This document shows positions 1 to 64,000 of a stretch of DNA of 64,000 bases, piece by piece; position 1 is the stretch's first letter, and every line of letters starts with the position of its first letter. Made by a program: the position numbers and the translations under genes. The notes below the pieces were generated by a model, which saw only the letters and a list, made by a program, of their open reading frames with translations, was not told where the DNA came from and did no database searches. Source of the DNA: Ginglymostoma cirratum (lineage: Eukaryota); the NCBI GenBank assembly GCA_024137785.1, contig JAHRHZ010000002.1:9962358-10026357 (forward strand), written 5' to 3'.

Positions 1-235
1 CCAGCAAAACCCCTGTGACCCACTCCCCAAACACCAGCAAAACCCCTATGACCCACTCCAGAACAACCAGCAAAACCCCTGTGACCCACTCCCCAACGAC
101 CAGCAAAACCCCTGTGACCCACTCCCCAACGACCAGCAAAACCCCTGTGACCCACTCCCCAATGACCAGCAAAACCCCTGTGACCCATTCCTGAATGACC
201 AGCAAAACACATCAGACCCACTCCTGAAACATGAC
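1..235. repeat. 33-bp minisatellite (CCAGCAAAACCCCTGTGACCCACTCCCCAACGA), ~7 copies, runs off window start
   Basis: Tandem repetition is directly visible; 11-aa periodicity in ORF 46..288. Confidence 0.95.
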
Positions 236-1202
236 GAAAATCCACTGGTGCACAAGAACAGAAAAGGGACATTTAGCCCCTTGATCATGTTCTACTATTC
301 AGGGAGATCATGGATGGTTCGTCGTCTCAATCTATTTGCCCGTCTTCCACCTGTCCCTTAATTATGAGTTTTACTGACTTTAAATCTGTAATGTTCATTT
401 TACATTAATTTCCTATTGAGGAAGAGCATTCTAACCATTTCCCACCTGGTGTGTGTCGAAGTGTTTCCAAGTTTCACTCTCAATTGGTCTGGCTCTAATT
501 ATACTGACTCTAGTCCGAGACTTCACACCTTAACCAGTGGAAACAGTTCCCCTCGCTCTACATATCCACTCCTCTTAATTTCTTTAAAACCTCCGTTAAA
601 TCAGCCCTTAACCTTCTACATTTCAGGGAACTCAACCTAGTTTTTTAAATCTCTGTGCAATTTAACCCTTGATAGCTACGTTTCATTGTGGTCTGCCTAC
701 TCTGCACTCCCTATTAGATCCGAAAACTCCTCACGGTCTGTTCTCCTGAACTGCTGCGAGTTCTCCATCAGATCCAGGCCCTCCCCACCACGCTGCATTC
801 TGCAAACATTCAGTGATTCAGAATCCTGGGAGAGCAACACCAAACTCCAACAACCAACTACAGCAAGAACTTACAGAATATTGACTTTCTTGAGGAAGTC
901 GAGCAGGCAACAGGAAGCCACATCCAGGATGAGATGTTTATGTTTGTTTCTACAGCCCAAACCCCACCTCTCAAAGATATCTCGAGGTTGAGACCCTTAT
1001 AGGAGCAACCATTTCTACAAGGTCAGTATGAAAGCTCAGTGTTGAATTTTATCAGCTGGTCTTTAGTGATGACACAGAGAGAGGGAGAGACACTGAGCTC
1101 AGAGTCCACCCTCAGATTTATAGTTAAAACCAGCTCCAATATCCCAATTGCAATGATCTGCTCCCAACATTGATCAACACTGATCATACCTCAGGTAGTG
1201 GT

Positions 1203-1234
1203 TTAACTGTGAGAAGATGACCTTCCGTCAGAAG
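1203..1234 (-). pseudogene. MHC class I final cytoplasmic coding exon (TSDGRSSSHS*)
   Basis: TAACAG acceptor, Ser-rich tail, TAA at 1203-1205. Confidence 0.65.
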
Positions 1235-1609
1235 CTGTTAATGGAAAGACAGGCATTAAAAACTGTTCATTATCAGAGCGAGACAAAAAATGATTGAGAC
1301 AGCACACACGAGAGGAAGAATGACAGAGTGCAGGAGAGAGAAACAAGAAAGCGTGAGTGCGGGAGAAGGCATGAATGGGAGAAATGAGAGAGACAGAAAG
1401 CATGAGAGAGACAAATGAAAGAACAGTTCAACAGCAGAGAAATGAGAGATAGAGAGTATGGGGGGAAAAATGAAAGTCATAGAGAGAACGCACAAGAGAG
1501 AGGGAGAGAGCACATGAGGAGAAATGAGAGAGAGCGTGCTCGGCAGAGAGCAAGAGGAGAATAAAAGACAAACAGACTACACTAGTCGAGACTAGACCAG
1601 ACAAATAAT

Positions 1610-1830
1610 AAAAACTGACATTACTGGAGAAACTCAACACCTGAGACAGCATCTGTAGAGAGAAAGCACAGTTAATGCTTTGGGTCCAGTGACACTCCCA
1701 ACAGAACTCCAAAGGACTCAAAGTGTTAACGTTTTTTCTCTCGATAGATGCTGCCAGAGCTGCGGAGTTCCTTCAGTAATTTCTGTTCTTTTTGTGTTTC
1801 AGATCTCCAGCATTTTGTGGATCTTTGTTT
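1610..1830. mobile_element. Palindromic Penelope-derived mini-element (degenerate)
   Basis: Inverted arms CTGGAGAAACTCAACACCTGAGACAGCATCTG / AGATGCTGCCAGAGCTGCGGAGTTCCTTCAG; same family as 5119-5352. Confidence 0.65.
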
Positions 1831-1885
1831 GAAACAGAAAGAAGTTATTCAAACAGTAACAGAGATATGAGCATTGTCAGCTTAC

Positions 1886-1918
1886 TGTTTGTGCAATTAT
1901 AGTTGCTCTTCACTCCTC
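1886..1918 (-). pseudogene. MHC class I cytoplasmic exon (GGVKSNYNCTN, 33 nt)
   Basis: TTTTACAG acceptor, GTAAGC donor, Tyr-containing short exon typical of class I tails. Confidence 0.7.
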
Positions 1919-2430
1919 CTGTAAAACAAGGAATGTTCAGTGAGTGTCGAGAGACTGTCAGAAAATCAGAGGAAATGCTGGAGACCCTCACTCCCATCTA
2001 GACTCAGCCCCTCATGCCCACATTGCCCTGATCTGCTGACACCCAACACTAAACTGAGAGCCAACCCCAATCTGAAATATCTGACTTTACATTCACAACG
2101 TGAGACTCTTCCACATTATCCTGAGAAGCAGGGTACCATCGCAGACCCTCCTTCACAAACTGAGGCCCTCTCCCCACAGCCTGAGCCATTGCTAACACAG
2201 AGACCGACACCTAAACACAGAGATTCCTTGCTCACCCTCCGAACCCAAGCAAATAACCAAAGACCAAATGATACTGCAGCAGAATTAGGCTATTCAGCCC
2301 ATCGGGGTTACTCCACCATTCAATTGTTGCTGATATATTTCTCAAACCCATTCATCTGCCTTCTCTGCATAACCCTTGATCCCCTTACCAATTAAAAGCC
2401 TACTATCCCTGTGTTAAAGGCACTCAATGA

Positions 2431-2723
2431 ATAGCTTAGAATCCCTACAGTGTGGAAACAGGCCCTTCAGCCCAACAAGTCCACACCAAACCTCAGAGCA
2501 TCCCATCCAGACCCATCCCCCTAACCTACACCTCCCTGAACACTACGGGCAATTTAGTATGGCCAATCCACCTAACCTGCACATCTTTGGACTGTGGGAG
2601 GAAACCCATGCACACACAGGGAGAATGTGCAAACTCCACACAGACAGTTGCCCAAGGTTGGAATTGAACCCAGGTCCCTGGTACTGTGAGGCAGCAGTGC
2701 TAACCACTGTACCACCATGCCAC
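2431..2723 (-). mobile_element. HE1-like tRNA-derived SINE inserted in a CR1 3' end
   Basis: tRNA-like head (GTGGTTAGCACTGCTGCCTCACAG...GGTTCAATTCC), CR1-type tail, CAATGA duplication at 2425-2430/2724-2729. Confidence 0.85.
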
Positions 2724-2729
2724 CAATGA

Positions 2730-3100
2730 CTTGGCCTCCATACCGTTCTGCAAAAATGGGTTTCCACAGAATCACCGCGGTCCGACTGAGGAAATTCCTC
2801 CTCAGTTCTAAAGGATTGTCCCTTCTCTCTGTTACAGTTCCCTTGGGTCCTATCTCTCCTGCTAGTGGAAACATCTTCTCCACACCCACTCTATCCGGGC
2901 CTCTCAGTAATCTGTAAGTTTCAATGAGATTTACCCCCAACCTTCAAAACTCCACGGAACACAGACGCAGAGTTCTCAACCACTCCTCATATGACAAACC
3001 CTTCAACCCAGGGATCATTCTTGTAAACCTCCTCTGGATTCCCAAGGGCAGCACATCCTTTCTTAGACATGGGACCCAAAACTGCTCACAATGTTCCTTC
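2730..3100 (-). mobile_element. CR1 LINE 3' fragment
   Basis: Degenerate CR1 ORF2 C-terminus (LIETYRLLRG.DRV...MFPL...RRNF). Confidence 0.8.
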
Positions 3101-3184
3101 ACTTTATTCTGGCCATCTCTTTTCCGGCTCTCCAGATCCCTGACCCCCCCAGTGAAGTGCTACCATTCTCTCACAAACTCTTAC

Positions 3185-3289
3185 CTTTCTTCTTGTAAAT
3201 GATGACAGCCCCAACAGTGAGAGCAATGATCCCGAGGACTCCAAATACAATCCCAACAGTAACAGGAACCTGTGAGAGAGACTTTGGGT
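3185..3289 (-). pseudogene. MHC class I transmembrane exon, intact 105 nt
   Basis: PKSLSQVPVTVGIVFGVLGIIALTVGAVIIYKKK; AG/GT phase 1-1. Confidence 0.88.
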
Positions 3290-3645
3290 CTGGCAGATAG
3301 AGAGAGAGCAAGAGAGAAAGAGAGAGAGAGAAAATCATAGCGGGTGAGAGAAAAAAAAGGGAGAGAGACAGAGAGGGGGTGTCAGGCTGGGGGGGAAAGA
3401 GACTCAGACAGTGACAGACACAAAGAGAGAGGGGAGGCAGGGAGACAGAGCGCGAGTGCAGAGAGTAAATAAAAATGTGCGTTATACAGGATATACTGCA
3501 TACATTCAGGTCATTTGGTCGAATCAGTAAATAGTCACTTTTATCCACTGATGCTCATTCATCATCTAAATCCGTCATCGACACTTGCTATTCCTTTCTA
3601 ATTTCCACTTGAATACACTTCAACAAGTCAGGCTCCTTGTGGCAG

Positions 3646-3812
3646 AGATAAAAGGTACTGCAGATGCTGGAGAATCCGAGATAACAAGCATGGGGCTGGA
3701 TGAACACAGCAGGTCAAGCAGCATCATAGGAGTAGGAAAACTTGACGTTTCGGGCCTAAACCCTTCATCAGAAATGGAATGCTGTGTTCATCCAGCCCCA
3801 TGCTTGTTATCT
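3646..3812 (-). mobile_element. Penelope-derived mini-element with 16-bp TSD and hammerhead core
   Basis: TSD AGGCTCCTTGTGGCAG at 3630-3645/3813-3828; partial inverted arms. Confidence 0.8.
3744..3771 (-). ncRNA. Minimal hammerhead ribozyme motif
   Basis: Minus strand reads CTGATGA-A-GGG-TTTAGG-CCC-GAAAC-GTC, retaining all catalytic core nucleotides and stem II. Confidence 0.65.
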
Positions 3813-4309
3813 AGGCTCCTTGTGGCAGCAAGCTTCACATTCTCCCCATTCTTTGGCTGGAGAAGTTTCTTTTGAATTCCTTTTGGAATTTTTGGTGACT
3901 GTCTTGTGTTGGTAGTCTTGAGTTTCTTCCCCAAACTCGCTCTGCACCCACTCTATCAAAATGTTTTATTCATTTAAAGATCTCTGTAGATTCACCCTTG
4001 GGGATTTATTATTCCAGAGAGACCCAGCCTGCCAATCCTTTCCTTGATAATGTTCACTCACATATTTCTGACATCGTCATTGTAAATCTTCTCTGCACCC
4101 TCTCCAGTACCTGAATATCCTTTCAACCACATGGTGACCTTAACTGTCTACAATACTCTGCATGGTAGTCTTATCATTTTTCAGGAGAGAATAACAGTCT
4201 GGGACTGTCTGGGATTCCTGCCTCATCTTCTTGATAATGTCTGGTGCTGCTGCCCCTAATAAAAATGGGAATTTAATTCTAAAACTCTGTTTAAATAAAA
4301 CAATATTCA

Positions 4310-5395
4310 TGGTCATGGGAGAAGAGACAGTTTGGTGCTGAGTGAAGCTGTACGGTCCAGAAAAGCTTCAATCGTGGTTGTGATGGCACTTTTGTCTCCC
4401 CCGTCATGACCAGCTGTTTTAGCCTCACCTTTCTGTGCCCACAGTCTGATATTGTCAGCATTGACTGGAAGGGTGTCCAGAAAGCTTACAACCAGAATGG
4501 ACTCTTCCAGGGGAGTCACCACCACTGGGGTATATATCAATGGGAGGCAGCTCAATGCTTCTGCACCACATTAAACCGATATTCCTGGTCCTAAGGTGAG
4601 GATGAATGGCAGCAGGAATGCCAATGCCGGCCACATGCCTCCTCAGAGCGAGAGACACAGTTTACTTAAGGCACGTACTGTTTTCTCTCAATGCCACTGA
4701 AATCACTGCAGGTTCACCGAGTCACCCTTTATTTACCTGTGCACAGTACATGGGCTCTGAGCAGCCAACTCAAAGCCTGTCTTTGGACTGAAGAGACATT
4801 CTGAATCCCTGTTACAATTCTGTTTCCTCTTTCTGACCACCCCGCCATCAGCTGTTTTTGTTTAAATTTAAATAATTACTGTAAAGTTGTTAACAATGAT
4901 TAGGAGTTGAAGTTCTCAATTCTTGTTTGTCTTTTTTTTGACTACAACCAGACTGCACAGGATTAAGGAGATTTTGTAACCGGCTCTTAAAGATTGATGG
5001 GTATAATAATAAATCAAAGGGGGAAGGCAACAGCTAAATATCCTGTTTACATCTGTCAGCCAGGACTCCCTCATTAGCCCAGGTTAACAACCCCAATCAG
5101 GAAACTCATATTCTATGAGGTACAAAAACAGCAGTTGCTGGAAAAGCTCAGCAGGTCTGGAAGCACCTGGGACAAAAAAGTCAGAGTTAACATTTTGGGT
5201 CCGGTGACACTTCCTCAGAACTTCCTCACTGGTCGCGAAACGTTAACTCTGATTTTTTTTCTTCACAGATGCTGCCAGACCTGCTGAGCTGCTCCAGCAA
5301 CTTCTGTTTTGGCTCCTGATTTACAGCATCCACAGTTCTTTCAGTTTTTCTTTCATATTCTATGACATCTACCTGGTCCTGGTTCCAATCACTAC
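4310..5395 (-). mobile_element. LTR-retrotransposon relic (LTR plus adjacent internal sequence) interrupted by younger insertions
   Basis: Minus strand starts TGTAGTGATTGG, has AATAAA near 4730 and ends ...TTTCA followed by TGGC (PBS-like). It is split by the insertion at 5119-5352. Confidence 0.4.
5119..5352. mobile_element. Palindromic Penelope-derived mini-element with 13-bp TSD
   Basis: TSD TCATATTCTATGA at 5106-5118/5353-5365; inverted arms meet at decayed hammerhead cores (..GAAACGTTAAC). Confidence 0.8.
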
Positions 5396-5721
5396 AGAAT
5401 TGAAAGGATACGGCAGGATCTGTCACACTAATACTGGATTTTATACCATATACCTTAATCTTATAGCGTTCCTGGATATTTAAGATGCTGGAATAGCATC
5501 ATCCTCCAAGATAAACTGGGCGAGGTCCTACTGTAGCACCCCTGGATTCACTGTCTTTATTACTGTTCTCTACCAATGGTATGAGCCCTGTGCCACACTG
5601 ATAGTTAATATTAACCCTCTCTCTATCCTGAGATGTCCTGGTCAAGCAGCTCAGCAATGACTCTCCCTCCCTTGTTCCTTGTCTGAGTCTGTGTCCTCTC
5701 TAACAAGAAATACAGTCTTAC

Positions 5722-5985
5722 CATAAATCACCACCCGCTTCTCCTCCAGCCCACTGTGCTCCACATAACAGGAATACTTGGCCTGATCCTCCGGATCAAA
5801 CTCCATCCATTTCCGGATCTGGTAGGTCCTGTCGTGACTGGGTAAGATCCCGGTGGACAGGGTCTCATTGATCAACACTCCATCCCTCCACAGAGTCACC
5901 TCGATGGCTTGGGGGTAAAACCCATTGACGAGACAGGACAGCCAGTTAGAATCATCCAGACAGGTAAAGGACACAATGGGGGCAA
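5722..5985 (-). pseudogene. MHC class I alpha3 (Ig C1) exon, intact 264 nt
   Basis: APIVSFTCLDDSNWLSCLVNGFYPQAIEVTLWRDG...YSCYVEHSGLEEKRVVIY; AG/GT phase 1-1. Confidence 0.93.
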
Positions 5986-6453
5986 CTGAGGGAGAGAGAA
6001 AGAAGAATCAGTGCAGGAAACTTGAGATACTGAATCACAGGCACTCACCTGCATGGCTGCTGTCCCTCCCTCCTCACTTGCTCGGCTGCCCACCTGCCTG
6101 CCCCCCACCCCCCACACCTCCTTACTCACCCCCCGCCTTCCCCTCTTGCTTGCTTGCCTGGCCCCCTCACTCGCTCGCCTGCCCTCCCTCATCAGTCACC
6201 CACCCACTCTGACTCACCTGCCCTCCTCCCCTACCACCCTCACTCAGCTGTTCTCCCCTTCACTCGCCCTCCCCTTCCTCTCGCTCGCCTGCCTGCCCTC
6301 CCCCCTCACTCGCTTGCCTTCCCTGCCCTCACTTTCTTGCCTGCCCTCTCTCCCCCCTCACTCACCCACACTCCCTCCCTCCTCCTTCACTCACCGACAC
6401 TCCCTCCCTCTCTCACTCACCCACACGCCTTCTCTCCCACCCACCCAGCTCAC

Positions 6454-6725
6454 TGTCTCTCATTCCCTCTGTCCATAATCCAGGCACTTCCTCAGCCACT
6501 CAACACAGTCCACCTCCAGGTAATGCTTCCATTGCTGATTGTTCACATACTCATGGTCCCACCTGTTTTTGGTGCTCTGCCCCCACAGGACTGGTGTCAC
6601 CCATACCATGCGATCCTTATTGAAGCTCAGCAAATCTTGTCCATCCCATCCATACTGATTGAACCCAACTGAGATCCCATCGCTCCTCAGGTCACAACCG
6701 GTCATCACCTGGTACATATGGATCC
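6454..6725 (-). pseudogene. MHC class I alpha2 exon (272 nt, 1-nt deletion giving TGA at 6460-6462)
   Basis: GIHMYQVMTGCDLRSDG...WDGQDLLSFNKD...TKNRWD...YLEVDCVEWLRKCLDYG, bounded by AG and GT. Confidence 0.92.
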
Positions 6726-6918
6726 CTGTCCATCAGAATACAAGTTGCCAATCAGACACACTGGAACCTTCACCCACTACAAGCACATACAATCAGGTTC
6801 AGGCATAGTAGATAACTAAGCCCATTGCCACAGTGTTTGGCTCCCAGATCCTAGTCCAATCCTGGCCTCCCCCCATTCCTGTAGGATGAGGCCCCGGGAA
6901 GGGCCAGCAAAGCCTCGC

Positions 6919-7179
6919 CGCCTGTCTGGTTGGTCTGGTGCATGAGCTTTGGAATATGAGCTTTGGAAATACAGCTCCTGCTCCTGTGCGAGCATCATCT
7001 TCCTCTCCTAGGAATCCTGTCCCTCGGTCTCCACCATCCACTGCTTCCCGGGGATCAGTTGCTTCCAATCACTGTCGTACTTAACAAACCTGACCTTGTC
7101 CACATACCCGACAAGCACAAAGTCCAAAAAGCCAGGAATTGGAATCATGCCGGCCAGGAAATATCGGAGAGAGTGGAGG
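6919..7179 (-). pseudogene. MHC class I alpha1 exon (disabled)
   Basis: LHSLRYFLAGMIPIPGFLDFVLVGYVDKVRFVKYDSD... has TAG at 7008-7010 in place of the conserved Trp. A 1-nt frameshift precedes HIPKLMHQTNQTG. The donor is GCGAG and the acceptor is 1 nt out of phase with the leader. Confidence 0.9.
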
Positions 7180-7249
7180 CTGAAACAGGAGAGAGGAAGT
7201 GAGAGATCAGAGTAAGACAAAAATGTCAGGATATGAAACCCAGAGCACC

Positions 7250-7800
7250 ATTCCTACCACAGGCTAATTTACTCCCATTTGGCAGCATTTGGCACATATC
7301 CCTCTAAACCCTTCCTATTCATATACCCATCCTGATGCCTTATAAATGTTGTGATTGTGCCAGCCTCCACTACTTCCTCTAGCATCTGATTCCATACACG
7401 CACCACCCTCTAAATGAAATAGTTACCCCTCAGGTCCCTTTTATAGCTTTCACCTCTCATCTTAAACCTATGCTGTCTAGTTTTGGAATCCCCTTCCCTG
7501 GGAAAAGACCTTGGGAGTTCACCCTATCCATATCCCTCATAATTTTATAAACTTCTATAAGATCACACCTCAGCCTCCGACACTCCAGGGAAAACAGTTG
7601 CATTCTATTCAGACTGTCCCCTCTGGCAACATCCTTGTAAATCTTTTCTGAACCCTTTCAAGTTTCACAAGATCTTGTGACTTGAACGCAGTATTCCAAA
7701 AGGGGCCTAACCAATGTCCTGTACAGCCGCAACATGACCTCCCAACTCTTATACTCACTGCACTGACCAATAAAGGCAAGCGTACCAAACACCTTCACTA
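7250..7800 (-). mobile_element. CR1 LINE 3' fragment
   Basis: EYKSWEVMLRLYRTLVRPLLEYCVQ in ORF 7658..7864. Confidence 0.85.
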
Positions 7801-7909
7801 TCCAGAATGGTGAAACGTTGTTCACGAAGCCCTGACTGAACAGAGACCTCCACCATTGACTCAAATCCTGTGACTACCAACCCTGGTCCCTGTCATTAAT
7901 GCCCTTGCA

Positions 7910-9526
7910 TTCAGACTCTAGAACTAGGGGACATAGTCTGAAAATTAGGGCCGGGCCATTCAGGAGTGATGTTAGGAAACACTTCTACACCCAAAGGGGT
8001 GGTAGATGTTTGGAACTCTCTAGCACATACAGTAGTGGATGCTAAATCAGTAGTTAATTTTAAATCTGAGAGAGAGAATACTTTTTTTGGCAAAGATATT
8101 AAGAGATACATGGCAATGACAGGTGTATGGAGTTGGGCCACAGATCGGCCACAATGATATCATTGAATTGTGGAACAGGCTTGAGGGGCTGTATGTGTTC
8201 CTAAGTCTCCTTTTAGTGTTCTCTTCTCCTAGAAGAATAGCCTCAGATCCTCCGAGCAATTAAAACTCTGGAAAAATACTTAATTTTTTTTTCTGCACCC
8301 TCTCCGATACTTTTACATCTCTCCTGAAATGCAGTGCCCAGAACTGGACTCCTGTATTGCAGTTTGTTTCAAACTGCCCTTGACACAGATTTACTTTCTA
8401 TTTTTAAAGTCACACTGGGTTTATATTCATTGGAATTCATTTCAAAGACCAAAAGGAAATCATACTGAAATGTCAATGTTTCTGAGGAGGTTTGACAGAG
8501 TAGATGCTGAGAGGATCTTCCGTCTAGAGGGGAATCTTCCATTTAAGACAGTGATGAGGAATTTCTTCTTTGAGGATGCCAATAATGCGTGGAATTCTCT
8601 TCCCCAGAGAGCTGGGTCATTGAATACATACAAAGGATGAGTTTGACAGTTTGATCTACAATGGAGTCAATGGTTCTGGGGAACAGTAAAGTAAATGGAG
8701 TTCAGGCCACAATCAGATTGGCCATGATCTCATTGAATGGCAGAATAGGCTCAAGAGGCTGAATGGCCACCTCCACTCTTATTTCTGATATCCTCATGTT
8801 GGAAAGTAGAGACTGAGTGAGTAATGGAAAACTCATTCATTCTTGGTGGTTGTGTACAATAAAGGGATTTGGAAAGGATGATATAATGCTGTTGGCCTTT
8901 ATTTTGAGGACTGGAACACAAAAGTTAGTTTTGATCCAGAGCAACTGCATTCAGTCCTGTGCATCTGACCTCAGAAAGGAGAATGCAGCACAGATTCACC
9001 AGAATGATACCGGAGTGGAGAAGGCGAAATTAGGCAACAAGATCTTGGATTCTCTTCAGTTTGCAGGAAGGAAGGAAGATTCAGTTGATGTGCTGAAGAT
9101 CATAAAAGGGTTAGACTGAATCATTTCAGATCCCCTGATGAGGGAGTGGAGAACAGGGGGAAATAGTCTTAAAATTAAAACTCAACTGTTCCAGGATAAC
9201 ATCAGGAAGTGCTTCAAGGATAGGGTTTATTGGGAAAATGATGTGAAACTTTAAAAGGACATTGACATGTTGATAGAGTGGCCAGATAAGTGGCAGATAA
9301 AGCTCAATGTGGAGATATGTGAGAGCTGAAATATTTTGATACAAAGATACAAGGATGTGCAGGAGCAGGAGAACTGAGTGGGCATGTCATTGAAGGTGGA
9401 ATGACACATAGAAAGAGCCATTATTGAAACCATTCAGTATTTTAGGCTTCCTAAATAGAGCACAAGAGCAGGGAACATATGACAAACTTATACAAGACAC
9501 CGGTCAAATTTCAGCTGAGTATTGTG
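7910..9526 (+). mobile_element. Cluster of degenerate CR1 LINE fragments
   Basis: Repeated CR1 3' motifs (VVDVWNSL, RRFDRVDAERIF, LYKT). Confidence 0.7.
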
Positions 9527-10336
9527 ATGTGGAGTTGCTGGCATTGGACTGGATGGACAAAGTCAGAAGTTACACGACACCAGATTATAGCCCAACAGGT
9601 TTATTTAAAATCACAAGCTTTTGAAGCATTGCTCCTTTGTCAAATGCCTGATGAAGGAGCAGCGGTCTAACAGCTTGTGACTTCAAATAAGCCTGTTAGC
9701 CTGTAATCTAGTGTCACATGACGTTTGACTTTGGCCACTCCAGTACAACATCGGCATCACGACATCACGGCTGCCATTGACACCCCAAACTGTTGACTCA
9801 AAGTGCAGAGGATTGCCAAGACGATTGTGCATATCGACACAGGCATCCAGACACTGCCAAGCAAATGAGGCAATGAAACTACACCATCTACATGGTGAAA
9901 CTACACCAAGAACAAGTAACTGGAGAAATTGGAGTCACTACCAGCAGTAACCAAGCCTCCCGCAGTACCACGGTTGAAATTGACACAACTGCAAGGAAGT
10001 CCATTCTCAATATGTCTGACCGCACCCTTCAACTAGTCAAAATCACAGTTCTTAGCTGAGGGCTCAATTTCTGCCCCACTACCATCAGTCTTGTGGCAGA
10101 CACAGACAAATTCATCAGGTTTATCCCGGGAATTCTTCCACAAACACCGCGCGCACCCCCTCCCCCCCCCAAGATGTCAGCAGCCAGCCCAACGCAACAA
10201 CCAACAAACCGGAACGGTTGACAGATCCACAGTGCAGCAACCGAGGGAGAAAGAGTCGAATTGGACCCGTCCAGAAGGCCACTGGCCTGGGTACGTGCGC
10301 TCAGGAGATGTGTCAACGCCAGGTTCATCAGTCGCC
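9527..10336 (+). mobile_element. Penelope-like element fragment (inverted terminal arms + degenerate ORF N-terminus) inserted in CR1
   Basis: 12-bp TSD CTGAGTATTGTG (9515-9526/10337-10348); inverted arms at ~9527-9770 centred on CCTGATGAAGGAGC; ORF remnants SILNMSDRTL..VLS*GLNFCP, REFF, KESNWTRPEG. Confidence 0.75.
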
Positions 10337-10570
10337 CTGAGTATTGTGTACAGTTCTGGGCGCCACATTATCGGAAGGAGGCGAACAAATCGGAGACAGT
10401 GCAGAAGAAGTTTATGAGGGACCACAGACTTCAGTTACGAGGAAAGGTTAGAGAGTTTGTGATTATTGTCCTCAAAGAGGGGGATAGACTAAGAGGTGAT
10501 TTTGTAGACATTTTCAAAATCGTGAGGCATCTGGACAGAGCGGAGAGGGAGAAACTGTTCCCACTCGTGA
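10337..10570 (+). mobile_element. CR1 LINE fragment (continuation of the element split at 9526)
   Basis: EYCVQFWAPHYRK...RLRGDFVDIFKI...EKLFPL. Confidence 0.85.
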
Positions 10571-10644
10571 GCAGATTAAAATTGTGCTCTGTGGTTAATG
10601 CACCGGTACTTAGCCGAGCGCTGCCTCTTCAGCTGTCCATTTAC

Positions 10645-10693
10645 CCATAAAAACATTTTCGCACAGATAAACCAGAAAGAACAGTCCAGTCAT
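10645..10693 (-). pseudogene. MHC class I exon 1, signal peptide MTGLFFLVYLCENVFM+G
   Basis: ATG at 10693, 16 largely hydrophobic codons plus 1 nt, then a GTAAAT donor (phase 1, 49 nt). Y-box lies ~160 nt upstream. Confidence 0.7.
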
Positions 10694-10852
10694 TGTTGCT
10701 TCGCGGAACCCATTGGGAAAGGGTATTTTGAGAAAAATACCTTTCCAATAATCCATTCATAGCCAGTCCCAGAGCTGTGTTCCGCGCTGATGTTAGACCC
10801 TGTTCCTCTCACTCAGACACTATCGCGTTGACTGGAGCAAAATAGCATCCAC

Positions 10853-10860
10853 CCAATCAG
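10853..10860 (-). promoter_or_regulatory. Y-box (CTGATTGG, inverted CCAAT) of the class I promoter
   Basis: Exact CTGATTGG on the coding strand upstream of the leader ATG, with an X2-like TGACT ~25 nt further upstream. Confidence 0.5.
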
Positions 10861-11466
10861 AAATAAAAGACCCTGTGAAAGTCATCAAACTCCGGCAGAA
10901 TAGACTCCAAACAAGTTGAGATAACATCCCCCAACCTTATGAACCCCCCCCCAATGACATAAAACATATCTAAAGAGGTCACACTGTCCTCGAAATGTTC
11001 ATTCCGTTATTTCTATCCGCCGCAACTACCACATTCGCTGTGTTCCCACATGTTTCGTGCCTGTATCAGATTTCCAGCAGATAAGTTGGACCGCTGTATA
11101 TCATCAGCTGCCGGAGAGAATGAGCGGAGTTGAAAAGTGAAGCATCAAGAAACAAAGTGGAGGACAGCAAGAGGCCGTTTTGTCCCTCGATACTGTTACA
11201 CAGGGGAAGGTAGAGGCCATTCAGTCCCTCCACACTGTAACACAGGAGGAGGAGCAGGCATTTAGCCCCGTGATAGCGTTAGGCAGGAAGAGATCGTTCA
11301 TTATCTTAAGACTGTTCACGGAATTATTACAGTGCAGGAGGAGATCATTTGGCCCATCGTGCTCGTATCTGGTACACAGAAAATATACGAAGGCTGGTCA
11401 ACTCGTTGAGCTTGTTTCACAGAAGACCATTCGGCCCCTCAAGCCTGCTACATAGGCGGAGACCAT

Positions 11467-12082
11467 TGTCGTGGAGAATCACCAGGAGACGTAGAGAGTT
11501 CTTCAAGAAAGTAAACTTTTATTTGCAAACAAAGCTGTGACAATCAGAAAATAGTTTCCAGATCGCCCGCGCCCCTCAGGGCCTGTTCTTCTTTATACCT
11601 TTTCTCAATTATCATGTTTTTCTAAGGTTATCAGTATGACCAATTGTATCAGCCCGTGTTATCTCTCCAAGACTGTTCATCTTCTAAACTGCGCTGTGCT
11701 TCAGTGGTGTCTGTCTTTTATCACACTACATTTAATCAATCACTGCATTCCTGCATCCCACCTGCCACAAAAGTTTCTGTGACCCCTCCTTTCATGCCAC
11801 GTGGCTTGACTATCCTACTTATATTATGCTACCATTATTTTCCTCTAAGTGTACAATTGTATATATCATTTCATCCTTTTAGTCTATCCTAAGCATATCG
11901 TGCCACTATGGTTTTCTCTGTCTCTCTAAGGTACAACTGTATATATCATTCTATTATTTTATGTATCATTCTATTATTTTATGTATCATTCTATTATTTT
12001 ATGTATCACTTCATCTATTCTATGTATCACTTCATCTACCTTGCCATTTTATATAGCACTACCTTGCCTTTTATTTTCCATA
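11467..12082 (-). mobile_element. Probable solo retroviral-type LTR
   Basis: TG start, CCAT 4-bp flanks (11463-11466/12083-12086), minus-strand TATAAA (11592-11597) then AATAAA (11518-11523), tandem repeats in the putative U3. Confidence 0.6.
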
Positions 12083-13459
12083 CCATATTTCATTTTAGTT
12101 TAGAGATGAATGTTTGAAATGCCAAGGCTGTAGAGCGAGTGCTGGAAATGAGATGAGAATGTAATTAGGTACTTGATGACTGGCACAGATATGATGGGCG
12201 AAAGCGTTCTGTGCTTTAACATTTTGACCCGGTCAGCCTTTGACATATGTACCTCATGATGTAGGTCACATGCCTACAACAAACAAGGAACGTCGGAACA
12301 GGAGTAGGCCATTCAGCCCCTCAGATCTCTTCCGCCATTCAGTGACATGGCTGATCTGTGGCCTAACTCCATATACCTGCCTTTGACCCACTTCGCTTAA
12401 TACCTTTGCTTAACAAAAGTTTGTTTGTGCATAATTAACAACTTATCCATCATCCGGTGTCATTTGTGGAAAAGCGTTCCAAACCTCTATCATCGTGATG
12501 TGTAGAAGTGCTTCCTAACATCTCTCCTGAATGGTCTGGCCCTAATTCTCAGATCATGTCCCCAGTTCGAGAATCCCCAACCAGTGAAAATAGTTTCCCT
12601 AACAACCTGGGACAGGCATTTGTACGTGATTGCACGTCAATCCAAACACAGGCCCCTTCAGATTACTTCTCAAGAGTGCGCAGAGGTCCTTCAGCCTTTC
12701 ATGATTGTGAGACAGGAACAAGAGGAGACACCTACAAGTGTCATTGGCAAAGTTAGAATTCAATCTTCATCGCTGGTGTAAAGTGAAGCAGGTATTAGCA
12801 GAAAGTGAATCAGGACTTGGGTAGACAACTGGAGGTAGACGATCCAGAGTTTGGGGAAGATGACAAGAGTGTAGAGGGTGAGTGGTAATTGCAAAAGCAG
12901 GAAGAAAAATCGGGTGGGGGAGAGAGAGTGAAAGGATGAAAATATAATTTCCGACTCCAAAATTACTCAGATATTCACTACCCTTTCTCGTTTTCTGCTT
13001 GGCTCTATCTTTGTCTTTCACTGCCCTCTCTTTCTGCACCCCCTCTCTCACACACACACTGCTTTGTGTCACTACCAGTACCTCTGACTGTCTGCTGTCT
13101 CCCCTTCTTTGTCCTTTCTTCAAATCTCTTCCCACAATACCTCTTCTTCTATCCCTGTCTTGCCTTCTTCGTCTGACTGCGTGTCTCTCTCACTACCTAA
13201 ACAGCTCTCTCACATAGAGGAGTGGGGGATGCTTATAGTGACTATCGTGAATACTTTGTTCAGACCTGAGTTCAAACCGTATCTGCCTCAAAAACATGAA
13301 GACACTTCCTGCAATTTCCATTCATTATGTTCAGAATGACTCCTCCCAGAGAATGATTTCCTGGTTGCTGACTGCCCATTTTGTTTACTTTGCTCTTTCA
13401 GTAACAGACCCTGAAGGGACTGTAGCTAGAGAGAACTAACAAGAGTGAAGGAGTCCCAC

Positions 13460-14068
13460 AATGTCAGAGGGTCAGTACTGAGGCAGTGCTGCACTGTCAG
13501 AGGGTCAGCGCTGAGGGAGTGCCGCACTGTCAGAGGGTCAGTACTGAGGGAGAGCCACACTGTTGGAGGGCCAGTACTGAGGGAATGCCTCAATGTCAGC
13601 AGGTCAGTACTGAGGGAATGCTGAACTGTCAGAGGATCAGTACTGAGGGAGAGCCACACTGTCAGAGGGTTAGTACTGAGGGATGCTGCACTGTCGGAGG
13701 GTCAGTACCAAAGGAGTGCTGCGCTGTCGGTGTGTCAGTACTGAGGAAGTGCCTCACTGCCGGAGGATCAGTACTGAGGGAGTGCTGCACTGTCAGATGG
13801 TCAGTACTGAGGGAATGCCTCAATGTCAGAAGGTCAGTACCAAGGGAGCGCCGAATTATCAGAGGATCAGTACTGAGGGAGCGCCGCACTGTCAGAGGGT
13901 CAGTACTGAGGGAGCGCCGCGCTGTCGGAGGGTTAGTACTGAGGGAGCGCCGCACTGTCAGAGGGTCAGTACTGAGGGAGCGCCGCGCTGTCGGAGGGTT
14001 AGTACTGAGGGAATGCCGCACTGTCGGCGGGCCGGTACTGAAGGAGGGCCGCGCTGTTGGAGGGTTTA
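13460..14068. repeat. 33-bp minisatellite (ACTGTCAGAGGGTCAGTACTGAGGGAGTGCCGC family), ~18 diverged copies
   Basis: Direct tandem periodicity. Confidence 0.95.
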
Positions 14069-15419
14069 GTGTCTTTTTAAGTTACGTGTGGTGAAACTCA
14101 AGTGTAGAATGCTTCTTCCTGGAGCTAATCAGTGTTTATTTTAACAAGCGAAGTCCCAAGTACTCTAAACCTACCGACGTGTTAGATATAGGGAGACTGC
14201 TGCATTGTTTCGAAAATTGCACCAGGCGTGTTTTGTTCTGAGATTAACAGAATTATATTTTTACTCTTTATAAAAGCATTGACAAAATAAAGATCTTTGA
14301 ACTTGCGTTGTGAGTAGATTGCATTATTTTATTTTCTCTTTGTTCATTTGGTAATTTCCTTTTGTTTTGTTGATAAATAAAACTGCAATATGTGTTTCTG
14401 CTCCAGTGAGAGACCACTTCATTGAAACCAAATAAAAATGAAGTCTATCGAGTTAGATTCTCCCCCGCCATGGGATGACTTGTCTGGTAAGAACATTTGC
14501 TGCTGTCATTCACTAGCTGGTTGGGAACCCTCTCCTTTGTCCAATGGGAGAAGTGATCAAACAAGCTCAACCGCCACCCAGTCACTAGCGGCCCCCAGAG
14601 ATGATGAGCTGTGTTAAGATACCTCGGTCAGTGCTGCGTTGTCCACTTCTGAAGGTGAGGCTGTTTCCTTCACTCTGAAAGAAGATAGCAGTTTGGAGCA
14701 GGAGGAGGCCATTCATCCCCTTGCTCCTCTCTACCTTTCAATAAAACTACAGCTGTCCCTCTACTTCAACTACTCTATTCTGCCCGATCCCAATATCCCT
14801 TCAAAGCTTCTGTGTTCAAACACCTGCAGTGCAGAAACTTCCTGGTAACTGAGTACGTGCAGCGCCCTGTGACGCGGATTGTCCTCCCTGACTATGCATG
14901 TGTCAGCAACTCGATGAGAGCATCAACAGCAGATTAGCTGGGAATGGTCAATGTGACAGAACTAGGAGCCTGGCAGTTCCTCAACTCAAGGTCACTGAGC
15001 GAGCTTTAGCTCGACCCTAGCAAGGGAATTTATAGGAAAATCTTTGATGAGCTGTCGTTGCCACTGGCAAGGCCAGTTTTTGTCAACTAGCATCCATAAT
15101 TAATGTTAAGAGTCAACTTCATTGATTCAGTTGGCATTTCCCATTGTAGGGCCTCAGCACTGGGCAGCAGAGATACCTGTCCATCATCATAACACTGCAC
15201 AGAGCAAGTCCCCAACGCAAGAGCCTAGACCCGCAGGATGTTGACAGCCTCAAGTGGCAGATGAGGTTGGGTGCGTAATGTTTCATACTGAATTATAGAC
15301 AATTTGTCCACAACACTTACACTTTGGGTGATGTCATTTATCTATGACACAACCTCAGCTTCCAGTTTGATCACAATATAAGCTCTGCCCTCAACTCCCC
15401 TGTGTCACTAAGACCTATG

Positions 15420-15860
15420 ACATTGTGAGGGTCAGCTCTGGGGTCAAGCGCCATGCTGTTGGAGGGTCGGCTCTGGGGGTGCGCCACACCGTCAGAGGGA
15501 GCGCCGCACTGGGAAAGGCTTTGTATGAAGAGTTCATTACAGCCTCAATTTCACAATCACTCTGATAAGACATTAAATTGAGGTCTTGCCCACCCTTGCA
15601 AATGGACTTACAAGTTTGTTGGGTTTCTGTTGCAAAAGAGCAGGGGAGTTCTCCCTCCTATTTATCCCTAAATGAACATTACTAAATTCAGCTGATGTAG
15701 TACTTTGTCAGGATACTCTATTGGATCTTCTTGTGCATAAAATAGTTACGTTCCCTACTCTACAACAGCGATGGTACATCAAAATAAACTGAATCTTTAA
15801 CTGGAAATGTTTTTGGAAGAGGCTGAGATGTTGTCAGGCTCTGCAGAAAACAAATTCCTT
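15420..15860 (+). mobile_element. Degenerate Deu-domain SINE (SacSINE1/AmnSINE-like) preceded by decayed 33-bp units
   Basis: GATAAGACATTAAATTGAGG...GAGCAGGGGAGTTCTCCC...TATTTATCCCT...TTGTGCATAAA...TACAACAG resembles the DeuSINE core as recalled. Confidence 0.6.
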
Positions 15861-17734
15861 GAGTTTTAAAGGTTATGTTTCTGCTGAGGAAATGGACAAG
15901 TTTCTGGATTATCTGAAAAGCCCCAACCAGCAGCAGCAGCATCAGAAACAATCCCCTTTTCTGGTCAGAACTGTGAAGAGGGCATCCAGGAAACAATGTT
16001 CAATGCTCACAACAGAAATCATAGATGAGAATGAGAGGGAAAAGGTTTGAACTGCTCATAGCCTTTCATTCTTCTAATTGGGCCCTATACCTCAACTGTC
16101 TAGCCTCCTGTTAATTCGAGGTCCATGTCCACCAAAACTCCACTTAATCCCGGACCCTTAGCTGTCCCCGTTGATCCCAGCTCCTTACTTACCATGCCGT
16201 AGTCAATCCTAGACCCCTAACAACCACATTCCATCCCTGTCCTCCAAACCCGAATTAATTCCAGGTCCCTGTTTCCAAGTCACATTCCAGTCTCTGCCTG
16301 AGCTTTGTTGCAAACTGTGGAATAATTAAATTTGCTTGGTTTCCAACAGATAAATTGTGTTTCTGGAAGCAGGTCAGACTGAAGATCCAGCACGATCAAG
16401 GGCCGCTGTGCTTAGTGACTGAATCATGTCTGACTCGACTGAGCGTGAAAGAACTAGCGCACTTTCCAATAAATTGATTTGTCAGCAGTTTTTGATGGTT
16501 CATGGTGGTTTTCTGTTAAAGAATTCCTTATTTTGAGGCTCTTCAGAAGATCAAAATGCTCCATGTCTACAAATATTTTCTTTGAAGGGTGATCAGTAAT
16601 GTGACCAGAATGAGGGGGCAATATTTAAATAACAGGAGTTACCTAATAAAACAGAGACAAGGGCCAATTTTTTCTACAGGTTGACTGTGTTTGCGATACT
16701 CTTCCTGAAAAGGTGGTGGAAGAAGACTCCCTGAATATTTTTGAGGCAGAGGTAGATAGATTCAGGGGTAGGTGGAAATGTGGCTTTATAAATTACAACC
16801 AATCAGATCAGCATGATGACGCTGGACGAGGGAGCAGGCTGGAGGGGCTGAATAGTGCACTTGTTCGCAGGAGCATGAGAAGTATAGCAGCAAATTCACG
16901 CAAAACAAAAGCCCACAAACAAAAATGTATAATGCCTCATCAGAAAGGTGGTAATTCCGACATTGCGGCACACCCCTGGTCCTGAGTCCAACGGTGCAGC
17001 GCCCGTGATCACCTTAAGGGGATGGGAAGTAGGAGAGCTTATGTAGGTACTTACCGATGTTGGACCCAGATAAGCAAGAACACTGCCGTGTAGTGTCTAT
17101 TAGTGGAAATCAGGTGGGGGGGAAACTCAATTTGTCAGAATCCAAAAGATTCTCAAGCTGTGTCTTTGGAATCTGTGACACTGATAACACTTTTTAAAAA
17201 TCAAAAGGAGTTTGAAGAAGGCCATTCAGCCCAACCTCTCTGTCTCTCCTCTACCCTGTGAAAATAAAAAATCCATTGCTCTCAGTTATGAATGCATTCA
17301 CAGCGAGGGACCATCCCTTATTCTGTGGGATAGGGTTTCCAAAAAAAAAAAAAAAAAAAAAATTCACTACCAACTGAATCCTGAAGCTTGATCCCTTTTG
17401 GCCTGAAACGGTCAACCCCTTATCCCGAGATTGTACCACCAAGTTCTGGAATCTCAGCAGTCAATCCTGTCAAATCCTCAATTTCAATTCTTTCAATGAG
17501 ACCGCCAGTATTCCTTCTCAACTCCAAGCCGTCACAGACCCCAACAATCTACTCAATTTCCCTTCCTTACCACTGCAGTGAATCAACCTCAGCTGGGTTT
17601 GCAGCCCTTCCCAAGGGAAATCCTTCGGACTTTCAGGGTGAGCGACAGTCATGCGGGAGACCTTTGTTGGGTGGGGGTACTCAATGGCAGGAGAACGGTG
17701 ACATGACTGACTCAAACTGCTTCGGGCCCTCACA

Positions 17735-17740
17735 TTTATT
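17735..17740 (-). promoter_or_regulatory. Putative RNF20 polyadenylation signal AATAAA
   Basis: First AATAAA on the minus strand, ~300 nt after the stop codon. Confidence 0.5.
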
Positions 17741-18042
17741 CCCAACGTTAACACTCGAAACAGAGAGAAAAAAATAACTACAACCATTACCCCTCCCACC
17801 CTCCGCATCCTTCACTAGGACTGCCATAATGGGACATGGGAGGGATTGCTGGGGTGGAAAGAGGTCATCAGGGAAGCCATCTTCGACATCCAGCGTGAGC
17901 GTCCGTATAAAAACCGACCTACTCCTCAATCCAGGGGCTGGTGGGAGACATGGGGCTGGTGGGAGACATGGGATGGGTGGGGAGGGGGGACGGACGAGGG
18001 GAGGGGCTCGGTGAGGGAGGACGAGGTTGGGGGTGGTGTCTC

Positions 18043-18219
18043 TCAGCCGATGTAGATCCGGTGAAAGTCATTGGCACCAAAGGCAGCATTACACTTGGGG
18101 CACTTGCGCTGCCGTGTGTCGTAGCGAGTCTTGACGCACTCGAAGCAGAAAACGTGGAAACACTTGGTCAGCACGGCGTCCTTCTTCCTCATATTACAGC
18201 ACGGGCAGGTCAGTTTGGC
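18043..18219 (-). CDS. RNF20: RNF20 last coding exon, C3HC4 RING
   Basis: [29 protein letters not shown]...[19 protein letters not shown]. Confidence 0.96.
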
Positions 18220-21200
18220 CTGCTCACCAGCAAGGAGGTGCAATGAAGAGAGAAGGAGACAGAGACAGAGTGAGAGACAGAGTGAGAGACAGAGTGAGAG
18301 ACAGAGTNNNNNNNNNNGAGAGACAGAGTGAGAGACAGAGTGAGAGACAGAGTGAGAGACAGAGGTGGGTGTTGGGGAGGGAGAGAACAAAGTCAGGTTC
18401 TATATGGTGCTTTACAGACCTTCGAAACAGCATCATTCACCCCGCATCCCTGAGAAAAAGATGTTTATTCTGCCTGCCTCAGGAAACAGACCAAAACATG
18501 CCATGCATATGCCAGAAAACTGACCGATCCTGCGCCCCGCTCCCGGCAGACTGACTAATCCAGCTCTTGTTTCCCCAATGTCCGTACTTCATGGTGTTAT
18601 CACATCCCCCTCATACACAGAGCACACAGAAACTAGTTGATCCTGTGCCAGTTCATTTCACTCCCCACCCCCCACCCACCAACCCCGACAACAGGACAGT
18701 CCTGACCAACATAAAACGAAAGACCCCACCACCACTGCCATTAAAATGGAGCTTCCTTCAGCTAAACGCGAAATAAAACTATAAACTCAACCACGGAAAT
18801 GCATTCATTTGTTTTTCTCCCCTAAAATGACTGATTCTATTGAGCACCTCTTCCACCATGAATACGGAGAGTTTTGGTTGGGAGGAAATCTGATTCACCA
18901 TATTGCTACACTTACCCTCCAAATACTGGAGTAATCTGGCACCACGTCCCTTGAAATTGGAGGAATCTGACTCTTTTCCCCACAATCAGCGGTATCTGAA
19001 CTGACCTAACGACACCCCAAATCCGTTAGCCCCAGAAACTGCAGAGGGCTAGCATCCAACTCTCCCTGTTCTGGGGACAGCTCAGGCACCTCACCCCCCC
19101 CCACCCCGGGATGTGTGCTGATGTGCTGCCCCACAGTATCCACTGAATACCACCCCCACCCTGAGCCCAGCCCACACTTTGCCCTCCACTGCACCAACCT
19201 CCAGGTTCCCCCAGGCCCCACATCGGATCACTCACCTTGTAATCTTTAATTTCCTCCATCAGGATCTCGTCGCAGTTAGTGAACATTTCTGGCTTCTTCT
19301 GTCGTTCCAGCTTCCGACGTAGCTTTGAGATATCCTCCTAAAACCGGGCATGGGGAGGAGGCATCAGGAAGCTTTACTCCATATCTAACCCCGTGCTGTC
19401 CCTGTCTTGCGAGTATTTCACAAAGACAGTGTAGAGACAGCTTTATTCTGTATCTAATCCCGTGCTGTCCCTGTCCTGGGAGTGTTTGATGGGGACATGT
19501 AGAGGTAGCTTTACTCTGTCTCGAACTCCGTGCTCTAGGAGTATTTGATGAGGTACATAATGTCAAGGGAGGCTTATCCTATATCTAACCCGTCCTGTGC
19601 CTGTTCCAGGTACACATCAATGCTGACAATGGATTATAAACATGTCTCCCATTTTCCCAGCTACACCAACCTGTGCTCGCTTGTAGTTGAAATTTTCTTT
19701 CTCACGAGCCACGCTGCTCTCGATGATATCGTTTTGAACCTCGGACAGTTTCTTCTGATCAGTTTCGAGCTGCAGCTTCAGGTCCTCCGCTAGCTGGGCT
19801 GCTTCCACGGCCTGAGGGGAGGGGAAATGGGGCGGGGTGAGGGGAAATGGGGCGGGGTGAGGGGAANNNNNNNNNNAGGGGAAATGGGGCGGGGTGAGGG
19901 GAAATGGGGCGGGGTGAGGGGAAGAGAGGAGAGAGACAGAAAACAAGGTAGCAGCAGAGGCACAGAGATGGGTTGTGAATGAGGGGAGTAAGTGATAGCA
20001 ATAGGGAAGAGGAGCAGACATGGGGGAGATTGACAGACACAGGGATGGAGAAAGGATTGAAGGGGTAGGGGGTGAGCGGGGAAGGAGGGAGGGAGAGGCA
20101 ACTATCAGTGACTATTATTTAACTGCACAGTAAGAACGGGCCCGAAAATGAAACTCCTTCAGTCACATTAGTTTCTGCAGCTTGGATATCTGCCTGCTCG
20201 GAGTAAACAGGTTGGGCCTGGGCTCTCCCACCCCCTCACCTTGCGTTTGTGCATGTCCAGGGTCTGTGTGCGCAATGAGAGCTCCTTCTCCATCGCCGTC
20301 AGGTTTGTCTGCAGTAACTGTTCCTTCTCTTCCAACTTCTTCACTACCTGGAGCTGGGCATCAACCTGAGATTGGGGGAGAGCGAGAATAGATTGGGGGG
20401 GGGGGGGGGGGGNNNNNNNNNNNNNNNNNNNNNNNNNNNNNNNNNNNNNNNNNNNNNNNNNNNNNNNNNNNNNNNNNNNNNNNNNNNNNNNNNNNNNNNN
20501 NNNNNNNNNNNNCAGAAACGGAGAGCGAAAATAAAGAGAGTGGTGAGTGTGTGTGCGTGTGAGAGAGAGCGCGTGCGAAAGCAACAGCAAATGATAGAGT
20601 AAGTGCGACACGACAGCAAGAGTAAGAGCAGGTCAAAGAGAGACAGAGAGCAAGAAGAATGAGAAAATGAGAGCCGAGAGCGAGGGAGACAGACAGAGAG
20701 AGAGAGAGAGAGAGAGGAAAGTCAATGAAAGAGTGAGAGTGGGAACAAGACCAGGGAGAAGGACACACACAAATGGAGAAATTATAACGACACAAAGAGA
20801 TAGTTAACACAGCTAAGCTGGATGTCAATGGAGGGAAGGAGGGATGTCAATGCGAGGATAAAGTGAGGGAGAGGTGGCGATAGAGAATGTGAGGATGACT
20901 GTTCCCAGCCCTCCAGTGCACACTGACCTGTGTTTTTAAGGTCAGCACCTGGTCTCCCAGCTCCTCTTTCTCCTCCTTCAGCAGTTTGTGAATCTGGTTG
21001 GATTTGATTCGCTCAGACATCAGTTTGAAGTTAGCGTCGTCCTTCTCTCGAAGCTGCTGCATCAGCCGAATGTTCTGTTCCTGCATATCCTCAAACGCCT
21101 GGCCAGTCACATCCATCTCTGACAGGAGAGCTTCCTCCTCCTGGGAGGCACAGCGATGAGGGGGTCGCGGCGGGAGGGGGGGGGGGTGTGGTTGGTGGTG

Positions 21201-22743
21201 CAGAGTGACAGAGGCAGGGAAATAGTGGGAGAAACAGACTCAGTCCCTGTACAGGCTGTGCGTGTATCCCTCAGTGTCAGTCCCTGTGTAACTTAGTGAC
21301 ATTGTACACAGGAGGTCCAAATATAGAATATGAACATTAGATTTTAACCATTTCAAATTAATCTGCTGTTTATACATTTGACTTTTCAGTAAAGGATAAG
21401 TCAGTAAATTCAGTGTGTAAGAAACTTGACCTGTCTCCCACTGAGAATCGAGACACAGCTGCTACAGAAGCCCTCACCCTGTCATTTCACAACTCAACGA
21501 TTTCAATGCTCCCCTGAGCCCACAGCAGTAAGTTTCAACACATCCACAACACTGCTGCCCCCAATCTGATAACTCACCCTATCTCCGTAACCTCCCCACT
21601 GTGCCCTGTACCCTGACCCCATCTCCGTCACCTCCCCCCCGTGCCCTGTACCCCGACCCCGTCTCCGTCACCCCTCCCCGCGCCCTCCCCCCACTGTGCC
21701 CTGTACCCCGACCCCGTCTCTGAAAGCTACCTACCCCAGCCCTATAGCTCGCCCTGTCTCTCTAACTCACTCCAGCCTTTCACACCACCCCCCCCTCCTC
21801 ATATCTCTGTAACCTCTCCCACTCTCCATTACCCTCCTAGCTGTGTGCATACCTTCAAGTCTGACCTCCTCCTGCACGTCTCCCTGTTAAAGGTGTCCTG
21901 CTGCTGGTGGCTGTGCCTTCACTTGTCTAACTCCTGAAATCCTCCCACTAAAACCTCTGCTCCCCCTCTCTCTCTCAGCTGCTCTCCCTTGCTCCCTAAA
22001 ACCTTCACCGTCAAGCTGTGTCGTCGAGTCCTAATATTTCACGTGGCTCAGTTACGTTGTGTCTGATGGTTGTTGCGGTACAACACCTTGTGATCTTTCC
22101 CTCCACTGTGAGCGCGATCACTATGCAACCACAGCTTCAGCCCGAGTGGGTAAAGGTGGCCCCCCACCCCCTCCCATTCCGCCCCACCCAGATTCTACCC
22201 TTCTCCCCTGACCACCTCACCTGTTTCGCCATGGCCACCTTCTTCAGCATGTGCTCCATCTGTTCATCCACCAGCTTCATTCGGCGCAGAGCCTCCACGT
22301 CTGCCATTTTCTTGCCCTCGTGTCTCTCCTTCTCCTCCAGTTCTTTCAGCCGCTGCCTCAGGGTCTCCAGCTGCAGTGGGATTGCTGCCCGTCAGAGAGA
22401 GGAAACTGGAAACGGGGGGCACTCGGGCCTCACGGTGACCATCCCAGCTTCCTGTCACATCCCCGCTCCATTCCAACGTACCGTCCAAACCACCCAGTAT
22501 CTCACTAGGATCCCCATCCCGTTCCAGCACAAACCCACAGTGACATCCCAGATTCCCTGACCGAGAGACTCCTTGTTTAGAAACAGACTCACTGACACAG
22601 AGACTTCCCTTTTTGCAGACTGTCTGTCTACAGACATGGTTCTGATGGACAGACTGTCTCTCTCTCGGTCTCTCTATAGTCTGTCCATCAGAACCCTGTC
22701 TACAGAGAGAGAGAGAGAGAGAGACACAGACACAGTCTGTCCA

Positions 22744-22782
<39 letters not shown>

Positions 22783-25700
22783 GTAGACAGGGTTCTGATG
22801 GACCGACTGTCTCTCTCTCTTTCTCTCTATTCCCAGGAATTTCCCTATTTCCTCCTTGAACATAGCGGCTGAGATGCCATTATCCTACAGTGGCAGACCA
22901 TTTCCCAAAGGATCACCACCTTTTGAGTGGAGAATCACTTTCTCATTTCTGTCTGACATGGCCGACCCCCCATTTGTTCTGATTGGCCTTGGAGAAGGGA
23001 AGAGAGAGGGAACCGAAGCCTGAGCCAGAGAGCACACAGATTCTCAGCACCGATCCTGACAGGAACTCCCTGTGTTTGAACACAATGGCCTCTTATTCTT
23101 TGGACAGCCCTATCATCACAGGAACCCAGCCTGCTGAGTTGCATCTTTTCTGAGGGACGTGCCTCCTTCCACAGAGACAGACACTGGTCAGATTGTCCCA
23201 GGACGTGTTTCTCATCAAAAACAGCTGCAGGAGAAATCTCTCACTGCCAGACCCCCAAGGCCCCTTGTCCTGAGAGCTAACAGATCACCGAACGTCCACC
23301 TCCCTCGGATCACTGACTCTGGGCAATGGGATGCCCTGGCAGCCCTTTTCCAAACCTTTACCCCGACCCTCCTCCATCACCTGCCCACCCTCTGGGGCTC
23401 ACCTCCGCTTTCGCTCTCTTCTCCGATGCCATCAGCTGGACTTTGTCTCTCTGCTCTTTTGGTGATGAGCGGTACATGTCCAACAGGAGTTTCATCTCCT
23501 TCTGACTCTCCTGTGCTCTCCTGCACACATGTGGGTGGGTGGGGGGGGAGGCGGTGCGGGGGTAGAAACAAACACAAAAAAAATCAGCACAGCGGTTAGG
23601 AGACTGACCTTGCAGTTCACAGGCCCTGAACTAAATCGGAGAGGCTGAAGTTCAAATCCTGGCCAGGCAGGTGCAATTTCACTATCAATTAAATTTAAGA
23701 AAGAAAGCACATCTGGACATTAGTAAAGATAAGGGTGCTGAGCTGTCTCTGGTTCACTCTGGACGAGTACTGCCGTAATCTACAAAGTCCGACAGCAATG
23801 CTGTTCACCCTTAACCACCCTCTGAAATGGAACTGGCCACTCACTTGCATCCGTAAGAGTTTCTCAATGCCTTATCAGTCATGCCCACATCCTACGGGTG
23901 AAGAGAAGTAAGTGGGAACAGGATAAGGAGGTGCTGCATATTCAGTGTTCAAAAACAGAGGCTTGATCATAAATTTACACCACACTGATTGTGAAGCATA
24001 CTGTGCTCTTCCAGACTCCGTATCCCCGAGTTATTCCACACTGGGAGCACCGTGCACAGTCCCTGTCTCCGCATCCCTGAGTTATTCCACACTGGGAGCA
24101 CCGTGCACATTCTGTCTCCGCATCCCCGAGTTATTCCACACTGGGAGCACCGTGCACATTCCCTGTCTCCGTATCCCGGAGTTATTCCACACTGGGAGCA
24201 CCGTGCACATCTCCTACACAGAACATACAGCCATCAACTTACTTCAGTTCCCCTCGGAGCTGTTTGACCATCTCTGCCTCCTTTTTCTTGGCGTCTTCAG
24301 GTTTGCTCCTCTCCCTCTCCTTCTCCGCCTTGTCCTTGTCCCGTTCTTTCTCAGCGTCCTTCTCCCGCCCCTTCTCCCTAGCCCTCTCTCTCTCCTTCTC
24401 GCGCCTCTCTCGCTCCCTCTCTTTCTCTTTCTCTTTCTCCTTCTCCTTCTCCTCTTCCTGCTGCTGCTTGCGTTGCTTAGCCGCTTCGGCCTCCTCTTTC
24501 TCCCTCTTGCTGCCGCTGTCCTCGGGCTCCTGCTTGACGTCTGGGCCTTCCTCCTTGACAAGCTCGGTCCCAGCCTGTGGCTGCGTCCCGCCGGATCCCC
24601 GCGACCGGACCTGGAACAAGAAACGGAGAAGTGGGGGACAGTGTACTTTCCCGGGGACCGTCAACCCGCACCATTCAACAACCCCCCAAGCCCCGCAGCT
24701 CGCTTACTCCCACTCGAGAGTCAGGAAAGGCCCAGGCTTGGACTGGGCCTGTGCTAACTTCACAGACAGACCTTCTGATGGGCTGCCAGAAGAGACTGAC
24801 CAGGATAGGTCCGGGATCAGGGACCTCATCCGAGATGGAGAGACTTTAGCAGCTGGAATCGCTGGGAGGTGATGGCCTCATTAATCCAGACTGTGGTCTG
24901 GGGACCCGGGTTCGAATCCCACCCCTGGCAGATATTGAAATTTGAATTCAACAAAAATATGGAACTAAGAATCCAATGACAACCACAAAACCGTTGTCGA
25001 TTAGTGGTTCACTAACGTTCCTTTAGGGAAGGTAACTGCCGTCCTTACCTGGTCCAGGCCCACAGAAATGTTCATAGAATCCCTACAGTGTGGAAACAGG
25101 CCCTTCGGCCCAACAAGTCCACACTTTCCCCTCCAAAGAGCAGCCCACCCCGACTCATTCCCCTACCCCTCCGTTTCCCCATGTCTAACCCACCTGGACA
25201 CTACGGGACATGGCCAATCCACCTTAACCTGCCCATCTTTGGACTGTGGGAGGAAACCGGAGGACCCGGAGGAACCCCACACAGACACAGGGGAGAATGT
25301 GCAAACTCCACACAGACGGTCACCCAAGGGTGGAATTGAACCTGGGTCCCTGGCGCTGTGAAGCAGCAGTGCTAACCCACTGAGCCACCATGCAGCCTGT
25401 ACTTGTTACTAATTTGATTTAGAGATGGGCAATAAATGCTGACCGAGCCAGCAACGCCCTCAATCCCGTGAATTAATCTTTTAGTAGATCATTGCCCCAG
25501 GGGACCAGGGAAGAGTTCAGGAGAAATGATTTGCACTGACGGAAATTCAGGGCAAATATAATTGACCAAACGAAGGTGGAAATGAAGGGAACAATTTTTT
25601 TTTATAAACAACACGCAGCGAGCTGTTTGTGATTTGGGACGCTGAAAAGACCACCGGCGATGGATGCAATTAAAAAAAAACACATTCCCAAGGGAACAGG

Positions 25701-28700
25701 ATGTGGATTCGAACAGGGTCCATTCAAAGGAGTTGCGAGTCGGGGCAGGCCGAGTCATACAGGAGGTCAAACCGCGTTGTTCCAAAAGGGGGCGGCAGAG
25801 GCTCGATGGGCCAAACGGCCTCAGTCTCAGTCTGCGCTGGGGTATTTGCCTGCCCCCCACCCGCCATTGCTCTCCCAGTCGCCGCTGCCATCTGACCCGC
25901 CACGGCCCAAACCACTCCGAGTGCCTTCACTCACCAGTCCCAGCTCGCTGTGGGTGTCCCAGACTTTCCTGCGCACCTTGGCCAGCTCGGTGTGGCTGTC
26001 TCGTAGTCGTCGTTTGTAACGCTGCACATCACCCTTCAGCTGGTGGTTGTGGTTCTGCAGGCTGCTGATCAGGTGACGCATCTCCCGGTTGATGGGCCCT
26101 GAACAGGACGAGGGGAGGGGTGTGGTGGTCAGAGATCCTGGACAGAGGAGAGTACCCCTCCCCCCACCCCTCGCAGCGTTGGATGAGCGGGAGCAAGAGC
26201 TTTGTCTCATGTAGTGAGAACAAATTGGAGGGAAAAGGATGAGATGGAGGAGATTGGGGCCAGTTGGGCTCAGAACCACATGAGACAAAGCTCTTGCTCC
26301 CTCTCATCCAACTGCCCCCTCTTCTCCGTTTTCTTTCCCCTCCTCCCTTACTCAAATTCCCCCCGCCCCCAATCCAGCACCCCCCACCTCATCCATGACC
26401 CCCCAAATCCTCACCACCTCACCCCCCCGTCTTCCCTCCACAATCCCCACCACCTCTTATACATCGTCCCTCCACCCACCCACTCACCCATCTTCTCTCT
26501 CCTTCTCCTTTCCTCCTCTCTCTCCCCATCCATCAGCCATCTCTCATCGCCCACTCTCTCCTCAGACTCTCCCCCAACTCGGTGCTGCCCCCACCCCGCT
26601 CACCGGCTTGCTCGTTGGCGGCGAGGGTCTGCTCAAATTCGATTCGCAGCATCTCGTACTCCTTCCGGACCTGGGCCAGCGTGTCCTCCAGCTGCATCAC
26701 CTCAGTGCGCAGCTTCTTCTGCAGGCCCACCTCATCACCCTGTGGACCAACACCGGCAACGGCGAGGACAACCGTTAACACAGGCCTTGCCCCACACACA
26801 GAGGGTGGGGGGACATGGGTTACACTGTGATCCTCATCCCCATCCCCGCCTCCTCTCACACACACACACGCACTGTCCCGTTCACCCCATTTCCCATTCC
26901 TCCCCCCCACCACAGGGTCACACTCACCAACCACGCCCCCGCACCCCCCCACCCCCATCCCCAGGTTGCACACGCTGCCCCATTCCGTCCCACTTTCACT
27001 GACCTTCACAGGGTGCCCACTCGGAGTGGGGTGGTGCGGGGGGGTTTGGTGGGGAGAAGGGGGGTCGGGGGGGCCCCATCGGAGTGGTTCTGGGGCCAGG
27101 GGAGGCACCATGCTCACCTCCATCTGCTCCACTTGCCGTTGGTGTGTGGTGCGGGTGGTGAAGAGCAGGCTGCGGGCATCGTCCATCTGGGCCTTGAGCT
27201 GCAGGCTCTCATTGTACAGCACAGAGAACTGGGACTGCAGGCAACGGAACTCCGGGGAATCTTTTACCATCTCATTGGCAAGAGACTTCAACTGATCCTG
27301 GGCACAGGGCACACAGGGAGGGGAGACATAGATTAATCCAAGTGTGACAGGGAGCAGGGGCGGGGGGAAGAGACAGACAGACGCGGTAAGGGAGGAGAAG
27401 AGAGAGAGACAGACAGACACACAGTAAAGGGGGGATAGAGAGAGTCAGAGCAAGGTGGGGAAGAGAGCGCACAAGCAAGAGAGAGAGTGAGCGCGAACGA
27501 GAGGGTGAGACAGCAAGCGCGAGCAAGAGCGATTCACTGTCAAACATCACATCTGCCAAAGTAGAGCATACGCAGGAATGGGAAAAGGCTACTTAGCCAC
27601 TTGAGCCTGTGCATAGGGACACAGAAAGGTCATTCTGCTCAGTGTGCCTGTTCCAGCTGTTCTCTACTGTCTGAGGGAGACGACAGGAGTAGGCGAGAAT
27701 GGGAAATGGATCAGGCAGATCTTGTACAGGCAGAATGGAGATGAAGGAGACAGAGGATTAGAAGGGACAGTGTGAACAGTGAAGACAGGAGCAGGCTGAT
27801 CAGTGGGAGCGGAGCTTTGGAGGGGGTGGGTGGGATGGAAAGGATTAGAACTTACCCTCAGCTTCTCGTTGTCACCAGTAACCATCTGGAGATCCTGGCG
27901 CATCTTCTCTAGCTCCGAGAGACGGTTCAACGCTAACTCCTTGTTCTCTTCCAGGTCACAATTCATTTCTTCAAACTACAGAGAACAAGCCGTACTAACA
28001 TTACCAAGAGGTGCTACCCCTCCGACAGCACGGCGCTCCTTCAGAGCTGACGCTGCGACACTGAAGGAAGGCTATTTTCCTACAGGAGGATGTAATGGTG
28101 ATTTTCAAGAGTGGTATTGGCCTGAGGAAGTTCAGGTTATATGGAGAGGTCAGGAAAGATGGAATTGTCCTGCTTAAAGTAGGACATTTGATCGAGATGT
28201 TCAAAACTGTAAAGGGTTTTGAGCAAGCCTATGAGGGGAAACTGCTTACAATGACCAAGGCTCAGAAACCACAGGATGCAAATTTAAATAACCACATAAA
28301 TTCAAGAGAAAGGGATACATTTTGATGCAGTGAGATGTGATTCAGTGACAACTTCCGGAACAGAATTGGATTAATACAAGGAAGGGAAATCTCTGCAAGT
28401 GGAGCATGGGTCTAACTGAATCAGTCTTTTAAAGAGCTAGCACTCGAATTGCAGGCTGAACAGCCTCCTGATGTGGTGGTGTATTTGGATGCGTTACTTG
28501 GAGGGAGCGTTCAGCTGCTAATATAATGTTGGCACGCCAATGGCAGTGAGCAATCAGTGTGCCAGTTCTGAGGGATAACACTTGATCCAGTGAGATTACC
28601 AAAATCTAAGGCGATCAGAAACACCGAATGCAGCCTTTACCCCAACCGCCTGGATACAGGACATGACCCAGCCCCTGTCCTCCCCACCTCACCGTCTCAC

Positions 28701-31700
28701 TGCGGCTCTGCGAAACAGTACCTTTCGCGCATTGATGGTCACAGTCCCACCGTACAGATTACTCGATCCGCCATAGACTTTGTAACCTTTTGATTTGACC
28801 TGGAGTAGCAGAGAGAAGGCCAAGTGTCAAACTCATCAAAACATTACAGCCAATATAGACACCTGGGACAGTTTGATGGGGACAGTGTAGATGAATCTTC
28901 ACTCTGTATCTAACCCTGTGCTGTCCCTGTCCTGGGAGTGTTTAACAGGGACAGTGTAGAGAGAGCTTTACTCTGTATCTAACCCCGTGTTATCACTGTC
29001 CTGAGAGTTTTTGACAGGGACAGGATTAAAGGAGCTTTACTCTGAGTTTAACCCCATGCTGTACCTGCCCTGGGAGTGTTTGATGAGGACAATGCAGAAG
29101 GAGGTTCACACTCTGTTGAATGCAAGGTGTATCTTTCCTGGGACAGCACATTGCTGACACTGAGTACGTAGTGCACCACTAACAGTCAGGATATTGGAGT
29201 GATTGTAAGGTGGTCAGCCAGGTGGAGCTCAGGAATATGGGGCTGTTAATCGGGTCCAATCAGGAAGCCCTGGCGGACAATAAAAAGGGCGTGTGTCAGA
29301 GATACTGACTCTGAATGAGGCAGCATTAGAGTCGAGGACAGCTCCCGTGTAAATACAGACCGACTTGGTGATGGATACTGGCCTCTGCTGAGTTATTTGA
29401 GATGTAACTCTGTTCCCTCTGAGTCCCTCCACATTCTCACCCGCTCGAGCACCTCCGCCAGATGCCTGTTGAGTCTCTGCTCCCGTTTGCGAATCTTGTC
29501 AGTGTCCCACTGCAGGTCCTCGATTGTGGTCTGCATGTCTGACAGGCGACTCTCTGCCTCCTCGAGCTTCCCCTGGAGCTCCGAGAACTGACGGGCAGGG
29601 ATGGTGAGACAGAGAGGGGGATAGGGGGATAGAGAGAGCGCGAGCACGTGAGGGTGTATGGAAGACCAAGGGAGGAGCAGCAAAGTGTGGATAGACGGGA
29701 TAGGGTCACAGAAAGAGTTAGTATGAGGGCAAGTCACACAAGAAAATGGGGAGAAAGGGGGTGAGCGAGAGAGGGAGTGAGAGAGAAAAGGGGGTGACAG
29801 AAAGACAGAGAGGGAAAGGGAGAGATAGGTGTGTGAGGATAAGAAAAGGGAGAGAGAATGATCACATATTTACTCATTGGCGCAAAACAGAGATGTTGAG
29901 AATACAAAATAAGATTTGAGAAAGGATTTCATTAGCACACAGGGGTCAAAATTGAGACTAATGGACCAATGGCGGCCCCTCATTTAATCTAGCTGGTCCG
30001 ACAACAAACCCCTCCCCAAAACCAGATTCCACCCCCTCTCGCCCACGCCCTTCTCCCGGGACATCCCCCCTGGGTCTTGCCTCTTGTGACATCTTGTGAT
30101 GTTTCTCCCGCAGGCAGTCTGTCAGCTCCAGGAGCCTCTGATTCTCCTTCGAGAGGAGCGCGTTCAGCTCCCTTAGGGTATCCTCCAGCCGGGGCGAACC
30201 TGGGACAGTCAGCAGTCACACAGTTAAACACAGCGATTAGGGGCAGCGTGGAAGATAGCAAACGCAAGTTTCTCAAAATGGGAGGCTGACAGAAAATAAA
30301 CGAAAAGAGACGAAACAGGAAACCAGAGGCCAGTCGGTCTAGCATAGTCTATCACGGGGATAGCACTGGGGTTGATGATCAAGGAGGCGACAGAAAATTT
30401 TCAATGAAATCAGGCAGCATCAACACTTTTTTTTCTCACCCCATTCATTCACAGAGGATGAGGGCATCACAGGCCAGGCAGCATTTATTGCCCATCTCTA
30501 ATTGCCCAGAGGGCGGTTCAGAGTCAACCACGTTGCTGTGGGTCTGGAGTCAGGATGGCGGTTTCCTTCCCTACAGGACATTAGTGAACCAGATGGGCTT
30601 TTCCCAACAATCGACTCACGGTCATCATTAGTCTCCTTGATCCCAGATTTGTGAAGGAGAAAATCACGTTTTGTGGATTTATTGGAATACTTGAGGCGGC
30701 GATAAGGTAAAAGGACAATCTGATGGATGCACCGTACTTTGAATCCCAGAATGCATTTGACAAGGTGGCACAGCAAAGGTTATTGAGGCAAATATTACCA
30801 CATAGTGGGTGGGGGAGGGGGGCAGAGGCAATGTATTAACCGGCCACATTCTCGTGTCCCAGACAATAGAAAGCACAGCAAGCACAAGTGATTATGTTTA
30901 GGTCGGCAACATGTGATAAGTGGAGATTTTTTTATTCACTCACAGGATGTAGGCATTGCTGGCTGGGCCCGCATTTATTGCTCAGCCTCGCTGCCCAGAG
31001 GGCGATAAAGAGTCAATCGGATTGCAGGCCAGACCAGGTAAGGATGGCAGTTTACTTGCCGACGGGACATGAGTGAAGAAGGTGGGTTTTTACAACAATC
31101 GGCAACGTATTCGCGGTCATCGTTAGACTCTGAATTCTAGATTCCAGCGCCAAGGCCTCAATGATTTAACATTTATTTTAGTGACCTGGTTGACGGTTTG
31201 TGGTCACTAAAAGGGAACATAGCGCAAAGGTAGATGGGAGAGTTAGCTGTGAAGAAGGTTTAAGGAAGCTACAAATACACACATAATACATAAAGCACGT
31301 GGAGAGACAATGCAGTATCGCTCAATTGTTACAGTGTAGAATGAGGCTGTTTGGCCCATTGTGTCTATGCTGACTCGTTAAATGAGCACCATTCCCTTGT
31401 GCCAATCTCCTACACTGACACACCATTTCTATTCAAATAACCAGCCAATGCGTCCCTTGAATGCCTCAATTGCACCTGCCTCCACCATTCTCCCAGGCCG
31501 TGCATTCCAGACCCTAACCCTTCGCTGACTGAAAAGCCTTGTTCTCACTTCTTTGGCAAAGCGCTTTAAATCTACGCGCTCTCGTTCTTTTACGAGTGGG
31601 AACAGCTTTACCCTATCTATCCAAACCAGCCCGCTCATGATTTTGAAATCTTCCACCTGACCTCCACTCAGGCTTCTTCTCTCCAAAGGAGAACAGTCCC

Positions 31701-34700
31701 AACCTCTTCAATCTATCCTCATCACTGCAGCGGGACCAATCTCGGAAACTGCTTCTGCACTCTCTCTCTTTCTCTCTTTAGTGTGTTCACAACCTTCCTG
31801 TAATGTGATGGCCAGACTGCACAAGAGCTGAGAGTCCCTGGTACAGGAATAATAAAAACGGCTGTATGCAGGTGCAACAAGTGATCAGGAAAGGGAAATA
31901 AATGTTTGTGGCACGGAGGGGCATCGCATATTGAAGTAAGGATATACTGCCTCAAGTCATTACTCAATTCACATCTGTCCAGTTTTGGTCTCCTTACCTC
32001 TGGAAGGATACGTTACACTAGAGGCTTGCTTGTTTGTTAATGTGATGCCATTCACTCCCTCCACCACTGAGTAGAATCTACTATCTATAAGATGCACGGC
32101 AGAAATTCATCAAAGATCCTTAGACAGCACTTTCCAAACCTACAACTACTTCCATCCAGAAGGACAAGGGCAGCAGGTACATGGAAATGCCACCACCTTC
32201 AAGTTCCCCTCCAAGACACTCACCACCCTGACTTGGAAATATATTGCCGTTCCTTCACAGTCGCTGGGTCCAAATCCTGGAATTCCTTCCCTTGCGGCAT
32301 TGTGGGTCAACCCACAGCAGGGGGGCTGCAGCGGTTCAAGAATGCACCTTCTCAAGGGGGGGGCAACTAGGGACAGGCAATAAATGCTGGGCCCAGCCAG
32401 AGACGCTCATATCCCACAAAAATGAATAAAAACAAAAGCAGCTCAGATAGGGGTTTTGCTCAACCCAATCCTAGGTTTCGGGGTATGGAAGGAAGGCGCA
32501 GTTATCCCATGAAGAAAGGTTAATCTTGTATTCATTGGGGTTTAGAAGAATCAGAGGCAATCTTACAGAAATATAAAAATCTTCCAGGAGAGGGTACAAG
32601 GAAGGGTAGACTGTTTAAATATATAGAAACTCTTACTTTGAGGACACAGATGAGGAGAAATTTGTTCTCTCACAGGGTTGTAGCTTTCAGATCTCACTTC
32701 CCTGGAGAGTGGTAGATGTGAAGTGATTAAATATTCTTAAGGCAGAAGTAGATAGCTCTTTAGAAGGTACAAGTAGTGGAAGACTTTTCCCCTCACACAC
32801 ATCAAAACTACAACGCAAGAAACAGAGTTGGAAAAGGGGATTCCAAATCACACAGAATGAAAAGACGGTCTTTTTTAATTAATCCATGAGACAATAGGGG
32901 TCATTGGCTGCACCAGCATTCACTGCCCATTCTTAATCACGCAGAGGGAAAGTGAGAATCAACCACATTGGCTGTGGGTCTGGAATCACACACGTAGGAC
33001 CAGGTAAGAATAGCGGTTTCCTTTCCTAAAGAATATTCGTGAACCAAATGGGATTTTCCAACAATCTGCAATGGATTCATCATCATCATTACCCTCTTAA
33101 TTCCAGATTTTTATTGAACTCAAATTCCATCATCTGCCATGGCGGGATTCGAACCCAGGTCCCCAGAATCTTATCCGGGTCTCTGGGTTAACAGTGCAGC
33201 GACAGGCCATCACCTCCCCTTATCGTTGCTTGGGCCACTGTTGCCACAAAGGTGCCAAAAGAGCAGTTGACTGTCGATCTTTGGTCTCCAGCCACACCAT
33301 TATACTCTGATTGGTCCATGCGTTGCCAAGGGAATGTGACCAATCAGGGAGTCCACTCGCCTCGCTGGGCGGTGACGATCGACAGTTAACTGCTTCCGCC
33401 CCACCCCCCCACCACCCCCTCCCCACACCCTGCATCGCTGTGGTAATGATGGCTCAACCAATCAGCAGATCTTCTCAAGCCGTATGAAATTTTTTCAACC
33501 CTGTCCCTCACCCATGCAGCTGACCCACTCGGCCAGCTGGTCGATCCTGAGCCGGAGCTTCTCGAAGACGTCGGCGGTGCCGGACATGGCCTGATGGGAA
33601 GACGTCACACGCTCCTGGAGCTGGAGCTCCATCTCCTCGCTGGTGCTGCTGGCCAACATGGCCAGGAACGGCAGCGCACTCTCACTCTGGCCCTCCCTGC
33701 ACGCTGTAGGGGGGAGAAAAAAAACAGCAAGGCAGCAGTCACCATCACACAGAAGTCTCACAGACCCCACCACAGCAACAACAATGCGCAGTTAGAGCGA
33801 ACGGGGCACGGAGTAAAACATTCCAAGGTCTTTCACATCAGCGCAAACTGCACAGGGAAAGTGAGTTGCAGACAAATAAGGAGACCTGCTCAGAAGTAAA
33901 GAGGTTTACTTTAAAGGAGCATCTTAAAAGAACAGAGAAAACAAGGGACGCAAACAGACCTTGCTGAAAAAGCTCAACGGGTGTGGCAGCATCTGTGAAG
34001 CAAAAGTCAGAGTTAACGTTTCGGATTTGGTGACCCTTCCCCTGACCTGGTGCTCTGAGGAAGGGCCACTGGACCCGAAACGTTAACTCTGATTTTTCTT
34101 CACAGACGCTGCCAGACCTGCTGAGCTTTTTCAGCAACTTCTGCTTTTGCTCCTGATTTACAGCATCCACAGTTCTTTTGGTTTTTATTTGACAGAACGA
34201 AGTGTGTTGAGATGGAGGACAAAAACAGGGATGGGGAGGCACAAGGAGGGGGAGAAGAGAGAAGTGGGGAGAGGGAGGGGCAGAGCGTGAGAGAGGGAGA
34301 GAGAGAGACAGACGAGGTACAAGTGAGCAAGGGAGAGTTAAAACGTGAGCTTGAGGGGAGTGGGGAACGGTGGAGGGACAGATGGAGCAAGAGAGACAGA
34401 CAGGCAGAGTGAGAGCACCAGTCAGTGCGATGGGGAGTATAATCAACAGAGAAGGAGGGGCTGTGGAGCGAGATAGAGAGTGAAAGAGATGGCGAGAGAG
34501 TGAGACACACAGACAGACACACACACACAGACATGGGGTGAAAACAAAACAGATCGAGAGAGAGAGAGACTGGAGGAATGGATATTGTGGGGGTGATTCC
34601 ATGGTTGCAGGTAAGTGAGGACACAGATGAGGGTTGACTTGCTGTGCTGAGGACAGGTCAGGATCCCTGGCCCACCGGGGCGGTTTACCTTTCTCTCTCT

Positions 34701-37700
34701 CCTCGCGGCGGTCCCGCTCCTGGTTACTGTCGGAATCAGGCTCTGGGTCAGACACCACCAACATCTTCTTCTCAGACAACACATCGCGGCTTTCCTGCTC
34801 CTGTTCCAGATCCCAACGCTGCAGGATAATCCGCACGTTCTCATCAAACTGTGGGAGCAAGACCCAGGCTCAGTAACACTGGCTGACCTTTCACCACCCG
34901 GGTCACACCCAGATCGACCCTCAGTGTTTACCTAACCCCGTGCTGTCCCTGTGCTGGGTGCGTTTGATTTCCATCGTGGTTAACAGAGAATACGTTTTGT
35001 GGTTTTTTTAAAAATAATTTCCTATAAACCTGTTCAGAAGTAGAACACAGAACATAGAACAGTACAGCACAGTACAGGCCCTTCGGCCCACGATGTTGTG
35101 CCAAACTTCTACTCTAAACCTAAGGTCTATCTAACCTCCACCCCTGCCTTATACTATCATCCACATTCCTATCTAATAGCCACTTAAAATGTTATTACAT
35201 ATCGCTGGAACAGTTGGGATTTGAACCTGGGCCTCCTGACTCAGAGGTTGGGACATTACCACTGCTGCTGGGTGTGTTTGATGGGGAATAGCGTATAGGA
35301 AGCTTAATGCTGTGCTGTCTCGGTGCTCTGAGCGTGTGAATGGGGACAGAGTAGAAGTAGCTTTACTCCATATCTAATGCTGTGCTGTTCCTGTCCTGCG
35401 AATTTGCGATGGGAACGGTGTGGACGCAGCTTTCTGCCATATCTAACACTGTGCTATCTATGTCCTGCGAGCAATGAATAGGGAAAACGTAGTTGGAGCT
35501 TTGTGTCTAGCCCTGGGAAGTCTGTGTTGAGACAGTAGAGGGAGGGCAGTGCCTAGGCTGTACCTGGCACCAGTAACGGTTCAGAATGAGAAGGGTGGCG
35601 TCATCTGTTGCTTGCCGTTTCACCAGCTTCTCGATCTGCTCCCTCAGCTCGTCCTCGATGGTCTGTCGCTGATCGATCACCTCGGCAAGCTTCCGGTTTT
35701 TGTTCTGGAGAGTCCGGATGTCGAGTTCCTCCTGGGGGTGGGAAAGAGGGAAAGGGGGTCAGGTACGGTCTATAAGCTTGCTGCTGACCTGAGTGCCTGG
35801 AGCCTATTCGGCAGCACAGCAGAGTGATATGGGCGCGACTACTTTGAGCACGCACAGACACACGTACATATACGCGCGCACACACATGTACATATACACA
35901 CACGTGTGCACACGCACAGACACACACACATATACGCACACAGAAAGAGCAGCAAGATGGGGACAAATGGGTAACTCAAGTTATTCAGTGATTTAAAAGA
36001 CGTGGGAGTCGAAAACAAAGTCACTACATAGAAACATACAATCCCTGCAGTGTGGGAGCAGCCCATTGAGTCCATGCTAACCTTCCAAAGAGATTCCCAC
36101 CCACACCTACCTTATCTCCTGTAACCCTGCATTTCCCACAGCTAACCCACCCAGCCTGCAAGTCCCTGGACACTGTGGGGCAATTTAGCATGGCCAATCC
36201 AACTAACCCGCACATCTTTGGGAGGAAACCGGAGCACCCGGAGGAAACCCACGCAGACACGGGGAGAATGCATAAACTCCACACAGACAGTTGCCTGGGG
36301 CTGGAATCGAACCGGTGTCCCTGGTGCTGTGAGGCAGCAGTGCTAACCACTGAGCCGCCCCGATTGCGTATGTGACGGAGGTGGTGAGCCACCCTCGGAG
36401 TCATATGGCACGGAAACAGACCATCTAGTCCAAGCTGACCAAGTTTCCCAAACCAAACGAGTCCCATTTGCCTGCATTTGGCCCATATCTCTCTATACCT
36501 TTCAAGTTCATGGATCTATCCAAATGTCTCTGAAATGTTGCACCTGTACCTGCATCTAACTCTTTCCCCGAGCAGATCATCTCGCACACGAACAACCCTC
36601 TCTGTGGAAAAACTGTCCCTCAGGTCCCCTCTAAATATTTCTCCTCAACTCAAAAATGTGCCCCCTCACCCCCACCAGTTCTGAACTCCTCCAAACCACC
36701 AAAAAGACCTTTGCTGGTGACTACCTTACCTATGGCCCTCGTGATTTTACAAACCTCTATAAAGATCACTTGTTAATGCTCCAGCAAAGACAAAATCCTA
36801 TCCAGCCTCTGACTAATACCCAGAACCTCCAGGCCTGGCAACGTCCTGGTAAATCTTCTATGAGCCCTCTCAAATTTAATTACCTCCTTCCTATAACAGG
36901 GCAAACGGAATTGAGGAAGGGTCGCTGGACCCGAAACGTTAACTCTGATTTTTTTTTCTCCACAGATGCTGCCAGACCAGCTGAGTTTTTCCAGCAACTT
37001 CTGTTTTTGCTCAAGAATTGAGGAAGATTTACTTTCAGGTTGAAAGTGCAGAGGGAGCTATACCCCATATCTAACATCATGCCGTACTTGTCCTGGGAGC
37101 AAGTGACTTTTAAGGCCAGTTCAGAAGGCAGGAATAGTTTAACCATGTAACTGAGAAACTGGGCTCCCGCGTAAAGAGGACTGACCTGGTAAAGAGGAGC
37201 AGGGTTTACCCTTTCAGCGACAGTAACGAACCAGAAAAGGTTAATACAATAATCCAGTTGCAGTAAGATAAAACTTTTATTCCCAAATTACTGAATTGAA
37301 TTTCAAATCCTTCAGGAGCCGGGGTGGGGACCAAGATTCTGCCACAGGGATCACTAACCTGAGCCTCTGGGTCACCTTAGGACGTCACCATATCTCATCC
37401 CTCATCGAGTACCAATGTCTGACCAGCCAACTCAGGCAGAATGGGCTTTTGAGCTTTAGTGACAGAAATTGCAAAGCTCAGAGATGCAGAAGGATCTTGG
37501 TGAGTTATTGCATTTTTGCAAAAAGGGTTAAATCTCAGATACACTATTAGGAAAGCTAATACCATATCATTTATCTCAAGGGGAAGTGAATACAAAAGTC
37601 AGCTGGTTATGCTTCAGTTTATACAGGGCACTGGTGAGACCAGATCTGGAGTTATGTCGCTCTAGTCCTGCCAGACAATAGGACTGGTCTTTCATTCAAA

Positions 37701-38379
37701 AGAGACAACTGGTGGTGGTTTAATCTGAGGGTCACCAAGCCTCAGGAGGGGAGAGACATTCCTCCTTTTGGAGTATCAGACCATTTATTTAGGGAAGGAT
37801 GTGTTGGAGGCAGTTCAGAGAACACTTACTACGTTAACGGGTGGATTGTCTTACGAGGCAAGTTCTAATTGGCTGGGCATGTATCCAGAGTTTAGCAGGG
37901 ATGAGCAGCAACTAGATTGAAATATAAAAGACACCAGAGGAGCCTTCACAGAGCAGGTGTAGAGAAAAATGAGAGAATTTGGAATCGGGGGGTCACAATT
38001 TTAATTAAAAAAAAAAAATCAGGGGTGACCCAGAGATTAAGACGAATTTCTTTTCTCTCAGAGGATGGCGGGTCTGCCTGAAAAGGAGGTGGAAGGCACA
38101 CGAGAGGGTGAAAGGCAATCTGGAACGTAGATTTGAGATCACAATCAAATCAGCGAGGGGCTCATTTACAGGCAGAGGGGCCAAATGGCCTACTGCTGCC
38201 ACTTGTTGATTGAAGCGATGACAAGCAGGGGTGTCGCTCACCGTAGATGTGTCGCTCCCCAGTTTGATGGTCTCCACCTTGGCCCCCGAGCTCCCCGCTG
38301 ACTCCTCCAAGTTGGCCGACTTCTCGGGAGGACCCGGCGGAGGGTCTGCCGCGGCACGTTTGGAGCCTGCGCCTGGCAT
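18043..38379 (-). CDS. RNF20: E3 ubiquitin ligase BRE1A (H2B monoubiquitination), 19 coding exons, ~984 aa
   Basis: All exons join in frame (2955 nt). RNF20-diagnostic sequences are [36 protein letters not shown] and the C-terminal CNMRKK...[11 protein letters not shown]...[11 protein letters not shown], which differ from RNF40. Confidence 0.95.
18255..18364. repeat. 12-bp repeat (GAGACAGAGTGA) spanning a 10-N gap
   Basis: Direct observation. Confidence 0.9.
19236..19337 (-). CDS. RNF20: RNF20 coding exon 18
   Basis: [11 protein letters not shown]...[13 protein letters not shown]. Confidence 0.93.
19370..19610. repeat. ~66-bp dispersed tandem repeat family (CTTTACTCTGTATCTAACCCCGTGCTGTCCCTGTCCTGGGAGTGTTTGATGGGGACAG)
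   Basis: Diverged tandem units; the same family occurs at 28860-29110 and 35270-35560. Confidence 0.8.
19671..19811 (-). CDS. RNF20: RNF20 coding exon 17
   Basis: [16 protein letters not shown]...[11 protein letters not shown]. Confidence 0.93.
19820..19922. repeat. 20-bp G-rich repeat (GGGGAAATGGGGCGGGGTGA) with N gap
   Basis: Direct observation. Confidence 0.9.
20240..20365 (-). CDS. RNF20: RNF20 coding exon 16
   Basis: [15 protein letters not shown]...LDMHKRK. Confidence 0.93.
20928..21140 (-). CDS. RNF20: RNF20 coding exon 15
   Basis: [46 protein letters not shown]. Confidence 0.95.
22221..22370 (-). CDS. RNF20: RNF20 coding exon 14
   Basis: [15 protein letters not shown]...[13 protein letters not shown]...AMAKQ. 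Confidence 0.9.
23403..23520 (-). CDS. RNF20: RNF20 coding exon 13
   Basis: [39 protein letters not shown]. Confidence 0.93.
24015..24211. repeat. ~51-bp tandem repeat, 4 copies
   Basis: CTCCGCATCCCCGAGTTATTCCACACTGGGAGCACCGTGCACA repeated. Confidence 0.9.
24243..24610 (-). CDS. RNF20: RNF20 coding exon 12 (E/K/R-rich)
   Basis: VRSRG...[17 protein letters not shown]...[16 protein letters not shown]. Confidence 0.92.
25070..25392 (-). mobile_element. HE1-like SINE nested in an older SINE
   Basis: Same family as 2431-2723; the host SINE has a tRNA-like head at ~24865-24925. Confidence 0.8.
25977..26098 (-). CDS. RNF20: RNF20 coding exon 11 (possible alternative donor at 25935)
   Basis: [31 protein letters not shown]. 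Confidence 0.92.
26604..26739 (-). CDS. RNF20: RNF20 coding exon 10
   Basis: [39 protein letters not shown]. Confidence 0.94.
27118..27297 (-). CDS. RNF20: RNF20 coding exon 9
   Basis: [21 protein letters not shown]. Confidence 0.93.
27856..27975 (-). CDS. RNF20: RNF20 coding exon 8
   Basis: [24 protein letters not shown]. Confidence 0.93.
28722..28799 (-). CDS. RNF20: RNF20 coding exon 7
   Basis: [26 protein letters not shown]. Confidence 0.92.
28860..29110. repeat. ~66-bp tandem repeat family
   Basis: GGGACAGTGTAGA...CTCTGTATCTAACCC units. Confidence 0.8.
29441..29587 (-). CDS. RNF20: RNF20 coding exon 6
   Basis: [14 protein letters not shown]...[26 protein letters not shown]. Confidence 0.93.
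30081..30199 (-). CDS. RNF20: RNF20 coding exon 5 (GC donor)
   Basis: [39 protein letters not shown]|GCAAGA. Confidence 0.88.
31330..32000 (-). mobile_element. CR1 LINE 3' fragment
   Basis: [16 protein letters not shown]...[13 protein letters not shown]. Confidence 0.8.
33512..33703 (-). CDS. RNF20: RNF20 coding exon 4
   Basis: [30 protein letters not shown]. Confidence 0.9.
33950..34190. mobile_element. Palindromic Penelope-derived mini-element with hammerhead core at 34055-34084
   Basis: Inverted arms; plus strand CTGAGGA-A-GGG-CCACTGGA-CCC-GAAAC-GTT. Confidence 0.75.
34689..34848 (-). CDS. RNF20: RNF20 coding exon 3
   Basis: [16 protein letters not shown]...[11 protein letters not shown]. 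Confidence 0.93.
35270..35560. repeat. ~66-bp tandem repeat family, diverged
   Basis: Similarity to 19370-19610. Confidence 0.65.
35564..35731 (-). CDS. RNF20: RNF20 coding exon 2
   Basis: [23 protein letters not shown]...LNRYWCQ. Confidence 0.93.
36030..36360 (-). mobile_element. HE1-like SINE
   Basis: tRNA-like head plus CR1-type tail. Confidence 0.85.
36400..36900 (-). mobile_element. CR1 LINE 3' fragment
   Basis: [24 protein letters not shown]. Confidence 0.85.
36920..37014 (+). mobile_element. Penelope-derived mini-element arm with 12-bp flanking duplication
   Basis: GAATTGAGGAAG at 36908-36919/37015-37026; GGGTCGCTGGACCCGAAACGTT core. Confidence 0.65.
38242..38379 (-). CDS. RNF20: RNF20 first coding exon (exon extends to acceptor at 38440)
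   Basis: [20 protein letters not shown]...[12 protein letters not shown]|GTGAGC. Confidence 0.9.
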
Positions 38380-39449
38380 CTCCCTCTCCTTCATGACAGT
38401 CCAGGCAAGACGGAGCTCCCCGGGGCTGCCGTGCCCGTCACTGGAAGGCAGGGAAGAAAAGTACATTGTCATGGATCATTTTCATGCTATGCCAGCCAAC
38501 AACACAAGCCTTAACCCTGCAGGTCTGCCCTTGTAATTTACACCCTGCATGAACCTTCTCTGTTTGCAGGATAACCTACAACTAAGGGGCTACAGCCTTC
38601 AAAATAAGGGGACTCAACCCGAGATAGAAACGAGGAAGAATACCTTCACTCAGTGGGCTGTTACACTTTGGAACGGTGCCCTGCAGGCTACATCATTGTA
38701 TTTACTGAGCGCTGAATATTTGATAGATGTTGGGGGGGGGGGTGGTGGCAGTAGAAACAAAGGCCTCAAACAGAAGGGCCGTGATATCATTCAATGTGGA
38801 GCAGCTCCCAGGTCTCAAATGGGGCTTGCTCTTGTTTGAAGAGACCTTATGGTTCCATCATTGTCTGGGAGAGGACAGCTTTCCTCAATTCTGATTTGCC
38901 TTGGGGAGGGGTGGGGGGGTAGCACGATGCTATTGGCGGTGATCAGCCGTTAATACCTTCCCCAGTTCCACCCATCTACGGGAGCATTGCAGCCAGGGCG
39001 AGGGTGCAAAAGGATGGGGCTCAGGCTGACACATCCCATCCCATCCACCCACTCACCCTCTTCGAAAACGTTTGGGTTCCCAGATGCAGGAATACCACCC
39101 CTCCAGCCTCCCAGCCCCAAATCAGCACTGCAGGCTCCCCTTCCCACCCTCCCATCAAAATAAATAAAATCCAATAGACACTTGAGAGAAATTCAGCTGT
39201 GGTAGCCATCACTGTGTGTCCACAGGTAAGGGGACACAGCGAGGGGGGGTGGATAAATGAGAGGTGGTCTCAGGAAGTGGGGGAGAGCTTCCCTCCGTAC
39301 TAGCGAACTGCAGAGGGGAGGGATGGAGGCCACTCGCTCCATCCAGCCCCTGCTGACTCCTGGAGGGAGTCACCAGCAGGAATTGGCCCTCTCGAACACC
39401 CTTAGACCACATCATATTCCTGGGCAGTGTTATGTTCCCAACCCTCACC

Positions 39450-40205
39450 CCTAATTATGAAAGGCGGGGGGACAGTGATGGCCCAGCTCCAGCCTCCCTC
39501 CTCCTTCCCCCACCTCCCCGGACAGCAGCCTCCTCCTCATCCTCCTCCTCCTCCACTTTGGGCTCTGGCCTGAAACCCGGAAGTGAGGCAACACCCCACC
39601 CACCCCCTACCCGGAAGGGGGCGGGAACATCACCTGACAAAGAGCAGCGGTCGGATCAAGAGGGTCCGCTCGGAGGACCGACCCGGAGGAGGACACCCGA
39701 ACCCGATGGCGACGAGCTGGGGGAGAAGGGGCCGGGGTAAGACCGGAGCCGCGAGGCAGGGCGAAGCGCTGACACGTCAACGCGCAAGACAAGGCGAGGC
39801 GAGAAGATACGCGAGGAGGACGCGCCGGCAGAGCTGACGGTGCGGAGCCAGGGCGCAACCTGCAGGACAGGAGGAGTCAGAGCGCACACCGCAGGACGGG
39901 AGGGCGGAGCCAGATCCCCTCCAATCAGCGAGGGAGGGGTGGAGCCGTAGCGCACCCTGCAGGACGGGAGGACACAGAGCTCTCCCTGCAGGACGGGAGG
40001 AGCCGGAGCGCTCCCTGCAGGACGGGAGGACACAGAGCTCTCCCTGCAGGACGGGAGGAGCCGGAGCGCTCCCTGCAGGACGGGAGGACACAGAGCTCCC
40101 CCTGCAGGTCGGGAGGAGCCGGAGCGCTCCCTNNNNNNNNNNGGACACAGAGCTCCCCCTGCAGGTCGGGAGGAGCCGGAGCGCTCCCTACAGGACGCGG
40201 GGAAA
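39450..40205. promoter_or_regulatory. CpG island / RNF20 promoter and probable non-coding exon 1 (donor at 39634)
   Basis: CpG-dense; GC boxes (~39618, ~39902), CCAAT at 39921, ETS CCGGAAG motifs (~39577, 39611), CAG|GTGATG donor on the minus strand. Confidence 0.75.
39956..40197. repeat. 58-bp dimeric (29+29) GC-rich tandem repeat with N gap
   Basis: CCCTGCAGGACGGGAGGACACAGAGCTCT alternates with CCCTGCAGGACGGGAGGAGCCGGAGCGCT. Confidence 0.92.
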
Positions 40206-40333
40206 CCAGATCTCTTCTGCTCAGATTCAACTGGATTGGTTTTTGTGTCACATGATTAACAATAAAAATAATTTTTTAATCCATGGACAAATTTTATTCA
40301 GAAATCGGCCTAACATTCTATTACTTTATTGAT

Positions 40334-41360
40334 GGTCAGTAGTGAGGGAGTGTCGCACTGTCAGAGGGTCAGTGCTGAGGGAGCGCCGCACTGTCAGAGG
40401 GTCAGTACTGAGGGAGTGCTGCACTGTCAGAGGGTCAGTACTGAGGGAGCGCTGCACTGTCAGAGGGTCAGTAATGAGGGAGTGCCGCACTGTCAGAGGG
40501 TCAGTACTGAGGGAGCGCCGCACTGTCAGAGGGTCAGTACTAAGGGAGTGCCGCACTGTCAGAGGGTCAGTACTGAGGGAGCGCCGCACTGTCAGAGGGT
40601 CAGTACTGAGGGAGTGTCGCACTGTCAGAGGGTCAGTGCTGAGGGAGTGCCGCACTGTCAGAGGGTCAGTACTGAGGGAGCGCTGCACTGTCAGAGGGTC
40701 AGTACTGAGGGAGCGCTGCACTGTCGGAGGGTCAGTACGAAGGGAGCGCTGCACTGTCAGAGGGTCAGTACTGAGGGAGTGCCGCACTGTCAGAGGGTCA
40801 GTGATGAGGGAGCGCCGCACTGTCAGAGGGTCAGTACTGAGGGAGCGCTGCACTGTCAGAGGGTCAGTACTGAGGGAGCGCCGCACTGTCAGAGGGTCAG
40901 TACTGAGGGAGCGCCGCACTTTCAGAGGGTCAGTACTGAGGGAGTGCTGCACTGTCAGAGGGTCAGCACTGAGGGAGCGCCGCACTGTCAGAGGGTCAGT
41001 ACTGAGGGTGTGCCGCACTGTTAGAGGGTCAGTACTGAGGGAGTGCCGCACTGTCAGAGGGTCAGTGCTGAGGGAGTGCTGCACTGTCAGAGGGTCAGTA
41101 CTGAGGGAGTGCCGCACTGTCAGAGGGCCAGTGCTGAGGGAGTGCCCCACTGTCAGAGGGTCAGTGCTGAGGGAGCGCCGCACTGTCAGAGGGTCAGTAC
41201 TGATGGAGTGCCGCACTGTCAGAGGGTCAGCACTGAGGGAGTGCCGCACTGTCAGAGGGTCAGTGCTGAGAGAGTGCCGCACTGTCAGAGGGTCAGTGCT
41301 GAGGGAGTGCCGCACTGTCAGAGGGTCAGTACTGAGGGAGCCCAGCACTGTCAGAGGGTC
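40334..41360. repeat. 33-bp minisatellite, ~31 homogeneous copies
   Basis: ACTGTCAGAGGGTCAGTACTGAGGGAGYGCCGC tandem array. Confidence 0.97.
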
Positions 41361-41601
41361 TCCTAGTCCACGGGTAGGGACACTAGCACTGTGCCACAAG
41401 AGGGCCATCAGATCTCAACAGAGTATCTGTCGCACTGATTTATCAAGTCCACCATCAGGGAGGGTGGGAGCACTCCTTTGCTGGATGGTTTGGGGTAATC
41501 TTTCGTCCAAAAGGCTTCCAGTCGACAGATTGCAGACGGGGTTGAAGGGTGACTTTCTGAATCTGTCAATCATCTTTGGAGCTGAGTTCCTGCTCTCCCC
41601 T

Positions 41602-41736
41602 TTCCCAGAATAATCTCGTCTACTGCTTTGGAAAGTGAATTAACTTCAATGAGGTGGAAACGGCATCCAGTAAAACACATTCAGGTGGAGGGAATGCACC
41701 TGATTCATTTGAGCCCCTCAGCTTTTATTTATAAAA
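41602..41736 (+). promoter_or_regulatory. Putative TRIM proximal promoter: GAS, IRF/ISRE-like site, TATA
   Basis: TTCCCAGAA at 41602-41610, GGAAAGTGAA at 41630-41639, TATAAAA at 41730-41736, ATG at 41797. Confidence 0.5.
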
Positions 41737-41796
41737 GTAGAGTTGGGGTGGGGGGAGGTCAGGCGTGTGGTGTTTGTGTAAATTGGAGATCGCCTC

Positions 41797-42216
41797 ATGT
41801 CTTGTGATACGGAGAATGGGAATTATGGGGAAGCCCTTGTCTGTTCTCTCTGCCTTGAATTATTTGTGGAGCCTGTTCTGGTGGACTGTGACCGTAATTT
41901 CTGCCGCACTTGTATTGAGTCCTACAGGGAGGCCCAGGGTGGTAGTGTCTGTTGCCCGCAATGCGGTGTGAGTACCGTGCGGCTGGCGCTGCAGCCCAAC
42001 CGGGTACTGAGGAACGTGGTGGATAAGATTCGCCGGCTCACCACCCCCCAGCAGGACCTGACTGAGGACGAGAGGCGCCTGTGCCCGGAGCACCAGGAGA
42101 AGCTGACCCTGGTCTGTGAGACGGATGGTATGATCGTCTGCCTGGTGTGCAGGGACTCGAAACTTCACAAGCAGCACCGATTCAGGGAGCGAGCCGAATT
42201 CTTGGCATCCTGCAAG
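41797..42216 (+). CDS. TRIM exon 1: RING (H->R) + B-box2
   Basis: CSLCLELFVEPVLVDCDRNFCRTC...CPQC; CPEH...CETD...CLVC...HKQH; AAG|GTATGG. Confidence 0.93.
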
Positions 42217-45200
42217 GTATGGTATCCCGAAAGGTGGGAAAAGGAGGGGAGTCTGCATCTCCTTCATTTAGCAAACAAAGGTGGGCTGTGTTAATTTTAA
42301 AAACTAGCTCTATTGTCATGTTCACTCATGTGAAAAGCTTACAGTTGTCACTTCATGATGCTGTCTTGGGTGCCAAGGTACTTGTGTACACAGCCTTAAG
42401 TACAAGGGTGGCTCAGTGGTTAGCACTGCTGCCTCACAGCCCTAGGGAATGAGGTTTGATTCCACCCTCGGGTGACTGTCTGTGTGGAATTTGCCCATTC
42501 TCCCTGTCTGCATGGGTTTCCTCCCACGGTCCAAAGATGTGCAGGCTAGGTGGATTGGCCATGCTAAATTGCCCCAAAATGTTCAGGGAGGTGTAGATTA
42601 GGTGGGTTATAGGGATGGGTCTGGGTGGAATGCTCTGAGATTGGGTGTGGACTTGTTGGGCCAAAGGGCTTGTTTCCACACTGTATGGATTTTATGATAC
42701 AAATTCTCAGGAGAAAATTACTTAAGAAAAATAAAGAAAGGATAAAGTCTAGCAATAAGCTTCTGAAGTCAGGGTTCAGAATAAGTCCTTTCATTACAGA
42801 CAGCACCAAGCTTCACCTTGAGGCTGGGAGTTCAAGTAACATGGTATCTCAGTGACTAGCACAGCTGTCTCTCAGTGCCAGGGACCTGGGTGCAATTCCA
42901 GCATTGGGTGACTGTCCATGTGGAGTTTCCACGTTCTGTGTCTGTGTGTGTTTCCTCTGGGTGCTTGAGTTTACTCCCACAGTTCAAGAATGTGTAGATT
43001 GGGGACGTTTAGCATGGTCAATTCACCTAAAGTGCCCAGGGTACTGCAGGTTGAAAGAGTTAGTATGGGCAATGTGGATAGGGTGAAATCCTGATTGGAG
43101 GGTTAGTGAAGACTTGATGGGCTGAATGGCCTCTCTGCACTGCAGAGATGCTGATGAAAGGATTCTGTTTTATCAGAGGGATTTTGATTGTTCTTCAACT
43201 TAACAATTTACCATATCTAGTCTAGCATCCAGTTATAACCTCTTCTGAAGAAGGGTCCAGACCCAAACTGTCAGCTTTCCTGCTCCTCTGCTGCTTGGCC
43301 TGCTGTGTTCATCCAGATCTACACCTTGTTTTTCCAGTTATAACCTGTTTCCTTTCTGCCTTCCCCTGCAGGATAAAGGAGCGGTGCTCTTAAACTCTCT
43401 CAACCAGAGGGTGGTCTCTTTAAAAGATGTGGTGCAGAAACAAGGGCTGGAGATTGCACATGTCAAGGTAAGTTAGTCTGATCACACTATGCTCAAAGGT
43501 TTGCAACACTTTCTTCAGTCCAGTTCTGGTTGCAATCCTATAGGAAGGATATTAAACTGGAGAGGTTCAGAAGAGACTTACAAAGATGTGTCTGGGTTTG
43601 AGTTATAAGGAGAAGCTGGATAGGCTGGGATGTTTCCCACTGGAGCATAGGAGGTTGATGTGATTTTTGAGGACTATAAAATCATGAGGGGTATGGATTA
43701 GTTAATGTCAAGTGTCTTTTCATTAGTGTGGGAGACTTCAATATGGTGGGGGGGGGGGCTGTGTGTGTGTGTGTTTTTTAAGGTGAGGAGAAAGATTAAG
43801 GTATTGGGGTTGGGCAAACTTTTTCCAATGTGGAAGGAACTTCCAGAGGAAATGGTGGATGTGGGTACAATTACAATGTTTAAAGACATTTGGATAAGTA
43901 CATAAATAGGAAAATTTGGAGGGACTAGGTTAGTTTAGGATTATGTTCAGAATGGACTAGTTAGACTGAAGGGTTTGTTAACATGCGGTATGACTCTATG
44001 TAGTTAATTTTTTTTAATGGTTTTTAATTGGATCACAGGTTGTCACTTGTCCCTAATGTTCGTGAACCAAGTGTTTTGCTAGGCCCTCTTGGTGGATAGT
44101 TAAGAGTCTATCATGTTGCTTTGGGTTGAGTCACATAGACCAGAATAAGTGTAGACAGGTTTCCATCCTGAAAAGACATTTGTGGGCAAAATAGGTTTTT
44201 ACAACTGTCATTAGTTTTGTGGTCACTGCGTTACATTCTGGATTTATTTTAATTTGATTTGAGCTCCTGCCCAGAGAGTTGGCCTAGGCCTATGGTGTAT
44301 TAGTAAAGCAATATCTTTTTATTGTTGTTACTTTAGCAAAATAACAGCGGCTACCTATTGAGAGGATGGGCAGAGGGGACAGGGCTGCCTTGTTAGTAAG
44401 GAATGACATTAAATTGTTAGCAAAGTGGTCTCTGGTTGGAAGACATAAATCTGTTGTAGAGTAGAGGTGTAAAGGGAAAAACTCCCTAATGGGAGTTACG
44501 TACAGGTCTCCTAGCAGCTGTCAAAATGTGGGTCAGAAAATTAAATTGGGAGACATAAAAGGCATATCAGAAAAGCATGATTACAATAATCATGGGGGAT
44601 TTCAATGTGCTCGTGAACCTGGAAAATCAGGTTGTTAATGGATCCCAAGGAAAGGGATTTTGAAATGTTGTTTTTGGAGCTGCTTGTGATAGAGACCACT
44701 CGGGAACAGGCAATTCTGGATTGTTGATGTCTAATCAGGGAGCTTTAGAGTAAAGGAATCTCCTAGAGTAGTGACCATGATATGATAGCTTCTCCCCACT
44801 CAAACCGCAGGATGCATACTAGAGTGAGAGGTAATGGTATTACAATTGAGTAAAGGTGTCTAAAAGATACAAGGGAGGAGCTGGCCAGAGTTGATTTTGG
44901 AAGGGGAGCCTAGCAGGTATGACAGTGAAGCAGCAATGGCAGGAGTTTCTGGGGTTAATTTGGGGTCTTTTTCAGGATGGCAGCCTCATGGAGTTCTGCA
45001 GGGGTCAGTGGGACCACACATTTGTTATACATTGCAATCTGGATGAAATGTTTGCAGGTGACATTGGTCATGGGTAGAGTTGAGTTGGAGAGGCTACAGA
45101 AGGACTGGGAGAAGCTAGTAGAGAGAAAAGAAGCAAATCCAATACAGTCTTGGAAAGTGAGGGGTTATGTACTTTGGTAGGAAGAATAGAGGCATTGACT

Positions 45201-48200
45201 AGTCTGTAATGGGGAAAGACTTTTGGCAGTCTGAAGCACAAAGGGACTTTGGAGTCTTAGGTCAAGATTCTCTTGGTGAACATACAGGTTCAGTTGGTGG
45301 TTAGTAAGACATGTGTGGTGTTTGCATTCATTTCAAGAGGGCTAGAATGCATGTACAAGGAAGTACTGCTGAGGCTGTATATCTGGCTCTGGTCAGACTG
45401 CATTTGGATTATTGAGTAGCTTTGGACCCAGTATCTAAAGATGGATGTGCTGGTGTTGGAAGGTCCCAGAGGAGGTTTACAATGATTCTGGGGCTGAAGG
45501 ATTTATCATGAGTGGTTGGTGACGGAGTCTGCACTCAATGGCATTTAGAAGGATGAAGAGGGAGCTGACTGAAACATGAGGAAAACTGAGACCAAGATAG
45601 TGTGGATGTGGAAATGTTGTTTCCACTATTAGGAGAGACTAGGATGCAAGGGCATGGTGTCAGAGTGAAGGGCTGACCCTTTAGAACGGAAGAGGAGAAA
45701 TTTCTTCCACCACTAGTGGATCTTTGGAACTTGCTACTGCAGAAGACTCTGGAGGCCAGTCATGGAGTACATTTTCAGACAGATCCTTGATTGGTAAGGG
45801 GATCAAAGGTTACAGGGAGAAGTCAGGAAAATGGGGTAAAGAAACATTCACCATGATTGAATGGCAGAGCATTCTCAATGGACCAAATGGCTTAAGCTTG
45901 TTCCCATGTGGTCTTGTACACTTTGTGCTGAGATGTCCCAGAATTGTAAAAGATGGATAAAGGTAGGTTTTCCTGCAATGGGTCTGGCACACTGCATGTG
46001 ATCGTGGACGGAATGGATGACCAATTATTTGCTGTGCTATTGTGATGAAGGACTGTTGGTGAGAGCATTAGGGCAATTACATGCTCTTCAATATTGCTGA
46101 TGCACTTTTAAACATCCAGAAAGGGCCTCAATTCAATAACTTATCCATAATAGAGTTAGCTTCATTGTCATGTACTCAAATGAGTATGATGAAAAGGTTA
46201 CAAATTGTCACTTACATCACCATCTCAGGTTCGGATTTTTCAGTACCAGTTCTTAGAGAAAAAAGTCCAGCATTACAGGTCATAGAAACAAATGAGAAAA
46301 TAGAGGAAGAAAAGATCAGAACCACTGTCCTTCCAACCCAGTTATAAAGTGATCCCTCTGACATTGTCATCCCCCTCAAATACACTGCTGGTGCTGATTT
46401 TTGGTCTGAAGTTTGTGGAATGAGCCTTGAACTGATTTGAACAATTGGGCCCCCAACACCACAAGGTGTGCATTTTCCAAATGTTCGCCTTGGCCAATAG
46501 GGCTTTTTAAAAAAAAAAAATATTTTTAATGCCTAGCTTGCTTGAATGCAAACAATGGATTCTCTTAACAATCCTGTCTGAATGCCAAAACAATCCCCAT
46601 GTTTTTAATTCCTGCTCTTCACCTCCAGGATATGGGCTGCAGTCTGATCTGCCACATTGCTCAGCAGTTTGCTGACCTGCACAGATTCCTCAATGAACAT
46701 GAACAACAGCTCCTGGAGAAGCTGGAGGCTCATGTGGAAGGCCACCTGGCCGGAATGGAAGGAAACCTTACAAAGCTACGGGCGATACTCTTCACCATTG
46801 AGCAGGACATCTTGAGTATTGAGGCCAAATTGGATCAAGGTGACTTGGCATCTCTTAAGGTATGTTCCTGATCTTTACTACCTGCCCCCTCCCCACACCT
46901 GTTGATTCTGGTTTCCGGTGATTTGTTACCCCCTCCAATATCCCCAATAGCACGGGGATTGTGAACATCCGCAACCACCAAAAACTGCAGGTTTTTGTAA
47001 AATCTGTTGCTGATGTCTGAGGGTTTCACTGAGTTGTTATTCTTATCTCAGTCACCTTTTTTTTTTTGCCCCTATTTCTCTCTGCTGAATTTCATCTTGA
47101 CTGCAGCATCTGCATCGTTAGAATCACAGCTTCCCTAGAGTGTGGAAGCAGGCCACTCAGCCCATCAAGTCCACACTGACCTTCTGAAGAGCGTCCCACC
47201 CAGACCCATTCCCTGTCATGGTGCAATCTCCATGGTCTACACACCCCTAGACATCATGGCCACACTAAATTGCCCAGTCTATCCAACGTGCACATATTTG
47301 GACTGTGGGAGGAAACTGGAGCACCTGGAGGAAACCCACGCTGACATGGGGAGAACGTGCCAACTGCATACAGTTACCTGAAGGTGGAATCAAACCCAGG
47401 CTGCTGATGCTGTGAGGCAGCAGTGCTAATCAGTGAGCCACCCAAGAAGTTGCTTCTGGGCTCTGCCTCACCATTTTGATTTTGACTTGTTAGTGAAGGG
47501 TATGGACTTCTACCCCTGCCCCCACCCCTCAATCTCATCAATTCTTTATTTAAAAAATTACAGCGAGTGTGGAAACTGGTCACTGGCAAATACTTGCAGT
47601 TCTGACCAGCAGCAAGATGAATGAGGTGTGACTTGTGTTAATTTTTTTGAGAATCAGGATAGTCTGGCACATTTTGGAGGCTATTGAGGCTGTGCTGCCT
47701 TCTGTCCCCGTCCCAAACCTGTTTCTCTACCCAGTGTGATGTTACATGTCAGCTGTATGTATGTGCTGAAGACTAGTGGATTGTGCTAACAGCTTTGATT
47801 ATTCACAAGGAGGAAAGTATGGACCATCTCCAACATGCCCAACCACTTTGTACTTGCAAAATCTGCACCAGTGTCGAATGTTGGATGTGAGTCTACAATT
47901 GAGACAACACTTGCTAAATAATACTGGCTGTCAGTGTAATTCTTTATGCAAACAGCTTGGGATTGTAGTTGATCTGTGTGGTGCACCTGCATGTACTGTA
48001 AGCTACATATAAAGGCCTGCTTTTGCATTTGTTTTAACTCAGTAAAATAGGTGCTGACCGTTTCTCTCTGGCTCATCTCAAGGTATTGCTGTGAACAATC
48101 TGTCAACCTGCCTAATTAGCATTGAAACAAAGCCTGGCATAGCTAAATGTTAACTGCTACATTCACTACTGCCATACTCTACCAATTAGTCCACTAGCTA

Positions 48201-51200
48201 CCCAAAATGGTCCTGATGTGACACATTTCCTTTTTGCAAGACTTAAAGCTTTGTATCACCAAACCACTTTGAATAGTCAAATGGAATGACCAGAATATTT
48301 GTGGCCTATTCTTAATACTTCAATAGCTATTCAAAAAGAACTTAGCACAATATTTTGCCAAAATTAGTAAGCAAAGTGTTGATCTGTTGTCTGGTGCAGA
48401 GTGAATGTGGAATTGTTGAAAGTGCGCTGTTTCAAGATGTTTGTGTTCTGCAGAAATACACTGACAAACTAACCTTTTTTTTTTTCTCTTTTGTTTCTGT
48501 CTTCAAGGAAGTTAGTTCTTGGAGGGACAGGTACGCATTCTTAGTTCACCATTGCTTGGGTAAACATTCCAGGATCTGAATCCTGTTGTACTAACTCATT
48601 TGCTACAGCATTGGCTTTTGTTGCAGAGAATTGAAGTTAGACATGAGGAAATCTTACAACAATTGTACATGGCTTTTGGTGTCACAACGCATAGAATATT
48701 ATGCAAAGCTTTAATCTCCTACCAGTGTCCGTTTACTTAAGTACAGTGTAACAAAAGTTCACTTGACTCCCTGACTTGCATTCTCATTTGAAGCAACTAT
48801 TTTTTAAATGTAGTAAAGCAAGCTTATCTCCGCCCTCAATTAGGGTCTATGACCAGGTTAGATGCTAAAAGGCAGTCTATTCTTGGATGTAGTGTCAAGA
48901 ACTAGGTTTCATTGTTCTAGGCTAAGTGGATGAGTTTTTGGACTAGGATGAGAAATATCTGGACTTAAAGCTTTGTTTGCATGGTGTTCTGATACTCGGT
49001 CATTCTGAATGTTTGCAGATGGGAAAGGAGTACAAAATTTGGTGAGGTAGATGATCAGCTGCAGTTTAATTCACTGTTTTTGGATGTTGTTGACTGGGTT
49101 GGTTAGAGTTTAAATTTTAAGGGAGGTGATATTTCCAATTGAGACTTGATGTGGTTCAGTCTTTAGAAATGAATCAAAACATGATTGATTAAAGAACTAT
49201 TGCAATCAAACCTCATCCAGACAAGTTACAAAGCTCATTAACCTTTTTTAACTGCTTCCAAAGAGAACTTCTGGGCCAAATGTTTCAATTCTTTCTCTGC
49301 TGTTGAAAGTGGTGAGCTGCCTTGAATCAGTTTTCCGGTAGGTGTACATACACCCACCATACTTTTACAGAGCAAGTGTTAGCTTAAAAAGGTAATTTGT
49401 TAAATTAACAACTAACCAGGGCATGGAGGGGGCTGAATTCACAGATTGGTGAAATAGCAGTCTCTGGCCAGATTGACCTTGCTGGTAAGCTATTGACAAT
49501 GGGATTTCTATTGGGATCAAATGTGACTGGCTGCATGTCTTTGACAACAGGAGTAGATTCCAGGTGCTCCCAAAGGACTCGGTGGTTGCAACAATATTTC
49601 TCCTGTTTAGAAATCTTCCATTTGTAGTGATGGTGTCTTCCAGTTCTTTATCCAAGTCCAAAACCCTCCATTTGAGGGAAACTGAGAAAAGCTGCTGCTC
49701 AAGGCAGATTTGACTGTTCAAATTCCTCAGCTTTTATTACACTTATAAATTAGATCCTGCAATCTAAGTTTTGTAGACAAATGATGCTAGCCACGCAGCT
49801 CGTTCTCAGCAACATTTCTGCTGTGGCCAATATTCTTTGTCTTTTGGAGGATGTTCATTTTGTTTTTTCTAAATTGCTCCAAAAACACCACCTATTATAA
49901 CATTGGATAGGCTGAAAGGGGTGTATAGCCCTAGTCTTGTGTTCTTCTGTCCTTGTATTTTGTAACACATCATCCTGTTAGCAGGCTTTCTGAAGAGATA
50001 CCCACTGTTCTGCCTGGGAATGTGTGCCTGGGAACATACAAAGGCCCATTACAGTACAAACTATGGAAGGAAATGAAGAATATCATCCATCCAGGTAAAT
50101 GAATGTATTGCTTCCACCTGTAATTCTGTATCTAGGTTAATGGGAGTAATAAACTGTCTGCCCTGTCCTTATAACAAAAGCACAAATTGTTGGAAAAGCT
50201 CAGTAGCTCTGGCAGTATCAATAGAGATATCAGTTAATGTTGCAGGTCAGGTGATCCTTCCTCCAAATAATGAGCTCTGAGGGAGAGTTGCTTCGCCTGA
50301 ACTGCAAACTGATTTCTCTACAGATGCTGCCAGACCTACTAAGCTTTTCCAACAGATTTTTTTTTTTTGTTTGGCTTCCAGCATTTGGAGTTGTTTGAGT
50401 GTTTACTGGACTTACAAATGATTCTTTCACTATATTATCTGCCCTGTTAGGGACAGTACCACTGTGCCTCATCTCTGGACTTGAGTTCTGGGTTCAACAC
50501 CCACCCACGCCACATCTGAGAGGGTTTTTCAAAACAGAATCTTTGTATCCACGGAATTCACTTGGTAGAGTCAGTTGTTTCGCACAAGCTGTTGGTGTTT
50601 TGCACTTAGCTTGGTGATGTGGATGAGGGCATATGATTGGGAATATTTCCTTGAAGGTTGGATGAGTCAAATGCTAACATGAGTTAGCTAAGCTGACAGT
50701 GCCTTCTACGTGGGAGAATGGCAGCAACTTTACAAAACTTAAATGTTTAATTTTTTTTGTATAGTCCTCACTTTTTTCAACTTGTGCTGAGGCAGTTTGT
50801 TGACACTGACACTAGTTTGTCATTAAGTTGTAACTAATAAATTACAAGGGCATTCTTTTTCCCATTAGGGAACCAGTGTGGAACCGTTGCTATATTGAAT
50901 AGGAAAGAATGCTGACTTTTGTTTAAACTGTAGTTATCACTTTATCCCAAGCATGTCCTACTTGAGGACAGAAGGACCATTTTGTTATTTCAAATTAACT
51001 AACTGGTTTGCATATTTGGCAGTGTTGATTACCAGACCAGCATGGCATCAGTTTTAGTTGCATCCAGTGGAATGATCTGAGATGCTCTTGATAGATTCAC
51101 TGTCACCAATCTGCCCTGATGGTGTTTAATCTAAAGCTATTGATAACTAGCAGTAAAGGATGCCCACATGCTCTCTAGCAGGTGAGAGAACAGGTCTTGG

Positions 51201-54200
51201 TGAGATTAGGTTTATTACCTGGACTCCTGTAACTTCAGTTATGGTTCTTAACTGCTGTAAATCCAAGGATACAGCTGAGTAACTATTAGTGCCGCTGAAA
51301 ATCTGGTACACCAGATGTTGGCTCTTCCCATGAACAGCCCTTCGTTGTTGAAGGGGCAGAGATAATCTAATACTGTCAGTCAACCCTCTTCCATGCCATG
51401 TCTTTATAGCATGTAGCCAAGCTGACCTTTTTTGGTATGGGTGATCCAGCAAATTGAATTGGAGCTGCAGTAATCAAATTGTTGTCATGCAGAACTTTAG
51501 CAGTGTAACTAACAATTGTAGCAACAGACTGATCAGTGGTCTTTTCAGTGAGTGGGAATGGACTGTTAGATGAAGCCAGGGAGGTTTTGAATTTGACAGC
51601 TGGTCTTGTAGCATCGGAGTCATATAGCACAGAAACAGACCGTTTGATCTGGCAAGTGCCAGGCGTTGTATTCTGGATGCAATTAGATTGGTCAAGCTCC
51701 CAGCCTTGAAGCAAAACCCACTTCATTCATATGATAGTTAGAATACAGTAAATAGGTAAGAAATTAGAAAAATGTAACTCTATGGGAAAACTGAACAGAA
51801 TAATAGATTATGTAACTACTAAACACCTGCAGTAATATTGTAACATTCCACAAATGCATCTCTGACAAAGGCAAATTCTGTGAAATAGGTTGTCCCTCAT
51901 GCAATTCTGCAGACCAGGAGAAAAGATATCAAAAGCAAACAGTATTGGGGAGAGATACTGAAGCTTCAAAACCACAACTGCTACTGGAAAAACTAAAACA
52001 AAAAGTCTTGGTTCTGTAGGAGGCTGTTTCTATTCAACACTTGGGTTTTGTTTTAAAATAGAACTCTCAATCTGTTTACGTTATTAGCTGAATATACTAA
52101 CTGGCACCTTTTTCCAATTAAAACCAGACAAAATAGACTTCCAAGCCATAGTGTCATACTTCCATATCACCTTCCAAATGCACAATCACTTCCATCTAGA
52201 AGGACCAGGGCAGCAGATGTATGGGGATGCAACCATCTTCAAGTTCCCCTCCAAGCCACTCACCACCTGATTTGGAAATGTATTGCTGTTCCTTCACTGT
52301 CACTGGGCCAAAATCCTGTAATTCCCTCCCTAGTGGTATTGTGGGTCAATCCACAGCAGGTGGACTGCAGCAGTTCAAGAAGGCAGCTCACCACCACCTT
52401 CTCCAGGGCAGTTAGGGACAAGCAGTAAGTACTGGCCGGCCAGCCAGCGATGCTCGTGTCCCACAAATGAATTTTTAAAAGAAAACTGAACCCACTTCTA
52501 CCACTTCATCTGGAAGTTCATTCCATAAGAAATGTTTGCTTTCTGAACAGTCGGCACTCAGATTTGAGTAATGCTTTTTTTTTTTGACTGGAGACTTCTT
52601 TTTAAAATATCCTCTGAACATGTCTCCCAAAATTGGCTAGCATCCTCCCCAGAGAGGAAACTAGTGTAACCATTTGACTTGTCCACCCCACCTGGAGTCC
52701 CAGTTGAACTAGAAGATGCTTCACCCCAGCACAGGAGCAATTACAAGCCAGCAAGTAGCAGGAGTAGGCCATTCTGTCCCTCTAGACTGCTTGGCCAGCC
52801 AACAAAGTGGCTGATCTGATTACAACTCCAAATCTGCATTTGTACCAACTCTTGATGACATTTCACCCCCCCCCCCCACCAGCTTAAATGATTGGTTTTT
52901 ACTTCTGATTGGGGGCAATAATATCAAGTACTGTACTTCCATCTTTGCTCTCTCAGAAGCCTAAAGACCCATGACCCTCCTGAAAGAAAAACAAATTGCC
53001 ATTTCAAATGAACAGCTGCCTGTTTTCCCTCTTGATCTCCTGTTTTGAGGGAAAGTGAGGGGGGAAACATCCTATTTACATTTTCCTATCTATCCCCTCC
53101 AGGATCTTGTATGTTTTTATTAACTAAATTATCCTGCTGCTAATGCAAACAGATACGAGCTCAGCCTGTCCAACTTAATACAGCCCTGACTCCCTTTCCA
53201 AACCACCTCCATTCCAGCTATTAGTCAAGCAAATTTTCTTTAACTTTCCTCAATACAATTAAATCCTTTTTTCAAGGTGACCAATTCCCTTTGGGATGCC
53301 TTTATTCAACTGGGGTGACATGGTGGCAGTGGTTAGCACTGCTGCCTCTGTAAGGCATATGGGTTCAATTCCAGCCTTGGGTGACTGTGCAAACTCCATA
53401 TGTTCTTCCCATATATGCACAAGTTTCCTCCAGGTGCTCCAGCTTCATCCCACAGCCCAAATATGTGCTGGTTAGGTGGATGGGCCATGGGGAAACACAG
53501 GGTTACAGGGATAGGGTGGGTGGAGGTTCTCTGGGATGCTGTTTAGAAGGTTGGTACAGACTCGATGGGCCAAAATGGTCTCTTTCTGTGAAACTGCCTC
53601 CAAAACACTCTGATATTATAATCTAGATTCCAACAACTTGCTAGATAACAAGGTGTGGAGCTGGATGAACACAGCAGGCCAAGCAGCAGCATAGGAGCAC
53701 GAAAGCTTGACGGTTTGGGTGGGGTGGTGGGGGGGGTGGTCTAGGCCTGAAACGTCAAGCTTTCCTGCTCCTATGATGCTGCTTGGCCCGCTGTGTTCAT
53801 CCAACTCCACACCTTGTTATCCTGGATTCTCCAGCATCTGCAGTACCTATTATCTCCAACAACTTGGTTTTTTAAAAAAGATTTGCATAATTTTTCTTCC
53901 ACTTCTTGAATTACCTTAAATCTGGATCCACTTGTTCTCTACCCTATCATAAGTGGCAATATTTTCTCTTTGACCTGTCCTGACCACTGGTGACTTTGAA
54001 TACTTCAGTTATATTGCCTTTCTACCTTCTAAAACCTTTCCCAATGTCTGATCTGTCTTTATAACTGAAATTCCCCATCCTGTACACCACCTTTGAAAAC
54101 ATCTTCATGCCCTTCTATCGTTGCTAAAGGAGAGAATTCAATTCTCAATATACTCCAGTTGTGGTCAAGCTACTGTCTAACTTTCAAATAAATCCTTGCT

Positions 54201-57200
54201 CTTGTGTACTGTTTATTAATAAAGTCAAAAGTACAGTATGTTTCAACTGTTCTCAATCTGCTGTGCAAACTTTTTTAAACACATGATCTACACCCTGGTT
54301 CCTCTGACTTGTGCCTGCTTGATGGGTTTTACCTTATACAGTCTCCCAATGTTCTTGTAGCATAGTGGCTAAGTGGTTAGCACTGCTGCTTCTCAGGGTT
54401 CCAGGTTCAATTCCACCCTTGGGCAAGTGTCTGCATGGAATTTGTACGTTCTCCCCATGTCTCCTGTGGGTGCTCTGGTTTCCTTCCACAGTCCAAATAT
54501 GTGCAGGTTAGGTAGATTGGTCATGCTAAATTAGTGTCCAGGGATAAGTGGGTTAGCAATGGGGAGGGGGTGTTATAGGGTAGGGGATGGGTCAGGTCTG
54601 GGTGGGATGCTCTTTAGAGAGCTGGTGTGGACTTGTTTGGCTGAATGGCCTGTTTCCACACTGTAGGTCTTCTAAATAAGACTGGAATTGGATACTTAAA
54701 ATCTGCCCCCTTTCTCTTTACCACATTGAACTTTAATTTGTCTACTCCACAGTCTTGTCTGTCTGAATTTCATAATTTACAATGCTCCTGTTTTTTCTGG
54801 TCCCCAAAATTTTGAAACTTGTGCTGCATACAAGATCTAGGTCACTAATGTATGTGAGGGAACTGAGGAGCTCCACACTGAACCCGAGATATCTTGCTAT
54901 AAGCATTCCTGCAGCCTATAAAATGTTCATTGTCTCTTATCTTGCTGCCAATGATGGTTAATCTTCGTATTCATGTCATCACTACCTGTTTTATTCCATG
55001 ATCTTTAAAATCATTCGTCTATGTGGCACTTCTTGGAATGCCTTCTGGAAGTCCATGCATACCGCAGCAACAGCATTGATTTGATCAACATTGTAACTTC
55101 CATATGTTATTTTAACTCTTTGAATCTTTAAAATCCAGACTGGCTCACATTAAGCCACACTTGTACGTTTAGCTCTGTTCTGAATTATTTTTGTAATTTC
55201 CCAACAATTGAAATATGACTGGGCTGTAGTTTCTTAGCTTGTCCTTGCACCTAGACCCTTTTGAACAAGGGCATAATATTTGCAATTCTCAAGTTCTGTG
55301 GTCCTGTCCAGAGTGTAACAAAACTGAAATAGCTAGTGGCTCTGCAGTCTCCATTCTTGTTTCCCTACATCCTTAAATGCATTCCATCTGGTATAGTTCC
55401 TTTTTCTAACTGTACAGATCCTTCTCCACTTTAAATACTCCTAGCAATCAAATTTTCCCTTTTTGACAATGGCCAGGGTGACGACATCTTCAGTCACAGT
55501 GGATGCAACGTTTTATTTAATACATCAACTGTGCTGTCTACCTCCATGTCCATCTGTTTGGTCCCTGATCATCTTCTTGTCAGCTTGCCTTTTTATTTGC
55601 ATACAGAAAATTTGGGTTTCCTTTTTAGCTACCAGTATCTTCTCTCCCACTCTCTCGCTTTTTTACTACATGCAATCTGCTTCTCTAATCTATTTTCTCC
55701 CTGATATCATTCAGAAGCCCACTTTTTTGATTTCTTTATTTTCTTCTTTTTCTACCCCTTATCAAACAGAACTATACTTGCTTTCCCTTTTTATGAAGGA
55801 ATGTATGCCTGGTACTTCTAAATCATTGCCTTATGTTGTGATTCTTCAGTTGCATGGTGGCATATTTTTAGTACAGCATTACACAGTGGAGCCTTCAGTA
55901 ATGCTTCCTCATAGTGCCCTGTAGTAAAAGATGTGTTTTTTTTTTGAGCCAATGTTGGTTTTTTCCGGTATAGGGAACAGGAGCTAAAGATCAAAGGAAA
56001 GATGATCTGTACCATACCCAAAGCAAGAGTTCATTGTCTCCTTGCAAGCAAGAAGGCTGGTCTGTACAGTTCCCTTTAAATGAAAGACTTATTGATGCAA
56101 GCTGATTGTAATTTTGAAGTCCATTTATTGTGGGTGAGACAGGAGCAAATGAAGTCTGGCTTGTTTGCTACTGTATTCAAATTCAGACAGATTTTTCTTT
56201 TAGTTGGGTGAGAAATATAGGCTGTAGTTTGAGGCAGACTTGGTAACTGTACAATATTTCAGCTAGGCTGCTGCAGTGCAGTGTTTCAACTTATACAATC
56301 ACTTTTCTGATCAAGAAATGTCCACTGGAACCATACTCTGGCTTTTTCATTGTTTCCACTGGCAATGTGTGCTTCACTTAAAATTGTGGTTTGTTTTTTT
56401 CCAGGAACATAACCACTATGTGAGGATTTGCTATAATTTATCTACCTGTTCTTAGCCCCTGCTTCAGTTGACTTTCTCACTTCATTCTTTTCACTACAGA
56501 TTGTGTACAGTTCTTCTTTTCACTAACATTATAATTCAGTGTGGAGTCTTGTGGCACAGTGGTAGTGCCCCTAATTTCTGAGCCAGGAGGTCTAGGTTCA
56601 AGTCTCAAGTACAGAGGTGAATTGTAACCATTGTTGAACTGATTGCATTGGATATCTCTAATAGTGATTACTGTCCCTCCTAAGCATTTCTCCCACTGAT
56701 GCTTAATCCACTTGGTACATCTCACTTGTATTTGTTTTGTTGTGCAGTTCCCCTTGGTCTGACCCTGGATCCTCAAACAGCAAACCCTTGGCTCCTGCTA
56801 TCAGAGGACCTGACCAGTGTGACTGCCATTGAAACTAAGCAGATTGTCCCTGATGGCCCAGCCAGGTTTGACGTGTGCGTGTCTGTCCTGGCAATGGAGG
56901 GATTCACATCTGGCACACACTATTGGGAGGTGGAAGTGAGCAGCAAGTCCAAATGGGACCTGGGTGTAGCCAGAGAATCCATTAACAGGAAGGGGGACAT
57001 TGCTTTGAAGCCTGAAAATGGATACCTGGCAATTTCCCTGACCAATGGAGGGCAGTACTGTGCTCTGACGTCCCCCACTGTCACTCCCCTGCAGCTAAGT
57101 GGGAGTCCCAGTCGGATTGGTATTTATGTGGACTATGAGGGAGGCCAAGTGTCCTTTTACAATGCTGCTGACTCTGCTCATCTCTACACCTTTACTGAGA

Positions 57201-57292
57201 CATTTACAGAGAAAATATTCCCTTACTTTTGCCCCTGCCTGAATGACACTGGAGACAATGGTGCCCCTCTCTCTGTGGTTTCCTTTCAGTAG
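41797..57292 (+). CDS. TRIM protein (RING-Bbox2-coiled coil-PRY/SPRY; TRIM69/TRIM35/NF7-A33-like group), 6 coding exons, ~474 aa
   Basis: Exons of 420/96/231/23/110/545 nt join in frame with GT-AG sites. This matches the classic class IV TRIM exon-size pattern, with a GPLQYKLWKEM motif and a B30.2 domain. Confidence 0.92.
42405..42690 (+). mobile_element. HE1-like SINE
   Basis: GGTGGCTCAGTGGTTAGCACTGCTGCCTCACAGC head; TTTCCACACTGTA tail. Confidence 0.85.
42840..43145 (+). mobile_element. HE1-like SINE (diverged)
   Basis: tRNA-like head and CR1-type tail. Confidence 0.7.
43242..43332 (+). mobile_element. 91-bp Penelope-derived mini-element with 14-bp TSD
   Basis: TSD TCCAGTTATAACCT at 43228-43241/43333-43346; begins at CTGAAGAAGGGTCCAGACCC (decayed hammerhead). 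Confidence 0.78.
43372..43467 (+). CDS. TRIM exon 2 (96 nt, coiled coil)
   Basis: DKGAVLLNSLNQRVVSLKDVVQKQGLEIAHVK; CAG/GTAAGT. Confidence 0.88.
43520..45910 (+). mobile_element. Degenerate CR1 LINE fragments (endonuclease/RT remnants)
   Basis: ATCATGGGGGATTTCAA (IMGDFN), AGTGACCAT (SDH) and CR1 3'-end motifs. Confidence 0.7.
46629..46859 (+). CDS. TRIM exon 3 (231 nt, coiled coil)
   Basis: HIAQQFADLHRFLNEHEQQLLEKLE... Confidence 0.9.
47120..47442 (-). mobile_element. HE1-like SINE
   Basis: Family similarity to 2431-2723. Confidence 0.8.
48508..48530 (+). CDS. TRIM exon 4 (23 nt)
   Basis: Long pyrimidine tract, AAG|GAAGTTAGTTCTTGGAGGGACAG|GTACG; its size and phase bridge exons 3 and 5. 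Confidence 0.8.
49985..50094 (+). CDS. TRIM exon 5 (110 nt; TAGCAG tandem acceptor)
   Basis: LSEEIPTVLPGNVCLGTYKGPLQYKLWKEMKNIIHP. Confidence 0.88.
50175..50395. mobile_element. Palindromic Penelope-derived mini-element (degenerate)
   Basis: TTGTTGGAAAAGCTCAG.../...CTACTAAGCTTTTCCAACAG inverted arms. Confidence 0.65.
52165..52480 (+). mobile_element. LINE 3'-end fragment (same family as 32040-32430)
   Basis: Shared CTGCAGCRGTTCAAGAAGGCAGCTCACCACC...TAGGGA tail. Confidence 0.65.
53310..53590 (+). mobile_element. HE1-like SINE
   Basis: GTGGTTAGCACTGCTGCCTC head. Confidence 0.75.
53641..53854. mobile_element. Palindromic Penelope-derived mini-element with 12-bp TSD
   Basis: TSD TCCAACAACTTG at 53629-53640/53855-53866; inverted arms; GGCCTGAAACGTC half-core; same subfamily as 3646-3812. 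Confidence 0.8.
54360..54665 (+). mobile_element. HE1-like SINE
   Basis: Head and tail as in the other copies. Confidence 0.82.
56748..57292 (+). CDS. TRIM exon 6: PRY/SPRY (B30.2)
   Basis: LTLDPQTANPWLLLSED...GFTSGTHYWEVEV...WDLGVARES...IGIYVDYEGGQVSFYN...FPYFCP. Confidence 0.95.
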
Positions 57293-60200
57293 ATAGTTTT
57301 AAGATTTTTAGTTTAATACTGGCATCTCCCCAGGTTGGTGTAAAATTGGGGGGAGGAAAACACAATTCAGAGTGCAGCTATAGGTGAGAGACTGGGCATG
57401 ATAAACTAAACTATTCTGATTACATTTCTAACATTATTGGCAATGCATCCAGAATGCACTGAGCTCTGCTGTCTATGTAATCAGCAATGTCTGACCCAGT
57501 GTTTCCAGTCTGTTTCAGACTACCTGTCTAATGAATTCAATATCATAGTAAAATGTAAGGTTAATAAACTTAATCTTTGTGAAAAAGCAAAATTGGACTT
57601 TTTTGCCCTGCAGTCTCACCTGTTGATTAACTGTGATGCTGTAGTTAATCTATGTTATTGAGACACAGCTTGTAACCAAGAATAATGCATAAACAGAAGG
57701 GAAAATGTCTCAGCTCCCCAGGAAATTACATTTGTGACATTTCAATTAGTTCCAACTGTCCTAGCTTACTTTATTGTTTTTTAAAAAATCCAACATGAGC
57801 AAGGCTTGCATTGTGTAATTTGGAAGATTGCTTCATATTAGCAATGATGGTAACACTAAAGTGTTCTTCCAATTCCCAATGAACAACAGGGGAACAAATT
57901 TTTAAAAAAAGCCACACCTTCCCAGTGAAAGTGGACAGATTTCTTCAATAAAGTATTAGAAATTGGAATTCTGCCCATGGCAATTAATTCTAAATGAATT
58001 AGTAACTTTAGAGCACAAACTTAGTTTTCTTTTTGTTAACCAATAGAAGGGAAATGTGGTGAACATGGTATCAGATAATAAAATTTAAGTAGACATTTAG
58101 ACTTTAAGACAATATGGCCCCTCTCCCATTCTGCAAATGTACTTTCTGCCACAATGTGAAACACAAACTGAAATGCTGGATAAACTAGGATCTGAAGAGA
58201 AAGCAAAGCCCAGAGAACCTGCAGTTCTACCTTTTTATTCTGGTCACTACCTTCCAGTGACATCATCCTTCTCCGATCACTCCTCCCCACTCAAAAGGAA
58301 AGAGATAGTCACCTCCAGCTGACCTCCATTATTTTAGTCGCCAGAATGGATAAAATTTAGACTGTTTGTTTTTTTTTTTTCCTGGGGAGGGAATAAAGCA
58401 CTAGCATATTTTTGGAAAGCTGAAATATTCCTTCACTCTGTTTTTGATATTGGTCCTTCTCAATAAGGTGGGAATGGCCAATGTTGCATTAATGTGGAGC
58501 AAGAATTTGAAGAATACCCTAAGGGGGCTTGGGATTAGGTCAAAATAAGAATTTGTCCCATATATGTGAGATGCGGCTCAATTTTCCATCAATCCGTTGG
58601 CAATAAGTATCCAGTGCTTAACTTGCAACTCTTCAATTGGAGTCACTATTTTGAGGCTGTTGTTGCAAAATGATCTGAAAGATGGTCCCTTATGCAAAAG
58701 ACTAGAATAGTGTTTTATAATTGCTTGTATTTATAAAGTTGAGATGTGTGGAAATTGTCACAATTTGGTGCCAATTTAATTTCAGAAATTATAAGTAATT
58801 GAGACAAAGTTCCTTTTTTTTTTTTTTTGTTCCATCTGTGGCTCCTGGGTTTATGGAATGGCTATGGGGCACTGTTGCTGAGGATGCCAAAACAAGGATT
58901 TCAGGACCAGATCCACCCTGCTGAAGCCACTGCATTACCATCGTAGCAAGGAGGGACATACTAGACCCACCAAGTTACCATAACCACTTGAAGGGGTAAC
59001 ATTGCCACCATAGCTGTGAGGAATAAACCAGAGCCAACGTGCTGCAACGAAGACAGCTGCTGCTGAGACAGCCACCAGGAGGGATGGACCAGACTCACTG
59101 ATGATGAAATCTTTGCTTAAAACTGTGGCCACGAGGATGGACATCCAGATCCAACATATTGCTGGCATTGTATTAGGCTGTTGTTATCACCTTCCTCCAC
59201 AGCAGCTGCAGAAAAGGTGAACTTTTAATACAAAAGAGAAATGAAGAAACAAAACAACAAAATAAAAGTTTTATTTTAGTGAGGGACATTTTTGAAATGC
59301 CTATTTTAGCCACTGTCCCTGTTTGGTAATTCAGTAAAAAAAGTGGAAGGAAAAGTCCAATCCTATAGTATTCTGAGCTTCTTAGGTGATTGTAGAATTA
59401 GAAACACAAACTACAAATTTGTGAGAAAGGGTTAGTTGCATTCCTTGAGCGAATGTTTGTAGGCAATAAAAGAAGCTCACTGCATCATTAGGGAGGATAA
59501 AACTATAAATAGACAACTCTCAGAGACCAAAAGAGTTGTAAAACATGGAGAATAAACAACTGTAGCTTAAGGGCAGATTCTTACACCCAAAAATCAAAGG
59601 AAAAGTGACAGAGACAGATTACAAAATACAGAGTGAAGATGCGATTATGCCGTCCTGGATATTTGTGGAATCTAAACAAGTTTCATTTAATGGCTCGGTA
59701 AAGTGATTGAGTTTTACCCTCATTAATGGAATTCAAGTAATTGCTTTTTGTTAAGAAAAGTGCTGGCAATGGAACGCGCTTAGAGTAGAAACAGGAAAAA
59801 TTTGTTTGCAAATGAGACTTTCCCTTAAAATTTGCTTTAAAGGTGTGGAGGTTGTGAACTGCAGCTGCAAGTCAGACTGTTTGTTTGATCTCTCAGGTAG
59901 AAGGGAGAGAGGGGTTTTCCTCATTTCATCAGCTGTGTCACAGAATTGTAGTAACTTTATATTAGAGTTGATATTTAAAGACTTTATAAGAATTGGGGGA
60001 AATGAATATCCTTCCTCATCTTCTGTACTAAATTTAGTCAAAAATTTGGAAGCGTTCTTAGTCATAAGGAGGTATTTTGGTTATTGGTAAATAATGGGAA
60101 ACAGATGACAAATGTCTTGTAAGGAGTATAACTGTCAGCAGCATTGTCAGAACCCAACGATAGATCATGGAGGTATCTGAGATTATGGGAGCATGTAGGG

Positions 60201-60879
60201 TTGCCCGTAGATATGCCCATCAATGATTGTGTTTACAGGATTAGGGGGACATAGCTAACATGGCTAAGTTGCACGCAATTGTTATAATGCGAAAGGCATA
60301 AAAATGCTGTATTCAGTAGGGGATCTGAGTGTCACTGACCTCTGATGTGAGCCGTATTTAAGAGGGCAACTGGGCCCTATGTGAAATCCAGATTGAGAGC
60401 AGTCTGTGGCCTCTCCCACATATGTGGCAGGTCACTTGTACTGCTGAACACAGAACTCAAGACTCCTCTTTGACATTTCTTCCTGCACCAGCCACTTGAG
60501 TGTCTTCAGCTCAGATTTGACACGCTGCAGATCTAGCTACAGACACTGTCACAACAGGGAGTGGGGAGAGTTACCTAAATACTATTTCAAGATTGGGTAT
60601 GCCACTTAGAATAATTGCATCAAATTTTGACAGTGGCCAGGAACAAGAGGCTATGATTGTGAGTGAGACAGGTAGTGAAATCCAGAACTTAACATGAGAG
60701 GCTCAACCAGTGCCCTTGTGAAATACATATGAGGCTATTGATCTGTGTGGAGGCACCGTTAAACTGTAAGGAGGATGAGTGAACTGATCAAAGCACCATG
60801 GTACAGACAAGTCGGTGGAGAAAAGAGAAACTTAGTACTAATCTGGGATAGCATCATTCAAGCAATAGATTTTGTTAGA

Positions 60880-61470
60880 GTCATAGAGTCCTACATACAG
60901 GCCTATCAGCCCAAACGGGTCCATGCTGACCAAAATGTCTATCCATGCTAACCTCACTTCCCTGCACTTGGCCCACATCCTTCTAAACTTTTCCTGTCCT
61001 TGCATCTGTCGAAATGCCCTTTAAATGTTGTTAATGTACCCGTCTCAACCATTTCTGCTGGCACCTCGTTCCATATGCATTACATCTTGTATGTAAAAAT
61101 GTTGCCCCTCAGCTTCCCATTTCTTCTTTCCTCGCTTACCTCAAACTGCTGCCCTTTAGACCTTGATTCCCCAACCCCAGGAAAAAGACTGAGTGCATTC
61201 ACCCTATCCATGCCTGTCATGATCTTATACACTTCTATAAGATTCCCCCTCTCAGTCTCCTACACTCTAAAGAAAAAAGTCTTAGCTTGTCCAACTGCTC
61301 CCTATAACTCAGTCCCTTGAGTCCTGGAAACATCCTTGTAAATTTCTTCTGCACACTTTACAGTTTATAAACATCCTTCCTGTAGAAAGGTGACCAAAAC
61401 TGAACACAAGTGCGGCCTCACCAACATCCCATACAACTGCAACATAACTTCTCAACTTCTATAATCAATA
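60880..61470 (-). mobile_element. CR1 LINE 3' fragment
   Basis: Antisense CR1 tail; same family as 7250-7800. Confidence 0.8.
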
Positions 61471-61479
61471 CCCTCTGTG

Positions 61480-62520
61480 GCAGAGACAGAAAGTTGCAAA
61501 ATCTCTGTTGCCTTCCTGGCACCTAGGTTAAGAACCTCTCTTCTGAGCAGGAGAGAAACTTGAAATGAAAGGATAAAGATTCAGTTATTGCTGTCTGTCC
61601 GTACCACTGAGAAAGGTAGGACTTGGAAAGAGGTTTACCAAGGAAATATGAGCAGCTTAAGTAAAATTAGGGAGGTACATGCATGGCTCAAATATTGGTG
61701 TCGGAGGAATGGGTTGTGATTCATGGGGCACTAGTCCTGGTGCTGGGAAGGAAGGAACTGTTTCATTGGATTTGGCTTCATTTGAGCAATGTGGGGACCA
61801 GTGTCCTGAACAATTATATAACAAGGTTGGTAGACAGAGTTTTACATGAATTAGCAAGGGGAGGATTCAAATGAAAGGAGGTTGCGAAAAGAGGAACAAG
61901 CATCAAGGAAGGGACAGTAAATATAAGCTGGAAGTGTGGTAGAAATTAGAAGCAGAGTAAATAAAAATGGTTAAAAAAAATGTCAAAGCATAAGGCACAA
62001 AGGTGACAGCACAAATGGAACTGAACACAACCTGACAGCTTTTGCAGAGATGTGGTGATCAGGTGATCAGGTGATCAGGTGATCAGGTGATCAAGATTGT
62101 GAACTCAATATTCAAGAGTGTTCGCCCTTCCTGAAAAATAGGCAAATCGGAATAGTAAAAGAATGTATCAATGTGGTTATGAATAGTGATATAAGTGCAA
62201 TAGATTGTGATGTGGAACCAGTTTGATTGAAAACTACAAATAGCAATGGAAATAAAGATGTCATCAATGGAAGTTGTCTGCAAGATCCCAAAGAGTTGCC
62301 ATACTGGTGGAACAAAGTATAAAGCTGGAAATATTGGAGGTATGTAAGTAGGCCCCTACAGGTGCCATGGGTGATTTTATTCTGCACATTGACTGGATAT
62401 ATCAGCAAGGCAAGGATTACATCGAAGACAATATTTTAGAATTCATCAAGGATTGTTTCTTGGAGCAGTACACTGCACTATCTAGCCAGAAATAGGCTAT
62501 GTTAGATTGAGTAATGTGAA
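61480..62520 (+). mobile_element. Degenerate CR1 ORF1/ORF2 remnants; includes (GGTGATCA)n 8-bp repeat at ~62053-62092
   Basis: TGTTGCCTTCCTGGCACCTAGGTT (CCLPGARV-like esterase motif) and ATGGGTGATTTT (MGDF). Confidence 0.55.
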
Positions 62521-62521
62521 A

Positions 62522-62880
62522 TAGAATATAGAATAGAATCCCTACAGTGTGGAAATAGGCCATTCAGCCCAATGGCTCTATACCTACCGTCTGAAGAGCA
62601 TTCCACCCAGACCCAGCTCCCTATCCTATCTCTGTAATCCTGCATTTCCCATGGCTAACCCACATAGCCTGCACATCCCTGAATACTATGAACAATTTAA
62701 CATGGCCAATCTACCTAACTTTCACATCTTTGGACTGTAGGAGGAAACTGGAGCATCTGACAGAAACCCACACGGACACAAGGAGAATGTATGTGCAGAC
62801 TCCACACAGACAGTCACCTGAGAGTGGAATTGAACCCCTGGTACTCTGAGGCAGCTTTGCTAACTGCTGAGCCACTGTGC
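62522..62880 (-). mobile_element. HE1-like SINE
   Basis: Family similarity. Confidence 0.8.
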
Positions 62881-62909
62881 TTCCTATGTGGTTGGGTAAT
62901 AAGTCTTGT

Positions 62910-64000
62910 AGAATCATAGAGTTAAACAGCCTGGAAACAGACTCTTTGGCCCAACTCATCCATGCAACCAGGTATCCTAAACTGAACTAGTCCCACTTGT
63001 CTGTGTTTGCCCAACATGCCTCTAAATTTTACCTATTCATGTACCTGTCCAAGTGTCTTTTAAATGTTGTAAAGGTACTCAGCTTTATCAGTTCCTCTGG
63101 CAGCTCATTCCATATATGCACCATCCCCTATGTGAAAAAGTTGCCTCTTTTAAATTTTTCCTCTCTCACATGCCCTCCATGTTTGGATTCCTCTACCGTG
63201 GGGAAAAGACCATTCACCTTATCCATGCCCCTCATGATTTTATAAACCTCTATAAGGTTGCCCCTCAGCCTTCTGTGCTCCAGGGAAACGAAATGTCCCA
63301 GTCTGACCTACCTCTCCTTACAACTCAAACACTCAACTCTCAGTAACAACCTTGTAAAGTTTTTTTTTTCACCTTTTCCAGTTTAGTAACATCCTTCCTT
63401 TATTAGGGCAACCAAACTTGTCTGCAGTACTCCATACATAGCCTTACCAATGTCTCGTACATCTGGGACATCATGTCCCAACTCCCGTATTCAATGCTCA
63501 GACTAATGAACTCAATTGCGCCAAATGCTTTCCACTGTACAGTATACCAGTAAATGTTGGTGCCATCTGCAAACTTACCAATATATTTCTATATTCTCAT
63601 CCAAATCATTTATACAAATAACAAACAACAGTGGACTCAGCACCCAATCCCTGTAGAACACTGCTATCCACAGGCCTCTAGTCCAATAAACAACCTTCTA
63701 TCACCACCCTCTGTCTCCTACTGTGAAGCCAATTTTGTATCCAACTGGCTAGCTCTCCCTGGATCCCACACAATCTTACTTTACTAAGTGGCCTACCATA
63801 CAGAACCTTGTCAAAGGCCTTGCTAAAGTCCATTGAACCGCATTTACCATTCTTCTTTCATCTGTGTTCTTGATCACTTCTTCAAAAAATCAATCAAGTT
63901 TGTGAGACATGACTTCCCACACACAAAGCTATGCTGAATACCTCTAATCAGTCCTTGCCTTTCCAAATGCAGATAGTTCCTCTGTCACAAAATCTCCTCC
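62910..64000 (-). mobile_element. CR1 LINE RT/3' region
   Basis: Antisense GACTTTAGCAAGGCCTTTGACAAGG (DFSKAFDK), AAGTTTGCAGATG (KFAD) and a CR1 tail. Confidence 0.85.

Follow-up and report, generated by a model that had tools for sequence, protein, structure and literature searches.

The short inserts dispersed through this region of the Ginglymostoma cirratum genome are, judged by their sequence, the terminal module (a hammerhead plus about 100 nt) of Penelope-like elements with a reverse transcriptase (RT) and a GIY-YIG endonuclease; this applies to the inserts of families A and B. They probably arose by run-off copying of the initial 100-135 nt of the element RNA, each insertion giving rise to a new, dead-end copy. 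The element class itself is ordinary, and the value of the inserts lies in the mechanistic footprint that they preserve.

Inserts, abundance and hammerhead motifs

In the window, the whole stretch of 64,000 nucleotides analysed, all nine insertions listed by an earlier sequence-only reading are present; they belong to three families (A, B and C), about as many as that reading had distinguished, and seven of the nine are head-to-head palindromes, the single arms being those at 36920 and 43242 (Table 1; inserts are named by their first position). A lax profile scan of the window yielded a single further candidate, a faint one (10965-11083, E 0.0095). Exact target duplications of 12-16 bp flank five of the nine inserts, not six as had been claimed; the flanks of 50175 show only a degenerate match. 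At 36920 the left duplication shares its final 8 nt with the beginning of the ribozyme core (junction microhomology).

Table 1. Inserts and intact hammerhead cores in the window
Feature	Family	Position	Strand	Arms and core	Target duplication
Stub, head-to-head, old, diverged	A	1610..1830		Short arm 1610-1708 minus; tail-bearing arm from 1710 plus; both cores broken	None found in flanks searched
Stub, head-to-head	B	3646..3812	minus	Long arm 3646-3777 minus (-33 to +99); short inverted arm ~3775-3812, ~40 nt	Exact 16 bp, left 3630..3645, right 3813-3828
Intact minimal hammerhead core of 3646	B	3744..3771	minus	CUGAUGA, stem II, GAAA, CGUC; scissile bond internal to insert	
Stub, head-to-head	A	5119..5352		Short arm to 5222 minus (-33); long arm from 5226 plus (-18 to +101); cores broken	Exact 13 bp, left 5106..5118, right 5353-5365
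Stub, head-to-head	C	9527..9770		Arms abut at 9646/9647; cores broken	None found in flanks searched
Stub, head-to-head	A	33950..34190		Short arm on minus; long arm 34052-34190 plus (-32 to +103)	None found in flanks searched
Intact minimal hammerhead core of 33950	A	34055..34084	plus	CUGAGGA, stem II, GAAA, CGUU	
Stub, single arm	A	36920..37014	plus	Ends at short end	Exact 12 bp, left 36908..36919, right 37015-37026
Stub, single arm	B	43242..43332	plus	-30 to +69; GAAA box mutated	Exact 14 bp, left 43228..43241, right 43333-43346
Stub, head-to-head, old	A	50175..50405		Short arm on minus; long arm from 50267 plus; cores broken	Degenerate 9/12 match only, by eye, 50163-50174 and 50406-50417
Stub, head-to-head	B	53641..53854		Short arm to 53719, G-rich 17-nt linker, long arm from 53737; CUGAUGA box absent in both arms	Exact 12 bp, left 53629..53640, right 53855-53866

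Nine inserts per 64 kb agree with the high abundance noted before (about one per 7 kb). The density is higher in our sample of three 300-kb blocks with 869,100 readable bases (three of six initial blocks had no readable sequence), which holds 202 insertions, or one per 4.3 kb; if this density, extrapolated roughly from three blocks, holds genome-wide, there are about 1 million copies. Of 205 arms, 164 are short, and stubs make up about 80% of arms. Runs of exactly 400 N stand between the arms in 14 of 33 family B pairs: these are presumably assembly gaps, in which case young palindromes are undercounted.

The three sample blocks contain 93 hammerhead-type cores, compared with 31 in five shuffles pooled, and 29 complete motifs (stem I, stem II and palindromic stem III), compared with none in the five shuffles; stems I and II differ in sequence among families A, B, C and a fourth family, D, yet pair in all of them. 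By this complementarity, the termini of families A, B and C bear the minimal loop-less type I hammerhead that had been proposed, for which self-cleavage as a dimer or with protein help is predicted. The motif CTGANGA-stem II-GAAAC-GTH holds at the level of the families, but of the 15 arms that the profile detects within the window only two (3646 minus and 33950 plus) have an intact core, so that seven of the nine elements are without one, and the family C core reads GAAAG-CTT instead of GAAAC-GTH. An Rfam scan of the window gave no hammerhead match at E up to 1; its matches to miRNA precursors, below the gathering score, were dismissed as chance hairpins. Stem I has a predicted probability of 0 in monomer RNA ensembles, and the palindromic read-through RNA of 33950 is predicted to form one long hairpin, with probability 0 for both stems I and II.

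Coding parent elements

Full-length copies of coding Penelope-like elements exist in this genome. One stub locus continues upstream into an endonuclease C-terminus, and 26 of 29 family A and 27 of 29 family B coding-region loci run on into the terminal module; this contiguity of the arms with the termini of RT-coding elements upholds the suggested Penelope-like origin. A 906-aa open frame matches RVT_1 (Pfam, E 5.8e-8). The Pfam scan of this parent ORF found RVT_1 only and no GIY-YIG match, and a sequence search of solved structures with the parent protein returned only two weak, unrelated matches; its C-terminal 170 aa are nearest to GIY-YIG clusters (0.96; Pfam share 18-21% of members). Family B copies have a CX4CX2C linker (CNRRKCYTC) before the endonuclease, which is absent from the single family D reading inspected. 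By this linker motif the parents would be of Neptune type, with the reservation that the Nematis clade shares it. For family C no coding parent was recovered and the link to RT and GIY-YIG is established for A and B only.

At 8 of 30 family B loci and 3 of 30 family A loci the module runs straight into the ORF start, hence a 5' copy exists; the same module also follows the ORF, and the elements thus have a tandem pLTR at both ORF ends. Between the hammerhead and the start of the main ORF there are about 150 nt, which include a short in-frame upstream ORF.

Arm ends, RNA start and palindrome architecture

Self-cleavage had been suggested to define the mobilised RNA, and this is not supported by the positions of the arm ends. 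Of 205 arms, 76 have their inner (5') end at -38..-29 from the scissile bond, a pile-up of 0.059 per nt far from the cut: only 6 of 205 arms end at -3..+3 (0.0046 per nt, against 0.0030 and 0.0047 in the adjacent bins), and a cleavage-site class of ends, sought among the 205 arms, gave no peak. Beyond -100 the rate is 0.002 per nt or less; arms with an inner end at or near an N run were excluded from these counts. Outer ends lie at two fixed sites, +64..+77 and +93..+103, about 30 nt apart. As the copies include the whole uncleaved ribozyme and do not end at the scissile bond, self-cleavage does not delimit them. In all three families the pile-up falls on the 5' strand of stem I.

The pile-up also lies about 30 nt downstream of a TATA-like box: a TATA-like hexamer is found at -62 in 26 of 41 family A and 57 of 70 family B long copies, and long copies have an initiator-like YYANWYY with its A at -33 (A) or -31 (B). 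A and B are related and are therefore not two independent cases. For family C, the box was seen in one of three copies inspected and a TATAAG variant in a second, while a separate count gave 0 of 3. Family D, which is Poseidon-like, has few short arms with ends scattered from -12 to -93, only two of them near TATA+30. Run-off at the RNA 5' end appears the likeliest cause of the pile-up. Of the 11 copies that carry a 5' module, only 2 have -31 as their first position, most beginning further upstream, and the Penelope RNA of D. virilis is described to start about 120 nt upstream of helix I (PMC2377424, PMC4209133), which counts against a start at stem I.

Two raw RNA runs of the species were used, the second of which gave only 13 reads. 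In the polyA run, coverage is about 10,000-fold in each direction over the terminal module and about 300-fold at the ORF start; this run, a weak test because the library is fragmented, showed no site where many molecules begin or end, and no read ends at the cleavage site were seen. Among the 15 best supported joints in RNA reads, 11 have one end at -34..-27; these are genomic junctions in passenger transcripts. A spliced 5' exon behind the pile-up was discarded, as A loci share no linker upstream of -31 and B lacks an AG there.

In the unselected sample, 26 of 27 palindromes consist of one long and one short arm, when only about half would be expected from the single arms (56 long to 76 short); the window insert 9527, with a tail on both arms, is an exception to this rule. 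Arm pairs are head-to-head in 31 cases and tail-to-tail in one. Target duplications were found for 31 of 177 elements and for 0 of 177 shifted controls, which confirms the earlier description of an inverted terminal arm with retro-type duplications; they measure 11-18 bp, mostly 14-17 bp, and are AT-rich (67% AT vs 59% in the background). They accompany 14 of 45 well-preserved single arms vs 12 of 17 palindromes, so that some single arms may arise by another route, for example by target deletion or later loss of an arm; of 105 short single arms, just 7 are explained by a hidden short inverted arm. Among 94 head-to-head pairs, 5 combine two families and were considered as products of two RNAs; they were set aside, as they have no convincing duplication and several look nested.

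Origin of the inserts and significance

We propose that the RNA would begin at the 5' strand of hammerhead stem I, about 30 nt behind the TATA-like box. The RT would begin internally, just downstream of the hammerhead, and when using the 5' copy of the module it would run off the RNA end. A protein dimer would nick both target strands 11-18 nt apart and prime one cDNA per start site; head-to-head joining of the two cDNA ends would yield a palindrome with a one-sided tail, and capture of a single cDNA a single arm. Lacking the TATA-like box, the stubs would be promoterless, and hammerhead cleavage would play no part in their formation. The long and short arms of 26 of 27 palindromes fit priming on both strands, at the pair of internal RT start sites that in vitro work has revealed: for Poseidon of Anolis carolinensis (PAc), cutting and extension of both strands, two internal start sites that bound the tail and uncleaved RNA as substrate are described (PMC11167929). 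As these start sites are reported not to be strand-specific in vitro (PMC11167929), the dimer model does not yet account for the one-of-each rule.

Two alternatives retain the coding elements as source. The pile-up may be set by the ribozyme domain, through 5'-to-3' trimming of the RNA up to a folded or protein-bound hammerhead or through an RT barrier just upstream of it; this would agree with the position of the pile-up on stem I in all three families, with the start of most 5'-module copies upstream of -31 and, as a weak test, with the polyA run that has no visible RNA start. We consider it unlikely: a stop caused by the fold should lie on its 3' side (+4), but the rate there is 0.003 per nt, TATA-like and initiator-like motifs stand at textbook spacing in A and B, and stem I is not predicted to form in monomers. 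It is very unlikely that the palindromes come from a single strand that folds back or primes itself, perhaps on an antisense template, instead of from two primed cDNAs, even though self-priming has been proposed for rotifer elements (PMC3846280), short overlaps occur at many junctions and both arms have common subfamily alleles (in B palindromes, mismatch 0.089 vs 0.476 when shuffled; arms of old C palindromes are not homogenised, 0.164 vs 0.169). Under fold-back the same arm class should extend further 5' in every case, yet among 70 palindromes it was one class in 29, the other in 29 and a tie in 12, although in the random blocks alone it was more often the short arm (15 vs 7); further, more single arms terminate at the short outer end than at any other (76 of 132), so that this end behaves as a start site.

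The sequence-only reading itself took the inserts for non-autonomous, ribozyme-delimited mini-retroelements, similar to retrozymes or SINEs, with an RNA cut by the hammerhead and re-inserted. The very high copy number and the excess of short arms (164 of 205) would suit this, truncated copies that retain the TATA-like box could be non-coding sources in trans, one palindrome pair has a common junction in different flanks, and among A nearest neighbours short-to-short distances are slightly smaller than short-to-long ones (0.107 vs 0.121). Nevertheless, it is highly improbable. Its cleavage part is largely refuted by ends that do not fall at the scissile bond; each palindrome strand has one sense hammerhead, predicted to be locked in a hairpin, and most window elements lack an intact core. 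None of 11 tandem-repeat rows of the window falls on these inserts and no tandem or permuted monomers were found there; adjacent arms are head-to-head, unlike head-to-tail tandem units. Junction geometry is distinct in 63 of 64 short palindromes, and in B short and long copies carry the same allele sets (0.036 vs 0.039); with junctions almost all unique, alleles shared with long copies and co-linearity with coding elements, a separate non-autonomous family is not shown. MITE-like DNA transposons with long terminal inverted repeats, to which the palindromic shape and flanking duplications might point, have practically no chance of being correct: the outermost 30-35 nt are one-sided in 26 of 27 palindromes, single-armed copies are the majority, the duplications range in length between 11 and 18 bp, and the identity of the arms with the ends of RT-coding elements refutes this origin.

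Comparison with published elements draws on the accessible parts of the cited accounts. EN+ Penelope-like insertions, Pen2a_Av among them, likewise have 5' truncation, a head-to-head inverted arm, a target duplication and a one-sided tail of 30-40 bp, and a TATA and initiator-like pair was noted in a rotifer pLTR too (PMC3846280; PMC8557442); unlike these, the shark inserts are the terminal module alone (90-240 bp), with longer duplications (mostly 14-17 bp) and inner ends piled up at one place. Family B has the domains and linker of Neptune-type PLEs (CX2-5CxxC between RT and GIY-YIG), which also carry a hammerhead in the terminal repeat (PMC8557442). PAc shares the AT-rich targets, but its ORF starts inside the hammerhead, and palindromic stubs and a fixed 5' end are shark features that do not appear in the available part of the PAc account (PMC11167929). 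Metazoan PLE hammerheads have the same short helix I, bulged base before helix II and palindromic positions 15.2-16.2, and they too are mostly dispersed single motifs, ascribed to truncated PLEs, with several families per genome; self-scission and circular templates were proposed for them, whereas the shark ends give no sign of a cleaved template (PMC4209133). Non-LTR retrozymes, which are non-coding, hammerhead-bearing, pLTR-related and present in vertebrates including a cartilaginous fish, resemble the shark inserts; they are head-to-tail tandem repeats with a hammerhead per unit (bioRxiv 10.64898/2026.07.22.740005), unlike the shark inserts, which are dispersed, single or head-to-head, and have long duplications. 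In a literature search that covered few subscription papers, neither stubs of this kind nor ends piled up at a start site were found described.

How inverted ends form and what the hammerhead does in Penelope-like elements are stated as open (PMC8557442, PMC11167929). The genome offers two rules for any model, one long plus one short arm and 5' ends that precede the cut by about 30 nt, and the in vitro system already available could test both. Should the same density apply across the genome, host transcripts would also receive much hairpin RNA from the stubs. A bolder reading, possible though doubtful, is that the hammerhead is the first fold of a capped mRNA and acts as a dimer- or protein-dependent self-decapping switch, as cutting there would remove the cap, and that the enzyme is an asymmetric dimer with a promoterless stub of 100-240 bp as its commonest product. 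Self-decapping would then limit expression and the hammerhead would not serve to release mobile RNA, the halves of the dimer would start at different sites, one per target strand, and about a million stubs would record this mechanism in the shark genome.

Short inserts in the window and the sampled genome

All nine short insertions that a sequence-only reading had assigned to about three subfamilies were recovered by BLAST and profile HMMs, and they fall into three families, A, B and C, of terminal modules (the hammerhead with ~100 nt) from Penelope-like elements (PLEs). Seven of the nine are palindromes of two arms (copies of the module) arranged head-to-head, the remaining two are single arms, and only 2/15 arms in the window have an intact catalytic core. 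The six exact flanking duplications claimed by the same reading are reduced to five inserts with exact duplications of 12-16 bp; the sixth is at best a 9/12 match at 50175. A faint family A match at 10965-11083 (E 0.0095) is possibly a tenth and very old stub, as we call inserts reduced to the terminal module.

Other features of the window are listed in the table. The PRY-SPRY exon is likely the final one of a TRIM-type gene. The coiled-coil-like coding stretches, the longer with no Pfam domain match, we take to resemble a BRE1/RNF40-type ligase, and the SINE-like repeat is presumably akin to the HE1 SINE of sharks.

Features of the window
Feature	Position	Strand	Basis or detail
Family A inserts	starts 1610, 5119, 33950, 36920, 50175		BLAST + profile HMMs
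Family B inserts	starts 3646, 43242, 53641		BLAST + profile HMMs
Family C insert	start 9527		BLAST + profile HMMs
PRY-SPRY (B30.2) exon	56684-57289	+	Pfam E 1e-23 and 9.5e-21
Coiled-coil-like coding stretches	24250-24500, 26536-27444	-	
33-bp minisatellite, two arrays of same unit	13446-14065, 40334-41360		18.8 and 31.1 copies
69-bp minisatellite family, recurrent	19366, 28862, 35336, 37033		
SINE-like dispersed repeat	2432-2717, 25213-25390, 36143-36360, 42406-43013, 47134-47443, 53402-53488, 54394-54674, 62534-62783	both	~300 bp
Hairpin-forming palindromes	22678-22808, 26178-26351		unrelated to families A-D

In three sampled blocks, which comprise 869,100 readable bases, 202 insertions carry a terminal arm, a density of one per 4.3 kb; three further blocks contained no readable bases. 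Extrapolated to the genome of 4.36 Gb, the total would be roughly a million. Target duplications of 11-18 bp flank 31/177 elements (0/177 shifted controls) and are, among well-preserved copies, rarer in single arms (14/45) than in palindromes (12/17).

The hammerhead and the ends of the arms

Hammerhead-type cores number 93 in the sample versus 31 in five shuffles, and complete motifs (stems I and II, palindromic stem III) 29 versus none. These counts identify the motif as a true minimal type I hammerhead, as described in the available part of PMC4209133.

We number arm positions from the scissile bond, with H17 as 0. Outer (downstream) ends form two classes, which for families A and B lie at about +64..+77 and +93..+103 and for family C at +47..+59 and +86..+90. 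Among the 205 A and B arms with an inner (5') end clear of N runs, short arms number 164. The inner end falls at -38..-29 in 76 of the 205 (rate 0.059 per nt at risk) and at -3..+3 in six (0.0046), and beyond -100 the rate is <=0.002 per nt. The 92 best-preserved arms have 39 and one inner ends in the two intervals, and all loci pooled likewise give one peak, at -36..-30. The stubs contain the whole uncleaved motif, and cleaved RNA was therefore not their template: the earlier proposal that self-cleavage defines the mobilised RNA is refuted. This agrees with the in vitro work in the accessible text of PMC11167929, where PLE ribozyme mutants insert normally. Each palindrome strand carries one sense hammerhead; in the predicted fold of the 33950 palindrome, stems I and II have probability 0 within a hairpin of -133 kcal/mol, and stem I is likewise not predicted in folded monomers.

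A TATA-like hexamer lies at -62 in 26/41 long A copies and 57/70 long B copies; the long copies also show an initiator-like motif whose A falls at -33 or -31. The pile-up of inner ends therefore coincides with the expected place of a transcription start, and we infer that it may mark one. Other observations are neutral or speak against such a start. Support from family C is weak; family D, a fourth and Poseidon-like family, has mostly long copies, and its short arms scatter. Of 11 copies with a 5' module, only two begin at -31, and in D. virilis the start is farther upstream (PMC2377424, as far as its available text goes). In the RNA reads, passenger transcription is heavy on both strands and molecule ends do not pile up, though among the 15 RNA-read joints listed, 11 have an end at -34..-27.

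Family D (L301-L330) is absent from the window. It has an AC-rich downstream region, outer ends at about +41 and +80 and, just upstream, a 9-nt stretch complementary to the CUGA box at 7/9 positions, which could switch the ribozyme off.

Assembly of the palindromes

One long and one short arm, with outer ends ~30 nt apart, are paired in 26/27 palindromes of the unselected sample, where single arms (56 long, 76 short) predict about half; the full data set, part of which was chosen for having a long arm, gives 83/89, and the insert at 9527 departs from the rule. Neighbouring arms are head-to-head in 31 cases and tail-to-tail in one. Junction geometry is distinct in 63/64 palindromes, and the single recurring junction has differing flanks. 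Arms of one palindrome mismatch in subfamily alleles at 0.089 in B (0.476 when shuffled) and 0.300 in A (0.463); in old C palindromes they are no nearer to each other than random.

Self-priming has been proposed for PLEs (PMC3846280, available part), and palindromes could arise by fold-back from a fixed first strand, but either arm can extend further 5': the counts are 29 and 29 with 12 ties overall, and in the random blocks the long arm extends further in 7 cases and the short arm in 15, with 3 ties. Together with the two internal start sites and the extension of both strands seen in vitro (PMC11167929, accessible text), the arm rule, junctions, alleles and 5' reach favour two primed cDNAs, which would join head to head, over fold-back. 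Short and long B copies share their allele sets, and the data favour freshly assembled stubs over a family of short masters.

In sample blocks and loci, 14/33 family B head-to-head pairs have a run of exactly 400 N between the arms, and none in A or C; these runs are probably gaps in the assembly where palindromes are young and near-perfect. Stubs of one family also lie inserted in the middle or at the 5' edge of another family's stub (L141, L157, L160), which hints that stub junctions are preferred insertion targets.

Coding parents and relation to known elements

Upstream of one family A locus, sequence walking led to the C-terminus of an endonuclease and, among loci found by searches with coding stretches, 26/29 A and 27/29 B enter the same terminal modules. 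At 8/30 B and 3/30 A loci a copy of the module precedes the ORF as well. A family B copy has a 906-aa open frame with RVT_1 (E 5.8e-8); the closest Atlas clusters to its C-terminal domain are GIY-YIG ones (0.96), although Pfam gives no GIY-YIG match there, and this domain is preceded by a CX4CX2C linker, a type that marks the Neptune and Nematis clades (PMC8557442, available part). No coding parent was recovered for family C; 29 loci of this family have the same module architecture.

Both A and B have an upstream ORF of 28-30 codons downstream of the hammerhead (L265:547-700, L300:335-455, oriented positions), which shares the reading frame of the main ORF; one stop lies between the two, and the long outer end is at or near this stop. 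This arrangement could serve read-through or translational control.

The inserts qualify neither as MITEs nor as retrozymes in the sense of the available text of bioRxiv 10.64898/2026.07.22.740005. All their structural features are already described for endonuclease-bearing PLEs in the accessible parts of PMC3846280 and PMC8557442; literature searches of limited coverage found no published account of a constant 5' end or of the pairing of one long with one short arm. The inserts belong to a known class, and while the cleavage inference falls, the stub ends and the arm rule remain as a testable footprint of the insertion mechanism.
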